Part shown: positions 1 through 64,000 of the stretch, in pieces
Numbering within the stretch: position 1 is the first letter of the stretch
Layout of the letters: every line of letters begins with the position of its first letter
Notes under the pieces: model-generated
What the model saw: the letters and a program-made list of their open reading frames with translations, nothing else
What the model was told of the DNA's origin: nothing
Database searches by the model: none
Translations under genes and position numbers: made by a program
NCBI GenBank assembly: GCA_024275145.1
Contig: JAJRZR010000063.1
Location: 1,231 to 65,230 of the forward strand
Source: Deltaproteobacteria bacterium
Lineage (GTDB): Bacteria; Desulfobacterota; Dissulfuribacteria; Dissulfuribacterales; QOAL01
Length of the DNA stretch: 64,000 bases
Direction of reading: 5' to 3'

Positions 1-21
1 TAGTAGAGATAAAACAATTTT

Positions 22-555
22 ATGGCACATAAATGGTACATAGTACATACCTATTCCGGCTTTGAAAACAAGGTCAAGGCCTCGCTGGAGGAAAGGATCA
101 AGCAGCGGGGTATGGAAGATTTTTTCTCTAAAATTATTGTCCCCACGGAAAAGGTAGTCGAGATTGTAAAGGGAGAGCGAAAAACCTCCTCCCGAAAGGT
201 CTATCCAGGCTACATACTTGTAAGGATGGAATTGAACAAGGACACATGGCATCTGGTTCAGGATACACCAAAGGTGACCGGATTCGTCGGTGGGCAACAT
301 GATCCTGTACCACTACCCGACGCCGAGGCTGAAAAGATTATCAGGCACATGGAGGAAATGTCCCAGAAGCCGGTGCCAAAATACAGATTTGAAAAGGGGG
401 ACAAGGTAATCGTTACGGATGGCCCGTTCGCAAATTTTAGCGGTATCATTGATGAGGTGAAACCGGAAAAGGGCAAGGTAAGGGTATTGGTATCTATTTT
501 TGGCCGTTCTACCCCGATAGAATTGGAGTTTGGTCATGTCCACAAGGCCGGTTGA
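22..555 (+). CDS. nusG: Transcription termination/antitermination factor NusG
   Basis: 177-aa ORF with NGN-type N-terminus (WYIVHTYSGFENKV) and KOW motif (GDKVIVTDGPFANFSGIIDEV); directly upstream of rplK-rplA as in the conserved cluster. Confidence 0.95.
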   Translation: MAHKWYIVHTYSGFENKVKASLEERIKQRGMEDFFSKIIVPTEKVVEIVKGERKTSSRKVYPGYILVRMELNKDTWHLVQDTPKVTGFVGGQHDPVPLPDAEAEKIIRHMEEMSQKPVPKYRFEKGDKVIVTDGPFANFSGIIDEVKPEKGKVRVLVSIFGRSTPIELEFGHVHKAG

Positions 556-633
556 GGCAGTTTAGCTAATCCTTCCTTCCAAGTTAGTTCTAAACTCTCA
601 GGCCTGCCCGGCCGTTGTCCAGGCCCCCCCGGC

Positions 634-676
634 CATGAAAATACAGTCCTGATGGAGGGTGCATTTTTACGGTAAA
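634..676 (+). repeat. REP-like hairpin repeat, copy S1 (nusG-rplK spacer)
   Basis: CATGAAAATACAGTCCTGATGGAGGGTGCATTTTTACGGTAAA; 21/24 identical to copy S5 over the first 24 nt and closely similar to S2; arms CCATGAAAAT/ATTTTTACGG pair with one mismatch. Confidence 0.7.
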
Positions 677-701
677 TATTTCGTAAGGAGAATTGTTCGA
701 T

Positions 702-1127
702 ATGGCGAAAAAAATTGCAGGTTTCATAAAGTTGCAGATCCCCGCTGGGCAGGCAAGCCCGTCTCCGCCAGTTGGGCCGGCGCTGGGGCAGCACGGCGTG
801 AATATAATGGAGTTTGTCAAGGCATTTAATGCCAAGACCGCGGATCAGCCCGGGATGATTATCCCGGTGGTCATAACCGTCTACGCGGATCGGTCTTTCA
901 GCTTTGTCTTAAAGACACCGCCAGCATCTGTGCTGCTTAAAAAGGCGGCTGGGATAGAAAAGGGGTCAGGTGTTCCAAACCTGGACAAGGTAGGCAAGGT
1001 CACCAGGGCCCAGGTGGAAGAGATAGCAAAGACCAAGATGCCTGACCTTACGGCCTCCACGATAGAAGCAGCCATGCGGACCATAGAGGGTACTGCACGG
1101 AGCATGGGAATAGAAGTAGTAGATTAG
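702..1127 (+). CDS. rplK: 50S ribosomal protein L11
   Basis: ORF 693-1127; canonical L11 N-terminus [38 protein letters not shown] begins at ATG 702. Confidence 0.95.
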
Positions 1128-1138
1128 AGGAGTTGTCC

Positions 1139-1843
1139 ATGGGACGCCACGGGAAAAAATATTTACAGGTAAAAGATAAGGTAGATACCAATAAACGTTA
1201 TTCATTGGACGAAGCAATTCGGACCGTTCTCAATACCCATTATGCCAATTTCGATGAAAGCGTTGACGTTGCCATAAATCTAGGTGTGGATCCTCGAAAG
1301 GCAGATCAGAACATAAGGGGATCAGTCGTCCTCCCCCATGGTACAGGCAAAAAATTAAGGGTACTTGTTTTCGCCAAGGGAGAAAAGGCCAAGGAAGCGG
1401 AAGAAGCCGGTGCTGATTTCGTTGGCGCTGAGGAGCTGGTCGAGAAGATCCAGAAGGGATGGCTCGATTTTGACAAGGTGGTTGTAACGCCGGATATGAT
1501 GGCTGTAGTGGGGCGCCTGGGACGGATACTGGGACCCAGGGGAATGATGCCAAACGCCAAGACTGGAACCGTGACCTTTGACGTGGCCAAGGCGGTTAAG
1601 GATATCAAGGCTGGCAAGGTAGATTTCAGGGTAGACATAGCAGGGGTGTTACATGCACCTATTGGCAGGGTGTCTTTCGGCCCTGAAAAGATAAAGGAGA
1701 ATTTTGCCGCCCTGGCAGATACGGTTCAGCGCCTGAAACCATCGACGAGCAAGGGCGCCTATGTGCGCGGCCTTGCGATGTCTACTACAATGGGTCCTGG
1801 TGTAAAACTGGATCCAGCCGAAGTAAAAAATATTGCGGCTTGA
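1139..1843 (+). CDS. rplA: 50S ribosomal protein L1
   Basis: ORF 1133-1843; L1-like sequence (GRHGKKY..., [23 protein letters not shown]); AGGAG lies 7 nt upstream of ATG 1139. Confidence 0.95.
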
Positions 1844-2493
1844 TGCCCTTGCAACTTCAGGGTGCCTGGCAGGTTGTTGACAGGTCGTACCTTCAATTGG
1901 AAAACACCGGCTCGTAGGGGACGTATCTGGGTGTGTCTGTACAGTGACTCGGCCGACGAGAAGGGGATGGGTCGTGAAAATTTCCAAGGGAAGGTGCAGG
2001 TCTTTACAGGGCTACCGCGTCGGCTTTGTCGCCGGGTGCTCGATCCAGGGGCTGCCTGCGTGTCCGTACAGACCAGTCGTCTTGGTCAGGAAAAGATCAA
2101 GCAATTAATCCATGTTACCTAGACCTTCATGCGCTCCATATCCTCGTGGCCGCACCTCGGGTATGGAAAAATGGCCCGGGGAAGGATGTGTTCTCACGAT
2201 AAACAAGAGATTCCCCAGAGTGGCCATATTTCTGTTTGGGGGGCACAAGACATCGATACGAAGAAATCGGCATCAAGGTGTGCAGGGTCTTCTTGAGGCG
2301 TAATTACCACGGCCATCAGGCAAAAAGGAATTGTCCCTATGGGGATTTAGATAAAAGGTTTGTCAAAGACAGTAGGTACTTCAAGGTGTTTAATGGATGT
2401 TTCGAAGAAAATGAAACCACCACCTACCGAGACACTTAGACCTCTGCCTTTGGCAGTAAATAAACTGCCTATGGTAGAAAGGGGGGATGAAAT
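1844..2493 (+). promoter_or_regulatory. Unusually long rplA-rplJ spacer; presumed rplJ promoter/leader (L10 autoregulatory region)
   Basis: 650 nt without a credible ORF between rplA stop and rplJ TTG start; the position corresponds to the L10 operon leader in other bacteria; no specific structure verified. Confidence 0.35.
1969..2010 (+). repeat. Partial REP-like repeat (5' half only), copy S13
   Basis: GGTCGTGAAAAT (1969-1980) is identical to the 12 nt GGTCGTGAAAAT at 47264-47275 (5' flank plus arm of copy S2); the 3' arm is poorly complementary. Confidence 0.35.
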
Positions 2494-3018
2494 TTGGCAT
2501 TGAAACGGAATGAAAAGGAGGCCATAGTTGAGGACCTTCACGGCAAATTTTCCAACGCAGTGAGTGTCATCATAGCCAGCTTTTCTGGCCTCAGCGTATC
2601 CGCGGCCAACAGCCTCAGGAAGGAATTGAGGGAAAAAGAGGGTGAATTCAAGGTCGCCAAGAATACCCTCTTGAAACGAGCGGTTCGTGGTACGACAGCA
2701 GAAATCCTTACAGATGAATTTGTAGGGCCCAATGCAGTGGTCATAAGCTATGATGATCCTGTCGCGGTGGCAAAGGTCTTGGTCAAATTTGCTGAGGAAA
2801 ACAAGGCCATTGAGATAAAGGCCGGTATGCTTGATGGGAAGTTCATGGATGCAGCAGGCATTGAGGCGCTCAGTAAACTGCCAAGTCGTGAGGTACTTCT
2901 GGCTCAACTACTCTCAGTACTTGTGGCAACACCTACCAATCTGGTCCAGGTGCTTGCAGGTATTCCCAGAAAACTGCTATATGCCCTTCGGGCAATAGAG
3001 GAAGCAAAGCAGCAATAG
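2494..3018 (+). CDS. rplJ: 50S ribosomal protein L10
   Basis: 174-aa ORF, TTG start after a G-rich SD; L10-like N-terminus [15 protein letters not shown]; followed by rplL. Confidence 0.93.
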
Positions 3019-3079
3019 ATTCAAGGACAAATATAAGTTTGGCCCCAAGGGCCCTTTAAGATTTCAGGAGGATGTAGAA

Positions 3080-3463
3080 ATGGCTGTAACCAAAGAAGAT
3101 GTTATTGAGTTCATATCCAACATGACAGTACTTGAGCTTTCGGAGCTCATAAAGGAAATGGAAGAAAAGTTTGGCGTAAGCGCGGCGGCTCCTGTGGCAG
3201 TTGCTGCTGCTCCTGGCGCGGAGGCAGGAGGTGCCGCTCCGGCTGAGGAGAAGACAGAGTTTGATGTCATACTCCAGGATATTGGCAGCCAGAAGATCAA
3301 GGTCATCAAGGAGGTAAGAGCAGTTACCGGTCTTGGCCTGAAAGAGGCCAAGGAACTGGTCGAGAGTGCGCCGAAGGCGATCAAGGAAGCGGTTTCCAAG
3401 GAGGAGGCGGAAAAGATCAAGGAGCAGGTCGAGGCCGTAGGCGCAAAGGTAGAGATCAAATAG
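3080..3463 (+). CDS. rplL: 50S ribosomal protein L7/L12
   Basis: 127-aa ORF; N-terminal dimerisation helix, Ala/Pro-rich hinge ([21 protein letters not shown]) and C-terminal [22 protein letters not shown] motif. Confidence 0.96.
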
Positions 3464-3516
3464 AAAAATCCTTCGGTGAAAGCCACAGGCTTTTTCTTCA
3501 TGTTTAGATCACCTTG

Positions 3517-3549
3517 ACCTGTACCAGGACATTATGTCCTGGTACAGGT
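3517..3549 (+). terminator. Perfect 14-bp hairpin between rplL and rpoB (probable attenuator/partial terminator)
   Basis: ACCTGTACCAGGAC-ATTAT-GTCCTGGTACAGGT followed by CTTTGCTG; the position matches the known rplL-rpoB attenuator of other bacteria; the T-tract is weak. Confidence 0.5.
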
Positions 3550-3608
3550 CTTTGCTGTAAGTTTCCTTTCTAAATACTCTCTCATCAGCCAGTTAGAGGC
3601 AGCACTAT

Positions 3609-6600
3609 ATGTTAAAGTTTCAGACTCTCCCCTTAAGAAAGAATTTCGGTCATGTAAAAAAGGTTGTAGATGTTCCGCACCTGATCGAAATGCAGCGACG
3701 TTCCTATGCCAAGTTTATGCAGAAGGACGTGGCCCCTGAAGCCAGGGAAGATACCGGACTGCAGGCTGCGTTCAATAGCGTTTTTCCAATAACCGATTTT
3801 ACCGGGGCCTCTTCGCTGGAATTCGTCCAGTATACCATCGGTGAACCAAAATACACCCAGGAAGAATGTATTTCCAGGGGTGCCACCTTTGAGGCCCCGA
3901 TGAAGATCGTTGTCCGGCTTCTGTCCTACGATGTGGACAAGGAGAGTGGCGTCCAGAGTATCAGGGATATCAAGGAACAAGAGATATACTTTGGAACCTT
4001 GCCCCTTATGACCAGGACTGGAACCTTTATCATCAATGGGACAGAGAGGGTGGTGGTAAGCCAGCTTCAGCGTTCTCCAGGGGTATTTTTTGATCACGAC
4101 AAGGGCAAGAGCCACGCCAGTGGTAAGCTGCTGTATTCCTGTCGCATGATACCGGTCAGGGGGTCCTGGATAGATTTCGAGTTTGATCCAAAGGACATCC
4201 TGCATGTTCGGATAGACAGGCGAAGAAAGTTCCCGGCCACTATCCTACTCAAGGCTCTGGGTCACACCACTGAGGATCTCCTGTCTATTTTTTACGATTG
4301 GGATACATATATCCTGGATGGTCCCCTTGTCTATCGTAAGGTGAATCCCAAGACCCTGGTTGGACAAAGGGCCACAATGGATGTGATCAATCCTGAAACA
4401 GGGGATGTTTTGGTCCGTAAGAACAGGAAATTTTCAAGGACCATGATGCGGAAACTTGATGAACTCGGTGTAACCAGGGTGCCTGTCCAGCCAGAGGAGC
4501 TGGAGGGCAAGGTGACCGCCCAGGAAGTGGTGGATCCCTCCACTGGTGAGGTGATCATCCCGATCAACACGGTGCTCTCTCAGGCAGATATCGAAAAGTG
4601 CAGGGAGAGTGGAGTTCATGAAATCAGGACCCTTTTCATCGATGGTATACGCGTCAGTTCCTCTCTGAGGGATACCCTTTGTCTGGACAAGGTGGAGACC
4701 CAAGAGGATGCGATCATTGAGATATACAGGCGGCTAAGGCCGAGCAGTCCCTTGATCCTCGATGTGGCCCAGAAGTTTTTCAATTCTCTCTTTTTTAATC
4801 CTGACACCTATGACCTGTCTGAGGTGGGCAGATACAAGATAAATCAGCGCTTGGGCCTGGACACGCCCTTGTCTCAGAGGGTCCTGACCCCTGAGGACAT
4901 CTTGGAGACCGTCAGGGAGCTGGTAAGACTCAAGGATACCCAGGGTACTGTGGATGACATAGATCACCTGGGGAACAGAAGGGTCAGGTCGGTCGGGGAG
5001 CTTATCGAAAACCAGTACAGGATAGGTCTTGTGCGGATGGAGCGGGCGATCAAGGAAAGGATGACCCTCCAGGAGATAGAGGCCCTCATGCCCAACGATC
5101 TGGTGAATCCCAAGCCGGTAAGCTCTGTTATCAAGGAATTTTTTGGATCGAGCCAGCTTTCCCAGTTCATGGACCAGACGAACCCGCTTTCGGAGGTCAC
5201 TCACAAGAGGCGTCTTTCCGCCCTTGGGCCTGGGGGGCTTTCAAGGGAACGCGCAGGATTCGAGGTTCGTGACGTGCATCCTACCCACTACGGCAGGATT
5301 TGCCCGATCGAGACCCCTGAAGGCCCCAATATAGGCCTTATCGTCTCCCTGAGCACCTACGGGCGTATCAATGAGTATGGCTTTATCGAGACCCCGTACA
5401 GGAAGGTAAGGGATCGCCGCTTGACAGGTGAGATCGTATACATGACCGCCTCCCAGGAGGAAGAAGAGACCATCGCCCAGGCAACCATCAATATAGACGA
5501 TGATGGCCGGATAATAGACGATCAGTTAGGCGTTAGACGGAAGGGTGAGTTCCTGATCGTGCCTGCCGAAGAGATAACAGCAATAGACGTTGCCCCGAAC
5601 CAGCTTGTCAGTGTCTCGGCAGGGTTGGTTCCCTTCCTTGAAAACGATGATGCAAACAGGGCCTTGATGGGATCGAATATGCAGCGTCAGGCAGTGCCCC
5701 TACTGATAAGTGATGCCCCCTTGGTTGGCACCGGAATGGAAAGGAAGGTAGCAGTAGACTCCGGGGTGACCATAGTTGCCAAGAGGGATGGATGGGTGGA
5801 GGATGTAGATTCCACCCGATTGGTGATAGCCTATGACGAGGACGAAGAGGCTGGCCTTCCCGTAGAGGTCGAGATCCACAAGCTGATCAAGTATCAAAAA
5901 TCCAACCAGACTACTACCCTGAATCAGACTCCTATTGTGAAACCTGGGCAGAGGGTTTCCAGGGGTGAGGTCCTGGTGGACGGGCCTTCCACCAAGTACG
6001 GTGAGCTGGCGCTTGGCAAGAATGTGGTCGTGGCCTTCATGCCATGGCGCGGTTACAATTTCGAGGACGCGATCATAGTAAGCGAGCGCCTTGTCAAAGA
6101 CGATGTATTCACCTCTGTGCATATAGAGGAATTCGAGGTCGAGGCCCGTGACACAAAACTGGGTAAGGAAGAGATCACAAGGGATATACCCAATGTCGGT
6201 GAAGAGGCCCTGAAAAACCTGGATGATTCGGGAATCATCAGGGTAGGGGCGGAGGTCAAGGCCGGTGATATCCTGGTTGGAAAGGTTACTCCCAAGGGTG
6301 AAACCCAGCTATCACCGGAAGAGAAGCTCTTGAGGGCTATATTTGGTGAAAAAGCCGGGGACGTAAAGGACACCTCTCTCCGGGTACCTCCCGGTGTCAA
6401 GGGGGTGGTTATCGATGCAAAGGTTTTTTGCAGGAAAGGGGTGCCAAAGGATGAGCGGGCGCAGGCCATTGAGGATCTTGAGATCGCAGCAATCCTCAAG
6501 GACCAGGAAGACGAAATAAAGGTTATCAGGCGTACAGCGCTCAAGAAGCTGTACCGTCATTTTGCAGGGCGAAAGACCGCTGTGCCTATAAAAGATATCA

Positions 6601-7700
6601 GGGGTGAGTTGCTGCTGGATGTAGGAGGGGAGATTACCGAGGATGTCCTTGAGAAGATCCCATTTCACGCCCTGGCGGACATAGTCCTTGAGGGTAAAAC
6701 AAAGATCGACCCGGTGGTTGCTGATGTACTTAACTGGTACGAGGGGGAGATCGAAAGGATTCGTTCCTTTTTCGAAGGCAAGATCGAGCGGCTCAAAAAG
6801 GGCGACGATCTTCCACCGGGTGTCATCAAGATGGTCAGGGTCTACGTGGCCATGAAGAGGAAGTTGTCCGTAGGGTACAAGATGGCTGGGCGCCATGGGA
6901 ACAAGGGCGTGGTATCCAAGATTGTCCCTGAGGAGGACATGCCCTACTTTGCCGATGGTACGCCAGTGGATATCATACTCAATCCCCTTGGTGTGCCCTC
7001 CCGTATGAACGTGGGCCAGATCCTGGAGGTACACCTGGGCTGGGGCGCCAAGAGCCTCGGGCGTCAACTGGAGGCCATGGCCAAGCAATTCCAGATCGAG
7101 AAGATCAAGGCCAAGCTTTCAAGGATCTATTCACCAGAAGAGCTGTCGGCCCTGTTGGATGGCCTTGACGATGAACAGGTCAGGGAACTGGCGCTTCATC
7201 TTGGAAACGGCATACCTGTGGCAACGCCGGTATTCGATGGCGCTGATGAGCACACGATCCGCAAGTTCCTGGTGGAATCCGATCAGCCGGAGCTGGGGCA
7301 GGTTGCCCTGTATGATGGCGGGACAGGTGAGCCCTTTGCCGAAAAGGTAACGGTTGGGGTGATGTACATGCTAAAGCTCCATCACCTAGTGGCTGACAAG
7401 ATACACGCAAGGTCTACGGGGCCTTATTCGCTTGTAACCCAGCAGCCCCTTGGTGGTAAGGCCCAGTTTGGTGGCCAGCGGCTGGGAGAAATGGAGGTCT
7501 GGGCCATGGAGGCCTATGGCGCTGCCTATTCCCTCCAGGAGTTTCTGACCGTTAAATCCGACGACGTGGTAGGTCGTTCAAGGATGTATGAAAAGATAGT
7601 GAAGGGTAACAATTTTCTTGAGGCTGGTCTTCCGGAATCCTTCAACGTGCTAGTAAAGGAACTTCAAGGATTATGCATGGATATAGATTTATTGGAGTAA
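3609..7700 (+). CDS. rpoB: DNA-directed RNA polymerase subunit beta
   Basis: 1363-aa ORF with hallmark RpoB motifs ([45 protein letters not shown]). Confidence 0.99.
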
Positions 7701-7727
7701 TCGGCAATAGTCGGATATGGCAAGCCA

Positions 7728-7770
7728 TTTTACCATAAACATTCATCCTGCCCTGGGTCGTGTTTTCATG
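7728..7770 (-). repeat. REP-like hairpin repeat, copy S3 (rpoB-rpoC spacer, inverted orientation)
   Basis: Minus-strand sequence CATGAAAACACGACCCAGGGCAGGATGAATGTTTATGGTAAAA aligns along its length with S1/S2. Confidence 0.65.
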
Positions 7771-7934
7771 CACTTTGGGATGCGCCTTCAAGGTTGCGGA
7801 CCGCATGAAGGTTTGGGCTGAAGAAATAATTTTGACGAACGTGGACAATTTATAAACCTGTTGTGAGGGATGCATCGTGTTCGAAAAGTCATGGAAGGAT
7901 GCATCACCAACAGGCCTGAGAAGAGGTTTGCTCA

Positions 7935-10900
7935 ATGGATGATCTTTTATCGCTTTTTACCAAGCCTAAAGATCCTTTAAATTTCAAGGCAGTACGTATA
8001 TCGGTTTCTTCCCCAGAGAATATACTTAAGAGGTCACACGGTGAGGTCAAACAACCTGAGACCATAAACTATCGGACCTTCAAACCCGAAAGGGATGGCC
8101 TGTTTTGCGCGAAGATTTTCGGACCCGTAAAGGATTACGAATGCCTGTGCGGCAAGTACAAACGTATGAAGCACAGGGGGGTCGTATGTGAAAAATGCGG
8201 GGTCGAGGTGATTCAGTCAAAGGTTCGCCGGAGCAGGATGGCCCACATTTCCCTTGCTGCACCGGTTGCCCATATCTGGTTTTTAAAAAGTCTTCCCAGC
8301 AAGATAGGCTCGCTCCTCGATCTGAGCCTCAAGGAACTGGAGCGGGTGCTGTATTTTGAATCCCATATCGTTATCGAGTCCCAGCTCCCGGAGATCCCTG
8401 TAGGCACCTTGATGACCGATGAGGCCTATCACAAGAACCTAGAGCAGTTCGGTGACAAGTTTAAGGTGGGTATCGGTGCTGAGGCAGTGCATCTGTTACT
8501 GGGCCAGCTTGACCTGGATTCACTATCGAGACAACTCAGGGAGGACATGCAGAAGACCCGTTCCGAGGCCAAGAGAAAGAAACTGGGCAAGAGACTCCGG
8601 GTAGTGGAGGCATTCAGGGATTCTGGTAACAGGCCAGAGTGGATGATACTAAGCGTGGTTCCGGTTTTGCCCCCTGATCTCAGGCCCTTGGTGCCCCTTG
8701 ATGGCGGCCGTTTTGCTACCTCTGACCTGAACGATCTCTACCGAAGGGTTATAAACAGGAATAACCGGCTGAAACGGCTCAAGGAATTAGATGCCCCTGA
8801 GATCATCATCAGGAATGAAAAGAGGATGCTCCAGGAGGCAGTGGATGTCCTTTTTGATAATGGCCGAAGGGGAAGGGTGGTTACTGGTCCCAACAAAAGG
8901 CCCCTTAAGTCGCTTTCCGACATGCTCAAGGGGAAACAAGGCCGTTTTCGCCAGAACCTACTGGGTAAAAGGGTTGATTATTCAGGTAGGTCCGTGATCG
9001 TCGTGGGGCCGGAGTTGCGGCTTCATCAGTGTGGCCTGCCGAAGCAGATGGCCATCGAGTTGTTCAAACCATTCATATACAACAAGCTTGAACAGAAGGG
9101 GTTGGTCACCACCATAAAGAGTGCGAAGAAGATGGTGGAGAAGGAACTGCCCGGGGTCTGGGATGCGCTCGACGAGGTCGTAAGGGAACATCCAATCCTC
9201 TTGAACCGCGCCCCGACATTGCACAGGCTGGGCATACAGGCATTCGAGCCGGTGCTCGTGGAGGGCAAGGCAATAATGCTTCATCCCCTGGTTTGCGTTG
9301 CCTACAATGCAGATTTCGACGGGGACCAGATGGCAGTACACGTGCCACTTTCAATCGAGGCCCAGACCGAGGCACGGGTCTTGATGATGTCCACCAACAA
9401 TGTGCTCTCCCCTGCGCATGGTGAGCCGATCATTATGGCAACCCAGGACATCGTGCTTGGCATCTACTATATGACCAGGGAGAGGCCTTTCGCAGTTGGA
9501 GAGGGCAAGAGCTTCATATCACCTGAAGAGGTAATACTGGCCTGGAACAGGGGAAGTGTGCATCTTCAGGCCCGTATCAGGGTCCGAATCAAGGGAAAGA
9601 TGGTGGATACAACCGTGGGCAGGGTCATACTTGCCGATATCGTGCCTGAGGAGGTTCCGTTTGAACTGCTGAACAAGGTGCTTCGCAAAAAAGACCTGGC
9701 CAAGTTGATAGACGTCAGCTACAGGAAGGCAGGTGCCAAGAAGACGTGTATACTCGCTGACAGGATAAAGGACGTTGGCTATAAATTTGCCTCTTATGCC
9801 GGTATTTCTATCGCGATCAACGACATGAAGGTGCCGGTTAACAAGGAAGAGGTCCTTAGGAAGGCCCAGGCAGAGGTTGCCGAGGTGCAGAACCAGTACG
9901 CCGAGGGCCTCATAACGGATGGTGAAAGATATAACAAGGTGATCGATATCTGGAGCCGGGCTACCGATGATGTTGCTAAGGAGATGATGGATGAGATCTC
10001 TGTAGAATATGTCCGGGACAAGGAAGGAAAAATAGTTTCGGTTCCCAGTTTCAATCCCATATTTGTCATGGCCGATTCAGGGGCCAGGGGAAGCAAGGAT
10101 CAGATCAGGCAACTTGCCGGTATGCGTGGGCTTATGGCCAAGCCATCAGGTGAGATTATTGAAACGCCAATCCAGGCGAATTTCAGGGAAGGCCTGAGTG
10201 TACTCGAATACTTCATATCCACCCACGGTGCCCGGAAGGGCCTAGCAGATACAGCGCTCAAAACAGCCAATTCCGGGTACCTGACCAGGCGCCTGGTGGA
10301 TGTCGCGCAGGATTCCACTATCACTATGGAGGACTGCGGCACTATAGACGGGATAGAGATAGAACACCTGATGGAAGGTGGTGAAATAATCCAGCGTCTT
10401 GGGGAAAGGATCCTTGGACGCGTGGCCTTGATGGATATCGTTGATCCTGTGACAGGTGAGGTCCTGGTGCCAGCCAACCAGGAGATAGACGAAGAGGGTA
10501 TAAAGAAGATAGAAGATGCCGGAATATCCAAGGTGGAGATAAGGTCGGTCCTGGTGTGTAGGGCTCCATTCGGCGTGTGTTCTAAGTGTTACGGCAGGGA
10601 CCTGTCCAGGGGACGACTTGTGGCTCAGGGTGAGGCCGTGGGTATCATTGCTGCAGAATCTATCGGTGAACCCGGGACCCAACTCACCATGCGCACGTTC
10701 CATATCGGGGGAACGGCAAGCGGCAAGGTGGAACAGGCAGAGATCCGGTCAAGGGGTAAGGGTGTGGTCAAGTTTGAAAGGGTGAACGCAGTCAGGAATG
10801 CCGAAGGCCGTAATGTGGTACTCAATCGAAACGGTGAGATCGTTATCGTGGCCCCGGACGGACGTGAGCGGGAGCGCTATCCGGTCATCTATGGTGCGGA

Positions 10901-12017
10901 GCTGCTGGTCGAGGAGGGCCAGGAGGTCGAGCCAGGCCAGAAACTTGCCCAATGGGATCCATTTACCATACCGATACTTACTGAGGTGCCTGGTAAGGTC
11001 AAATTCGGCGATATCATTGAGGGTGTAACCATACAAGAAAAGGTGGATCCAGTAACCGGCAAGGCTAGCAAGGTGGTGATTCAGCATAAGGCCGCTGAAT
11101 ACAGGCCGAGGGTATCCATCAAGGACGAACGAGGCCGCACCTTGAAGTTGGTCAAATCAAAGGGTGAAGCCAGGTATTTCCTGCCCGTGGGGGCCATCAT
11201 CACGGTCAATGAAGGGGAGATGATCCAGGCCGGGGAGCCGGTGGCCAAGATTCCAAGGGAGACCACAAAGACCAAGGACATCACTGGGGGTCTGCCAAGG
11301 GTGGCTGAACTCTTCGAGGTCAGAAAACCCAAGGAATACGCCATCATCAGCGACATAGACGGTGTCGTGTCCTTCGGCAAAGATATAAAGAGCAAACGCC
11401 GTATCATAATCACGCCAGAGTTTGGTGAGCCGAAGGAATATCTGGTGCCCAGGGGAAAACACATCAATGTACATGAAGGTGACTATGTCAGGGCCGGTGA
11501 ACCACTGATGGACGGTGTGGTCAATCCCCATGATATCCTGCGGGTGAAGGGCATCAAGGAGCTGGCAAGGTATCTGGTGGATGAGATCCAGGAGGTCTAC
11601 CGGCTGCAGGGGGTCAAAATTAACGATAAGCACATAGAGGTCATCGTGCGCCAGATGCTTCGACGGGTCAAGATAACCAGTGTGGGTGACAGCCACTTCA
11701 TGCTGGGTGAGCAGGTGGAGCGTACCGAGTTCGAGAAGGAAAACGAAAAGATCCTCGCCGAGGGTGGTGAACCGGCAACCGCAGAACCTATGTTGCTGGG
11801 AATTACCAGGGCATCGTTGACAACGGATAGCTTCATTTCGGCGGCCTCCTTCCAGGAGACTACAAAGGTACTTACCGATGCCTCTATCATGGGAAAGGTA
11901 GACCATCTGCGCGGATTGAAGGAAAATGTGATCATGGGCCGCTTGATCCCAGCAGGAACAGGCAGGGTTTTCTACGAAGAAAAGGAGCGGAAACGGTCCC
12001 TGCCATTACAGGGATAA
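7935..12017 (+). CDS. rpoC: DNA-directed RNA polymerase subunit beta'
   Basis: 1360-aa ORF; zinc-binding [23 protein letters not shown], catalytic [12 protein letters not shown]. Confidence 0.99.
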
Positions 12018-12043
12018 ACAGGGAGCGATCCCAACTAGAGAGA

Positions 12044-12784
12044 ATGGATATGCAAAAAGATAAAGGCAAGGATGTTGGTCCAGTGACGGGGCTTCCACCG
12101 GATATTTCTGTTCCTGATTCGGTAAAGGATATCTATGGACGGCTCAAGGCCAAATATAGGCTAGAATTCGATCACCTTTCGATAAAAGGCAGGCCGTTTT
12201 TCTTCCTGAAGGTTGCCGATATTGAACCGCTCATTGCAGGCAAGGATATCTTCAAGGATGCAGCAGACTTCCCCTTTTGGGTCAAGATTTGGGAGGCCGC
12301 CGTTGTAATGGCCCACTTCATGGCACGTAGCACACCTATTCCGGGTCATAAGGTTCTTGAAATAGGCGCTGGCCTGGGGGTGGCCGGCATCGTGGCATCT
12401 GCCTTTGGCCATGATGTGACCGTTACCGACTACACGGATGAGATACTCGATTTTGTGCGGGTCTCATCAGCGGTCAACGGGTGCAGTCCGGCCTGTGCCA
12501 CATTGGATTGGAATAATCCGTCGGAACTGGGCCTCTTTGATACCCTGATCGGTTCAGAGGTCCTTTTCCACGAGAAATTCTTCGATCCTCTCCTAGAGGT
12601 TTTTTCTAGATATCTGGCACCTGGTGGGACTATTTACTTGGCCCACGATGTCAGAAGAAAAAGTGTCAGGCCATTTCTGGAAAGATGTGAAGAGCGTTAT
12701 GAGATAGCGGCCCAAAAGCAGGTTCTACGTTCCGACGATGAGACCATTGAGGTTATACTTGCAAGATTGCGGCAAAGGGCTTGA
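12044..12784 (+). CDS. Class I SAM-dependent methyltransferase (Methyltransf_16 / protein-lysine MTase-like)
   Basis: 246-aa ORF; motif I VLEIGAGLGVAGIVASAFG, acidic post-I residue (VTVTDY), upstream WEAAVVMAHF typical of the METTL21/FAM86-like group. Confidence 0.7.
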   Translation: MDMQKDKGKDVGPVTGLPPDISVPDSVKDIYGRLKAKYRLEFDHLSIKGRPFFFLKVADIEPLIAGKDIFKDAADFPFWVKIWEAAVVMAHFMARSTPIPGHKVLEIGAGLGVAGIVASAFGHDVTVTDYTDEILDFVRVSSAVNGCSPACATLDWNNPSELGLFDTLIGSEVLFHEKFFDPLLEVFSRYLAPGGTIYLAHDVRRKSVRPFLERCEERYEIAAQKQVLRSDDETIEVILARLRQRA

Positions 12785-12863
12785 TTTTACCCATTATTCA
12801 TTCCATGCCTTCTTAACGTACGGTTTGATTGTCTGGCCTGGATATGGAAGAAGCCATCTGGGT

Positions 12864-13118
12864 CTAATCCCTTGAATACCCAGGAATGTTGATATTCGTA
12901 CAGCTTCCCGATTTACATCTATACTCCTGTACGGAAGGCCTACTACTGCTGGCCTTCCCACTACCACTATCCACGGAGATATTTGGAGCACTCATGAGCT
13001 TTCCCACCTCAGGGCTTTGACACTTGGGGCATCGAACGTTTCCCATCTCTTTTTTAGTCATCAAGAGCAGTTCAAATACATAATCACAGCTTCTGCATTG
13101 GAATTCATGGATTGGCAT
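12864..13118 (-). CDS. FmdB-family zinc-ribbon protein
   Basis: 84-aa ORF starting MPIHEFQCRSCDYVFE with a second CPKC pair (CxxC...CxxC), the FmdB/CxxC_CxxC_SSSS signature. Confidence 0.75.
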   Translation of the reverse strand: MPIHEFQCRSCDYVFELLLMTKKEMGNVRCPKCQSPEVGKLMSAPNISVDSGSGKASSSRPSVQEYRCKSGSCTNINIPGYSRD

Positions 13119-13285
13119 ATGTTTCCTCCAATATCAGGTCGAGCCATCTGAAAGGCCTTACCCCCTTTTATACCAGATGGCCGATGGTGTGGTTTTATTG
13201 GCCAAGGAGGGCCTTAGCACGACCGTAGCCCGGCCCTTTCCCATGCATTTTCTGCAAACTTGCAACCTCCATGACCTGGAATCTG

Positions 13286-13323
13286 GGAAAATAAAAAGGA
13301 AGGGGGAGACAAGCCCCTTCCTT
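13286..13323 (-). terminator. Rho-independent terminator of the DUF3373 porin gene
   Basis: Minus strand: GGAAGGGG-CTTGTCTC-CCCCTTCC followed by TTTTTATTTTCC, 40 nt after the stop codon. Confidence 0.75.
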
Positions 13324-13360
13324 CCAGGATTATTTATCTAACGGATTACTACAGTATTTT

Positions 13361-15133
13361 CTAGAAATATACCTCAAAGGTGAGATAGAAGTTCTGCAAT
13401 TTGTCCAGAGGCATGAACATCTGGGCATTCATCGGATCATCAAGGTCATCTACATCGATTGGTTTCCCTAGCCATGATCCACTACCGGTATAATTTATCC
13501 AGTAATACTGGTAACCTGCCCTGACAAATGCCCTGCCATATTTTGATAGCGGGGTTTCGGGGATATCCCATATCCAGTAGACCTCACCTACATGACCCCT
13601 AGTGGCAAGCTTTGAAAGATACAGGTCGTCAGCCGCTGGGGTAAAGTTGATCCAGTAACGAGAGCCATAGTTGTACTCAAACCCAACCTTGCTATTGAGT
13701 TGTTCAAGAGGGACCCTGGCGCCAACATAGGTTGCCCATCCCCAGTGATTTTCGTCTTCGCCGGGATTGTTCAATAGGCCTGCGCCCATATAGCCATGAC
13801 CCCGACTATCCGTGCGGCTCACCCCTGCGCTGAAGAACCAGTCTATTCCGCGGAATTGGTTCATGTAGACACCACTTACATGATAGATGTCTCCCAGTTC
13901 ACCGGTTGCATTGGTGGGAAGCCCTCTGTTATTGGTATTTTCCATAAAGTCAGGTACATCGGCTGCCTTGAACAACTGGATGTTTGAAAATACGTGGTCA
14001 TCCGGTTCGTTGATTATGTCCCAGCTTATGCCGTACAGATCCACATCGTCCAACTTGTGATCCCTGTATTTGAATCCTGACTCGAATCCACGGCCATAAC
14101 ATATGCGGATCTTGCCTGGCCACGGGTTGAAGTACTGGTAACCAATGGTGGCCCCATCGAATGTCCAATCTACCCCCAGGGCAACCGGTGTAGCGTAACG
14201 TTTGTCATAATTGTATTTGAGCTGAAGCGGTGGACCATCAACCGTGGGGCGGCGTCCCACGGAGAACCAGATAGGCAGGTCAGCGATATTGGTCCAGTTG
14301 ACATAGGCATTTTCTACGCGTAGGACCGCATCATTGGGCCTGCGGCTTATGTTCGGATCCCAGGCAAAACCGTTTTGGGCGAAGAACGGGGCAGCGGTGG
14401 CCCTTGCGGTTTCCATACCCCAGATCTTGTACATGGCAATGCGGCCTTTGAAATTGATGTTATCCGTGGCCTGTGCCTTTATGTTGAAGCGGAGGCGTGT
14501 GGTATATAAGGTGTCATTGTCAGGATTGAACCCAGAGGTCTTGTGGAAATTCATGGCGTTTAACAGGGCAACCCTCTGATCCTTGTTGAGGCTCCCCATC
14601 AGGCCTTGAATTACACCCATTCTCTGTTCGACGCTCATACTGTCCCACTGTGCCATGACGGCACCCATCTGGGCCTGCAGGGCGGGGGACAGGGATGGAA
14701 GCATAGGGGTCATGAATGCCCCCAGGCTTGCGGCATCATAGCCTGCCATTGTTCCCATGGCCGACTGTATGGTATCTGCTGCCCAGTATCCCTTGACATG
14801 GGCCCTTGCAGAATCCAGCCTGAAGCGGAAGTCACCAGAAAAGTCAAACCGGTCCACCCCGTTTACAGTCACATCTTCAAGTTTCTCAGAGACATCATTC
14901 ACCGTATCCATGGTTTCCTGCTGTTGTTCCTTGACGGCCTTGACCGTGTGCATGGCCTTCTGCTGTTGTGCCCGTACCTCGTTCAGTTGCTGTTTGACCT
15001 GTTCGAGTTCTCTGCTGAGCATATCGATCTTGTTCAACAGCTCTTCAGTGCTGGGAGCGGCGTAACCGCCGGCAATGGCCATTGCCGGGAAAATCAAGGT
15101 AAATGCCAAGAATCCAAACCACAGCCTTTTCAT
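13361..15133 (-). CDS. Outer-membrane beta-barrel protein with N-terminal coiled coil (DUF3373-like putative porin)
   Basis: ORF 13361-15190; signal peptide MKRLWFGFLAFTLIFPAMAIAGG from ATG 15133; heptad/Gln-rich segment followed by alternating aromatic beta-strand pattern ending ...YLTFEVYF. Confidence 0.7.
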   Translation of the reverse strand: MKRLWFGFLAFTLIFPAMAIAGGYAAPSTEELLNKIDMLSRELEQVKQQLNEVRAQQQKAMHTVKAVKEQQQETMDTVNDVSEKLEDVTVNGVDRFDFSGDFRFRLDSARAHVKGYWAADTIQSAMGTMAGYDAASLGAFMTPMLPSLSPALQAQMGAVMAQWDSMSVEQRMGVIQGLMGSLNKDQRVALLNAMNFHKTSGFNPDNDTLYTTRLRFNIKAQATDNINFKGRIAMYKIWGMETARATAAPFFAQNGFAWDPNISRRPNDAVLRVENAYVNWTNIADLPIWFSVGRRPTVDGPPLQLKYNYDKRYATPVALGVDWTFDGATIGYQYFNPWPGKIRICYGRGFESGFKYRDHKLDDVDLYGISWDIINEPDDHVFSNIQLFKAADVPDFMENTNNRGLPTNATGELGDIYHVSGVYMNQFRGIDWFFSAGVSRTDSRGHGYMGAGLLNNPGEDENHWGWATYVGARVPLEQLNSKVGFEYNYGSRYWINFTPAADDLYLSKLATRGHVGEVYWIWDIPETPLSKYGRAFVRAGYQYYWINYTGSGSWLGKPIDVDDLDDPMNAQMFMPLDKLQNFYLTFEVYF

Positions 15134-15320
15134 AAACAGATTCCCTCCGTTGTTGGTTAAGATTAGAAGATTTATAAATAGAGTGATCATTAAAGCTTAA
15201 GTGAGGTTTGTATTAAAAAAAGCTTGACCTGTCAAGCGCATAATGTAGGAATGAACCCATGGTAAATCCTGTACTTATGATGTTTCTCATGGGTAGGGCC
15301 ATGGGATATTGGGGTGAAAA

Positions 15321-15704
15321 ATGCGATTATTTAAGGCGCCGTGTAATTTGGACGTAGAAGATTTTATTAAGAGGTTGAAATCGTATCCTGACAGTAAAAA
15401 TGCCGGTATGGTGCTCATACACAATGGTATAGTCCGGGCTACCAGCAGGAACGGGGACGATGTTTTTTCTATGGAAGTGACGGCGGATGAAGATCGTCTC
15501 GGTGAGATCATATCATGGGCCAGTGGCCTTCCGGGGATTTTGGCTGTAGATGCCGAGGTAGTTACCGGCAGGCTTTATGTTTGAGATGATATAATGCTTT
15601 TGGGGGTTGCAGGGGATGTGAGGCAAAACGTAATCCATGCACTTGCTGTCACCCTGGATCGCATAAAACAAGAGGTAACGAAAAAACAGGAGTTTAGTGC
15701 TTGA
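15321..15704 (+). CDS. MoaE-like protein interrupted by an in-frame TGA at 15582-15584 (pseudogene, sequence error or recoding)
   Basis: Called ORF 15321-15584 (87 aa; GMVLIHNGIVRATSRNG resembles the MoaE FxGxVR motif). The same frame continues DDIMLLGVAGDVRQNVIHALAVTLDRIKQEVTKKQEFSA to TGA 15702-15704, matching the MoaE C-terminal half. Confidence 0.5.
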
Positions 15705-16315
15705 GCTGGTTGAGGTCACTTGACGAGAAGGATCAGATAATTTTCGTCTGCCGCAGGCTTTACGAAAAGGGATTGGTTGCTGGGGCAGATGGCAACATCA
15801 GCATGATGTTGTCTGGAGGGAACAGTGTCCTGATAACTTCAAGCGGTACTCACAAGGGACTGTTGACCCGCGACGATCTGTTGACAGTGGGAATGGATGG
15901 AAAGGTGGTCAAAGGCCATGGGCATCCGTCTTCAGAGTTGGCGATGCATCTTGCCATATATGCCGCTGAGGAAAGAACCAAGGCGATAATCCATGTCCAT
16001 CCGCCGTGGACCCTCGCGGTTACCCTGTCCAGGGGGATCTTTCCAGTAGATTATCTCGTGGAGTCAAGGATGCTGCTGAAGGATGTACCCGTCGTGCCGT
16101 TCAGGAGACCGGGTGGAGAGGGCCTGGCCAGGGAGGTTGTGAACCTGTTGGGAGAAGGTCCTGCCATAGTGCTCGCAAATCATGGGGCCGTTACCAGGGG
16201 GAAAACGATCCAAGAGGCCTTCTGCGCGGCAGAGTGCCTGGAGAATACGGCCAAGATCTTTGCCCTTGGCAGCATGCTGGGTACTCCGCGCCCTATCCCG
16301 AATTGGAAGGGCTGA
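15701..16315 (+). CDS. Class II aldolase/adducin-family protein (fuculose-phosphate aldolase / MTRu-1-P dehydratase-like)
   Basis: 204-aa ORF, TTG start; motifs GNISMM, PSSELAMHLAIY, IIHVHPPWT, ANHGAVTRG. Confidence 0.85.
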   Translation: MSWLRSLDEKDQIIFVCRRLYEKGLVAGADGNISMMLSGGNSVLITSSGTHKGLLTRDDLLTVGMDGKVVKGHGHPSSELAMHLAIYAAEERTKAIIHVHPPWTLAVTLSRGIFPVDYLVESRMLLKDVPVVPFRRPGGEGLAREVVNLLGEGPAIVLANHGAVTRGKTIQEAFCAAECLENTAKIFALGSMLGTPRPIPNWKG

Positions 16316-17234
16316 GCATGCCTCTTTCTGCATCCAGCACGTACAGGCCGCCTATCAACACCGGATAGTTGTCAGGGACGTGTCCGATTGGTAGTCCGTA
16401 GATCACAGGGATACCCAAGGTCTTGAACCGGTCCTCCAGTAGACTGATAAGGGTTTCTTCAGGAAAGCCCGTATCCTTCAGGCTTCCGATCGCCAGCCCT
16501 GCCAGTTTGTTTAAGCGGCTGCTGAGCAGCAGGTGGGTCAGCATTCTGTCTATCCTGTACAGGGGTTCCCTGTGGTCTTCCAATACCAGTATCGCATTCT
16601 CCCAGGGAGGTTCAAAGGGTGTTCCTATCGTATGACAGATGCAGGTAAGGTTCCCGCCTATCAGGACGCCCTTTGCCCGTCCGTGAAAGAGTCCCTTCCC
16701 GGCCAGTTCTGGCAGCTCACCCATGATGGCATGCCAGAGGGCTTGTCTTGCGTCGTTCGAAACGGTCTGGAGGGAGGTGATCATGGGGGCGTGCAGGGAG
16801 ACCAAGCCCCTGGAACTTATGGCCGCATGGATGAATGTCAGGTCGCTATATCCTATAATTATTGGGGAATGCCGGGTAAGGAGATTCCAATCCACCCCCT
16901 TGAGCCAGCGCATGCACCCGTAACCACCCCTAACCCCCCATATGAAGTCGAGGTAATAACTTGATATCATTTCTTCGAAGCGTCGTGCTTGGTTCTGGTC
17001 CGTGTCTGCCAGATATGCAAAAGGGCTTTGCCCTATTGGAATGATTCCTTCCCTGGGGTATTCAAGCTGTAAAAACGGTGCCTCCCTTTCAATTAGTGCA
17101 AGGCTGCACCTGAGTTCTCCGGATGGGGAGGGGCTTGCTGGTAAAAGGGGGGCCAGTCTGTATTTTTGGTTGTTATCTCTATGCGAATTATGCAATAGGC
17201 CTTCCGAAGCACTCGATTGACAAGTTGTTGTCAA
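16293..17234 (-). CDS. ldcA: LD-carboxypeptidase (peptidase S66, LdcA-like)
   Basis: 313-aa ORF; nucleophile motif GYSDLTFIH, downstream LEDHREP and GLPIGHV motifs; start codon uncertain. Confidence 0.8.
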   Translation of the reverse strand: MTTTCQSSASEGLLHNSHRDNNQKYRLAPLLPASPSPSGELRCSLALIEREAPFLQLEYPREGIIPIGQSPFAYLADTDQNQARRFEEMISSYYLDFIWGVRGGYGCMRWLKGVDWNLLTRHSPIIIGYSDLTFIHAAISSRGLVSLHAPMITSLQTVSNDARQALWHAIMGELPELAGKGLFHGRAKGVLIGGNLTCICHTIGTPFEPPWENAILVLEDHREPLYRIDRMLTHLLLSSRLNKLAGLAIGSLKDTGFPEETLISLLEDRFKTLGIPVIYGLPIGHVPDNYPVLIGGLYVLDAERGMLSPSNSG

Positions 17235-17483
17235 GTACTTATTTTATCATCCAGTTTCATAAGACCATTAACAGATCATGGGCGACTGCCGACATTCCCA
17301 TCAATATATAAATATCACAATTATTAGATATTGTAATCTAGTCGAGATGGGTTTCCACCCTTTATGAACCGTGGTTCCTGGAGATGGACTGTAAAGGTAA
17401 GGAAATAGCGGTATGGACCTCTACGGGCCGATGGCCTGCCAGGTACACGGAGCCGGTAGTTGTCCGAATAGGGCATTGAACCA

Positions 17484-18437
17484 TTGAATAGCCAGAAGGA
17501 TTATTATAAAATTCTTGGGGTGGCCAAGGATGCCTCTGCCGATGAGATAAAAAGGGCCTTCAGGAGGCTGGCCATAAAATATCATCCCGATAAGAACAGG
17601 GGTGACGAGGCGGCAGCGGAACGTTTCAAGGAAATCAACGAGGCCTATGCAGTGCTGAGCAATCCGGAAAAAAGGAAACAGTACGACGCCTTTGGCTCAG
17701 GTGAATTCCACAGGAGATATTCCCAGGAGGATATATTCCAGGACTTTGATTTTTCCGATGTGTTCAAGGACCTGGGAATGGGGGCGGATATATTTACCAG
17801 GATGTTTTTTGGCGGTGGCAGGACTGGTGCCGGCTTTGAGGATATCTTTTCTCAGTCTTTTAAGGATGCCGGTGCAGGAAGATACACCAGCCAGGGCACC
17901 TATGGATTCCAGCAATCCAAGCCAAGGGGCAGGGATGTCGTCCTGGATCTGAAAATTACCCCCCAGGAGGCGATGGAGGGGACAAAAAAGATTATTTCGC
18001 TTCATACCGGCGGTCAGCCAGAAAGGATATCGGTCAAGGTGCCCAGAGGGATCAAGGCCGGCATGAGGATCAGGGTCAAGGGCAAGGGAATCCCTGGCCC
18101 TGGTGGCAGGGGAGACCTGTATCTGCGTATAGGGATGCTGGTTCCCCCTGGTTTCAGGATTAATGGGGCCGACGTAGAGATAGATCACTCGATCCGCTTC
18201 TCAGAGGCCTGCCTGGGGACACAAATAGAGGTGCCCACCCTTGATAATCGGCATGTACGCCTGAAGGTTCCTGCGGGTACGGCGTGCGGGCAAAAATTGC
18301 GTCTGAGGGGCAAGGGCCTGGTCAATGCCAATGGTATGAGGGGAGATCAATTGGTCAGGATCATAGTGGACGTGCCCCGGCGCCTTACAAGAAGACAGAA
18401 GAAACTTATCCAGGAACTGATCAGGGAAGGGCTCTAG
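17484..18437 (+). CDS. cbpA: J-domain co-chaperone, CbpA-type (DnaJ without zinc finger)
   Basis: 317-aa ORF (TTG start); J domain DYYKILGV...KYHPDKN, G/F-rich linker, two C-terminal DnaJ_C repeats, no CxxCxGxG zinc-finger repeats. Confidence 0.85.
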   Translation: MNSQKDYYKILGVAKDASADEIKRAFRRLAIKYHPDKNRGDEAAAERFKEINEAYAVLSNPEKRKQYDAFGSGEFHRRYSQEDIFQDFDFSDVFKDLGMGADIFTRMFFGGGRTGAGFEDIFSQSFKDAGAGRYTSQGTYGFQQSKPRGRDVVLDLKITPQEAMEGTKKIISLHTGGQPERISVKVPRGIKAGMRIRVKGKGIPGPGGRGDLYLRIGMLVPPGFRINGADVEIDHSIRFSEACLGTQIEVPTLDNRHVRLKVPAGTACGQKLRLRGKGLVNANGMRGDQLVRIIVDVPRRLTRRQKKLIQELIREGL

Positions 18438-18476
18438 CCTTGTTTAGTGGGCAGGGGTTTCCTTTTTTATAAGGGC

Positions 18477-18503
18477 GGCGGCCAGGATATGTCCTGGGCC
18501 GCC
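18477..18503. terminator. GC-rich hairpin between convergent cbpA and csgG-like genes
   Basis: GGCGGCCAGGA-TAT-GTCCTGGGCCGCC (one bulge); a T-run precedes it on the plus strand; a bidirectional role is possible. Confidence 0.4.
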
Positions 18504-18519
18504 TATTACATTTGGATGG

Positions 18520-19293
18520 TTATCTCTTGAAATATTTCGGTGGTGTATTGTTTACGATGAACTTTACTGCCTCGTACATGCAGTTTCTGATGGCCTTTTC
18601 CATCGGGGTTTTGGCATAGGCACCAAGGCCACCTCCAAGCGGGGTGCTGCCAATGACACCACCAAGAAGTCCGCCCGCAGATATAGCCCTTGCGGTTCCT
18701 TCGACCCTGGTTGCAGCAAGCACCTCGGAGGTATCCACATCAATTATCCTTATATCCATGGCCATCGAGGTCTTGCTGAATGCCCCGGTTACTCCTCCCA
18801 GCACGTTGCCGAACAGGCCGCCCAATGCGCCTCGGGCCCCGGATGTTCCTGGTTCCCAGCCGGTTACGGAGCCAACTATTATCAGGTCCGCCTCCTTGAT
18901 CTTTCCCTTTCGGCTCTTTTTATTCCTGGTGTAGCCTTGTTCCCGGAGTTTCATCTCCTCGGTAAGCGCTCCGAAATCCTGCCTTTCCAGCACCCGGAAA
19001 CACCTCGTCTGTACCAGGCTTGTCACGAGCATATCCCTGAGCCCTGTCATCACGCCTGATTCATGGCTGATAGTATAGGTCCCTCCTGGCCCTCTGATCG
19101 TAGTCCCTCCACCACCGCCTACACGCCAGTCGAACCGGGCTACAGCCACCTTGGCCTTGCCGGGGCATGAAAAGGACTGCTGTGCCATGGTATTATCGAC
19201 CTTGGCGGTCGGCTGAACCATGGATTCACAGCCGGTAAGCATCAGCATGAGTGCTGCAGAGAGGCCCAAGAGCATAAAGATATGTTTCCCCAT
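18520..19293 (-). CDS. CsgG/HfaB-family lipoprotein
   Basis: 257-aa ORF; lipobox LMLTGC; CsgG-like core (VAVARFDWRVGGGG..., VLERQDFGALTEEMKL, GSVTGWEPGTSG). Confidence 0.75.
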   Translation of the reverse strand: MGKHIFMLLGLSAALMLMLTGCESMVQPTAKVDNTMAQQSFSCPGKAKVAVARFDWRVGGGGGTTIRGPGGTYTISHESGVMTGLRDMLVTSLVQTRCFRVLERQDFGALTEEMKLREQGYTRNKKSRKGKIKEADLIIVGSVTGWEPGTSGARGALGGLFGNVLGGVTGAFSKTSMAMDIRIIDVDTSEVLAATRVEGTARAISAGGLLGGVIGSTPLGGGLGAYAKTPMEKAIRNCMYEAVKFIVNNTPPKYFKR

Positions 19294-19623
19294 AATACCT
19301 CCTTAAGCATTGATGTAGTAAGCCTCCATGGGGATACCAATAACTTCATTGGCGGGGCAATTGGAATGCACAGAGAAACAAGCCTGTATGCCCCTTGCCT
19401 TAAGCCTGGTACCCTATGAAGGTCCTAAAAGTGCGGGGTTGGTGAAACCGCACATGCTTTCAATCCTGAGATCGGTTATAAACAGAAATCCCTGAAGAAA
19501 TATTCTCTGACCCTATGGCTAGTGCCGAGCCAGCCCTGCGTTGCACTATTGACTCAACACTGGATCCCAATTCCTTATGTCGGCCATACTTTTTGATATC
19601 ACTGTAGCCTGTCAGCCTCAAAT

Positions 19624-21030
19624 CTATAGGGCGTTTTCCATGATATATTTTTTTATCAGGGCGGTATCTGCCAGCATGACCTTACAGCGAACATCCCTTT
19701 CTTCCAACCCCCTCATGGATTCAGGCCGTTCAGGCTCCCTTCCTATAGCCTTTCTTACCGCATCTGGGAATTTTGCAGGATGGGCCGTGGCAAGACATAC
19801 CATAGGTCCTTCGAGTATCTGTGACTTGAGCCTTCTTGCTCCGGCTACTCCTACTGCCGTATGCGGATCAAGCACGTAACCACAGTCCTGATAGGTTTCC
19901 CTTATGGCCGCAAGGGTTTCTTCCTGGTCTACGGATGTCGAGGCAAAATCCTTTCTTATTTGTGAGCGTTCCTCCTGGGAAAAGATTATCTCTCCACCTG
20001 CCTGGAATCCCTCCATGGCATTTCTGACCCTTTCTGGCCTATGGCCATAGAGGTAGTAGAGATAACGTTCGAAGTTGCTTGCCACTTGAATGTCCATTGA
20101 AGGGCTGATGGTCGGTACGACACAACCTCTTGAGTATCTGCCTTCAAGTACGAACCGGGTAAGAATATTGTTTTCATTGGTGGCAAGTATCAGGCGGCCG
20201 ATAAGGGGATTAATCATTCGTCGTGCCAGGAAACCGGCAAATATATCCCCAAAATTTCCGGTTGGAACCGAGAAATTGACCCTCCTGGCCCCTGCCCTGG
20301 AAACGAGTTTCAAGGCGGCATAAATGTAATAGACTACCTGGGCGAGTATCCTGGCCCAGTTGATGGAGTTGATCGATCCAAGCCGATATCTGGTCTTGAA
20401 GTCCAGGTCATTGAATATCTCCTTGACTATGTTCTGGCAATCGTCAAACGTACCCTCTACGGCAAGATTGAAGACATTTTTGTCAGGGACAGTGGTCATC
20501 TGCAGGGCCTGTACAGGACTTACCCGACCCTTGGGATGCAATATGAATATATTTATGTTCTCTTTTCCCTTGACTCCGTATATGGCGGCGCTGCCGGTAT
20601 CTCCTGATGTGGCACCAAGTATATTCATGCACGAACGTTGTTCTTCGAGTAGTAGAGAGAAGATGTTCCCCAGGAATTGAAGGGCTATGTCTTTGAACGC
20701 AAGGGTGGGGCCATGAAAGAGCTCCAGGACGTATTCCTTGCCGGTGTTTATCACAGGGGTGACTTCAGTGGTATCGAAGGTAGCATATGACCTTTCAACG
20801 ATCTGCTCTATCGTGGCACGTGGTATATCATCAACGAAGAGTCCTATGATTTCACAGGCAAGTGCCTGATAATCCAACTCCTGCCATCTGGCGATGGTTG
20901 CTTGGTCAATGGAGGGTATACGATTCGGCAGGAGCAACCCTCCATCGGTGGCAAGCCCCATCATCACCGCTTGTTTGAATTTTAGTGGCTCGACCCGTCC
21001 CCGGGTGCTTATATATTCCATGTTTTGCAT
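19624..21030 (-). CDS. thrC: Threonine synthase
   Basis: 468-aa ORF; PLP-lysine motif FHGPTLAFKDIALQ and long-form ThrC architecture. Confidence 0.93.
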   Translation of the reverse strand: MQNMEYISTRGRVEPLKFKQAVMMGLATDGGLLLPNRIPSIDQATIARWQELDYQALACEIIGLFVDDIPRATIEQIVERSYATFDTTEVTPVINTGKEYVLELFHGPTLAFKDIALQFLGNIFSLLLEEQRSCMNILGATSGDTGSAAIYGVKGKENINIFILHPKGRVSPVQALQMTTVPDKNVFNLAVEGTFDDCQNIVKEIFNDLDFKTRYRLGSINSINWARILAQVVYYIYAALKLVSRAGARRVNFSVPTGNFGDIFAGFLARRMINPLIGRLILATNENNILTRFVLEGRYSRGCVVPTISPSMDIQVASNFERYLYYLYGHRPERVRNAMEGFQAGGEIIFSQEERSQIRKDFASTSVDQEETLAAIRETYQDCGYVLDPHTAVGVAGARRLKSQILEGPMVCLATAHPAKFPDAVRKAIGREPERPESMRGLEERDVRCKVMLADTALIKKYIMENAL

Positions 21031-21101
21031 GTTAGGTCTGAATCAGGTGCGTTTTTTCATACCTATATGGTTGCTTGCCCGAACATCCTGCCAGGCATGA
21101 A

Positions 21102-21169
21102 CCCGGATTATGCAGCTCGCAAGTTTGCCGAAGAATTTTATTTATTCAGCACTTGAAGTGCATAATTTG
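21102..21169. mobile_element. MITE-like element A (68 bp, two inverted termini only)
   Basis: Left end CCCGGATTATGCAGCTCGCAAGTTTGCC and right end (rc) CAAATTATGCACTTCAAGTGCTGAATAAATA match both ends of element B (41230-41482). The left end also matches the right terminus of the IS at 38407-40078. Confidence 0.7.
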
Positions 21170-21221
21170 CAGCTCTCCGGCGGTATTTTATCCTGGGCCA
21201 TACACCTCAGGTACCTGAGAA

Positions 21222-21437
21222 TTAGTGTTCCAGCTTGCCGCCCGCCAGATCCAGGGCCTTTTTCAGCCCTGCGTTCACCTGTTGAAGTGCGGAAAACGCC
21301 TCCAATATGGCGTCAGCCACCTGGGAGTTTCCCTCCTTCTTCATCTGTTCCGCCCATTCGGCGAATTCCTTGCCGTGTTCCTCGTTATGGGTTATCCAGT
21401 GAGGTATCAGTACCCTCAATTTTTCCACATCTGTCAC
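21222..21437 (-). CDS. Small helical His-rich protein of unknown function
   Basis: 71-aa ORF; HWITHNEEH motif; immediately downstream of the CooT-like gene on the same strand. Confidence 0.5.
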   Translation of the reverse strand: MTDVEKLRVLIPHWITHNEEHGKEFAEWAEQMKKEGNSQVADAILEAFSALQQVNAGLKKALDLAGGKLEH

Positions 21438-21538
21438 GTCTAAACACCTCTGATGGAAATTGATCGATTTCTAAAGGGCCCCTGGTGTTCGTATGCCATA
21501 GAGAATAGAAGCCATTTCTGCGTGTTTTTCAAGCTGTT

Positions 21539-21730
21539 TCATTCGATTGGTTCAAGAATAATCTTGTGTTTCAGAAGGTCTATAGTAACAATTTTTGCCG
21601 GTATTGTCTTCGGTTCTTCGAAAAAACCCTGTATCTTTACCCCCTCTGGGCATGGTTCCACAAGAATTGCGTCCCGTAGTATTTCTTCCTCGGAATTTCC
21701 CTTTTTCATATAAACAGTGGATTGACACAT
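21539..21730 (-). CDS. cooT: CooT-family nickel-binding protein
   Basis: ORF 21539-21763; from the internal Met the sequence is MCQSTVYMKKGNSEEEILRDAILVE...IVTIDLLKHKIILE, with the CooT pattern including Cys2. Confidence 0.7.
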   Translation of the reverse strand: MCQSTVYMKKGNSEEEILRDAILVEPCPEGVKIQGFFEEPKTIPAKIVTIDLLKHKIILEPIE

Positions 21731-21841
21731 TATAGGGCTCCTTAATAATTGAGCAGTTTGCATTGTCTGTAGGGGCTTGACTTGAAACCCTTTTTAATTA
21801 TAACTGATCCGGTAGCCTGATAGCGACCCCTTTTTAAATAA

Positions 21842-23131
<1,290 letters not shown>

Positions 23132-23280
23132 GGGATTTCTGGTGGGGAATCCCCACGTCCTTGTCCAATAGCCATGTCATGTGTTGGCAAAAGCCTTACA
23201 CGCCTGGCATGCCCCGGTTCTGCTTCCTTTGTGGCGGAGTGGGCGTTCAGGCTTAGGCCCCGTGTGGCTGTTCGGTATTT

Positions 23281-23874
23281 CTATCCATTGCCTCCTGGCC
23301 CGTAATCAAACAGGAGGAGTTGGGAGCGTTCATCCCCTTCATCCAGTTCGGCTATTTCCTTGAGCGTGGGCATGGAAGACAAATCGTCTAACTGAAATAT
23401 CTGTAGAAAGCGTCTGGTAGTGCGGTAGAGCAGGGGACGACCGGGGGTGTTTTTCCTGCCAGAGATCCTTATTAGCTTTTTCTCTAAAAGGAAACGAAGT
23501 GTGCCACTGGAATCCACTCCCCTTATTTCCTCTATTTCGGCCCTGGTGGTTGGCTGGCGATAGGCGATGAGTGCCAATGTCTCAAGTGATGCCTTGCTCA
23601 GCCTGAGTGGTGGTACCTTTTTGAATCTCAATATCCATTTCTTCAGGTCCCTTCGGGTTTGAAGGCGGTAGCCGCCAGCCACATTGACAAGCTCGATGCC
23701 ACGCGATTTCAAATCGTAATCCATGGCGAGTGCCTTCAAGGCCGTCTCTATTGCAGGTCTTTCGTGTTCGGGCAGATGCTTACACAGGGTAGATAGTGTG
23801 AGTGCCCCTCTAGCGGTAAAGAGTATCGCCTCTATGATTGCCTTGAGAGTCGGGGTATCACTATGGTTGGCCAT
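23281..23874 (-). CDS. scpB: Segregation and condensation protein B
   Basis: 197-aa ORF; two winged-helix repeats (IIEAILFTARGALTL..., LETLALIAYRQPTTRAEIEEIRGV). Confidence 0.88.
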   Translation of the reverse strand: MANHSDTPTLKAIIEAILFTARGALTLSTLCKHLPEHERPAIETALKALAMDYDLKSRGIELVNVAGGYRLQTRRDLKKWILRFKKVPPLRLSKASLETLALIAYRQPTTRAEIEEIRGVDSSGTLRFLLEKKLIRISGRKNTPGRPLLYRTTRRFLQIFQLDDLSSMPTLKEIAELDEGDERSQLLLFDYGPGGNG

Positions 23875-23881
23875 TTCACGG

Positions 23882-24172
23882 TTATAGCTCTTCTACTACT
23901 ATCGTTCCGCTTATCTTTATGTCCTTTCCATTATCGTCTATAAAGGATATAAATGACCCCTGTACCTCGATTTTGAAGCGTCCTTCCCACCTTTTTATTG
24001 GATTGCCTTGGCAATCGTACAAGGTCACTCGCCTCTTAAGCCCTATGATATCAGATTTGAAGTGCTTGAGGTTTTTCCTTTGCCTCTCGGTACATCCTCC
24101 AAGTCCAAGGATCAATAGAAATATCAATAGGATTGCGGCAAGCTTCCTGTTCATGCTCGTTTCCTGTCTCAT
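23882..24172 (-). CDS. Small lipoprotein of unknown function
   Basis: 96-aa ORF; signal peptide plus lipobox LGLGGC; its start overlaps the iorB stop by 4 nt, and it ends 7 nt before scpB. Confidence 0.55.
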   Translation of the reverse strand: MRQETSMNRKLAAILLIFLLILGLGGCTERQRKNLKHFKSDIIGLKRRVTLYDCQGNPIKRWEGRFKIEVQGSFISFIDDNGKDIKISGTIVVEEL

Positions 24173-24762
24173 TTTGTAACCTGGGCCAATCCAAGCTCAA
24201 AGGCCTTGAGATTGGCATCGACGAATTTAGGCTTTATTTTTTCTTTTATGTTCCTTTTAAGGTGCTCGGGCGATACAGGGATGGCTCCACAGCCTATCAG
24301 GGCTCCAAGGAGGACGATGTTGACCGCCCGTGTGGTCCCGGCTTGCCTGGCGAGGGATTCGGCATTGAATGCCACGGTGTTCTTGAACAACTGTTTTATG
24401 AAGGCAATCCATTTTCCAGGATCAGGATACCCGCTCTGCCCTAGCCTTACCGTAAACGGCTGTATGGGAATGATGTTGCTGATTATCCATGTGCCTTCAT
24501 GGCATTTCGGCAGGGCACGGAGGGTCTCAAGGGGCTCGAAGCTTACCAATATATCGGCTTCTCCATTTGAGATTATAGGCCCTTCGAGCCCTCCAAGCAT
24601 CACAGTAGATTCCACGACTCCTCCCCTCTGGGCCATGCCGTGGACCTCGCTTACCCTTACAGGGAATCCCTCTTCCATCATGGTCTCTCCGAGAAGCCTG
24701 GATGCCAGGAGTGTCCCCTGCCCCCCTACACCGGTAAAAAGAATCCGTTGGAATGCCATCAT
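24169..24762 (-). CDS. iorB: Indolepyruvate:ferredoxin oxidoreductase subunit beta
   Basis: 197-aa ORF; GVGGQGTLLASRLLG and SEVHGMAQRGGVV motifs of the POR-gamma/IorB family; overlaps the iorA stop. Confidence 0.88.
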   Translation of the reverse strand: MMAFQRILFTGVGGQGTLLASRLLGETMMEEGFPVRVSEVHGMAQRGGVVESTVMLGGLEGPIISNGEADILVSFEPLETLRALPKCHEGTWIISNIIPIQPFTVRLGQSGYPDPGKWIAFIKQLFKNTVAFNAESLARQAGTTRAVNIVLLGALIGCGAIPVSPEHLKRNIKEKIKPKFVDANLKAFELGLAQVTK

Positions 24763-26450
24763 CCTTTTCCTCCTACTCGTTTATAATAGAGGATACAGGG
24801 GGCCTCTGCGATTACCACTGAAAGCCGGTCTTCAGCCAGCACCTCCTTGAATACCTCTATGGTTGCCTCCTTCTTGTAAGGATTCACCTTCCTCACCACC
24901 TTTACACCGCAGGCCTTCACCACGTCCTCTATTGGTACACGGGGTTTTTCATAACCAGGGGGGCTCAGCTTAATCCCTGGATTCGGCTGATGGCCGGTCA
25001 TTGCAGTGGTGGAATTATCCAGGACAACGAGGCAGAAATTGTGCTCGTTGTGAACCGCGTTTACCAACGAGGAAATTCCAGAGTGGAAAAAGGTTGAATC
25101 CCCTATGAACGAGACGATCTTCTGGTCTGTGGCCACAGAGAAACCGGCAGAGGTTCCCACACTGGAGCCCATGCAGAGAAGATAGTCCGCCATCTGGATC
25201 GGTGGCAAGAGTCCCAGGGTATAACAGCCTATGTCCGTAGGGTATATGGTCCTTGGTGTATACCCCAGCAGGTCGAGGGCCCCCTTGACCGCATTGTAGG
25301 TCTCTCTGTGGGGACAGCCTTGGCACAGTGAAGGCGGTCTCATTGGCAGTTCCGGCAACCGGGAAAGGTCAGGGACCTTGGGGCCTTTGGTCTCAAGCCC
25401 AAGGATATCGGCAATGGCCTTCTTTACCATGGCGGGATCGAATTCATAGAGTCTTGAAAAATGCCCACTTGCCTTTCCCAAAATGGGTATATTAATCTTG
25501 ACTTCATTGGCCAGCACCTTTAGCGTATCCTCTTGAAATGGCTCCAGTTCCTCGACTACCAATACCTTGTCTACAGATTTAAGGAATTCGATCAGAAGCT
25601 CCCTTGGTTGTGGATAGGTGAAACCAAGCCTCAAGAAGCTTACCCGCTCCTCACAGCCTAGTTCCATGATGGTATCGTGGACATAGCAGGCCGCCACGCC
25701 GCTGGCCAGTATGCCTGTCTTCCCTGATCCCCCTATACGGTTAAAAACCGATGATTCGGCCTTTTTTTGCGCCTTTTCCACCTGCTCCAGCAGGACCTTG
25801 TGACGTACCCGTGCCACGCCTGGCACAGGCACCCATCTTCCCGGGGTCCGCTCAAATTCTCCAAGGGTCTGTTTTGTCACGGGTAGTGGACCTAGTTCAA
25901 CCGGTCCTCTAACATGGGATGTCCTTGTGGTGGTCCGGATTATGACAGGAAGCTCCAGCTCCTCGGATAACTCGAATGCAGCCTTGGTCATATCCCTGGC
26001 CTCCTGCGGGCCCGCAGGTTCAAGCATGGGCAGGTTCGCCAGCCTGGCATAGTAGCGGTTATCCTGTTCGTTCTGGCTTGAGTGCATGGAAGGATCGTCC
26101 GCAGTCACTATTACCATGCCACCCTTTGTGCCTATGTAGGCAAGGGTTATCAGTACGTCTGAGGCCACGTTCATCCCAACGTGCTTCATGCACGTGAGGC
26201 TTCTGAGGCCAGCGGCCGAAGCAGCGGCTGCCACCTCCATGGCTACCTTTTCGTTGGTGGAAAATTCGAAGTACAGGCGCGCTTCCGGCTCCCCTGCGAG
26301 CTGAAATAGATTATTGCCTATCTCGGACGATGGGGTCCCAGGGTAGGCAGCTGCTACGGCAAGACCTGCCTCGAGTGCTCCCCTTACAATGGCCTCGTTG
26401 CCGAGCAGCAACATCTTTTTGCCAGGATTGTCTGTTATGAGTGGATGCAT
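24759..26450 (-). CDS. iorA: Indolepyruvate:ferredoxin oxidoreductase subunit alpha (short form without ferredoxin domain)
   Basis: 563-aa ORF; GNEAIVRGALEAG, AAAYPGTPSSEI, TPP-binding region GDSTFFHSG; no CxxCxxCxxxCP repeats seen. Confidence 0.88.
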   Translation of the reverse strand: MHPLITDNPGKKMLLLGNEAIVRGALEAGLAVAAAYPGTPSSEIGNNLFQLAGEPEARLYFEFSTNEKVAMEVAAAASAAGLRSLTCMKHVGMNVASDVLITLAYIGTKGGMVIVTADDPSMHSSQNEQDNRYYARLANLPMLEPAGPQEARDMTKAAFELSEELELPVIIRTTTRTSHVRGPVELGPLPVTKQTLGEFERTPGRWVPVPGVARVRHKVLLEQVEKAQKKAESSVFNRIGGSGKTGILASGVAACYVHDTIMELGCEERVSFLRLGFTYPQPRELLIEFLKSVDKVLVVEELEPFQEDTLKVLANEVKINIPILGKASGHFSRLYEFDPAMVKKAIADILGLETKGPKVPDLSRLPELPMRPPSLCQGCPHRETYNAVKGALDLLGYTPRTIYPTDIGCYTLGLLPPIQMADYLLCMGSSVGTSAGFSVATDQKIVSFIGDSTFFHSGISSLVNAVHNEHNFCLVVLDNSTTAMTGHQPNPGIKLSPPGYEKPRVPIEDVVKACGVKVVRKVNPYKKEATIEVFKEVLAEDRLSVVIAEAPCILYYKRVGGKG

Positions 26451-26574
26451 AGAGTTTTTTCCCTTTTAAACTAGAGATGATCGGCGCAGATTTCCATGAG
26501 TGCCCTGTTCGTTCCGTGTATCTTACTATACGTTCATCCCTGGCTGGGGTAGCGTTTGTGCAAGTATCCCTTGA

Positions 26575-26613
26575 CATGAAAATACGGCCCTGATGGAAGA
26601 TATTTTTTTCAGG
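26575..26613 (+). repeat. REP-like hairpin repeat, copy S5
   Basis: CATGAAAATACGGCCCTGATGGAAGATATTTTTTTCAGG; 21/24 identity to S1 over the 5' part. Confidence 0.65.
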
Positions 26614-26709
26614 ATCCTTCCAGTCACCACTGCTATTGGATTTGAGGGCACCTTGCTGTAGGATTTTTTTCAGGGGTAATCGTCAGAGAATTCCTGTTAT
26701 GCAAAGCGG

Positions 26710-27783
26710 TTACGAAGCAAGCTCTGACATCTTTACTATGTCGCCAGATTTGAATCCCTGGCCTGAGATGATAACGGCCTTCGATGCATCTGTCCCGAAT
26801 AGCGAATCTATCTTGATCTCTCCCTTGAAAGGGCCTGGTGCGAAACCCAGGGAGTGTCCGGTAATCGGATCAATAATCTCTTGTCCCAGGCCGAACACCT
26901 TGAGCCTATCTCCGGGCTGGAGCCCGGTGAGCCTTCCTGCATTCAAATAGATACCATCGGCAGCAACCTTTACTATTCTACACGACCATGCAGTTCCCCT
27001 TATGACATCTTCTGATATTTTCTTGGCTACCGTGTCAAATTGGTCTACGGTGGCAAGGTAGGAACCTATCAGAGCACTTTCTGTTGCATGGATTACATCT
27101 ATGCGCAGTGGGGAACCGGACCCCTTTGCAGGGGGCTTCCCCTGGGGAAAGTAGACCAGGATGTAGGCATGTATCCCGGCCGCAGCGGCCACCTCCCTTC
27201 GCACCGATGCAGATGCGAGGTCGCTTACCGTTTCTCCTCGTTCCTTCAAAAGCCTGGAGAGCTGGCTGGCATCTACAGGCACGATGCCATCGGTCCTTCT
27301 AAGGGCTGCAGGAAGAAGTGAAAGCACGTCCAGTCCAAGGTCACCAAGAAGGGATAGAAGGACCACCTTGCGGCGCAAGACAGGCATTCCATGTTTGTCA
27401 GTAGCCCGCTGGGGTAGTCCCTTCAATCGTTCCTCGATCCGTGCGAGGCGGGCTTCAAGCTGCTTTTCCTTTTTTGAATTCCCGAAAAGGGACAGCGATT
27501 TGCCGGAGCCTGCTGTCTGGCGGAAGTAATCCTCTGTTATTAGCATGGGAGAGCTTATTATTCTTTCTTCCAATTCCTCCTGGCGGGCCTCTTCAGAGGA
27601 CTTTTTCTGGCTCTTTTCTCCTTTTGATACGGTTTGTTCCTGAATGCCCTGGGAGCCTTCTCGCTTGTGTAGCGCGCATCCCCCTGACGCCGTAACGGCA
27701 AGAAGGCAGATGAGCGCACAAATGACAACACCGCTATTGTGTCCATAGGGGTTTTTGTTTTTCAATGGAGAGGCCCTCAACAC
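26710..27783 (-). CDS. Lipoprotein of unknown function (coiled-coil linker plus C-terminal beta-rich domain)
   Basis: 357-aa ORF; lipobox TASGGC; charged/coiled segment (KKSSEEARQEELEERI...KQLEARLARIEERLK); no family recognised with confidence. Confidence 0.5.
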   Translation of the reverse strand: MLRASPLKNKNPYGHNSGVVICALICLLAVTASGGCALHKREGSQGIQEQTVSKGEKSQKKSSEEARQEELEERIISSPMLITEDYFRQTAGSGKSLSLFGNSKKEKQLEARLARIEERLKGLPQRATDKHGMPVLRRKVVLLSLLGDLGLDVLSLLPAALRRTDGIVPVDASQLSRLLKERGETVSDLASASVRREVAAAAGIHAYILVYFPQGKPPAKGSGSPLRIDVIHATESALIGSYLATVDQFDTVAKKISEDVIRGTAWSCRIVKVAADGIYLNAGRLTGLQPGDRLKVFGLGQEIIDPITGHSLGFAPGPFKGEIKIDSLFGTDASKAVIISGQGFKSGDIVKMSELAS

Positions 27784-27828
27784 GTTGTGTAATCCTTAAG
27801 TCTCTGAACTCAAATATTATAATCGAGG

Positions 27829-27872
27829 CCCTTGAAAATTTCCTGTAGTGCCCGGTAGCCCTGGGTTTCACG
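27829..27872 (+). repeat. REP-like hairpin repeat, copy S10 (divergent loop)
   Basis: CCCTTGAAAATTTCCTGTAGTGCCCGGTAGCCCTGGGTTTCACGG; arms CCTTGAAA/TTTCACGG pair 7/8, with the same mismatch position as S1. Confidence 0.5.
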
Positions 27873-28086
27873 GCGAGAAACGCCTGTATGTGTGCATATT
27901 GCACTTTTTCACTTTCTACCGTTGCCTTTGAACAAGGTGATAATTTTCCAAAGGGCCTTGACTGTTATCCTGAAGATATATTCCTCTTACCGGGCGTGTT
28001 TTTGCACCCAGGGGCTACAACAGATGCGCGTGCTGCCTCAAGGTTTATTACAGCGAAGGCCGATCATCCCAACCTGCCCAGGGAGG

Positions 28087-29667
28087 TTACAATTCAACTG
28101 CCTGGGCCTGGGTAACCCCGTCTTGTTCCAGGAGCCTGGTAAGGACCTCCGGCGTGGCCTTTACATCTATGGTGAGCAGGATGACGTTACGGTTGTGGCC
28201 AGGATCTTGCCCGACCTGCATCCTGGCTATGTTTACGCCTGTATCACCAAGTGTCGTACCTATCCTGCCTATCACCCCGGGCCGATCCTCATTGTAGATA
28301 AGAAGCATATGACCTTCGGGAACCGCTTCCAGCCTGAAGTCGTTTATCCTCACGATGCGGGGTTCCTTCTTGCCGAAGATGGTTCCCACGATGGTGTTCT
28401 TGTCCCTGGCGGTCTTGACAGTTATGGCCAGTAGGTTATTAAAGTCCTCAGAGGTCTTACTCTTCGACTCTATGATCTTGATGCCCCTTTCCTCGGCGAT
28501 GATAGGCGCATTTACGAAATTTACGTCTTCCCTTACGACCGGGGCCAGAAGGCTCTTGATTGCAGATATTGTGACAGGGGCTGTATCTATGTCTGCCAAG
28601 TCACCCTGGTAGGAAATTGTGACCTCCTCAATGGCGCCATGGGATATTTGGGCCAGGAATGCACCCATTTTCTCCGCGAGATTGAGCACGGGCGCCAGCC
28701 TTGTTAGCAATTCTCCACTGACCGACGGTACGTTGACCGCATTTCTCACCTCGCCCTTTGTAAGATAGTCTGAGATCTGCCTTGCCACGGCTACGGCCAC
28801 ATTCTCCTGGGCCTCCCTGGTGGAGGCACCCAGATGGGGCGTGCAGATAAAATTGTCAAGGGACAAGAGGGGGTTTTCCAATGTGGTGGGCTCTATCTCG
28901 AAGACATCAAGGGCTGCAGCACCAAGCCTGCCAGAGGTCAATGCCTCGTACAGGTCTTTTTCGTTGACTATGCCACCTCGTGCGCAGTTCAACACGATGG
29001 CCCCTTTTTTCATCTTTGAGAACAGGTCCTTGTTGAGCATCCCCCTGGTTTCACTGGTTAAAGGCGTATGAACCGAGACATAATCAGCATTTTCAAGCAC
29101 GGTGTCCAGGTCTGTAAGCTCGATCCCCAGTTTTTCTGCAATACTCGGATTTATATGGGGATCATATGCCATGACCTTCATCTTGAGGCCCTTGGCAATC
29201 TGTGAAACGATTGCACCAATCCTGCCGCTGCCGATGATGCCGAGGGTCTTCCCGGCCACTTCCTGCCCAAGGAATTTTTTCTTTTCCCATTTGCCGGCCT
29301 TCATGGAGGCAGTTGCCTGGGGAATGTGTCTCGATACAGACATCAACATCGCAATGGTATGCTCGGCCGCTGAGTTCGTGTTGCCGCCGGGTGTATTCAT
29401 GACCACGATGCCACGCTTGTTACATGCGGCGATGTTTACGTTGTCCAAGCCGGTACCCGCTCTTCCAACCACCTTCAATCTCTTTGCCGCTTCAACCAAC
29501 TCCGGCGTGACCTTGGTATTGCTGCGTATTACCAGTCCATCTGCGTCCTTTACCACCTCTTTCAGCTTATCTGGGTTTAACCCGAGGCGTTCTTCCACTT
29601 CAAGCCCTGCGGATTTCAGGATGTCAATCCCCTCCTGGGCAATTGGATCTGTAATCAAAACCTTCAT
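28087..29667 (-). CDS. serA: D-3-phosphoglycerate dehydrogenase (long form with ASB and ACT domains)
   Basis: 526-aa ORF; NAD motif GIIGSGRIG, catalytic region CTPHLGAST, C-terminal ACT-like segment. Confidence 0.95.
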   Translation of the reverse strand: MKVLITDPIAQEGIDILKSAGLEVEERLGLNPDKLKEVVKDADGLVIRSNTKVTPELVEAAKRLKVVGRAGTGLDNVNIAACNKRGIVVMNTPGGNTNSAAEHTIAMLMSVSRHIPQATASMKAGKWEKKKFLGQEVAGKTLGIIGSGRIGAIVSQIAKGLKMKVMAYDPHINPSIAEKLGIELTDLDTVLENADYVSVHTPLTSETRGMLNKDLFSKMKKGAIVLNCARGGIVNEKDLYEALTSGRLGAAALDVFEIEPTTLENPLLSLDNFICTPHLGASTREAQENVAVAVARQISDYLTKGEVRNAVNVPSVSGELLTRLAPVLNLAEKMGAFLAQISHGAIEEVTISYQGDLADIDTAPVTISAIKSLLAPVVREDVNFVNAPIIAEERGIKIIESKSKTSEDFNNLLAITVKTARDKNTIVGTIFGKKEPRIVRINDFRLEAVPEGHMLLIYNEDRPGVIGRIGTTLGDTGVNIARMQVGQDPGHNRNVILLTIDVKATPEVLTRLLEQDGVTQAQAVEL

Positions 29668-29788
29668 CGTATACGTTCAATCCTTTCTGAGAATTTTGGC
29701 TAAATTACTGTGAAATGCACCCTTCGTCAGGGCGTATCCTTCTGCCCATGGCTGCTGGAACAAAGGTATACAGTCTGCATGGGCGTTT

Positions 29789-29834
29789 GCGTAAAAACAC
29801 ACTCCCCGCATGGGGCAGGGCTATGTTTTCAAGC
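29789..29834 (+). repeat. REP-like hairpin repeat, copy S11
   Basis: GCGTAAAAACACACTCCCCGCATGGGGCAGGGCTATGTTTTCAAGC; outer AAAACA/TGTTTT and inner CCCC/GGGG stems; closest to S3. Confidence 0.6.
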
Positions 29835-30998
29835 CGCGGTGCTGGATATACGGTTCGCATGAATATTTGCAAAATATTCCTGGGCCGCTGCGACCCCCTT
29901 ACCTAGTGTGACCGGGTGCCCAAGTTCTTTAAGTGCCCTTTCCACTGCCGCCAAGGCGATTATCATATCCCACTGGCACAAATGCCCCATATGTGAAATG
30001 CGGAAAATTTTGCCCTTGGCCTGGGCCTGGCCACCTGCGATGGTGATACCATAATCCTCTCTGAGGATCTTTACTACATCCTGGCCATTTATGCCATCCG
30101 GTGCCTTTATGACGGTTATGGCCTCGCTTGGGGCCTTTGCAAAGAGTTCCAAACCTAAGGCCCTTACGCCGGCCTTGGTAGCCTCGGACAGGGTCTTGTG
30201 GTGTTCAAAGAGCGCGCTTAGCCCGGTTTCCCTTATGTCCTTGAGCACTACGCTGAGACCCGTAATGAGCGAAACCGCCGGGGTAAATGCAGTGGTCTGG
30301 CGTTCTATTGCCTTTTTTTCCTTCAAGAAGTTGAAGTAATACCTGGAAGAGCCTGTCCTTTGGGCCATTTGCCATGCCTTTTCACTGACGCTTACAAGGG
30401 CAAGCCCTGGTGGCAGGGCCAGGGACTTTTGCGAGCCGGTTATCACTATGTCCAGGTTCCACTCGTCCGTTTTTATATCGTACACGCCGAGGGCGCTGAT
30501 TGCATCCACTGCCAGAACGGTTTCCCGCCTGTCTTTTACTATCCTACCAAGCTCTTCCACCGGATGCTTTACACCTGTAGAGGTTTCATGGGCCTGGACC
30601 AGTACGGCCTTTGCATCGGGGTTGCGTTCGAGAGCCTCCTCGACACTTTTGGGCTTTACGGCTTCCCCCCATGGCACGTCGATATTTACAGGTTCGACTC
30701 CATAGGCCTCGCAGAGTTCAGCCCAGCGTTCGCCGAACTTTCCTCCCCGGATTACAATAGCCTTATCGCCTGGGGAAAGTATATTGGCTACCGTTGCCTC
30801 CATACCCCCTGTACCCGAAGATGCCAGGATGAGAACGTCATTTTTTGTCTGGTACAGATATTTCAGGTCTTCCCTCACTTGGGTCAAAAGCGCAGAAAAC
30901 TGCGGAGACCGATGGTGTATCAGGGGCTCGGCCATCTTTGCCAGTACATGGGGGGCCACGGCTACAGGCCCTGGGGCCATCAAGTATCGCTTTTTCAT
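29829..30998 (-). CDS. Class-V aminotransferase (serine-pyruvate/alanine-glyoxylate family; possible phosphoserine aminotransferase)
   Basis: 389-aa ORF; MAPGPV N-terminus, SGTGGMEA, TGSQKSLALPPG (PLP lysine); immediately upstream of serA on the same strand. Confidence 0.8.
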   Translation of the reverse strand: MKKRYLMAPGPVAVAPHVLAKMAEPLIHHRSPQFSALLTQVREDLKYLYQTKNDVLILASSGTGGMEATVANILSPGDKAIVIRGGKFGERWAELCEAYGVEPVNIDVPWGEAVKPKSVEEALERNPDAKAVLVQAHETSTGVKHPVEELGRIVKDRRETVLAVDAISALGVYDIKTDEWNLDIVITGSQKSLALPPGLALVSVSEKAWQMAQRTGSSRYYFNFLKEKKAIERQTTAFTPAVSLITGLSVVLKDIRETGLSALFEHHKTLSEATKAGVRALGLELFAKAPSEAITVIKAPDGINGQDVVKILREDYGITIAGGQAQAKGKIFRISHMGHLCQWDMIIALAAVERALKELGHPVTLGKGVAAAQEYFANIHANRISSTAA

Positions 30999-31017
30999 CT
31001 ATCCTCTCCTTTTTAGT

Positions 31018-31118
31018 GTCTGAAAATATAGGTCCAAATCTTCTGCAGCCCGTATCCTTGAGGCCGCGCCCCCGGGCGTGAAGATATGGCCCGAGGCCGG
31101 GTGTGTTTTAAGGTAAAA
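31018..31118 (+). repeat. Composite/degenerate REP-like repeat, copy S7
   Basis: 5' arm CTGAAAATATAGGTCC (31018-), a second 5'-arm-like CGTGAAGATA (31076-) and a shared 3' arm GTGTTTTAAGGTAAAAG (~31102-31118). Confidence 0.45.
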
Positions 31119-31201
31119 GAGGTAATCGTCTTTTCAGGACCTCTGTCATAATTATGGTCACATGACTGCGAATTGGACTTTTGCCCCTTTAGGTCCTCTT
31201 G

Positions 31202-32770
31202 TCAAGGGTTATACTTTCCCCATCCCCCTCCTCCAGGGGTACGAATCTCTATCAAGTCGTCTTTTTCCACATGAAAATGGCCTTTGCCAGGGAGCCTTCT
31301 GTCGTACTTGCCGGATCGTACCAGAATATTCTCCCCTTTAGCACCAGGTTCTCCACCGGAGAGCCCATAGGGAGCAAGTCTTCGCCTTTCCGTAAGCAGT
31401 GTTACCGTTGCAGGCCTCAAGAACCTGTATGCCCTGATTATTCCCTCTCCACCACGGAACTTACCTTTTCCACCTGAACCGCACCTCAGTGCATACCTTT
31501 CTATCAGGAAGGGATATGCCTGCTCCAGTGCCTCGACAGGGGTGTTCAACGTATTCGTCATATGTACCTGTATGCCCGAAAGGCCGTCTGCCCCTGGCCT
31601 GCCACCCATTCCTCCGCCAATGGTTTCGTAATAGGTGTAGTCTCTTCCAGCTTCGTCTTTACCGCCGATTGCGATGTTGTTCATGGAGCCACAACTGGCG
31701 GCAGGTACGTTCCCAGGAATTGCCTGGGCCAGGGCTCCAAGGACACAGTCCACGATTCTCTGGGATGTCTCCACATTTCCTGCTGCTACTGGTGCTGGCG
31801 GCATTGCATCCAGAAGGCTTCCACGTCGGGTTATTATCCTTATAGGCCTGAGTGAACCTGCGTTTATGGGATAGTCACTGCCCAGTAGGCAGAAGAAACA
31901 GTACAGGGTGGCTGCCTTGGTTACACTTCTGACCGTATTGAGCCCTGTGGCCAACTGGTCCGCCGTTTCTGAGAAATCGACCTCCACGCTACTTCCTGAA
32001 ATCCGTATCTTTACGGTTATGGGGACCGGGGCGCTTCCCGCCCCATCATCATCCAGATAATCACTGAAATCATATTCTCCGTCAGGGAGATCGGATAAAA
32101 CAGCCCTCATTACCCTTTCACCATAGTCCAACAGGGGATTGATCTTTGCGTAAAAGGTGTCCGTGCCGTCTCTGGCTACGATTTCCTTGAGCCTTTGTCT
32201 ACCCCGGTCCAGGCAGGCAATCTGTGCCTTCAGGTCACCCATCCTTTCTTCCCTATTCCTCATTTTGTCTGTTATCCTCTTGAGAAACCGGTTGTCTATT
32301 TGATGGGTTCTGGCCAGGTACCCAGGCTCGATCAACACGCCTTCCTGATCAAGACTCGTAGCCACGGGCATTGAACCCGGGGTGATTCCACCTACATCTG
32401 CATGGTGCGCCCTTGTAACCAGGTAAAAAGAGGCCTCTGCCTGATCATCCAGGAAGACGCCGGTAACCAACGTTATGTCAGGCAGATGGGTTCCACCAAG
32501 GAATGGATTGTTGGTAATGATTATGTCCCCTGACTGAAACGTAAAAAGCTCCTTTACAGATTTTAGTGTCTCCGGCATGGCACCCAGATGTACCGGTATG
32601 TGGGCCGCTTGGGACAGCAGATTGCCACCCTGGTCAAAGATTGCACAGGAGAAATCACGTCGTTCCTTTATGTTGGGAGAAAATGCACTTTTCTGGAGCA
32701 GGATTCCCATCTCTTCCGCTACAGACGCGAGTTGCTTGTTGATTATCTGAATCTCTACCGGGCTTATCAT
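31202..32770 (-). CDS. Hydantoinase B/oxoprolinase-family protein
   Basis: ORF 31202-32824; HyuB-like from MISPVEIQIINKQL...SPNIKERRDFSCAIFD; C-terminal TPGGGGWG; no HyuA partner adjacent. Confidence 0.85.
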   Translation of the reverse strand: MISPVEIQIINKQLASVAEEMGILLQKSAFSPNIKERRDFSCAIFDQGGNLLSQAAHIPVHLGAMPETLKSVKELFTFQSGDIIITNNPFLGGTHLPDITLVTGVFLDDQAEASFYLVTRAHHADVGGITPGSMPVATSLDQEGVLIEPGYLARTHQIDNRFLKRITDKMRNREERMGDLKAQIACLDRGRQRLKEIVARDGTDTFYAKINPLLDYGERVMRAVLSDLPDGEYDFSDYLDDDGAGSAPVPITVKIRISGSSVEVDFSETADQLATGLNTVRSVTKAATLYCFFCLLGSDYPINAGSLRPIRIITRRGSLLDAMPPAPVAAGNVETSQRIVDCVLGALAQAIPGNVPAASCGSMNNIAIGGKDEAGRDYTYYETIGGGMGGRPGADGLSGIQVHMTNTLNTPVEALEQAYPFLIERYALRCGSGGKGKFRGGEGIIRAYRFLRPATVTLLTERRRLAPYGLSGGEPGAKGENILVRSGKYDRRLPGKGHFHVEKDDLIEIRTPGGGGWGKYNP

Positions 32771-32857
32771 AATTACTCCTGCCTCAATTTGCGCTATTTG
32801 ATAGTATTTTGTCCCGATTGACAAGCCTATTAGGTCAAATTAGGATAAATAGGCCAA

Positions 32858-32934
<77 letters not shown>

Positions 32935-33006
32935 TTCTGATCGTTATTCGTGGTTGCCGGTTACATATCCGGTCTCCATCCAACATTCCTGGATTGCAGC
33001 CTGCTT

Positions 33007-34197
33007 GTGGGTACGTTGATTGAAAGACAGAGACAAAATCAGCCGGGGAAGGTTGGCCAAAGGCCACTGGTCCTGCGGTCTGTAAGGGGGATTTCCCTGC
33101 CCGTAACCGACAAGGCCGCATCAATGGCCTTTTATAGGGACGTGTTGGGCCTGGTGCCAAGGCATGATGGGAAAACCCTGGAGATGTCCCTTGGCGGTTT
33201 TTCTTTCTTTATTGAAGAAACCGATAGGGTCAGGCAACCTTGCAGCCTGGTATTTGAGATTCCCATATGGGAGATTCTGGACGCCCTGGACCGCATAAAG
33301 ACCTTTGGTATCTCCGTATTTGGGCCTGAAAACATAGGGGACAGTTATCAGGTCCTGTACCTCAGGGATCCTGATGGACATCGTGTCGAGATCAGGGCTG
33401 CCGGATCCCGGGAGGAACTCCGACAGAGCGGGGCGCCATCCATTGAACGCCCGGGGGACAGGCATGACCCAATGCGCTGGAAGTGCCTTTATGACAAGGC
33501 CCCGGTGAATCGTATGCCTTGGTATACGGAAGTGTTGGACCGTGAGTTTGCCGATTGCCTGGGCACTATGGCGCCATTGCCCGGAAGATTCCTTGAACTT
33601 GGATGTGGGGCAGGTACTGCTGCCTCGAGGCTGGCCGCATTGGGTTATGAGGTTGTCGCCCTGGATATAGCGCCAGGGGCAATATGCCATGCGAAGGAGG
33701 CATACGGTGAGAATTCGCACCTTGCCTTTAAAATAGCCGATGTCCTCGAGCCCATGGATCATCTGGGCACCTTCGATTATATATTCGACAGAGGCTGCTT
33801 CCATACCCTGCCTCCTGAAAAACGGGATTTATATATCTCCAATATACTGTCTGTTCTTAAGCCGGCTGGTCGGTTATTCCTTAAAGTCTTCAGTAGGGAC
33901 GAGCCGGGAGATTGGGGCCCGTTCCGGTTTTCCGAAAAGGATATCAGGGAATATTTCAAAGAGCAGTTCATTATAAAATCTGTCAGGGCCGTCACCTTTG
34001 TCGGCAACCTTCCTGCGAACCCAAAGGGGATCTTTGTGGTTCTGGAGAGGAAAAGTCGTCACGAAGGGGGGGGTTGCCCGCTAGGCTCCCGTGCGATTTG
34101 CCTTGTACCTGAAAAGAAGGCCTTGACAAGGTCATGCCGTCTGGAAGTATGGAAGCCTATCTTTAGGCCCTTTTTCTCCTGCATTCACTCTACATGA
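33007..34197 (+). CDS. Fusion protein: VOC/glyoxalase-like domain plus SAM-dependent methyltransferase (TPMT/TehB-like)
   Basis: ORF 32950-34197 (start uncertain; GTG 33007 or TTG 33016). N-terminal VOC pattern (ISLPVTDKAASMAFYRDVLGL...LRDPDGHRVEI). C-terminal MTase motif I LELGCGAGTAASRLAALG and FDRGCFH. Confidence 0.7.
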   Translation: MGTLIERQRQNQPGKVGQRPLVLRSVRGISLPVTDKAASMAFYRDVLGLVPRHDGKTLEMSLGGFSFFIEETDRVRQPCSLVFEIPIWEILDALDRIKTFGISVFGPENIGDSYQVLYLRDPDGHRVEIRAAGSREELRQSGAPSIERPGDRHDPMRWKCLYDKAPVNRMPWYTEVLDREFADCLGTMAPLPGRFLELGCGAGTAASRLAALGYEVVALDIAPGAICHAKEAYGENSHLAFKIADVLEPMDHLGTFDYIFDRGCFHTLPPEKRDLYISNILSVLKPAGRLFLKVFSRDEPGDWGPFRFSEKDIREYFKEQFIIKSVRAVTFVGNLPANPKGIFVVLERKSRHEGGGCPLGSRAICLVPEKKALTRSCRLEVWKPIFRPFFSCIHST

Positions 34198-35753
34198 AGA
34201 AACAAAACCTTATGTGGTATGTGTCCTTCCCGGGGGTCCTGAGTGTTACAGGTGTCGTGATCTTTCTGGCCTGGCGCCCGGCAGCTGTCCTCAAGGGCAT
34301 ATTACAGCATCAGAAAGGGGTATCCGATCCTACCTTTCTAGTATACTTCCGGGTGGAAATATTTGCGGTTTGTTTCGTCTTCCTGGGGCTTTGTGTCCTG
34401 TTGGCATACTGGGTTTCCCTCACTATGCGCCGTACATTTGAAGCGATCCGGAACAGGGTTGAAGGCTTTGCAGAGGGTGATTTCAGCAGCAGGTTGTCGG
34501 AGGACACGGCCTGTATGGTACCCGTAGAGTTGGAGGATCTTGTCCGTACCGTTAATAGCGTGGCCGATGGCCTTGAAAGGCGTTTCCAGACAATCGTTTG
34601 CCAAGGCAAGGAGCTGGAGCTTGTTTTTAGGAACATGCAGGAGGCGGTGCTGCTGCTCGATCCTGATGACAGGATACTGAGGCTGAACAGTGCAGCGTCT
34701 GATCTTTTCAAGATGGATATGGACAAGGCCTGTGGACAGTCTATCCACGGCGTTGTCAGGAATCTGGATTTCAGGCGGCATATAAGGAAGGCTCGTGATG
34801 CCAGGGAATGGATCAAGGAGGAGTTGATCCTCTATGAGGGGTCAGGGCAGCGCTATCTCCAGGTTCATATGGTGGGTCTCAGGAACGGGCAGGGGGATCC
34901 GGAGGGGACCTTGATCCTCATGAACGATTTGACGAGCCTTGAGCGTCTGGAGCGTGCACGCAGGGATTTCGTTGACAACGTATCCCACGAGATCAGGACC
35001 CCGGTTACATCGATAAAAGGATATGCGGAGACACTGCTGGATGGGGCATTGGAGGATCCTGCTTATGCCAGGCGTTTTCTGGAGATCATATGCAGGCAGG
35101 CCGATCGCCTCGGGGCACTTACCAGGGATCTTTTGGCCTTGGCAAGTATGGAACAGGGCTTCAAAGGATATGACATCCCTTTTACGGAGGAAAGGATACG
35201 GGACGTGCTGGAGTCAGCCATGGAGATATGTGCCTTGAAGGCCAGGGACAGGCACGTGAATTTGAGCGTTTCTTGCCCAGAGGACATCAAGGCCGTTATA
35301 AACTTCAGGCTGTTAGAGCAGGCCGTAACAAATTTGGTCACAAATGCCATAAGATATAGTTGCGAGTCAGGCGATGTAATCATACGTGGTGCCCTTGTCA
35401 CCTTGCCTGGAGGGGAGAAGGAGGTGGTCATAAGTGTACAGGATTTCGGGGTAGGTATCGGGGCCGAGCACCTCCCAAGGTTATTTGAGAGGTTTTATCG
35501 GGGTGACAGGGCACGAATCAGGGAGCCTGGCAGGGCCACCCGTGTGTCCGGTTCTGTATCCCATGGGGCAAAGATAGGGTTTCAATTAAAACGTTGTGCC
35601 CATTTCGCATCAGAAGGTGCCGGACTGGGCCTTGCCATAGTTAAACATATAGTGCAGGCCCATGGAGGTAGGGTGGATGTATCAAGCAAGATCGGGAAGG
35701 GGGCGACCTTTTTTATCTATCTTCCGCTGGATCGGCGATCAGGTGATCATTGA
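34194..35753 (+). CDS. Sensor histidine kinase (TM-HAMP-PAS-HisKA-HATPase, PhoR-like)
   Basis: 519-aa ORF; two TM helices, H-box FVDNVSHEIRTPVTSI, N-box LVTNAIRYS, G-boxes DFGVGI and GAGLGLAIV; start overlaps the upstream stop (ATGA). Confidence 0.88.
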   Translation: MKKQNLMWYVSFPGVLSVTGVVIFLAWRPAAVLKGILQHQKGVSDPTFLVYFRVEIFAVCFVFLGLCVLLAYWVSLTMRRTFEAIRNRVEGFAEGDFSSRLSEDTACMVPVELEDLVRTVNSVADGLERRFQTIVCQGKELELVFRNMQEAVLLLDPDDRILRLNSAASDLFKMDMDKACGQSIHGVVRNLDFRRHIRKARDAREWIKEELILYEGSGQRYLQVHMVGLRNGQGDPEGTLILMNDLTSLERLERARRDFVDNVSHEIRTPVTSIKGYAETLLDGALEDPAYARRFLEIICRQADRLGALTRDLLALASMEQGFKGYDIPFTEERIRDVLESAMEICALKARDRHVNLSVSCPEDIKAVINFRLLEQAVTNLVTNAIRYSCESGDVIIRGALVTLPGGEKEVVISVQDFGVGIGAEHLPRLFERFYRGDRARIREPGRATRVSGSVSHGAKIGFQLKRCAHFASEGAGLGLAIVKHIVQAHGGRVDVSSKIGKGATFFIYLPLDRRSGDH

Positions 35754-36892
35754 CATGCATCTTTTATGGCCATGGCCAGTTCCTCCACATGGCTGTCGAG
35801 GTTGTGATTGATAATTTTCCATTGGCTCTCAGGCCCATGCCGGTATTCCTCTTCTATGGGATGGTAGAGATGACGTATCTCCTTGCCGTCCAGATCCGCG
35901 AGGGTCTTCTCGATCGTGTGGGCCGGGGCCGGTAACGGGTTACCATTTCCCTCCTTTTTTTCTAAGGCCCTGAAGAGGCCGCTTACCGCCGCTTCTAGGT
36001 ATTCTTTCGGTGCCCACACCGGTTCCTCTATCCCATTGAGCCGGTCCATACGTATCTGGATCGTATGTTCCAGGAAGAAGTAGATCAGGCCGATAAAGGG
36101 ATCAATGGTCGTATCGGAAAAGAGCGGTTCATAACCCCTTACGGTAGTCAGCCTGACTTCAATCGGTTGCTTTGATGTCCTTAGTATGAAGTCTCCTGCC
36201 CCGTTGTGCCATGGGCCAATCCGTTGCATCGTTTTTACGTTGTAATACATGGTGAGGATGAAGGAGATTTTGGAAAAAAGTTGGAGGGCCTCATCCCTTT
36301 TAAGCCATCTGTGACCTCTTTTTGTATCCCAGAGACGTATTTCCAGGCCAGTGGATTCATCCCTGGAAAAATGCCATTCATGGAAGTCGTCGAACCATTG
36401 GTAGGCTGCCATCAGGAATTTCACACATCTATCGTGGCAGTGACAATCCACCAAGGTTTTCACATATGGACAGGGCAGATATGAAAGGCCAGTTTCCCTG
36501 TTTAACCGGCGGATTAATTCGTATTCGTTTTCAAGGTACCTTTTCCCTGCTGTGGAAATGGCAGAGGCTATGCAGACCCTTGCCATTTCGCTGTCCTTAA
36601 AGAGATCGGCGCTTGCCATATGATAAAGGGCTCCATGTTTTTCTGCTCGGATTACAATACGTTCCAGGACTTGCTCTTTCCTGTTCTCATCTGTAGATGC
36701 GGGGGCTGCAAACAGGTCAGAGAGGGATTCCAATCCCGCGGTGTATAGGAAGTGTTCTATACAACGGAAATAGTCTCCTAGGGTCAGGAATTCATGTTTC
36801 TCGGACAGGGAGAGCCTGAAGGGCTTTTTGAGATCAGATGGCCCTACCGGAATATCCCCTAGGGGGCTGGAAAATAGGTAGGTGCTTTTCAT
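35747..36892 (-). CDS. Hypothetical protein (381 aa), no family recognised
   Basis: Long uninterrupted ORF with a protein-like composition; weak resemblance of GPWHNGAGDFIL to a kinase-like catalytic loop; 3' end overlaps the convergent kinase gene by 7 nt. Confidence 0.55.
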   Translation of the reverse strand: MKSTYLFSSPLGDIPVGPSDLKKPFRLSLSEKHEFLTLGDYFRCIEHFLYTAGLESLSDLFAAPASTDENRKEQVLERIVIRAEKHGALYHMASADLFKDSEMARVCIASAISTAGKRYLENEYELIRRLNRETGLSYLPCPYVKTLVDCHCHDRCVKFLMAAYQWFDDFHEWHFSRDESTGLEIRLWDTKRGHRWLKRDEALQLFSKISFILTMYYNVKTMQRIGPWHNGAGDFILRTSKQPIEVRLTTVRGYEPLFSDTTIDPFIGLIYFFLEHTIQIRMDRLNGIEEPVWAPKEYLEAAVSGLFRALEKKEGNGNPLPAPAHTIEKTLADLDGKEIRHLYHPIEEEYRHGPESQWKIINHNLDSHVEELAMAIKDACQ

Positions 36893-36956
36893 GAAGCGGC
36901 TATAGCAGAAAAATTTGATATTTCAATTCATATCATTTTGTTAAAGAATCTGTCAA

Positions 36957-36982
36957 GAAACAGGGGACAGGCGAAGTATTCA
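36957..36982 (+). repeat. Direct repeat R1 flanking the Y1-transposase unit (hairpin-forming)
   Basis: GAAACAGGGGACAGGCGAAGTATTCA, 22/26 identical to R2 at 38267-38292; embedded in a hairpin GAAAC(A)GGG...CCCGTTTC. Confidence 0.6.
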
Positions 36983-37341
36983 AGCCCGTTTCCCTTTATT
37001 TCGATGAGCTTTTTAAGCGATCAGGGCAAAATAGAAATGGAATAATAAAAGGGAGAAAAAGAGGTATAAAGATGAAAGGTAACTGACTATCGATTCCCAT
37101 CCAGGCACCAGGGGCTTTTCGAAAAGGTGGTTGCTTTGTTCACCAACAAGGCCGTAGAGGGGCTAAAGATTAAAATTCAGTACACGCGTAGCCTGCGTTA
37201 GATCTTCGGCAATGCACAATTTTGTCAGGCAACGATATAGTTTCAAGGTGATCTTTTAGAAAAGAATTTTGTTATCTTTGCAAGGCCGGTATCTACTGAC
37301 TAGTACCTTACCAGTAAGGAAATAGCGCGAGACTTAATCCT

Positions 37342-37787
37342 ATGGCACGCATACCTAGGATGATAATTACAGAAAAATTTACAGTTATCACATTATGTCA
37401 AGGACGGCTCTGGATGGCTACGTTATAAAAGCCATAGAGAAGGATTATCTGCTAGACCTCATCAAGCGCCTGAGTACAGTCTATTTCGTGGAGGTCTTGG
37501 GCTTTTGTATTATGGGGAATCATTTTCATCTTATGGCTCGAATGTACCCAGGAGACTGTTACGATGATGACGAGGTGATGAGGCGTTTTTGTCGATATTA
37601 TGGTGTCGATGGTGATAAGTATCTGGAAGATGGTAGAATCCGGTTCTTTCGTGAGGAATGGTCTAATCTCTCCGAATATGTCCGTGAGATAAAACAGACC
37701 TTTTCCCGTTTTTACAATAAGAGGCATGATCCCAAGTCGTATACTCAAGTGTTGGGAGAAGGGAATTATGGTAGCCAACTGGAGTAG
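37342..37787 (+). pseudogene. Y1 (HUH) transposase, IS200-like/REP-associated type, frameshifted and 3'-truncated
   Basis: ATG 37342 gives MARIPRMIITEKF. A 1-nt frame change near 37378-37383 joins it to YSYHIMSRTALDG...FCIMGNHFHLMAR (HUH motif)...FSRFYNKRH. The conserved C-terminal half (catalytic Tyr region) is missing. Confidence 0.65.
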
Positions 37788-38157
37788 GTGGGATCACTGG
37801 GCCCGGTCATACAGGCTGGGGAAGGTCCTTTTTGTTCTTATTGCCGTCAGCGGACTCCTGATATGGTTCCTTTATACGAAGGAATCCTGCCAACTCGTAA
37901 GAAGAGAAACCGTGTGGGCCACCTTGGAGGAGATAAAAAGATATCCAACAGGCAGGCTCCATACAAAATATGGTATCTCTGAGGGATACGAAATAATACG
38001 GGCCACTCTCAAGCTTCCTGACGGCAAGAGGCTTGAAATTCCCTTTAACGGCCTGCGAGACCTGGAACCTGGGGTGCCTGTCCCACTGGTGGTTGAATAT
38101 TACAGCAATGGGGAGAGGCTCTATTTTGTCGATCGCCTGAAATTGTTTTCAGAGTGA
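37726..38157 (+). CDS. Small membrane-anchored protein of unknown function (start uncertain, possibly ATG 37768)
   Basis: 143-aa ORF; one TM helix (VLFVLIAVSGLLIWFLY) followed by a ~90-aa soluble domain; the 5' end overlaps the truncated transposase. Confidence 0.45.
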   Translation: MIPSRILKCWEKGIMVANWSRWDHWARSYRLGKVLFVLIAVSGLLIWFLYTKESCQLVRRETVWATLEEIKRYPTGRLHTKYGISEGYEIIRATLKLPDGKRLEIPFNGLRDLEPGVPVPLVVEYYSNGERLYFVDRLKLFSE

Positions 38158-38266
38158 CTGTGGAGTTTTTGCCGATTGTCGCTCCTGGGTCTGAAACGTG
38201 CTATGGGATGATTTTTGAGATGCTTGATCCTGGCCAAGTTCGGGAAATTTTTTAATTCCTTTACAG

Positions 38267-38292
38267 GAAACGGGGGATAGGCGAATTGTTCA
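38267..38292 (+). repeat. Direct repeat R2 flanking the Y1-transposase unit
   Basis: GAAACGGGGGATAGGCGAATTGTTCA; same orientation as R1; can pair GGAAAC...GTTCC. Confidence 0.6.
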
Positions 38293-38406
38293 CTATACTT
38301 GTTCCATCACAGTGCACCGCTTAAGTAACGTACTCGCGCGCTGGATGGTGTGCGGAGGGGGAGAAAAAAGTTGCTCTTTACCCGATTAGGCGATTCAGGC
38401 TTTATA

Positions 38407-40078
38407 CCCGGATTATGCAGCACAGGGCCTGCATGTCCAGTTGTGGCATGATGTTATAACATTTGTGACAAGTTTGTACCTGGACCTCCTTTTGAGGGTC
38501 CCCAGGGGATAAAAATCAATGAATCAGCCCCCTTTGTTTGCACGAAATGTCCTGGGAAAATCACAAGAAATCACACCTCCGCCCTCCCGGACCCGGGCCG
38601 ACCATCTATGTGCCTGTCGGGGAAAGCGAATCAGGCGAGGGCGACAAGCGCCTTCCTGAATTCCCCCTTGTAGGGCCACCAGTCCGCCAGCTTGAGCCTG
38701 ACCTTGCGACCGCTGTAGGTATCCAGAAAAGCTTCCAGCGGATGGTGCCGGCCATCTCCTTTGAGGCTCCATGACCAAGAACCCTTTCCTTGAGCCAGTT
38801 CATCAGGTTATAGGCCAGATGACCAATTCAAAATAGAGCCCGGCATCTGCCCAATGCCTCGAAATACCCTTGTCCAGGCCGAATCCGTAGATGCTCTCCT
38901 TGATAAATTTCTCAACAGCAGGCACGCTTGTTGTAAATTCACCAGACCTCCTCGCCAGGAGCCTTGCTGTTGGTGGCAATTATCTGATAATTATAAAGAT
39001 CCCCCTGAACGTTGAAAAGCTTGAGCTCCTTACGGGGCCTCTCTCCCTTGCGAGCCAACTCCCGAATCACCACAAGGCGCATGTCCTTGAGAGAGGGAAT
39101 CGGCAGACTCAACTCGCCCACAGCAAGACCTTCGCCAAACTCCCTCCAGTTGCCGATACTGGGGATCATCCTCTGGAGCCATATCTGCTGGGGTGTCACT
39201 ACATAGAACTCGATCTTGCGCTTCATCATCCAGTGCAGAAATTCGATCCTGAAAAAACCACTGTCGGCCCAGAGCCTTTTTACCCTGTTCTCAGGCAGCT
39301 TTTTCATTATGGACCGGAGAAAATCCTGTGCCTCGTAACCACTGGTGCGATTGCCGGGACGGAAAACACCCCCGATATAGTCCCTTGTTTTCCCAATAAA
39401 GCACACGAGAGGGTGGTAGTTGGACCTGCCCACGTTTCTTGGGATTTATAACCCCTTTTGGCCCTGTGCTGCCTGCCAAAGACCAGTATGGCGTGGGAAT
39501 CCAGGTCCAGGGTGATGGTTTTCATGTAACGAAATCCCCCTGCGGATTTTTTTCAATCTCCTGAAGTTGATCTCTGCCACATGCTCAGCCTTGTGAACCG
39601 TGATCCTGGAAAGAAAACGGCTGATCGTAGCCTGGGAGGGAAACCTGGTAAGGCCGGCCAGCTTTTGAAACACCTTGTCTGCCCTGGGTTCCATCATGTG
39701 GATCGGCCTGAAGATGCCCATCATCAGGGCATAGAGTATGCCGTAGCAGACTTCGAAGGGGCTGTAATCTTCTTTGCGTCGCTTGCTGGTGTCAACAACC
39801 TCGAGGTGTTGATCCACCTTCAACTTGTCCAGGAACCGGCACGCAAGCCCCCGCCCCCGAAACGGGTAAGATTTTTGCCGGTGAACTCCTCCTTTGGTTT
39901 ACGATCACTGTAATTTTTGTGCAATATTTCTTGTCACCTTTTTGGTGCCTCCTTTCCTTGTTTGTAGATACTCTTGTTTTACCAGGAAAGGGGGCTTTTT
40001 GTGTCTAAAATCAGTATATTACTTCGATAAATCAGTTACTAGTTATCCACTAGTGCCCTGCGAGCTGCATAATTTGGG
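38407..40078 (-). mobile_element. Degraded insertion sequence (~1672 bp) with imperfect terminal inverted repeats; DDE transposase of IS1380/IS4-superfamily type
   Basis: Left end CCCGGATTATGCAGCACAGGGC versus right end (rc) CCCAAATTATGCAGCTCGCAGGGC; the interior encodes transposase fragments; the length fits IS1380-like elements. Confidence 0.7.
38524..39888 (-). pseudogene. DDE transposase pseudogene (at least 3-4 frameshifts)
   Basis: Fragments in different frames: FTGKNLTRFGG.../RFLDKLKVDQHLE...(39446-39823), KTITLDLDSHAILVFG, YHPLVCFIGKTRDYIGGVFRPGNRTSG...LWADSGFF (38939-39433), and C-terminal pieces at 38524-38803. Confidence 0.7.
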
Positions 40079-40310
40079 ATTAAAGGTTGGAGGCACACAT
40101 TTGAATTTTTTATCGCTGTACAACTCCCTGTCCTTCCTTCTAGGCCCATTGCGGCGGGTTTTTGCTTTTAAAAATAATTTTACTACCATAGCAAATGCCG
40201 TTTCTTGCTCTGTCGGTATGTTTCAGATCTCCAGGCGGGGGAATACGGTAACACGCCTGTCCACGAGCCTTGAAACCTTCATCTGCACGAGGGAGGAAGT
40301 TGGGCACTCC

Positions 40311-40338
40311 AAAAAAAGGGCAGCCATTTTCGCTGCCC
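40311..40338 (-). terminator. Rho-independent terminator downstream of tRNA-Arg(TCT)
   Basis: Minus strand GGGCAGC-GAAAATG-GCTGCCC followed by TTTTTTT, starting 12 nt after the tRNA 3' end. Confidence 0.75.
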
Positions 40339-40349
40339 TTGGTTTCCTT

Positions 40350-40426
40350 TGGCCCGCCCAGCGCGACTCGAACACGCAACCTGCGGATTAGAAGTCCGCT
40401 GCTCTATCCAGTTGAGCTATGGGCGG
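40350..40426 (-). tRNA. tRNA-Arg (anticodon TCT)
   Basis: 77 nt: acceptor CCGCCCA/TGGGCGG (unusual C1-G72), D arm GCTC-AACTGGATA-GAGC, anticodon stem GCGGA/TCCGC with loop CTTCTAA, T arm GCGTG-TTCGAGT-CGCGC, encoded CCA. Confidence 0.88.
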
Positions 40427-40578
40427 AAAAATCTAGATTTGTATAATCTGTACCTGGTTACTTGTAAAGTTTTGAATCCCTCTGCGTAACAGAAATTTTG
40501 ACGTGAAAATGCCCCCTGCATCAGGGCCGGTTTTCATGTAACGGGTGCGTGGTGGAAGTGCAGGCCGCATGAAGGCAT

Positions 40579-41229
40579 TTAGGCCCTGAGGCCCTCGAGC
40601 GCCTCTGTCAGCTTGTTGACCTTGATGCGGAGTTCCTCCATGCTGCCGTTGTTGTCTATCGTATAATCAGCGGCCTTGGCCTTTTCTTCCTGGGGAAGTT
40701 GTGCAGCAAGCCATTTTTTAGCCAATGGGCGCGGTATCCCGCGCCTGTCTATGAGCCTCTTTAGCCTGAATTCGTCCGGGGCGGTCACGCATATGACAAA
40801 ATCTAAGAGGTCCTGCCAACCGGTCTCGAAGAGAAGGGGCACCTCTACCACAATAAGCCCGTGGCCGCGCTCGGCAAGCCGGCCTATCATGTGGCGAAGT
40901 CCCCGGAGTACATGGGGATGTATTATTTCTTCAAGCCGCTTCTTCGCACGGGCATCCGAAAGGATCCGTTTAAGGAGGCGCCTCCGGTCTATGCGGCCGT
41001 TGGCCCCCATGATCCCTGGTCCAAACTCTGCCTTTACCTTTTCAAAGGCGGGCTCTCCAGGCTCAAGGGCCTGCCTTGCGATCTCATCCGTGTCCCGAAC
41101 AATGAATCCCTTTTCCCTGAGTATGCGTCCCACTGTTGTCTTGCCCGACCCTATGCCTCCGGTCAGGGCTACTATCTTGGCAGGATACAGGGAGGAGAGC
41201 CGTCTTCGATTCATGAAAGAGCCTTTCAT
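40579..41229 (-). CDS. coaE: Dephospho-CoA kinase
   Basis: 216-aa ORF; P-loop LTGGIGSGKTT; the real start is possibly the internal Met at 41214. Confidence 0.9.
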   Translation of the reverse strand: MKGSFMNRRRLSSLYPAKIVALTGGIGSGKTTVGRILREKGFIVRDTDEIARQALEPGEPAFEKVKAEFGPGIMGANGRIDRRRLLKRILSDARAKKRLEEIIHPHVLRGLRHMIGRLAERGHGLIVVEVPLLFETGWQDLLDFVICVTAPDEFRLKRLIDRRGIPRPLAKKWLAAQLPQEEKAKAADYTIDNNGSMEELRIKVNKLTEALEGLRA

Positions 41230-41482
41230 CCCGGATTATGCACTTCAAATGATGAATAAATAGAACTGTGTTAAAAATTACAAGATGTTACAAGCAAATC
41301 AGCATCCACTTAGGTTCACCCAAAGGGTGCATCAACTTCTAAACGAAATCATCCAATATTTGAAGCCACAAGGGGTGCGTAATTTTGACGAATTTACTGC
41401 GTTGTCGGGCACTTGGTACACAAGTAGGTCTTACGTGTCCTCCGCTTGCATCTTTGGCAAACTTGCGGGCTGCATAATCCGG
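41230..41482. mobile_element. MITE-like element B (253 bp)
   Basis: Ends CCCGGATTATGCACTTCAAATGATGAATAAATA and (rc) CCGGATTATGCAGCCCGCAAGTTTGCC match both ends of element A in inverted relative orientation; begins immediately next to the annotated coaE start. Confidence 0.7.
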
Positions 41483-41820
41483 ATTCATGGTATTCGGTTA
41501 CAGGGCTGTATCCGCTGTATGGGGATGCCTTCTACACTGGTTGCGCATTTTTTAATATTTTACCATAAATATTGATGGATTGGGCAAGAAATGCCGGATA
41601 GGATGGGAAATGCCGGCTTCGGTATGCGCGCTCTCCCGTTGGATCGACAGGTTGTCCAGGGGAAGGAAAGAAGGATCGTAGTGGATACTGCCTTGGGCTC
41701 TTTAAGATATTACTACCGTGAAGACACATCTGGTCCTGGACTGCTAAGCATGAAAGTTTGGCTGGTATTTTTAGATAAAAATGGATATTGTTAGTGACCC
41801 CGTGGAAGTTGTATATTTGA

Positions 41821-41857
41821 CGTGAAGATACATCTGTCCTTGGGCCGTATCTTCGTG
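41821..41857 (+). repeat. REP-like hairpin repeat, copy S8 (11-bp stem)
   Basis: CGTGAAGATAC-ATCTGTCCTTGGGCC-GTATCTTCGTG; an unpaired 5'-half copy (CGTGAAGACACATCTGGTCCTGG) lies at 41717-41739. Confidence 0.7.
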
Positions 41858-41965
41858 CCCGGCAGGGCGGCAGGCAGGAGATCTGCCCCGGATGTCCATG
41901 CCAGGAAACACACGGTCCATGGTCCGTGTGAGGATTTCATGTAAAGGATCTTTGGAGGCAATAAC

Positions 41966-42445
41966 GTGAAAGTAGCTGGTGATACAGTTGTAACAATTAC
42001 ATATACCCTGGAGGCGGCCGACGGTGAAACACCGGATGTCTTGAAAAGGAGTTTCTCCGCAAGCTTCCTGTTTGGAAGAAACCAGATGCTGCCCTCCCTT
42101 GAGCAGGCGCTTCTGGGGCACGACAAGGGTGAGCGTGTAGAGGTTACCATTCCTTCTTCCCAGGCCTTTGGCGAATATGACGAAAAGCTGGTGAACGAGA
42201 TACCCAAGTCCCAGCTCCGCTATCCCGAAAGGCTCGAGGAAGGTCAGCTCTATGAGGAACCCATGGGAAACGGGCAGATGGTGCGCTTCCTGGTCAAGGA
42301 GGTCCGTGATGATTCCGTGGTGGGGGATTTCAACCATCCGGCAGCCGGAAAGGATCTGACTATCAGGGCAACCATAGAAGATGTGAGGGCAGCATCTGCG
42401 ATGGATATTCTTGCAGCCATCAATATGAGTAGTGGAGGTGGCTGA
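41966..42445 (+). CDS. slyD: FKBP-type peptidyl-prolyl isomerase SlyD (no His-rich tail)
   Basis: 159-aa ORF, GTG start; VVTITYTL...LFGRNQMLPSLEQALLGH...FNHPAAGKDL pattern of SlyD/FKBP with IF insert. Confidence 0.85.
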   Translation: MKVAGDTVVTITYTLEAADGETPDVLKRSFSASFLFGRNQMLPSLEQALLGHDKGERVEVTIPSSQAFGEYDEKLVNEIPKSQLRYPERLEEGQLYEEPMGNGQMVRFLVKEVRDDSVVGDFNHPAAGKDLTIRATIEDVRAASAMDILAAINMSSGGG

Positions 42446-42571
42446 GCCTGCTGAAGGATGGACCCGGCGGGTCCTGATCTCGATCGTTTGCCATGGGAAT
42501 AGAATTTCCATATAGGGTATTTTCGTGTCCGGGCGTGGCATTGAAGGTGTGGGCCACATGGGAAGCCCGGC

Positions 42572-44116
42572 GTGAAGGTACGTTTTGGGCCTTGGCTGTT
42601 TTTCCAGGCCCGTGGGTGTCTGCCCAAACAGCCGGTCAGGCATGAAGGTTTGTTGAACGATAAAGGAATTATTTCTACTGTTGAAAGGCATATATCCGAA
42701 AAGGGTCTGATCCTTCCCGGAGACCGTATCGTGGTTGCCGTTTCAGGCGGCCCTGATTCGGTATGTCTTCTCCATGTCTTGCATCTCCTAAGCAGCCAGT
42801 GGGATCTTGATCTAAAGGTCGCGCATTTTGAACACGGATTAAGGGGGCAGGAATCCCTGGACGATATGAGGTTCGTAGAGGGGCTGGCCAGGGATTACGG
42901 CCTGGAATTTTTTAAAGATCATGCAGATGTAAGGGGTTATTCCTTGGCCAAGGGGATCTGCCTGCAGGAGGCGGCAAGGCTCCTCAGGTACCGGTTCCTG
43001 GAGCGCGTTCTGGATGACTCCGGGGCCGCTCTCATAGCCACGGCCCACACGGCAAGCGATCAGGCGGAAGAGGTGCTCCTGCGTCTCCTGCGTGGTGCCG
43101 GCCTTCCTGGGCTTAGCGGCATTCCATGGAAACGGGGGGCGATCGTAAGGCCGCTTCTGGGGGTTACCAGGGATGAGGTCATGGGGCACGTGGCGTCATT
43201 CGGTTTGCGTTACCGGCTGGATAGCTCCAACGATAATCCCAAGTACATGAGGAACCGTGTGCGTAAGGAGCTGGTTCCCTTCCTGGAAGAACGCTTCAAT
43301 CCAAATATAGTTGGCACCATAAATCGGACGGCTGCGTTGCTGGCCGAGGAACAAGAGATTCTGGATGGCATGGCCGCGGAGGCCTACCGTCACTGCCTTG
43401 ACGATATCTCTACGACCAGTGGACAGGTGGCATTGAACCTGGACAGGCTTGCTGCCTGCCTTCCTGTGACAAGACGCAGGGTGTATCGCAGGGCTATCGA
43501 GGAGCTGGGGATGTTCGGCGGGGACATCGGTTATCGCCACCTCGACGCCCTTGATCACCTGGTTGTCCAGCCCGTGCCAGGCAAGCGTTGTATACTGCCA
43601 AGGGGGGTGTCGGCCTACCGGGACTATCATCACCTTGTTATTTCTTCCACGCCCTTCGAGGCCGGCCCAGGGGACGAAGCTGGGAGATCGACGCTGATAA
43701 CCGGCGCAGGTTCCTGGAAAATCCCGTGGATGGATGCACAGTTGGATATTATACCCCTTTCGTCACAGGCTCCCTTATCTGGACAGGGATCATCAGGTTA
43801 TCCAAGGAGGCTTTTTATCGCTCGTGACTCGGCGAGATTCCCGCTGATCCTCAGGAGGCGCAGGCCTGGTGACAGGTTCTTGCCTTTTGGCGCCAAGGTT
43901 TCGATGAGATTAAAGAGATTCATGATCAACAGGAAGATCCCGAGGGATCTAAGAAACAGGCTACCTGTAATCGAAAGGGATGGCCAGATATTGGTGCTGG
44001 CAGGTGTGGAGGTATCCGAGGCGTGCAGGATCAGGCCTGGCCGGTATGGCAGCGCATATTGCCTGGAACTGAAAGGCTTCCCATGGCGCGGTGGCGGGCG
44101 TGCAAATGGGCATTGA
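42572..44116 (+). CDS. tilS: tRNA(Ile)-lysidine synthase
   Basis: ORF of 514 aa (true start probably downstream); PP-loop VAVSGGPDSVCLLHVL, AHTASDQAEEVLLRLLRG. Confidence 0.9.
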   Translation: MKVRFGPWLFFQARGCLPKQPVRHEGLLNDKGIISTVERHISEKGLILPGDRIVVAVSGGPDSVCLLHVLHLLSSQWDLDLKVAHFEHGLRGQESLDDMRFVEGLARDYGLEFFKDHADVRGYSLAKGICLQEAARLLRYRFLERVLDDSGAALIATAHTASDQAEEVLLRLLRGAGLPGLSGIPWKRGAIVRPLLGVTRDEVMGHVASFGLRYRLDSSNDNPKYMRNRVRKELVPFLEERFNPNIVGTINRTAALLAEEQEILDGMAAEAYRHCLDDISTTSGQVALNLDRLAACLPVTRRRVYRRAIEELGMFGGDIGYRHLDALDHLVVQPVPGKRCILPRGVSAYRDYHHLVISSTPFEAGPGDEAGRSTLITGAGSWKIPWMDAQLDIIPLSSQAPLSGQGSSGYPRRLFIARDSARFPLILRRRRPGDRFLPFGAKVSMRLKRFMINRKIPRDLRNRLPVIERDGQILVLAGVEVSEACRIRPGRYGSAYCLELKGFPWRGGGRANGH

Positions 44117-44145
44117 TGGGCGGTTTGATCCTTATTTTAATAGAT

Positions 44146-44161
44146 ATTTATTGCAATAAAT
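44146..44161. promoter_or_regulatory. Perfect 16-bp palindrome ATTTATTGCAATAAAT upstream of ftsH (candidate operator)
   Basis: Exact dyad read directly from the sequence, ~220 nt upstream of the ftsH TTG start; no known regulator assigned. Confidence 0.3.
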
Positions 44162-44382
44162 GCATAAGATCGGTTTAATATAATTGAATGCTTTCTTAAG
44201 CTGAATTCTTGGCCGGGATAGTCGTTTTTTTGTCAAAGGTGCTACCATGCCTGCCGTGTCGTTTGCACAGGCTTTGCCCGGCTTGGAGATGCGCTCTCTG
44301 CAGGGCACGTTTTTATCTGAAATTCAATAGAATAGAGGTGTTTGTCGGCGCTGGCACCTTGAGTTCTTTTTGGAGGAATACT

Positions 44383-46218
44383 TTGAACACGTTTTATAAA
44401 AACTTGAGTCTTTGGCTTGTAATCGGGCTTGTCATGGTCTTTCTGTTCAACCTTTTCAACAAGCCCAAGGACAATATCCGGGAGATCCCCTATAGCGAGT
44501 TTATCTCCTACGTGGAAAAGGGACAGGTAAGTAAGGTCGTGATCCAGAAGGACAAGATAAAGGGGGTTTTTTCCAACGAGTCCCCGTTTCGGACGGTTGC
44601 GCCGGCCCAGGACCCTGATCTCGTAAAGGAACTCAAGAAAAAGGGTGTCACCATACAGGTCAAGCCGGTGGAGGAGACCCCATGGTACCTGACGTTACTG
44701 ATCTCTTGGTTCCCCATGTTGTTGCTCATCGGGGTATGGATCTTCTTCATGCGCCAGATGCAGGGCGGCGGTGGCCGTGCAATGTCCTTTGGCAGGAGCA
44801 GGGCAAAGCTTCTCAATAGCCAGAACATAAAGGTGACGTTCCAGGACGTGGCAGGTGTTGAGGAGGCCAAGGAAGAGCTGGAAGAGATAATTGATTTCCT
44901 GAAGGACCCCAAGCGCTTCACACGCCTTGGCGGCAGGATACCCAAGGGTGTGCTGCTGGTGGGGCCTCCGGGGACGGGTAAAACGCTTCTTGCAAAGGCC
45001 ATTGCAGGTGAGGCCGGGGTTCCCTTTTTCAGCATAAGCGGTTCCGACTTCGTAGAGATGTTTGTTGGTGTAGGCGCATCCAGGGTCAGGGACCTGTTCG
45101 TCCAGGCCAAGAAACACGCACCGTGCATCATCTTTATTGGCGAGATAGACGCCGTGGGAAGGCACCGCGGGGCAGGTCTTGGCGGTGGACACGACGAAAG
45201 GGAACAGACGCTCAACCAGCTCCTTGTAGAAATGGACGGTTTCGAGACGTCAAGCGGTGTCATCGTCGTCTCCGCCACGAACAGGCCTGATGTGCTTGAT
45301 CCCGCCCTGCTGCGGCCCGGGCGTTTCGACAGGCAGGTGACTGTTCCGGTTCCAGACCTCAACGGCCGTGAGAAGATCCTCAAGGTACATACCAAGAAGA
45401 CCCCCCTTGCCGACGATGTCGACCTTTCCCTCATCGCCAGGGGAACTCCGGGCTTTTCAGGGGCTGACATCGAGAACCTGGTGAACGAGGCTGCCCTTAT
45501 CGCTGCAAGGGAAAACAAGGACAAGGTGGGCATGGAGGACTTTGAAAAGGCGAAGGACAAGGTCCTCATGGGCGCTGAACGCAAGAGCATGATCCTTTCG
45601 GATGAGGAAAAGCGGATAACGGCATTCCACGAGGCAGGTCACACCCTTGCAGCCAAGTTACTGCCGGGGGCCGATCCGATTCACAAGGTCACTATCATCC
45701 CCAGGGGCAGGGCCCTTGGACTTACCCAACAACTGCCGCAGGATGAAAGACACACCTATCCCAAGTCCTACCTGTTGAATAACCTGGTGATCCTGCTGGG
45801 TGGAAGGGTGGCCGAGGAGCTCACCTTCAACGAGTTGACCACAGGGGCAGGAAATGACATAGAGCGTGCCTCCGGCCTGGCCAGAAAGATGGTTTGTGAA
45901 TGGGGCATGAGTGATGAACTCGGGCCGGTGGCATTTGCCAAGCAGGACAACGAGGTCTTCCTGGGCAGGGATTTTGGCCATGTCAAGGAGTACAGCGAGG
46001 CTACTGCCCAGAAGATCGATGAAGAGGTGGAAAGGATCGTTCGAAGGGCATATGAAAGGACGAAGGGGCTTCTTCAGGAGAATATAGAGTGTCTCAATGC
46101 GATTGCAGAGGCCTTGCTGGATAGGGAGTCGCTGGGTGCCCAGGATATTGAAGAATTAATGGATGGGTGTCGAAAAGTAGACCAGACAAAGGCGGAAGGC
46201 AACGAGGCAACCGCATGA
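44383..46218 (+). CDS. ftsH: ATP-dependent zinc metalloprotease FtsH
   Basis: ORF 44209-46218; GGAGG 6 nt before TTG 44383 gives the canonical N-terminus ([16 protein letters not shown]); Walker [17 protein letters not shown] zinc motif. Confidence 0.97.
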
Positions 46219-46291
46219 GCCGTTTATGTGACAGCCTGGGGCGTCTTGACCGTTTCGGCTACAAGAATCTGTCGGGGCCTGCCAGACCAAG

Positions 46292-47134
46292 ATGAGACTT
46301 AGAGGCCGGGATTTTGTCTGGGGCAGGCGTACCTACCTCATGGGGGTAGTGAATGTAACCCCTGATTCCTTCTCCGATGGCGGTGATGCATATTCCCCGG
46401 ATTCCGCTCTGGAAAAGGCATTATCCCTTGTTGAGGCGGGGGCCGACATATTGGATATCGGCGGTGAATCCAGCCGGCCCTTTTCAGAGCCTGTTGGCGC
46501 GGAAGAGGAACTCAGACGGGTGATCCCTGCCATCCGTATTATACGTAAGTCCTGCGATTGCCCTGTCTCCATCGATACAACCAAGGCCCGGGTCGCCAAG
46601 GCAGCCATAGACGAAGGGGCAGATCTCGTCAACGATATAAGCGCCATGCGTTTCGATCCTGAGATGGCCCCGTTTATAGCAAGCTCTGGGGTGTCTGTTG
46701 TGCTCATGCACATGGAAGGCACGCCCAAGGACATGCAAAGGGGCCCATGGTATGAGGATGTAGTCAAGGAGATCAAGGAGTTTCTTGCCGAGAGGATCTC
46801 CTTCGCACAGGAAGCCGGGATCGCAAGGGATAAGATCATCATCGATCCTGGTATAGGCTTTGGCAAACGGTTGGAAGACAATCTTTCTATTATCAAGAAG
46901 TTGCACTGTTTCGCAGATCTTGGTTATCCGATTCTAGTCGGGCCTTCAAGGAAGGCATTTCTGGGCTCGGTTACCGGGATAGAGGAGCCGAAGCAGAGGG
47001 ACGTGGCAACGCTTGGGGCCGTGGCTGTATGTGTTGCGAATGGTGCCGATATCATACGGGTCCATGATGTCAACATGACAAGGCAGGTGACAGTGGTGGC
47101 GGATGCTATTTGCAGGCGGCACAACTTACCATGA
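46292..47134 (+). CDS. folP: Dihydropteroate synthase
   Basis: 280-aa ORF; MGVVNVTPDSFSDGG, DIGGESSRP, NDISA, GFGK motifs. Confidence 0.95.
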   Translation: MRLRGRDFVWGRRTYLMGVVNVTPDSFSDGGDAYSPDSALEKALSLVEAGADILDIGGESSRPFSEPVGAEEELRRVIPAIRIIRKSCDCPVSIDTTKARVAKAAIDEGADLVNDISAMRFDPEMAPFIASSGVSVVLMHMEGTPKDMQRGPWYEDVVKEIKEFLAERISFAQEAGIARDKIIIDPGIGFGKRLEDNLSIIKKLHCFADLGYPILVGPSRKAFLGSVTGIEEPKQRDVATLGAVAVCVANGADIIRVHDVNMTRQVTVVADAICRRHNLP

Positions 47135-47266
47135 AGATACACCCTGGCCTTGGACAGGTTTTATGTCCTGGGGTGCGGCTTCATGCGCGGGCTACCTGAA
47201 GGCCTTTTAGCAGTTTCCGGGTAGACCTTCATGTGGCCTACAATCGCGGGCACCGTGTCCCAAGGT

Positions 47267-47310
47267 CGTGAAAATACAGCCCCGATGGGGGTGAATTTTC
47301 ACGGTAAAAA
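47267..47310 (+). repeat. REP-like hairpin repeat, copy S2 (perfect 9-bp outer stem)
   Basis: CGTGAAAAT-ACAG-CCCC-GAT-GGGG-GTGA-ATTTTCACG-GTAAAAA. Confidence 0.75.
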
Positions 47311-47399
47311 CCTGGAAGACCACCTACCGATCGTGCATCCAGTGGATGGCAGCAGCGGTGTATTTTCCCACTAATAAATTTAGCGTGGGCACAAATTCA

Positions 47400-47425
47400 C
47401 CGTGAGAATCCGTCCTTTCTCACGG
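47400..47425 (+). repeat. Compact REP-like hairpin, copy S14
   Basis: CCGTGAGA-ATCCGTCCTT-TCTCACGG; same CGTGA...TCACG arms and GTCCT loop motif as the family. Confidence 0.55.
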
Positions 47426-47487
47426 CTGCATTTCCATGCCTGGCGGGGTATGGCGCCAGATTGTGGACCGCCTGAAGGTTTGATTAG

Positions 47488-48288
47488 ATGATAGTGCAGA
47501 CCCTTGAACAATATTTGCCTCTTATACGGTGGCAAGACGTAGTAGACATCCTAGTGGTGGCCTACATTATTTACCGGGTTGTTTTGCTGGTGCGGGGCAC
47601 AAGGGCTGTACATATGGCCGCTGGCCTGGCGGTCATAATACTTGTTTATTTCATTGCCAGATATCTTGAGCTTTATACCCTCCATTGGCTACTGGGCACC
47701 GTACTTAGTTCCCTCTTCTTGCTCATCATTATCGTCTTTCAGGATGACATAAGAAGGGTGCTTACCCAGATGGGCCAGCCTCCTTTCCTCAAGTACAGGG
47801 TAAAGACCTTTCAGGCCCTGGAAGAGATAGCAAAGGCGGCCAGCACCCTTTCCCAGTCCAAGACCGGCGCATTGATAGTCCTTGAAAGGGATGTAGGTCT
47901 TGGAGACTATCTCGAAACCGGAGTAGGTATCCATGCCAGCGTTACGCAGATGCTGTTGTGCACTATATTCGCCAAGTGTACGCCGCTCCATGATGGTGCA
48001 GTAATCATCCAGAAGGGCAGGCTTACCGCGGCAGGTGTCGTGCTTCCACTGAGCACGAATCCCAATATCAGCAAGAGGCTTGGGACCAGGCACCGGGCCG
48101 GTATCGGGATCACCGAGCAAACCGATGCGGTCTCGGTGATAGTTTCCGAGGAGACCGGTACCATTTCTGTCGCAATAGCCGGGCGTATTACCAGGGATCT
48201 GGACCCGGGAACACTGCGAAGGATTCTGCACAACACCTTTGCCACCGAGGAATCAGAGAAGCGCTGGTGGCGCAGGAGGATTGCCTGA
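47488..48288 (+). CDS. cdaA: Diadenylate cyclase CdaA (membrane-bound DAC)
   Basis: 266-aa ORF; three N-terminal TM helices; DAC motifs GALIVLERD, TPLHDGAVII, LGTRHRAGIGITE. Confidence 0.93.
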   Translation: MIVQTLEQYLPLIRWQDVVDILVVAYIIYRVVLLVRGTRAVHMAAGLAVIILVYFIARYLELYTLHWLLGTVLSSLFLLIIIVFQDDIRRVLTQMGQPPFLKYRVKTFQALEEIAKAASTLSQSKTGALIVLERDVGLGDYLETGVGIHASVTQMLLCTIFAKCTPLHDGAVIIQKGRLTAAGVVLPLSTNPNISKRLGTRHRAGIGITEQTDAVSVIVSEETGTISVAIAGRITRDLDPGTLRRILHNTFATEESEKRWWRRRIA

Positions 48289-48291
48289 TCT

Positions 48292-49212
48292 ATGGCCTGG
48301 CGGGATTTTTTCTTGAAAAATTGGGTCCTAAAACTTATTTCCATTTGCTTCGCGGTGATACTGTGGTTCTTCGTGGTGGGAGAGGAGAAGGCGGAGATAG
48401 GTATCCAGGTGCCTATAGAGATCGTCAATCTGCCCCATGACCTGGTTATTTCGAACGATATACCCTCGGTCATAGATGTGAGGGTGTATGGACCACGCAG
48501 CATGATAAGGCTGATGACCAATCAGGGGGTCTCTAAGGTCATCGATCTCAGCGGGGCCAGCGCCGGAACCATAACGGTACACATAACACCGGACAGCCTT
48601 CCCCTGCCAGGAGGTGTACGGGCAATGAGGATCCAGCCCAGCAAGTTCGACATCGTGCTCGAGCCCTTTGTGCGTAAGGTGTTGCGAGTGCAGCCCGTGT
48701 TGACAGGGGCAGTGGCCAGGGACTACGAGGTTTCCGGGGTGAGCGTTTCCCCCTCCGCGGTTGAGCTTGGAGGACCAGCTAGCGAGATGCGAAGACTCAG
48801 GGAGATAAAGACCCTTCCAATAGAATTGAATGGTGAGAAGAAGGGCTTTACTAGGGAGGTGGGGCTTGATCTTCAAGGCCTGCACGTTACAGTGGAAGAT
48901 GCAGTAAGGGTGAGGGTGCACGTGGGCATCTCACCCCAGAAGGGGGTTCGACGCATCAACCATGTCCCTGTACAACTCGAGGCGACACAGACCGGCATAT
49001 CTTGGTGGCCAAAGGAGGTCAGCGTTGTCCTGGCAGGTGAAAAACCGAGCTTGAACAGGCTCCGGGTGGAAGATATAAAGGTTGTCTTGTCTATAAATGG
49101 GGTCAAACAGGGTACGCACTACCTGAGGCCGGATTTTCTGGTGCCACCCGGCCTAAGGGTGATGAAGGTAATACCCCAGAAAATTAAGGTAGTTGTGCCC
49201 AAACCTTCGTAG
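48292..49212 (+). CDS. cdaR: CdaR (YbbR-domain regulator of CdaA)
   Basis: 306-aa ORF; N-terminal TM (KLISICFAVILWFFV) and repeated YbbR-like beta modules; 3 nt after cdaA. Confidence 0.85.
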   Translation: MAWRDFFLKNWVLKLISICFAVILWFFVVGEEKAEIGIQVPIEIVNLPHDLVISNDIPSVIDVRVYGPRSMIRLMTNQGVSKVIDLSGASAGTITVHITPDSLPLPGGVRAMRIQPSKFDIVLEPFVRKVLRVQPVLTGAVARDYEVSGVSVSPSAVELGGPASEMRRLREIKTLPIELNGEKKGFTREVGLDLQGLHVTVEDAVRVRVHVGISPQKGVRRINHVPVQLEATQTGISWWPKEVSVVLAGEKPSLNRLRVEDIKVVLSINGVKQGTHYLRPDFLVPPGLRVMKVIPQKIKVVVPKPS

Positions 49213-49246
49213 TCCTTCATTGGGCCGGTCTCGTTGACTTGGCGTT

Positions 49247-49287
49247 CGCTTAAAATACGTGTCCTGCCCTTGGGCTGTATTTGCGTG
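49247..49287 (+). repeat. REP-like hairpin repeat, copy S6 (cdaR-glmM spacer)
   Basis: CGCTTAAAATAC-GTGTCCTGCCCTTGGGCT-GTATTTGCGTG; the loop resembles the S8 loop (TGTCCT..TTGGGC). Confidence 0.55.
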
Positions 49288-49570
49288 TTCCATGGCACGG
49301 GTCGGTGGCGGCAACGGGGGCTCGAGTAGATGATGTCCTGCCAGGGAATATTTCTTGCTTATCATGATTGGTTGTCTGTCATAGATGTAGAAAAGATAGG
49401 TTCCGAGAGGTAAACCAATACAGGGGCTTACTAAAAGACCCAGCCATCATCGCGGTGGTATTATGCTGCCCAGCAGGTCCCAGCAGGGCGTTAGGGGTGA
49501 GCATGTAGCCGTTTGAAGGGAAAAGAGGCCAGGTGTTACAGATGTGTAGATTTCAGAGAGAGTAACGGTA

Positions 49571-50938
49571 ATGAGGAAATTATTCGGTACAGATGGAATA
49601 AGGGGGGTGGCCAACCTCCATCCCATGACTACAGAGGTGGCCATGAAGATTGGTCGGGCAGTTGCCTACGTATTCAGGAACGACGGAGGTCATCACCCAA
49701 GGATCCTGATCGGCAAGGATACCCGTTTGTCGTGCTATATGCTGGAAAATGCAATGGCTGCCGGGATATGTTCCATGGGGGTGGATTGCCTGCTTGTCGG
49801 GCCTATGCCTACACCTGCGATCGCCTTTCTCACATCCAGCATGAGGGCCGATGCCGGGGTGGTGATATCGGCCTCCCATAATCCGTTCCAGGACAATGGG
49901 ATAAAGCTGTTCTCAAGCGATGGATTCAAACTTCCTGACCACGTGGAGGCCAGGATAGAGGAATTGATGGACTCCGAGAGCCTGTTGAAATCCCAACCTA
50001 CAGGCAGGGGCGTGGGCAGGGCGTTCAGGATAGACGATGCCAGGGGCAGGTACATAGTCTTCTTGAAGTACGCCTTTCCCAAGGAACTTTCCCTGGATGG
50101 GCTCAGGATTGTGCTGGACTGTGCCAACGGTGCCACCTATAGGGTAGCCCCTGCGGTCTTTGAGGAGCTTGGGGCCGATGTCCATAAGCTGGGTGTCGAG
50201 CCAAACGGGATAAATATAAACGATGGCTGCGGGGCATTACATCCTGATTCCATGAAGGCTGCGGTGAGGGAATACGGGGCCGATATGGGGATTGCCTTCG
50301 ATGGTGACGGGGACAGGGTAATAGTGGTCGATGAGAAGGGAACGGTGGTCGATGGTGACCACATCATGGCTATATGTGCCAGGCACATGATTGAAAACAG
50401 GACCCTCAACTATAACACCGTGGTAGCCACTGTAATGAGTAACATGGGGCTGGAGGTGGCCCTCGAAAGAATGGGCGGAAGGCTTGTCAGGACCCAGGTG
50501 GGTGACCGTTATGTAGTGGAGGCCATGAGGGAAAAGGGGTACAACTTCGGTGGGGAACAGTCGGGCCATCTCATCTTCCTGGACCATATAACCACAGGAG
50601 ACGGGATATTGGCGGCCCTGCAATTGCTAGCGGTGATGCAGAGGACCAAGAGACCTCTTTCCGAGTTGGCCCAGGTGATGGAGTCCTTCCCCCAGACATT
50701 GAAGAACGTACATGTGGCGGAAAAAAGGCCGCTGGATGAAATTTCAGGCCTTGACGCCCTTAAACGCCGTCTGGAAAAGTCGCTAACCGGCAGGGGTAGG
50801 ATACTGATCAGGCCTTCAGGGACGGAACCGGTAATCCGGATAATGGTCGAGGGAGAGGACCGGGAGCAGATAGAAGAGATTGCCAGTGAAATGGGCGATC
50901 ATATAAATGCAATCTGCGGGGTTGCCCGTGTTTTTTGA
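49571..50938 (+). CDS. glmM: Phosphoglucosamine mutase
   Basis: 455-aa ORF; FGTDGIRG, active-site SASHNP, GDGDR, GEQSGH. Confidence 0.97.
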
Positions 50939-51058
50939 ATCCTCCCCATGGATGCAAGAATGCGTGCCGGGCTTGTCTCTTCCAAAACTGATGGTAAAAG
51001 GCAGCAATAGCCCGGCGTCAATCTCCGGTCTTATCAGAGAGGCTAGCAGTCGGCAGGG

Positions 51059-52255
51059 TCAGTCCGCCTTTTTCCTCAAAAATGCAGGGATCTCCAGTTC
51101 CTCTTCATCGATTTCATCGAGCCCGCGGAATTGGTTGGATTGATTTGTATGGGGCTTTTGTGTACCTATGCCAAGGCCCAGGGAATGTTCCCCCAGGGAC
51201 TTGAGGGGCAGTTCCTCCTCGGCTCTTGTGGCCTCTTCCCTTTTCTGCCGCGCCTCTTCTATGGAGGTCACCACCTGATCGATGCGCTGCGGCATCTCTT
51301 TGCCTATCCCCGTTGCAATGACGGTGACCCTCACTTCTTCGTCTATGGAATCGTCGAAGACCGTACCCCATATAATATTTGCATCTTCGTGGGCCTCTTC
51401 ATGTATGAGCGATGACGCCTGATCCACCTCCTCCATGCTGAGTGTGGCACTGCTGGCGGTGATGTTCATGAGTATTCCCCTGGCCCCACTGATTGAGATG
51501 TCTTCCAGGAGGGGGTTCGCTATGGCCATCCTTACGGCCTCCAGTGCCCTTCTTTCGCCCTTGGCCACCCCGGTGCCCATCAAGGCCATGCCCATTTCCC
51601 CCATGACGGTCCTGACATCGGCAAAGTCAACATTAACATATCCCTGTATGACGATCAGGTCTGATATTCCCCTGACTGCGAAATAGAGTACCTCGTCGGC
51701 CTTCTTGAACATTTCCAGTATGGGGGTATTCGGTTGGGCAAGGCTCCTGAGGCGGTCGTTCGGGATGGTTATGATGGTATCCACAACGGCTTTCAGACGT
51801 TCCAGGCCCTCGTCGGCCTGTTTCTGTCTCTTTTTACCTTCAAACCCAAAGGGTTTTGTCACCACGGCCACGGTCAACGCCCCAAGCTCTTTGCTTATTT
51901 CTGCAATGACCGGTGCACCTCCGGTACCGGTTCCACCTCCCATGCCGGCTGTTACGAAAACCATGTCGGCGCCTTCAAGGGCAGCGCGTATTTCATCTAC
52001 ACTTTCCTCTGCGGCCTCTCTTCCGATTTCCGGTTTGGCCCCGGCCCCAAGACCCTTCGTAAGGCCCTTACCCATTTGAATCTTCTGGCTGGCCTTTGAC
52101 ATTTCAAGGGCCTGGGCATCGGTATTGGCCGCTATGAATTCCACCCCCTTGAGCTTGGAGGCTATCATATTGTTGACAGCATTGCCTCCGCCCCCACCTA
52201 CACCAATAACCTTGATCTTTGCCTGTGGTTCCGGTTCTATAAATTCGAAAGACAT
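51059..52255 (-). CDS. ftsZ: Cell division protein FtsZ
   Basis: ORF 51059-52345; AGGAGAG SD before ATG 52255 (MSFEFIEPE...); [22 protein letters not shown] tubulin signature. Confidence 0.98.
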
Positions 52256-52329
52256 GATGGACTCTCTCCTTTTACCTTGCACTTGAAACAAGATCCTGTA
52301 AACGTTTACAGGGCACCGCAAGGGACCCT

Positions 52330-53553
52330 CTATATCCTGAACCACGATTTCATGCGGTTCGTTACCCTGTTGAAGATGTTCCTGTCCCTTATGCGGAATT
52401 TCTTCCTGGGTTGATGCTCTATGCCATAAAGTACAAGCCCCACGGCAGTGGCAAATTTGGGGCTGTTCACTACATCCACAAGGCCAGATATCCGCCTGGG
52501 AAAGCCGATCCGGGTCGGTAGCTGGAAGATCTGGTCAGAAATTTCAGCTATGCCGGGCAAAAGCGCCGACCCCCCGGTTATAACCATGCCGGATACCAGC
52601 AGGTCCTTCAGCTTGGTGCGTTCTATTTCCTGGTCGATCAGGTTGAATATCTCCTCCACCCGAGGCTCCAGGATCTCTGCCAGTATCTGCTTGGCCAATA
52701 GCCTGGGTTTTCTGCCTCCTACACTGGGCACCTCGATCATCTCATCCTTTTTGACCATGGCAGGCAGACACGTTCCCTGCCTCACTTTGATCTTTTCCGC
52801 CTCGTTCATGGGGGTGCGAAGTCCAACGGCGATGTCATTCGTGAGATTGTTTCCCCCAAGCCCGAGAACGGCGGTATGCTTAATGGCACTTTCAGCCAGG
52901 AGGGCCAGGTCTGTAGTACCCCCGCCAAAATCTACTAGGGCGACCCCAAGGTCCTTTTCCTCCTGGGTGAGGACTGCCTCGGCAGAGGCAAGGGGCTGCA
53001 GCACGATGTCGATCACATCGAGGCCGGCCCGGTTAGCGCATTTTATGAGGTTCCTGGCCGCAGTTACGGCACCGGTGACTATGTGGACCTTGGCCTCGAG
53101 CCTGACGCCGGTCATCCCTACCGGGTCCAATATTCCACCCTGATCATCCACCATGTATTCCTGGGGTAGGGTATGGATCACCTCCCTGTCCAGGGGAATG
53201 GCTATTGCCCTGGCTGCATCTATGACCCTTTCCACATCGTCAATGGTTACCTCGTCTCCCTTTATGGCTATCGCCCCATGGCTGTTGAAGCCTTTTATAT
53301 GGCTGCCTGCAATCCCGATGAAGACAGAGCCGATCTCGCACCCAGCCATCAGTTCCGCCTCTTCGATGGCCTTACGAATGGAATTTACCGTGCTGTCGAT
53401 GTTGACCACTACGCCCTTTCGCAGCCCTACGGATGGATGGGTGCCGATGCCGATTATTTCCACACTGTCTTCGGCGGCTTCGCCAACCACGGCACATATC
53501 TTGGTAGTGCCTATATCAAGCCCTACAACTATGTCGCAGGATCTATCCATCAT
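52330..53553 (-). CDS. ftsA: Cell division protein FtsA
   Basis: 407-aa ORF; actin-fold motifs [34 protein letters not shown]. Confidence 0.97.
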
Positions 53554-54398
53554 TTCCTCTTTACCGCCCGGGGACGCGCAATCGCCCTGTTTGGCCCATA
53601 ATCCATGTCTACCATGGCAACTTGATCGTATTTCCCAGAATTATACAAATGGTACAGGACCCTCTCCGCCTTTGCGAATTGAGTGTCCAGATGGGATTCA
53701 TTCAGCCTGAAGGGGATTCCCCTGTCGGACGTATAAACTACGAGGTGGCCATCGCCATCCACGTGTATCTGGCTTATGTTCTTGATACCAAGGGTTCTGA
53801 CCCCCTTGCTGGCCAGGCGGATGAGCCTTAACGCCTCCTTTACGCCATCGACATCTGCGATGTTGCCCGATGGCCGGGAACCATTGAGCCTGACCCTGAC
53901 CCCTGTTATGATGGGAAGAGAGAATTTGTCGTCCTTCCCGAGTTCCTTGAATATATCTCCGCTTGCGTCTATCAGGTAAATCTTTCCTGCATTGAGAAAG
54001 GCAACGGGCCTCCTTTCATGCACGGTTATCTTAACCTTGTCGGGCAATATGCGGGTGATCTCCACCCTTGCAATCCAGGGATTTCGTTTGATGTTACCTG
54101 CAATCCCTTGAAGGTCCAGGGCCAAGAGGTTGTCATCCCGGGTTATCCGGCTCAACTTCAGGATCTCCTCCTCCGGAACCCGGCGGCATCCGTCTATCTC
54201 AACATGATCAACCGTGAACATCCGTGAGGTGCTTACCCATCTCCATGCGCCGTAGGTCCCGAGTACGCACAGCGCAACAATGGAGAATGCCGCAAGAATA
54301 ACGAGCGCCAGCTTGCCGTTACTCCTGCCAGTGGGTTCCGTTCGACAGGCCGAAAATCCGCTGACTGTTCGTGAGTTCAGGGGTCTTCTCCTATTCAC
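53550..54398 (-). CDS. ftsQ: Cell division protein FtsQ
   Basis: 282-aa ORF, GTG start; single TM then POTRA (FTVDHVEIDGCRRV) and FtsQ beta domain; overlaps the ftsA start. Confidence 0.88.
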   Translation of the reverse strand: MNRRRPLNSRTVSGFSACRTEPTGRSNGKLALVILAAFSIVALCVLGTYGAWRWVSTSRMFTVDHVEIDGCRRVPEEEILKLSRITRDDNLLALDLQGIAGNIKRNPWIARVEITRILPDKVKITVHERRPVAFLNAGKIYLIDASGDIFKELGKDDKFSLPIITGVRVRLNGSRPSGNIADVDGVKEALRLIRLASKGVRTLGIKNISQIHVDGDGHLVVYTSDRGIPFRLNESHLDTQFAKAERVLYHLYNSGKYDQVAMVDMDYGPNRAIARPRAVKRK

Positions 54399-55347
54399 CG
54401 TTGCTGTTCCATATGGTAACCTCGGGTTCGAGGTCTATGCCGGTGGCGTTCTTCACCTGACTCTTTACAATCTGCATAAGCTCAACCACTTGGAGCTAGG
54501 TGGCGCTCCCGCGGTTAATCACGAAGTTTGCGTGTATTTCGGATATGGCCGCGTCCCCGACACTGATTCCTTTCAGCCCGCAATCCTCGATCAATTTACC
54601 TGCCGGGCATTCTGTCGGGTTTTTAAATACACAGCCAGGGCTTGGTTGCCCCAGGGGTTGGGTGGAGATCCTCTTACCCATGATCCTGCGTATTCTTTGC
54701 CGTATGCTTCTGGCGCTTGAAGGCACAAGGGCACTGCCCATTGAAGAAGGTCCTTGCCCGTCCCCCCGTTCCCTAGGGACCCTGGTGTCTAGCGGAATCT
54801 CCACTGCCGATACAATCTGGCCAGGGGGCAGATGGGATTTCCTGTAACCAAGCCCCAATTTTTCGACCGGTACCCAATGGCTTTCACCGGGACCAGTGAG
54901 TAAGGCCCTGCTTGCAAGGCCTCCCATGGACAGGGAGTTCGTCCCGGCATTCATGAAGAGTGCCCCACCAATACTTGCAGGTATGCCGCACAACCCCTCT
55001 GTGCCAGCAAGAGAATGTGAAAGCGCCCATGCGATCAGCCTTGATAGCCGGCAACCTGCCTCTATTATTACGGCCCCTTGCGTCATTTGGATCCCCTTCA
55101 TATGCCTCAATGAAAGTACGATCTCTTCACCCTGCTCGCTTACGAGGAGATTGCTTCCCTGCCCGAGTATTCTGAACGAAAGCTCTTTTTCCTTGAAGAA
55201 CAGAAGGGCCTTTTCAAGTGCGGTTACGGTCCCTGGCAACACCAGGTACCTGGCCGGTCCACCTATCCTGAAGGTAGTGAGAGTGGCGAGGGATACGTTC
55301 CTTAGTACTTCCAGCCCCTCTATCTTTTTCAGCTCACGATCCAGCAA
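54391..55347 (-). CDS. murB: UDP-N-acetylenolpyruvoylglucosamine reductase MurB, with an in-frame TAG at 54496-54498
   Basis: Called ORF 54496-55347 ends ...SEIHANFVINRGSAT. The same frame continues LQVVELMQIVKSQVKNATGIDLEPEVTIWNSNGE to TAG 54391-54393, which overlaps the ftsQ GTG; this tail matches the conserved MurB C-terminus. Confidence 0.85.
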
Positions 55348-56731
55348 CCGCCATCTCCTTTTGTCTGAGTTTTGCTATGAGTGCATGACCTGTTTTTCCG
55401 ATCGCTCCCGCCCCCATGGTAATGATTACATCATTGTGCCTTATGTGGGGCAAAACCGCTGCAGGAAGGTCCTGGCAGTTATCTACGTAATGTACAGGGG
55501 TCCCAAGCTTCCTTTTTATATTTCGTGCAAGCCGTTTCCCATCAACACCAACTATGGGGGGCTCGCTTGCCGGGTATATGGACGTAATCCATAACTCGTC
55601 TGCTTCCTTGAATGCACCGGGAAATTCGTCCATGAGTAGTCTGGTCCTGCTGTAGCGATGGGGTTCAAAGAGCACAACCAGACGTCTGTCCGGCCATGCG
55701 GCCCTGGCAGCGGTCAGGGTGGCGAGTATCTCGGTCGGGTGATGCGCATAGTCATCCATTATAGTTATCCCGTCTACATGGCCCAATATGTCGAAACGCC
55801 TGCCCACCCCCTCGTAACTGCGAAGGCCGGCCTGAATCCTGGGAAAGGATATATCAAGCTCGAGTCCAACCGCTATGGCAGCCAGCGAGTTTCGTACATG
55901 ATGCAACCCCGGCACCGAAAGACAGACCCGGCCAAGGTCGGTGCCACGGTAGCAAGCAGTGTATGATACCCCTATCCCCGAAAAGGTGATGTCCTTTGCC
56001 TGGAGTTCCGACCCGGCCCTGGTGCCGTAGGTCATTATTCTTTTTTTCCCATGGACGGCCAGCCTGGCAAGATGCGGGTCGTCTGAGCACAGGATGGCAA
56101 CGCCATAGAAAGGGATGCGGTCGATGAATTCCTGGAAGCTCCTGGTTATCGCCTCGATGTCTGGATAAAAGTCAAGGTGCTCCCTGTCTATGTTGGTGAC
56201 CACGGCAATGCTCGGGGTCAATCGCAGGAAGCTTCCATCGCTTTCATCTGCCTCTGCCACCAGGAATTCGCCGCCTCCCCAGTAGGCATTCGTGCCCATG
56301 CCGTTTACCTTTCCCCCGATTATGACCGTTGGGTCCAGGCCTGCCCTGATGAGCACTGCTGCGACCATTGAGGTGGTGCTCGTCTTGCCATGCGCCCCTG
56401 CCACGGCGATTCCGAATTTTTTGAGCCTCATAAGCTCCGCCAGCATGGCAGCCCTGGGAATGACCGGTATCTGCAACGATCTGGCTGCAATTACCTCAGG
56501 GTTGTTTTCCTTGACGGCCGAGGAGGTCACCACCACGTCGGCGCCGACGATGTTTTCCGGGTCATGGCCTCTGAATATGGTGCCACCCTTAGCCTTGAGT
56601 GCCCTGGTTATTTCAGTCTCCCTAAGGTCCGATCCAGAGACCTCGTAGCCAAGGGTCAAGAGTACCTGGGCCAGGCCGCTCATGCCGATTCCCCCGATAC
56701 CAACAAAATGGATATGCTGCTTCTTATACAT
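55334..56731 (-). CDS. murC: UDP-N-acetylmuramate--L-alanine ligase
   Basis: 465-aa ORF; HFVGIGGIGMSGLA, GAHGKTSTTSM, Mur ligase central and C-terminal domains. Confidence 0.96.
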   Translation of the reverse strand: MYKKQHIHFVGIGGIGMSGLAQVLLTLGYEVSGSDLRETEITRALKAKGGTIFRGHDPENIVGADVVVTSSAVKENNPEVIAARSLQIPVIPRAAMLAELMRLKKFGIAVAGAHGKTSTTSMVAAVLIRAGLDPTVIIGGKVNGMGTNAYWGGGEFLVAEADESDGSFLRLTPSIAVVTNIDREHLDFYPDIEAITRSFQEFIDRIPFYGVAILCSDDPHLARLAVHGKKRIMTYGTRAGSELQAKDITFSGIGVSYTACYRGTDLGRVCLSVPGLHHVRNSLAAIAVGLELDISFPRIQAGLRSYEGVGRRFDILGHVDGITIMDDYAHHPTEILATLTAARAAWPDRRLVVLFEPHRYSRTRLLMDEFPGAFKEADELWITSIYPASEPPIVGVDGKRLARNIKRKLGTPVHYVDNCQDLPAAVLPHIRHNDVIITMGAGAIGKTGHALIAKLRQKEMAVAGS

Positions 56732-57926
56732 TGTCGTGTACTGTTACCCTTTCGATAGTGCTGTCCGTGCAAGGCCCTTTTGGCCTGTTACCTTTCTTGT
56801 TCTTGAGGAGGATGCTTACAATATCCCGGGTTGCATTCGGCCTTCCAAGCCTTTCTGCCTTTTCCCTCATCTTGTTCAACCTGTTGGTTTCTCTGAAAAG
56901 CATCTCTATCTCACCGGCGAGTTTTACAGCCCCAATGTCGTCCTGTCTGAAACATTTTGCTGCTCCTGCCCTTTCCATCAACTTTGCGTTTGCTTCCTGG
57001 TGCCCGTCCGATGCAAAGGGGTAGGGGATAAGGATAGAGGCGACGCCTAGGGATGTAAGTTCTGAGAGTGTAGTGGCACCTGCACGGCACAAAACCAGGT
57101 CTGCCCAGCGATAGGCCCGTCCCATCTCGTTTATGAACGGGGATACCTTGGCAGGCAATCCCACCTCCTGATAGGCGTCCCTTACCCTTGAACAGTCCGC
57201 AGTGCCGGTTTGATGCCATACCTCTATCTTTATCCCTGATTGCCACAAGATCTTGATCGCCGAGCTTGCCAGCCGGTTCAGAGATTGAGAGCCCTGGCTT
57301 CCACCGATCACAAGGAGCCTTTTATGGCCATCCCCTCTGAAGTTGTGTCGATCCCTGTCCATCAGTATGGATTTTCTGACCGGGGTGCCTGTGAGTTCTA
57401 CAATATTCTTAGGGAAATATTTCCTGGTTTCCTCAAAACTTACCAATACCTTTCCTGCAAACCTAGCGGACAAACGATTGGCAAGGCCCGGCACGAGATT
57501 TTGTTCATGTATGGCCGTTGGTATCCCAAGTAACCGTGCAGCTACCAGGACTGGTCCGGATACATAGCCGCCTACACCAAGGACGATGTCCGGCTTGAAC
57601 TCCCTGATCCATGCCAGTGCCCGCATGATTACCAGGGGCATGGACAACAGGGAGATGGCCCGTTTACCAAGGCCTACGCCATGAAGCGGCCTTACATTGA
57701 GACATTTGTAGTTCCATGCCCTGCCACGGAGTGCAGCGGTTTCCACCTGGCGTCCGGTCCCGATCCATAGGAGTTCGAGGCCGGTCCTGTCCTCGACGGC
57801 CTCAGCGATGGCGATTCCAGGGAAGACATGACCCCCGGTCCCACCGCCGGCAATGATCAGCCTCGTTTTCTCCAGGTTGCCAGACATGGAAAGGTGCTCG
57901 TTCCTACGCGCAATCGATTCATTCAT
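56724..57926 (-). CDS. murG: UDP-GlcNAc:lipid I GlcNAc transferase MurG
   Basis: ORF 56724-58043; ATG 57926 overlaps the murD stop (ATGAATGA); an alternative start is ATG 57887 just before IIAGGGTGGHVFPG. Confidence 0.93.
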   Translation of the reverse strand: MNESIARRNEHLSMSGNLEKTRLIIAGGGTGGHVFPGIAIAEAVEDRTGLELLWIGTGRQVETAALRGRAWNYKCLNVRPLHGVGLGKRAISLLSMPLVIMRALAWIREFKPDIVLGVGGYVSGPVLVAARLLGIPTAIHEQNLVPGLANRLSARFAGKVLVSFEETRKYFPKNIVELTGTPVRKSILMDRDRHNFRGDGHKRLLVIGGSQGSQSLNRLASSAIKILWQSGIKIEVWHQTGTADCSRVRDAYQEVGLPAKVSPFINEMGRAYRWADLVLCRAGATTLSELTSLGVASILIPYPFASDGHQEANAKLMERAGAAKCFRQDDIGAVKLAGEIEMLFRETNRLNKMREKAERLGRPNATRDIVSILLKNKKGNRPKGPCTDSTIERVTVHDNV

Positions 57927-59385
57927 GGATAAATGCCTCGGATAGATCCTCAACGGCCCTTTGGAATAAACGGCCTCTTTCTTTGTAGTCCCGGAACATA
58001 TCGAAGCTTGCACACGCAGGGGACAGGACCACCGTGTCCCCACATTCGGCCACGGAGACCGCGGCCTTTACCGCCTCCCGCATCGTCTTCTCTCCATTGC
58101 TACCATTGAAGATCCCGATTATATCGACAACATCTTTGAGCGTCTCTTTCAGGGCAGCCGCCTCTGTCCCCATCAAGGCTACGGCCTTTATCCATCCGCC
58201 TTTCCTTCCATTTTTACCATGGAAACGCATGGCGGTAACGGCCTGTTTCAGCGCGGAATAATCCTCGTTTTTCCCCTGTCCACCCATGATGAATATACCC
58301 GGACCCTCGAGCGCCTCCATGGCCCGTATGCTTGCGGCCACATTCGTGGCCTTCGAGTCGTCAATGTATCTAACCCCGTCCCGTTCGCAGACAAGCTCGA
58401 AACGGTGGCTAGGTGCCTTGAAGGTATCCATGGCCCTTTGAATAGCCCTTGGGCCTGCCCCTGCAAGTCTGGCGGCAAGGATGGCACAGGCCAGGTTTTC
58501 CAGGTTGTGGAGACCTCGTAGCGTCCAATGCTCGAGGGAATAGCACTCATGTTCACCCCCGGGCCACCTAACCTGGATCTGGTCATGGTTAGGATCCGTA
58601 AATGCCCCGGCCCTGCCACGGGAACAAGTGCCGAAGTATAGCTTCCTGGTCCTGTTGACCCAGTGCCAGTTTGCGGATACCGGGTCATCCAGGTTCAGGA
58701 GGCTCCAGTCCTCTGGCCCCTGGTAGCGGAGGAGCCTGGCCTTGATGTTTCCATATGCCTGGAGATCATTATGTCGATCCAGGTGGTCTGGAGCAAGATT
58801 CAGCCAGGCGGCTACGTTGAACCTGGGTCGTGCAAAGGGAAGATGCCAGCTTACAGGAAGATATTCCAACTGGAAACTGCTTACCTCCAGTACCGCCGTG
58901 GTATCCTCGGAGTTGTCAGCCATCAGGGCGGCCAGTGGGGGCGCAATATTTCCCCCCGTGACTATTTTTGATCCGGCCTGCCTTAACATGTGCGATACAA
59001 GGCTGGTGGTGGTGGTCTTCCCGTTGGTCCCGGTGATGGCAAGTATTGGACCCTTCCAGAATGCCGCGGCCAAGGCCAGCTCTCCTATGATATCGATTCC
59101 TTCCTCGTAAATGCGTCTTACCAGTAGTGAATCAGGCCTGATGCCAGGGCTTACCACGGCCAGGTCCGCCCTTTTGAGGAGTACGTCGAGTCCTTTGTCG
59201 TCGATTACCCTTACCCCTTCGTCCTCGCACCACGATCTTAGCCAACCAGGCCATTTTGCAAGTGGCTTAGCATCATAGCAGATTAGGTCGGCACCCATCT
59301 TCCTGAGCCATGTGGCGGTTGCCTGGCCCGAGATGCCCATTCCCAGGACGGCTATGTGTAGGTTTTTTAGTACATTTATTTTCAT
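57919..59385 (-). CDS. murD: UDP-N-acetylmuramoylalanine--D-glutamate ligase
   Basis: 488-aa ORF; [23 protein letters not shown]; overlaps the mraY stop. Confidence 0.95.
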
Positions 59386-60461
59386 CTCAGTTTCAAGGTG
59401 CTTATTGCCACCAGTCCCAACAGGACAGATATGATCCAGAATCTCACTACAACCTTCGGTTCTGCCCAGCCCTTCAATTCAAAATGGTGGTGTATCGGTG
59501 CCATACGAAATATTCTTTTTCCCTTCGTCATCTTGAAATAGCCTACCTGTAGCATTACCGAAAGTGCCTCTACCACAAAAATCCCCCCTACGATGGCCAG
59601 GAGGATTTCCTGCTTTGATAGTACGGCTACCACCCCCAAGGCGCCTCCAATGGAAAGGGAGCCGACATCCCCCATGAATATCTCTGCTGGATAGGTGTTA
59701 TACCATAGAAAACCGAGTCCAGCTCCGACCATGGCACCACAAAATATTGCCAACTCGCCGGCGCCTGGGACAGTCGGTATCTGTAAATAGTGTGCCAGCG
59801 TGGCATGGCCAGCTAGATAAGAGAACAGGGTATAGACAGCAGCTGCCACGACGAATGGTCCAGTTGCCAAGCCATCCAGTCCATCGGTCAGGTTTACTGC
59901 ATTAGATGAGCCTACTATTACCAGAAGGGCAAAGATTGCGTAGAAGAGACCAAGGTCAGGCCTACAATTTTTGAGGAAGGGGATACTAAGATGCGTATCC
60001 CAGCTACTGTTAAAGGCAATGAACAATGTGCCGGCAATCACGATCATGACCTGGCCGGTCAGCTTCCAACGGCCCGCCAGCCCTCTGCTGGTTTTACGTC
60101 TTACTTTGAGTATGTCGTCACAAAGACCTATGAGTCCGTATCCCACCAGTATCAGGATACTTATCCAGATATATATTACGGAAAGATCAGCCCATAATAG
60201 CGTGGCCGTGACAATAGAACCAATGATGAGAACTCCTCCCATGGAGGGGGTGCCTTGCTTTATCCTGTGGCTCTGCGGTCCATCCTCGCGGACCACCTGC
60301 CCCATCTGGAGCCGTTGCATCTTGCGTATGAACCACGGCCCAAGGAACAGCGTGATACACAACGCCGTTATGGCGGCATAGATCGTCCTGAAGGTTATGT
60401 ACCTGAAGACGTTAAAAATGGCCCAATGACTGTGGAGGGGATAGATGAGATGGAATAACAT
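59382..60461 (-). CDS. mraY: Phospho-N-acetylmuramoyl-pentapeptide transferase
   Basis: 359-aa ORF; multiple TM helices; [41 protein letters not shown]. Confidence 0.97.
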
Positions 60462-60470
60462 GATGAGGCC

Positions 60471-63446
60471 TTATCCCCCCACCCGGTTTTTCGCTGGGAA
60501 TGCGCAGGCTCCCAGGGAGCCGCACAGGGCCTCACTGGCCCTTTCAAGGCCTACGGCCCTTGAGCCCTTGACAAGTATTACAGAGGAGGGCCTGAACGTA
60601 TCGAGGCCGTCCCTGGTTCCCAGCCATTCGAGCAGCTCATCCGTGTCGGTGAATGTGTGGATCCTTTCGTTAGGAAAGCCGGAGCGCCTGGCGCCTCGGG
60701 CAATTTCATTCCCCATGTTACCCACGGTTATCAAGGTGTCTAGGCCGGTTTCAGATGCCTGTCTTCCCAGATTTTCATGAAACGATGGAGCCATGCTGCC
60801 AAGCTCCAGCATGTCACCCAGTATGGCCACGCGCCTGCATCCATTTCCAAACCCTCCCAGTACCTTGAGCGCGGCTTCCATAGAACCGGGATTCGCGTTG
60901 TAATGATCCTCTATTATGGTTACGGCCTTTCCAATCCTCCTGGCAACCAGCCTCCCGGGAGGGGCGCAAGCCTTTTCGAGGCCTGCCTTGATAAGCGGCA
61001 GGGGTAATCCAGCGGCAATCCCGACAGAAGCCGCTGCAAGGGCATTCTGTACATTGGCCTCCCCGATGAGAGGAAGCATGATATCCACTGACCTTCCATT
61101 GTCTGCCTCTATTATCATGCGTGTGCCAGTGGGGCCAGGAGACCATGAAGGGCAATGGAGTATGTTTCTGACCTCCATGCCAGCCCTGGGCATCACCAGA
61201 CGTTTCCGCCATTCCGTCCGGCCCTTCATCGTATAGCCTATTATGCAGGTTGCAGAGGTATACCTCAGGCCTTCAAACACCAGGATATCATCGAGGTTCA
61301 CCACCGCGATTCCCTTTGGGGACAATGATCGCCACAGGCACCATTTTTCCCTGGCTATTTCCCTCAACGTCCCCAGGCCTTCAAGATGTGCAGGCCTTAT
61401 ACAGGTTATCAGGCCTATGTCCGGTGCCGCTATTTCGCACAGCCTGGCTATCTCACCAGGGTGGTTGGTACCCATTTCTAGGACCGCGAATTCCTGCCCT
61501 GGTCTTAGTGCAAGTATGCTCAGCGGAAGTCCTACGAGGTTGTTGAAGTTCCCAGGTGTTTTGCCGACAGGGAAACCGGCCTGGAGGATAGATGCCACGA
61601 GGTCCTTGGTGCTGGTTTTGCCACAGCTACCAGTAATCCCAACCACCTTTATCGAAAGCGTCGCCCTGTACCAGCCTGCATAGTCACCGAGCGCCTTTAG
61701 GGTGTCCTGGACGGTCAGAACAGGTCTGTCTTCCCTAGTGACGGCATCTTCAAGGTCTGGACCCGCCACGGCGGCCACGGCACCCTTTTGGAGCGCGCTT
61801 TCGACAAACCGGTTTCCATCAAAATTATCACCAGTAAGCGCCCAAAAAAGCTCCCCTTCTCGAACCGCTCTGGAATCGGTGGAGACCGCCTTGAACCTTA
61901 CGTCCCTGAAGCGAACCGGAAGGTGGGCACCTATGGCCCCTGCTACATCCGAGAGCCTACTCAGGCCCCCAATTTCTTCCCTGATAACTGCAACGTCATC
62001 AAATGGAACCTTCCTGGTACCGATTACCTGGTATTTTTCATGGCCCTTGCCGGCCACAAGCAGGCAATCGCCTGGGGCCAGTTGCTCAATCGCCCATCTT
62101 ATGGCCTCTCTACGGTCTGTTATGGCCCTTGTCTTCTCCAACAGGGAGCCCGTCCCCCCCCTGATGCCATCGAGCATGTCATTGATTATGCTTTCCGGAT
62201 CTTCGCTCCTCGGATTGTCAGAGGTGAAGATCGCAAGATCACACAGGACGGCTGCAACCCTTGCCATCAGGGGGCGTTTGCCCTTGTCCCTGTCCCCACC
62301 GCAGCCAACCAGGCAAACAAGGCGTTTTTTCGTCAGTCTTCTGAGGGAGCCAAGCACCTTTTCCAGGGCATCGGGGGTATGGGCGTAATCCACCAATACG
62401 AGGGCATCCCGTATACGGGCTATCCTTTGAAGCCTGCCAGGGATGACCTCGACCCTTTCAATGCCCTTTTTGATGGAGGCACTGGTGCAACCCATAGCCA
62501 GCGCTGTACATGATGCGGCCAGGATGTTGTAGAGGTTGTGCAGCCCCATGAGCCTGGATGATATTCCAATCCTTTCTCCATGCAGAGAAATAGTGCAACT
62601 GATCCCATCCGTGTCAAGCCTGTACCAGGTAGGTCTTACTATGGCCCCCTTGTCCAGACCGAAGCTCAACCTCTTTCCTCTTACCATGTGCCAAAGCCTT
62701 GCACCGTAGGGATCATCCATGTTGAGGACTGCTGTCTCGCAAGGGAATTCGGTGAAAAGTCGTGCCTTGGCCTGGAAGTATGATTCCATATTCCTGTGAT
62801 AATCAAGGTGGTCACGGCTGAGGTTGGTGAATGTCGCGGCCTTGAACCTGCATCCACTGATTCTTTTTTGCAGGATGGCATGGGATGAGATTTCCATGGC
62901 TACGGCCTTTGCACCGTTTTCACGCATGCGTGCCAGGCATTCTTGCAGGCTGACTGGATCCGGTGTGGTAAGTTTTGACGGTTGAAAGTAGCCACCTTGT
63001 CTTTGATTGATGGTTCCAATGACGCCAGGGTTGAGGCCCTCTTCCTGGAAGATTCCCTCAAGCAGGTACGTTACCGTGGTTTTCCCGTTGGTGCCTGTAA
63101 TACCTGCGATAGTCAATGGGCTGCCATCGTTTCCATAGATAAAGCTTGCGATCCTGCCGGTTAATCCCCTTGGATCGACCACCGGAATGACAGGGACGAA
63201 GCTTGGAACCACGTCGGCCAGATCTTCCGGGATATCACTTGAAACCATTATGGCGCCTGCTCCCCTTTTGATCGCGTCCTGCACGAAGTCAAGGCCGCTA
63301 CGGGTAGTTCCTTCCAGGGCAACGAATATATCGCCCTGGTTTACCCGCCTGGAATCCAACGAAATTCCACTAACCTCTATGTCGTTACACGGCCTTTCCA
63401 GCCTTATCTCCTCTGGAAACCGGGCCAGTATATCTTCCAGTTTCAT
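60471..63446 (-). CDS. murE/murF: Fused MurE-MurF (meso-DAP-adding ligase plus D-Ala-D-Ala-adding ligase) in one ORF
   Basis: ORF 60471-63584 (likely start ATG 63446, MKLEDIL). N-terminal ~494 aa is MurE ([17 protein letters not shown]). The junction ...FDDVAVIREEIGG|LSRLSDVAGAIGAHL at ~61965 leads straight into MurF (DSRAVREGELFWAL, ITGSCGKTSTKD) with no stop or restart. Confidence 0.9.
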   Translation of the reverse strand: MKLEDILARFPEEIRLERPCNDIEVSGISLDSRRVNQGDIFVALEGTTRSGLDFVQDAIKRGAGAIMVSSDIPEDLADVVPSFVPVIPVVDPRGLTGRIASFIYGNDGSPLTIAGITGTNGKTTVTYLLEGIFQEEGLNPGVIGTINQRQGGYFQPSKLTTPDPVSLQECLARMRENGAKAVAMEISSHAILQKRISGCRFKAATFTNLSRDHLDYHRNMESYFQAKARLFTEFPCETAVLNMDDPYGARLWHMVRGKRLSFGLDKGAIVRPTWYRLDTDGISCTISLHGERIGISSRLMGLHNLYNILAASCTALAMGCTSASIKKGIERVEVIPGRLQRIARIRDALVLVDYAHTPDALEKVLGSLRRLTKKRLVCLVGCGGDRDKGKRPLMARVAAVLCDLAIFTSDNPRSEDPESIINDMLDGIRGGTGSLLEKTRAITDRREAIRWAIEQLAPGDCLLVAGKGHEKYQVIGTRKVPFDDVAVIREEIGGLSRLSDVAGAIGAHLPVRFRDVRFKAVSTDSRAVREGELFWALTGDNFDGNRFVESALQKGAVAAVAGPDLEDAVTREDRPVLTVQDTLKALGDYAGWYRATLSIKVVGITGSCGKTSTKDLVASILQAGFPVGKTPGNFNNLVGLPLSILALRPGQEFAVLEMGTNHPGEIARLCEIAAPDIGLITCIRPAHLEGLGTLREIAREKWCLWRSLSPKGIAVVNLDDILVFEGLRYTSATCIIGYTMKGRTEWRKRLVMPRAGMEVRNILHCPSWSPGPTGTRMIIEADNGRSVDIMLPLIGEANVQNALAAASVGIAAGLPLPLIKAGLEKACAPPGRLVARRIGKAVTIIEDHYNANPGSMEAALKVLGGFGNGCRRVAILGDMLELGSMAPSFHENLGRQASETGLDTLITVGNMGNEIARGARRSGFPNERIHTFTDTDELLEWLGTRDGLDTFRPSSVILVKGSRAVGLERASEALCGSLGACAFPAKNRVGG

Positions 63447-63501
63447 TTGTTTCTTGGATGATAGGGGGGATCTCTGATCCCAGCAACCGGGATGCGCGCC
63501 C

Positions 63502-64000
63502 CTATCGATTTCTTCTCTCCTTGCAGATGATCTTACAGGTGGTGCCTGGACGTATCCGTGTCCCTGCCCTTGGTACCTGTGCAACTACTATACCCCTTCC
63601 TTCGAGCCGGGGCCGCATGCCCATTGTCCTTAATATATCAAAGGCGGCCCTCATGGATTTGCCATTTAGTGAAGGCATTCTCCCACGGTCTCGTGCGGGG
63701 AAATCCTGTGATGATGCCTTCAGCCTATTGCTGTTTCGTTCCCTGGAGGCGGTGATGCTCCAGGCCCTCTTGGCTATTGTAATGGTATGGCCCATGGTGC
63801 CCCTGCATTTTCTGGGATCCTTCGATACATGGTTCAAGACGGAAACATAACTTATTCTGGGCGTGCTGGGAGGCCAGAAGCCAAGGGAGACTACCTGGTA
63901 GTATCGGGGGGCCGTTGCCCTTTCTTCCCCGGGAAACCATCTTACGCCTACCAGGGATGGCCCATCAGGGGTGGCCAGCAGCACTTCGAGCCTGTTTGTC
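63502..64000 (-). CDS. ftsI: Penicillin-binding protein (FtsI/PBP3-like) C-terminal part with PASTA domain; 5' end outside the window
   Basis: The frame runs off the window edge; SLGFWPPSTPRISYVSVL resembles the FxGFAPxxxPR transpeptidase motif; the last ~60 aa (MPSLNGKSMRAAFDILRTMGMRPRLEGRGIVVAQVPRAGTRI) are PASTA-like. Confidence 0.7.
   Translation of the reverse strand, partial: TNRLEVLLATPDGPSLVGVRWFPGEERATAPRYYQVVSLGFWPPSTPRISYVSVLNHVSKDPRKCRGTMGHTITIAKRAWSITASRERNSNRLKASSQDFPARDRGRMPSLNGKSMRAAFDILRTMGMRPRLEGRGIVVAQVPRAGTRIRPGTTCKIICKERRNR

Follow-up and report, generated by a model that had tools for sequence, protein, structure and literature searches.

A repeat family in the spacers of housekeeping genes

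The window analyzed here, a 64-kb stretch of the genome of an uncultured Desulfobacterota species, holds unrelated housekeeping genes, including nusG/rplK, rpoBC, serA, coaE, tilS and folP/cdaA, and the spacers beside them carry a repeated sequence, designated family A. Copies were detected across the 64 kb using iterated nhmmer searches and a covariance model (CM), the latter run with filters off. Fifteen were found: 14 are full or near-full (most with E values of 1e-11 to 1e-21) and one, S5, comprises the hairpin only (CM E 5e-4). The midpoints of 14 of the 15 are intergenic, as compared to an intergenic share of only 13.7% for the window, and the family makes up ∼14% of the window's intergenic DNA. 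Copies occur singly, head-to-tail or tail-to-tail, with clusters at 29.7-31.1 kb, 40.5-42.7 kb and 47.1-47.5 kb, and many occupy operon spacers near start or stop codons. Ten are + strand copies and five are - strand copies, in agreement with a preliminary description that had reported both orientations.

That description had proposed a dispersed hairpin of 25-45 nt. The family is real and well above chance at most of the sites it listed, but the unit was mis-measured: as judged from alignments, family A is a non-coding mosaic DNA repeat of ∼90 bases (85-95 nt), and the reported hairpin is its 5' module only. A conserved TTTAC foot is followed by the 5' arm CCGTGAAAATAC, a loop of ∼20 nt and a complementary 3' arm, GTATTTTCATGCC. 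The 3' module contains a GGGGTGCGGC...GC region that could form a small second hairpin, and the terminus, GCATGAAGGTTT, repeats the 5' arm in direct orientation. With up to two mismatches allowed, the 5' motif CGTGAAAATAC occurs 32 times, as compared to 11.6 ± 3.4 times in shuffles. Despite the A/T-richness of the arms and the lack of significance at four of the 12 sites originally listed, there is virtually no prospect that the family reflects chance similarity among A/T-rich palindromic spacers; E values down to 1e-21 extend across 85-94 aligned positions, G+C-rich parts included, and the same model matches non-orthologous copies in a sister species. The preliminary description had named similarity restricted to A/T-rich arms, with no preserved pairing, as evidence against a repeat; the G+C-rich parts speak for the family, and pairing shows no sign of selection.

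Individual copies and their counterparts in the sister species

Eight of the ten copies listed earlier (S1, S2, S3, S5, S7, S8, S11 and S14) were recovered as members by nhmmer or CM. S10 (27829-27872) and a supposed partial copy at 1969-2010 gave no CM match, and S6 (49247-49287) and a second partial copy (41717-41739) reached only CM E∼2.7-2.9. Seven further copies had been missed and are called new below. Orientations had also been called wrongly, the hairpin being almost a palindrome: the reported 'GGTAAA' corresponds to the 5' TTTACC foot read on the opposite strand, so that S1, S2 and S7 are - strand copies and S3 and S11 are + strand copies.

S1 (586..679, - strand; CM 74.6 bits, E 1.2e-21, with an nhmmer match) occupies the spacer between nusG and rplK, in antisense orientation relative to these genes, and its ortholog is present in the sister species. 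A new copy at 2115..2206 (- strand; CM 70.5 bits, E 2.6e-20) sits upstream of a conserved L10-leader-like block within the enlarged rplA-rplJ spacer, and its sister counterpart is inverted. S3 (7726..7820, + strand; CM 69.2 bits, E 6.7e-20, and in the alignment) sits between rpoB and rpoC. The partial copy S5 (26568..26613, - strand) matches CM positions 9-53 (20.6 bits; nhmmer E 4e-8), and the same spacer in the sister species holds a full copy (L099 12810-12892). Another new copy, at 27961..28052 (+ strand; CM 55.8 bits, E 1.7e-15), lies 34 nt beyond the serA stop codon.

A head-to-tail pair is formed by a new upstream copy at 29701..29794 (+ strand; CM 55.1 bits, E 2.7e-15) and S11 (29786..29874, + strand; nhmmer E 6.9e-9, model positions 2-85, and in the alignment), whose 3' part overlaps the end of an aminotransferase ORF. 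Spacer alignment indicates that the sister species lacks ∼130 nt covering the upstream copy and the S11 hairpin, retaining a loop-less version of S11. S7, previously regarded as composite, is a single element (31030..31121, - strand; CM 65.7 bits, E 9.3e-19) with a decayed, internally deleted sister ortholog. A new copy at 40494..40584 (+ strand; CM 59.3 bits, E 1.2e-16) is flanked by tRNA-Arg and the coaE stop codon. The variant S8 (41813..41910, + strand; CM 51.7 bits, E 3.6e-14) has a canonical 5' hairpin module and a divergent, longer 3' part, and nhmmer matches only model positions 1-57. Two new copies stand head-to-tail upstream of tilS, at 42484..42562 (+ strand; CM 43.7 bits, E 1.5e-11) and 42563..42657 (+ strand; CM 55.8 bits, E 1.6e-15), the second stopping ∼13 nt short of the likely tilS start as inferred from the sister species' 481-aa gene call.

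The 5' arm of the last new copy (47122..47211, + strand; CM 54.7 bits, E 3.6e-15) supplies the folP stop codon; at this site the sister species carries an element of a second family, family B, instead. Tail-to-tail with it lies S2 (47217..47311, - strand; CM 70 bits, E 3.7e-20), which is absent from the sister species. S14 (47393..47487, + strand; CM 71.5 bits, E 1.2e-20) ends at the cdaA start codon, and its sister ortholog has decayed below HMM detection; the adjoining block is still ∼88% identical.

Lineage restriction and turnover

Relatives were scanned at the nusG-rpoC loci of 78 related species (966 kb), and only the sister species (∼86% nucleotide identity) yielded matches, with none elsewhere. 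The nusG-rplK spacer is 137 nt in the window species and 136 nt in the sister species, as compared to 2-40 nt in most others. The window's rplA-rplJ spacer measures 650 nt versus a typical ∼170 nt, and its rpoB-rpoC spacer 234 nt versus 17-95 nt in most relatives. These comparisons show, at the level of sequence, that family A copies arose by insertion within one genus-level lineage of uncultured Desulfobacterota. The analysis covered the 64-kb window and ∼51 kb from the sister species, and copy presence differs between the two species: some copies are found only in the sister species (L004 3726-3812; L099 5412-5496, 16321-16393 and 18126-18206), and window-only sequence includes 29701-29794 and 47217-47311. 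Orthologous copies are ∼55-60% identical (alignments by inspection), as compared to 85-87% for their flanks. No clean pair of empty and filled sites could be aligned between the two species, no young, near-identical copies were present in the 64 kb or the ∼51 kb, and a metagenome pattern scan returned chance matches only.

Family B is present in seven copies in the ∼51 kb of the sister species and in none in the window. It has the arm motifs of family A with a much longer spacer, and in four cases it adjoins the 5' foot of an A element. Shared arms and adjacent insertion of A and B form the pattern that a hairpin-specific, site-preferring enzyme would give.

Pairing is a property of the consensus

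The preliminary description had held that stem differences are compensated. Stem cells pair in 81.6% of cases, as compared to 81.0 ± 1.0% after random reassignment of 3' partners across copies (173 of 500 shuffles were equally high), and the covariation score of the stems is 0.263 versus 0.269 in shuffles. The arms within one copy pair no better with each other than with arms from other copies. The strong hairpin of S14, cited earlier as a compensated case, uses a non-homologous partner within the loop. Pairing in family A is the product of a conserved palindromic consensus, and the copies decay with no constraint on it. Better-than-shuffle folding is restricted to some copies, the best-preserved hairpin being that of S2 (z-score -4.2 as RNA, -2.5 as DNA).

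Could the copies be a structured RNA family maintained for its fold, whether as small RNA genes or as hairpins with a cis-regulatory or processing role? The sites S2, S11, S14 and S6 fold well (z-scores -2.6 to -4.5), operon spacers near start and stop codons are suitable positions, and the consensus allows the central arm to pair in two mutually exclusive ways. Against this, RNAalifold found no consensus structure and Rfam no match for family A, complete elements barely outperform shuffles in folding (z-scores +0.25 to -2.5), both orientations relative to flanking genes occur, orthologous copies decay faster than their flanks, and 77 related species lack the family. This explanation is largely refuted and highly improbable. 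The earlier preference for a REP/BIME-like DNA repeat, mobile or recombinogenic, over a cis-regulatory RNA holds up, given the intergenic location, the absence of covariation, the restriction to two of 78 species, the enlarged spacers, and copy gain and loss.

Alternatively, copies might have spread passively by recombination, duplication or gene conversion with no dedicated transposase, or have been recruited by the host and retained as protein-binding or termination sites, as proposed for some REP/BIME functions. Clustering, and the different variants at some sites between species, could reflect conversion or deletion among neighboring copies, and the loop-deleted sister versions resemble palindrome excision. 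However, insertions into distant, unrelated spacers such as nusG-rplK require a dispersal mechanism, and rapid ortholog decay argues against a conserved host function. Inspection of the copies also showed that neither strand has a T-run following the hairpin, and the hairpin is therefore not an intrinsic terminator. We consider passive spread or recruitment unlikely.

Comparison with known repeat families

Family A does not qualify as a canonical REP, REPIN or MITE element by the tests that define them. A classical MITE, in which an insertion sequence has lost internal sequence and a DDE transposase recognizes the terminal inverted repeats, would typically share its ∼90 nt size, intergenic location, lineage specificity and turnover (for reviews, see PMC3184786, PMC10969869). 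However, terminal inverted repeats are absent (first 20 nt against the reverse complement of the last 20, mean best match 7.2 versus 7.5 shuffled), no duplications are visible flanking the copies, and in alignments the ends are direct rather than inverted repeats, making a MITE very unlikely.

Like the REP/BIME elements of Enterobacteria and Pseudomonas, family A is extragenic, abundant and lineage-specific, has an imperfect palindrome with a conserved foot motif, occurs in both orientations, and forms clusters that alternate inverted arms with different linker modules (REP/BIME features from PMC3337134, PMC6006769). It differs in its foot (TTTAC rather than GT[AG]G), an A/T-rich rather than G+C-rich stem, a repeated arm that is not itself palindromic, an additional 3' module whose end copies the 5' arm in direct orientation, the lack of a flanked Y1 gene (REPtron), and its host, an uncultured Desulfobacterota lineage. 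Some TnpA-Y1 subclasses are known to have atypical REP-like hairpins that lack GT[AG]G (PMC3337134, PMC6006769). REPINs are similar in size, an 89-bp REPIN having been described (PMC3337134), and their hairpin likewise consists of two inverted conserved arms and a less conserved spacer; family B shows the arms of family A with its longer spacer, and S5 resembles a decaying 'singlet'. Unlike a REPIN, family A has arms without a palindromic core and non-complementary ends, so the whole element is not a single long hairpin, and no RAYT was found.

Non-autonomous, palindrome-associated elements derived from IS200/IS605 also lack terminal inverted repeats and visible target duplications, and share ends unlike in sequence, subterminal hairpins, a short conserved left-junction motif, and head-to-tail pairs as expected from insertion beside a fixed motif. 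IS608 inserts 3' of TTAC. Its left-end and right-end hairpins are near-identical, whereas the two hairpins of each family A element are dissimilar, which counts against an IS200/IS605-type end pair. The IS608 motif lies ∼19 nt from the hairpin stem, whereas the family A foot abuts it, and no full-length parent insertion sequence was found for family A. In the BOX, ERIC, RUP and Correia families the termini are complementary or form terminal inverted repeats, unlike those of family A. These families resemble it as ∼100-nt non-coding spacer repeats with modular variants that may overlap gene ends (for reviews, see PMC2229807, PMC3184786).

A candidate mechanism of dispersal

The window contains a single Y1 gene, a pseudogene that is both frameshifted and truncated, and the preliminary description had tentatively tied the repeat to it. 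That link is unsupported. Neither nhmmer nor CM placed a family A copy beside the remnant in the 64 kb, the remnant and its homologues score 23-66 bits as compared to the NCBIfam cut-off of 80 for REP-associated tyrosine transposases, and family A is absent from five loci carrying homologous Y1 genes in other organisms.

Family A is very probably a dispersed, turnover-prone DNA repeat, neither RNA nor regulatory site. Its foot and hairpin may form the recognition site of a trans-acting enzyme, the likeliest candidate being an HUH/Y1 single-strand DNA transposase of RAYT or IS200/IS605 type, which would act on the element in single-stranded DNA form, either copying or relocating it. Insertion would be favored beside the same short TTT[A/G]C-like motif, and such motif-adjacent insertion could build the alternating-arm, BIME-like arrays. 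The HUH/Y1 mechanism specifically is possible but doubtful, and the statement as a whole, a lineage-specific interspersed mosaic repeat of 85-95 nt with an inferred transposase mechanism, seems somewhat favored. Effects on neighboring genes, such as the supply of stop codons and the separation of operon genes, would be by-products. In its biology family A is a commonplace bacterial repeat, selfish or neutral, although its type had not previously been described.

Family A is a mosaic interspersed repeat

The sequences listed in the preliminary description do share a motif, CGTGAAAATAC, which occurs 32 times in the window with at most two mismatches as compared to 11.6 ± 3.4 times in shuffles. 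The hairpin had been taken as the repeating unit, but when 120 nt was taken from each site the likeness ran well past it, and a central TTTTCATGCC, a block GGGGTGCGGC, and a distal GCATGAAGGTTT were common to several copies. An iterated nhmmer search seeded with nine copies converged at 15 loci in the window, here called family A, comprising 14 full copies of 85-95 nt and one hairpin-only copy (S5, 26568-26613, − strand). The remaining copies were recovered independently of the seed, and most copies were used in model building. A covariance model run with filters off returned 13 matches with E values from 1.5e-11 to 1.2e-21. S5 matched it partially (E 5e-4), and S11 (29786-29874, + strand) gave a partial, lower-scoring match to the covariance model and a full match to nhmmer. 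Not all of the originally listed sequences belong: S10 (27829-27872) and the supposed partial copy P1 (1969-2010) match neither model, and S6 (49247-49287) and the second supposed partial copy, P2 (41717-41739), reach covariance model E values of ∼2.7-2.9, which are not significant. The orientations also had to be revised, as the 3′ GGTAAA noted earlier is the reverse complement of the 5′ TTTACC foot and the hairpin is nearly palindromic. S1 (586-679), S2 (47217-47311), and S7 (31030-31121) are full-length elements when read on the other strand, and on the + strand the same holds for S3 (7726-7820) and S11.

On the element strand, the consensus runs tTTaCC(G/A)TGAAaAtAC, a loop with CC..GG, GTaTTTTCAtGcC, c.GGGGTGCGGC, 12-20 nt, and GGaCCGCATGAAGGtTT(g/a). 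Arms 1 and 2 are mutually complementary. Since the terminal segment is a direct repeat of the first arm, the central arm has two possible partners, and pairing with the terminal segment is present in some minimum-free-energy folds. GTGCGGC-like and GC(C/T)GCAT-like segments form a possible small second hairpin.

Distribution in the window

The contig, from an uncultured bacterium, has a G+C content of 52%, and the genes identified in the window include nusG-rplKAJL-rpoBC, iorA, serA, an aminotransferase gene, coaE, tilS, ftsH, folP, cdaA, glmM, and ftsZ. The midpoints of 14 of the 15 copies are intergenic, the intergenic share of the window being 13.7%, and the fifteenth copy lies over the last codons of an ORF; family A makes up 14% of this intergenic DNA. 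Ten copies lie on the + strand and five on the − strand, with no fixed relation to flanking genes. GC skew tracks gene orientation here and does not reveal the direction of replication, by which the lagging-strand template, the insertion target of IS200/IS605-type elements, would be recognized. Copies cluster: two head-to-tail pairs lie at 29.7 kb and 42.5 kb, and the folP-cdaA spacer holds three copies, two of them tail-to-tail. Some extend over gene ends, with the folP stop codon within a 5′ arm and the coaE stop within a 3′ end. Local density is about one copy per 4-6 kb, which, if it held throughout, would extrapolate to several hundred copies genome-wide.

Several conventional functions were considered for sequences placed in this way. 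In the aligned copies, neither the spacings nor the boxes fit a sigma-70 −35/−10 or sigma-54 promoter by eye, and a block upstream of ftsH (44140-44200), near-identical in the sister species and containing TTGCAA...TAATAT, looks like a conventional sigma-70-type promoter; on both grounds the promoter reading was dropped. A shared regulon or transcription-factor site was rejected, the flanking genes being functionally unrelated and the arm spacing variable. The 3′ GAAGG was likewise rejected as a Shine-Dalgarno sequence, as the region upstream of cdaA in the sister species has no GAAGG and, at other copies, no start codon is close by. Separately, the rplL-rpoB spacer holds a perfect 17+17-nt palindrome at 3516-3550 (GACCTGTACCAGGACAT/ATGTCCTGGTACAGGTC), which may be an rplL-rpoB attenuator or processing hairpin.

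The hairpin is not under selection for pairing

In an alignment of 18 sequences, 81.6% of stem cells form standard pairs, as compared to 81.0 ± 1.0% when the 3′ bases are reshuffled among copies. The observed pairing was reached in 173 of 500 reshuffles, and the covariation score equals the shuffled value. When partner columns were slid out of register, pairing fell to 35-51%. The consensus is therefore truly palindromic, while the changes in individual copies are uncompensated. Alignment-free duplex energies agree, with the arms of a single copy (−9.5 kcal/mol) pairing no better than arms taken from different copies (−9.8 kcal/mol). The same own-versus-cross-copy comparison gave a weak trend for the second hairpin (390 of 5000 permutations). 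Folding was no better than that of shuffles in half of the copies.

The compensatory stem changes described previously are not supported. The change to G-C (GAAGATAC/GTATCTTC), reported for S8 (41813-41910, + strand), is found in only two copies, with the same position non-standard in five and G-U in three. S14 (47393-47487, + strand), put forward as a second compensated stem, forms its strong hairpin between the 5′ arm and a loop segment rather than the homologous 3′ arm. RNAalifold gave no consensus structure on a MAFFT alignment, and Rfam gave no match across the whole window at gathering thresholds and none in permissive scans of two element-rich regions. A structured RNA family was rejected for want of compensatory changes, an RNAalifold structure, and an Rfam match. 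The hairpin of family A is not under selection for pairing.

Insertion, turnover, and decay in two sister species

The nearest genome in the species-representative collection, 'Deltaproteobacteria bacterium S143_34' (WFZW01, GCA_015489365.1), is a sister species with NusG 99% identical and DNA ∼86% identical to the window. After it come MAGs of Thermodesulfobacteriota or 'Deltaproteobacteria', among them a Seep-SRB2 MAG, with NusG identities of 75-84%. The repeat survey took in 64 kb of sequence from the window genome and ∼51 kb from the sister. Across nusG-rpoC loci from 78 species (966 kb), family A matches were confined to the sister species. The nusG-rplK spacer measures 137 nt in the window and 136 nt in the sister, as compared to 2-40 nt in most of the other species; the rplA-rplJ spacer measures 650 nt and 436 nt, respectively, as compared to ∼170 nt; and the rpoB-rpoC spacer is 234 nt, as compared to 17-95 nt in most relatives. 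The enlargement of these spacers here relative to relatives indicates that the copies are insertions in the lineage of the window and its sister. A broader search of a metagenome collection with a 37-bit three-anchor pattern returned 13 loci, about the number expected by chance, and none matched the HMM.

Copies common to both species (S1, S14, and S7) are roughly 55-60% identical by eye, whereas their flanks are 85-90% identical. S11 has lost its hairpin tip in one species, and S5, partial in the window, is full-length in the sister. Sister-only copies occur at tilS-ftsH and at 5412-5496, 16321-16393, and 18126-18206 of the sister locus L099, and window-only sequence lies at 29701-29794 and 47217-47311. 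In five spacers compared as filled versus empty between window and sister, the sequence is too diverged to read junctions, from which IS200/IS605-type insertion 3′ of a fixed tetra- or pentanucleotide would be recognized.

A ∼60-nt block upstream of cdaA (47312-47375, CCTGGAAGACCACCTACCGATCGTGCATCCAGTGGATGGCAGC...), lying among decaying repeats, is ∼88% identical to the sister species as compared to ∼55% around it and has no Rfam match; it may serve to regulate cdaA. A weak L10 leader match (2345-2463; 21 bits, gathering score 44) marks the exact point upstream of rplJ where the alignment of window and sister picks up again, and the repeat insertions of the rplA-rplJ spacer lie upstream of this conserved block. 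In the enolase region (21048-23304, against L099 16265-18644), BLASTN gives no alignment between flanks that are 83-87% identical, which may reflect allele replacement or horizontal exchange.

A second family shares the arms of family A

Aligning the spacers of the sister species revealed a second repeat of ∼120 nt, family B, with seven copies in ∼51 kb of sister sequence and none in the window. These lie at 5497-5622, 12894-13012, 16394-16514, and 20096-20206 of L099, at 6919-7042 of sister locus L004, and at 4450-4568 and 8971-9033 of sister locus L001. Family B opens with the foot and 5′ arm seen in family A (TTTTATCTGAGAATGC) and shares its 3′ arm (GCATTTTCATAC), but its loop is ∼85 nt long and its tail is unlike that of family A. 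Four of the copies lie immediately 5′ of a family A element, forming composites of ∼215 nt. The two species thus carry different repertoires, A only in the window and A plus B in the sister, built on one pair of arms, which suggests that the functional unit of recognition is arm plus foot, and that elements insert next to copies already in place.

Family A differs from canonical REPs, REPINs, and MITEs

Family A is a non-coding DNA repeat, dispersed, lineage-specific, and prone to turnover, whose mosaic layout resembles that of BIMEs; it is neither a structured RNA, a promoter or regulon site, nor a classical MITE. Its hairpin is, like a REP, a short imperfect palindrome in many extragenic copies (15 in 64 kb, 14 with intergenic midpoints). 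Canonical REPs carry a conserved GT[AG]G tetranucleotide 5′ at the foot of the hairpin (PMC6006769), whereas the family A foot is TTT[A/G]C(C). A REPIN consists of two inverted REPs of the same group whose complementary ends let the full element fold into a single hairpin (PMC3337134). In contrast, the 3′ end of family A directly repeats the 5′ arm, and complementary ends were not found (7.2 matches between the first and last 20 nt as compared to 7.5 in shuffles). Family A has no MITE-type terminal inverted repeats. No target-site duplications are visible flanking 12 copies, which are old, and the TTT[A/G] at both boundaries belongs to the consensus. The layout of arm, loop, inverted arm, linker, and arm, lengthened into arrays by B-A composites and A-A tandems, is BIME-like as a resemblance of layout and not as homology. 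As family A lacks the REP foot, the complementary ends of REPINs, and the inverted repeats of MITEs, we class it as a new variant among the small interspersed repeats of bacteria, taken in the broad sense.

The Y1 transposase remnant and the spread of the repeats

A decayed Y1 transposase gene in the window (37342-37787) had been suggested as a link to REP mobilization. The ORF at 37395-37787 scores 24.3 bits against Pfam Y1_Tnp (cut-off 23). The gene, the sole Y1 gene of the window, is a pseudogene, frameshifted after the MARIPR N-terminus and truncated at its 3′ end ahead of the catalytic tyrosine. Against the REP-associated tyrosine transposase model NF047646 (cut-off 80), the remnant scores 23.3 bits and intact homologues 62-66. 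In a REPtron, copies of the repeat flank the tnpA-REP (RAYT) gene. In the window, family A is absent from 31.1 kb to 40.5 kb, leaving ∼6 kb upstream and ∼3 kb downstream of the pseudogene free. The 156 homologues are at most 67% identical, most of them on short contigs, and families A and B are absent from five homologue loci of other organisms (L006, L007, L100, L101-L103, and L104). With no copy beside the remnant, scores below the cut-off, and homologue loci free of both families, the proposed link is unsupported. The remnant was also absent from every sister-species locus examined. Some TnpA-Y1 subclasses are known without any REPs (PMC6006769). The pseudogene lies within an A/T-rich island enclosed by a pair of 29-nt direct repeats (36954-36982 and 38264-38292, 83% identical), the first of which contains GGGGACAG, a motif quoted for the flanks of TIRYT-type Y1 genes (PMC6006769).

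Family A would be spread by a trans-acting enzyme recognizing foot and hairpin. By analogy, this could be an HUH/Y1 single-strand transposase, a possible though doubtful candidate for which REP/RAYT and IS200/IS605 offer the best precedent (PMC3337134; PMC6006769). A further proposal, which we consider rather improbable, is that an unrecognized hairpin-specific single-strand DNA transposition system in Desulfobacterota uses families A and B as its substrates. Such a system would read an A/T-rich stem and TTTAC foot in place of the GT[AG]G of REPs, and would insert beside its own arm motif, generating alternating-arm arrays. We know of no description of REP/RAYT-like biology for Desulfobacterota or for an A/T-rich TTTAC-foot type, and a literature search surfaced none of such a system in this phylum or with a TTTAC-foot stem.

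Family A alters no major concept. For annotation, it means that ∼14% of the intergenic DNA of the window is repeat rather than regulatory sequence, that core-operon spacers are enlarged by it (nusG-rplK, rplA-rplJ, rpoB-rpoC, and folP-cdaA), and that it supplies stop codons and lengthens ORF calls. Such repeats break metagenome assemblies, and for this seep- and hydrothermal-associated group they can act as markers of the lineage. Family A is a well-defined REP/BIME-like mosaic repeat outside Proteobacteria that falls outside the canonical definitions of REP, REPIN, and MITE, and the differing repertoires of the two sister species are a natural system for finding the arm-recognizing enzyme. 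If the proposed transposition system were real, REP/RAYT-like biology would reach another phylum and another sequence type.

Follow-up and report, generated by a model that had tools for sequence, protein, structure and literature searches.

The murB gene of the DNA stretch analysed here (64,000 nt in all, hereafter the window) was interrupted by a premature in-frame TAG, which is codon 284 of 318 (54496-54498, minus strand) and is most likely a private single-base nonsense substitution, either an error of the consensus or a recent deleterious allele. The frame opened at a TTG start at 55347 and ran for 283 codons (54499-55347) to ...HANFVINRGSAT, where the TAG followed. Past this stop, the same frame continued for 34 more codons (codons 285-318; 54394-54495), reading LQVVELMQIVKSQVKNATGIDLEPEVTIWNSNGE, up to a second TAG at 54391-54393. 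The whole gene therefore spans 55347-54391 on the minus strand, and 35 of its codons were lost to the stop. The 283-aa protein in the ORF list contained FAD_binding_4 and the first part of MurB_C. It was identical to a protein (P0001) called on a single NCBI contig (66,904 nt), which indicates that the TAG is part of the deposited sequence.

Judged by homology, the 34-codon tail is the genuine MurB C-terminus. An open stretch of this length was estimated to occur by chance in about one case in five at the base composition of the window; such a stretch is not unusual, so it is homology that carries the case for the tail. The Pfam domain MurB_C (PF02873) covered residues 215-312, corresponding to positions 2-98 of the 99 in the model, only when the TAG was read through. 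With FAD_binding_4 (PF01565) at residues 33-145, the read-through product had the FAD_binding_4 plus complete MurB_C architecture. Furthermore, it matched positions 1-288 of 290 in the TIGR00179 model with a score of 189 bits, compared with a cutoff of 144.5. An initial interpretation from the letters alone (the sequence-only reading) had placed the amber codon inside a functional murB frame, and the extension of both MurB_C and TIGR00179 across the TAG bore this out. Its identification of the tail as the true C-terminus was also in agreement with the MurB_C match to position 98 of 99 and with the closest relative, whose MurB has 318 aa and shares 32 of the 34 tail residues. In addition, the E. 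coli alignment that it gave proved to be right: the TAG column corresponded to E. coli Ser300, and the LEPEV motif of the tail to residues 322-326. A codon-usage scan performed without homology on 583 same-frame segment pairs split by one stop ranked the murB TAG first and a TGA at 15582 second, and the remaining pairs were antisense to real genes.

The distal TAG at 54391-54393 was the natural terminator of murB. The ftsQ gene (53550-54398, minus strand) starts at GTG 54398 and shares 8 nt (54391-54398) with the end of murB, as had been noticed from the sequence. All four assemblies of the nearest relative have the same terminal GAATAG as the window, and in the relative murB (10001-10957) and ftsQ (from 10947) overlap in the same arrangement.

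The part of the protein cut off by the TAG includes an active-site residue. Glu309 (GAG, 54421-54423, minus strand), located in the LEPEV motif, was the same residue in 70 of 70 aligned MurB sequences, and a gapless alignment to PDB 1mbb_A 264-334 equated it with Glu325 of E. coli MurB. The Glu325 equivalent was thus present, but downstream of the TAG. In PMC12844806, which cites Benson et al. 1997 for this, Glu325 is named among the residues that touch the carboxylate of the substrate and help to stabilise the transition state. Because Glu309 lies beyond the stop, the 283-residue protein is without part of the active site, and the truncated product is predicted to be unable to work. Around murB, the genes murE-murF, mraY, murD, murG, murC, ftsQ, ftsA and ftsZ were all intact, which indicates that the cell-wall and division pathway is in use. 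With an invariant Glu in the tail and an intact cluster around it, a fixed null murB is hard to square with a living population. If the TAG were real, translation would stop about 100 nt before the ftsQ start is reached, and the translational coupling to ftsQ would probably suffer as well.

The order of the cluster was murE, murF, mraY, murD, murG, murC, murB, ftsQ, ftsA and ftsZ, both in the window (53550-63584, minus strand) and in the relative (L001). As far as ORF order and the Pfam annotation of the relative show, neither had ftsW between murD and murG or ddl between murB and ftsQ. In the window, murE and murF formed one ORF of 1037 codons (60471-63584, minus strand), with the junction near 61950-61970, and this in-frame fusion read ...EEIGG-LSRLSDVAGAIGAHL... 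across it. The two genes overlap in different frames in the relative; the window was without 5 nt (ATGGG), and the murF ATG was changed to CTG. The fusion may represent a natural enzyme with both MurE and MurF functions, or a further peculiarity of this assembly.

The nearest MurB homologue (P0002) showed 86% amino acid identity, had exactly 318 aa and read ...GNATSLQVVELM.... Its gene was recovered from four assemblies that are independent of one another (one from ENA, two NCBI MAGs and one from Logan), and TCA (Ser) replaced the TAG in all four. Among 69 homologues, the TAG column held Ala in 42, Phe in 13, Cys in 7, Ser in 6 and Tyr in 1. The inspection of this column in orthologues, suggested as a check by the sequence-only reading, therefore gave TCA in the relative and a sense residue in every homologue. 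The possibility that the MurB of relatives genuinely ends at ...GSAT was contradicted, as none of the 69 homologues examined ended at this column. The TAG was private to the window assembly among everything searched.

These comparisons also bear on the possibility of a naturally short MurB of 283 aa, or of a split MurB in which a tail translated from GTG 54489 associates with the main part; both are barely conceivable. A 32-codon ORF starting at GTG 54489 does exist. However, no purine-rich ribosome-binding motif was seen by eye in the 15 nt before it, the relative has one uninterrupted gene, and the tail holds the invariant catalytic-site Glu. Moreover, the other split murB calls found in public assemblies were frameshift breaks. 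A short or split MurB was effectively refuted by the homologue alignment.

The comparison with the relative also indicated the age of the stop. Of the 34 tail codons, 17 were unchanged; synonymous differences accounted for 15 of the others and non-synonymous ones for 2, and the tail contained neither an indel nor a further stop. For the N-terminal 283 codons, 95 synonymous and 41 non-synonymous differences were counted, with a dN/dS of 0.096. The selective constraint on the tail was at least equal to that on the N-terminal part. Therefore, purifying selection has acted on the tail for practically the whole time since the split from the relative, and the stop is very young. The gene did not have the features of a decaying pseudogene, the tail being without relaxed selection, indels or extra stops. 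The same population was also searched for in other data. A scan of species-representative genomes returned only the relative at 86%, a scan of JGI metagenomes returned only homologues at 29-34% identity and no close relative, exact-protein look-ups of P0001, ftsQ and murC gave no match, and a homology search with the C-terminal 105 aa of MurB found no closer fragment.

A second conserved gene was interrupted in a similar way. A MoaE-like gene of 127 codons (15321-15704, plus strand) contained a TGA at 15582-15584, after which 39 codons followed in the same frame to 15704. The Pfam MoaE model was matched at positions 6-114 of 114 across the stop. The TGA column was an invariant Gly in all MoaE-like homologues, and the two nearest relatives had GGG and GGA, which supported the earlier listing of this TGA as a second case in the window. 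The truncated 78-aa product (P0123) was called from the same 66,904-nt NCBI contig as P0001. Selenocysteine at this position was rejected: the column is Gly rather than Cys or Sec, and the 80 nt after the TGA folded no better than shuffles (z = 0.02), with no SECIS-like structure. The MoaE-like TGA is a private nonsense lesion of the same kind as the murB TAG. One of the private stops is TAG and the other TGA, so no one recoding system could account for the pair. A Logan contig of 1187 nt from run SRR13258545 (L029) carried a MoaE-like protein 89% identical to that of the window, compared with 81% for the S143_34 relative; the run may therefore include an organism closer to the source, as short contigs only.

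The decoding of UAG, by an amber suppressor tRNA, by pyrrolysine or by an evolved programmed read-through, would give full-length MurB from the sequence as written, but this explanation is very unlikely. The downstream frame is intact and conserved, and a suppressor tRNA-Ser with the anticodon CUA would restore the ancestral residue. Furthermore, some marine Deltaproteobacteria have both the Sec and the Pyl systems (PMC8318568), and an in-frame TGA and an in-frame TAG both occur in the window. However, a quarter of the long ORFs in the window (12 of 48) ended in TAG, as did murB itself 34 codons further on, and several of these ORFs had lengths equal or close to those in the relative: 407 and 406 for ftsA, 306 in both for ybbR, 317 in both for dnaJ and 197 in both for scpB. 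Genome-wide reassignment of TAG to sense was rejected, TAG being an ordinary terminator in the window. No tRNA-CUA was found within the 64-kb window, which contained just tRNA-Arg(CCG) and tRNA-Arg(TCT), and an Rfam scan of the window gave nothing beyond these two. The fold of the 80 nt after the TAG was slightly better than that of shuffled sequences (z = -2.05; 7 of 200 shuffles were as good), but the small hairpin responsible was missing in the relative, where z was 0.01. At 54479-54498 (minus strand), the AG of the TAG paired in a small hairpin, AGCUC...GAGCU, which is impossible in the sequence of the relative; this hairpin is weak and probably incidental. Programmed read-through was rejected, as no relative carried the stop and no stimulatory element was conserved. 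In Deltaproteobacteria, Pyl is known from conserved positions in the active sites of methylamine methyltransferases, and its insertion requires the pyl genes together with a tRNA-CUA (PMC8318568). The murB column, in contrast, was variable, the UAG was not conserved in orthologues, and the gene is murB rather than a methylamine methyltransferase, so pyrrolysine was also rejected. Moreover, the TGA on an invariant Gly without a SECIS-like fold means that two different mechanisms would be needed. Error, recent nonsense mutation and read-through or suppression had been offered as explanations by the sequence-only reading; the first two still stand, whereas the last gains no support, given that TAG is a normal terminator, that relatives have sense codons at both sites, that the two stops differ and lie on columns of unrelated kinds, and that no RNA structure is conserved. 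It is likewise highly improbable that this uncultivated Dissulfurimicrobium relative (Thermodesulfobacteriota) tolerates in-frame UAG and UGA by leaky termination or suppressor tRNAs. If that were true, an essential murB would be kept functional by stop-codon suppression, and a Ser-inserting amber suppressor would restore MurB exactly.

With regard to the process that made the stops, no frameshifted gene was found in the window, everything else was intact, and the gene lengths matched those of the relative nearly one for one over about 40 kb of shared synteny. Two nonsense hits in conserved genes and no frameshifts indicate a substitution-only process; judging from mutation spectra, ordinary gene decay normally brings indels too. 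Each lesion is compatible with a G:C-to-T:A change, GGA giving TGA in the MoaE-like gene and, for an ancestral TCG codon, TCG giving TAG in murB; on the plus strand, each could be taken as G-to-T. This class made up 26-39% of all routes to a stop when all substitutions were enumerated, and the probability of both lesions belonging to it by chance was 0.07-0.15; the shared mutational signature was therefore rejected as evidence. If the substitutions were random, the total load expected from two nonsense hits in 53.7 kb of coding sequence would be about 60 changes with a uniform spectrum, or about 27 if all were G:C-to-T:A. The RpoC of the window was 98.1% identical to that of the relative and aligned without gaps, and all 26 differences were in variable columns. 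When these differences were polarised with 31 outgroups, no window-private change was found at conservation thresholds of at least 90%, 70% and 50% of the outgroups (208, 413 and 655 columns, respectively), a result of low power with a P(0) of 0.21-0.49 under the loads implied by the two nonsense hits. For MurB, the window-only deviations were 0, 1 and 4 and the relative-only deviations 1, 1 and 2 at the three thresholds, again with low power. In this weak test, no excess of substitution noise was apparent in the RpoC or MurB sequences. Broken murB genes were also seen elsewhere. In ENA ERZ1286166 contig_1818 (L032), every gene of the dcw cluster was in pieces, which is typical of an indel-rich assembly, and in JGI Ga0495054_002154 (L033), murB alone was split into 250 and 86 aa in different frames by a frameshift. 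These two were rejected as a base rate for the murB TAG, as their breaks are of the indel type, unlike the substitution-only window.

A substitution error in the consensus or assembly of the one deposited assembly has about an even chance of being the cause of the murB TAG, the origin in sequencing or assembly being one that we infer. According to this explanation, a Ser codon, either TCG or (through an intermediate step) TCA, would have been turned into TAG by a private single-base nonsense substitution that arose in the sequence record and is not decoded. The living organism would then make a normal 318-aa MurB, and the process that created the TAG would also have changed GGA to TGA in the MoaE-like gene. 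Assembly artefacts account for many of the internal-stop pseudogenes in public genomes, and they depend on coverage, platform and assembler (Cooley & Wright 2024, PMC11017572). These documented artefacts and the implausibility of a fixed null murB favour a consensus error, as do the private and very young stop, the similar hit in a second conserved gene and the lack of frameshifts. However, MAGs were outside the scope of that study (PMC11017572), substitution errors in a short-read consensus are rare at good coverage, and the 66.9-kb contig suggests that coverage was decent. The roughly 27-60 changes implied if the two hits came from random substitutions also stand against the absence of private changes at 655 RpoC columns, although this is weak with a P(0) of 0.21-0.49. 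The TAG might instead be a real, very recent nonsense allele of the sampled population or of a dominant clone, with an inactive 283-aa MurB, an explanation which we regard as possible but somewhat doubtful. Survival of the cells would depend on rare read-through by near-cognate tRNAs or on another murB in the genome, or it would be only transient, and the variant would perhaps come from a G:C-to-T:A mutator lineage. Both stops are in the deposited record (P0001 and P0123, same contig), and the window is otherwise clean, without frameshifts or private changes at conserved RpoC positions, which is unlike a sloppy consensus. Both lesions also fit G:C-to-T:A transversions, the class that arises from unrepaired 8-oxoguanine. 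In addition, the variability of the TAG column (Ala, Phe, Cys, Ser and Tyr) suggests that a read-through product would probably be active, and the C right after the stop is a weak termination context. However, the loss of the invariant active-site Glu from an enzyme on which peptidoglycan synthesis normally depends should be strongly counter-selected, two nonsense alleles at majority within 64 kb are unlikely without a bottleneck, and the shared transversion class is uninformative, as described above.

The main value of these results lies in annotation. P0001 (283 aa) and P0123 (78 aa) are truncated products of interrupted genes and not natural short variants, and two internal stops in 64 kb flag the quality of the assembly. 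If both stops were true in the organism, an essential cell-wall gene would carry an amber codon in a natural population, and suppression would be worth seeking.

The murB TAG is an ordinary kind of lesion. Amber mutations and their suppressors are classical, such as supD, a tRNA-Ser with the anticodon CUA, and the rpoS amber allele of E. coli K-12. Like these, the murB lesion is a one-step change from a sense codon to TAG in a functional gene, and a Ser-inserting suppressor would restore the residue exactly. It differs from them in that no suppressor tRNA lies within the window and that murB is normally essential, whereas rpoS is not. Compared with characterised MurB enzymes (PDB 1mbb, 2mbr and 4pyt), the window gene has the same FAD_binding_4 and MurB_C domains and the LEPEV motif with the Glu325 equivalent, and it is located between murC and ftsQ in a cell-division and cell-wall cluster, as in other MurB loci; unlike them, it is not a single uninterrupted frame but is broken at codon 284 of 318. 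The code expansion by Pyl and Sec (Kivenson et al. 2021, PMC8318568) resembles the situation in the window in having in-frame TAG and TGA codons in the same broad group, with TAG still a terminator elsewhere. However, the Pyl and Sec sites are conserved in orthologues, catalytic in particular enzyme families, and accompanied by pyl genes and tRNA-CUA or by a SECIS hairpin (PMC8318568), whereas the stops in the window are private, lie on a variable small-residue column (MurB) or an invariant Gly (MoaE-like), and have no supporting structure. The internal-stop pseudogenes described by Cooley & Wright (2024, PMC11017572) were found in RefSeq isolate genomes, where many of them were demonstrated to be artefacts; they share with the window an otherwise intact conserved gene, one private in-frame stop where close relatives have a sense codon, and more than one case per assembly.
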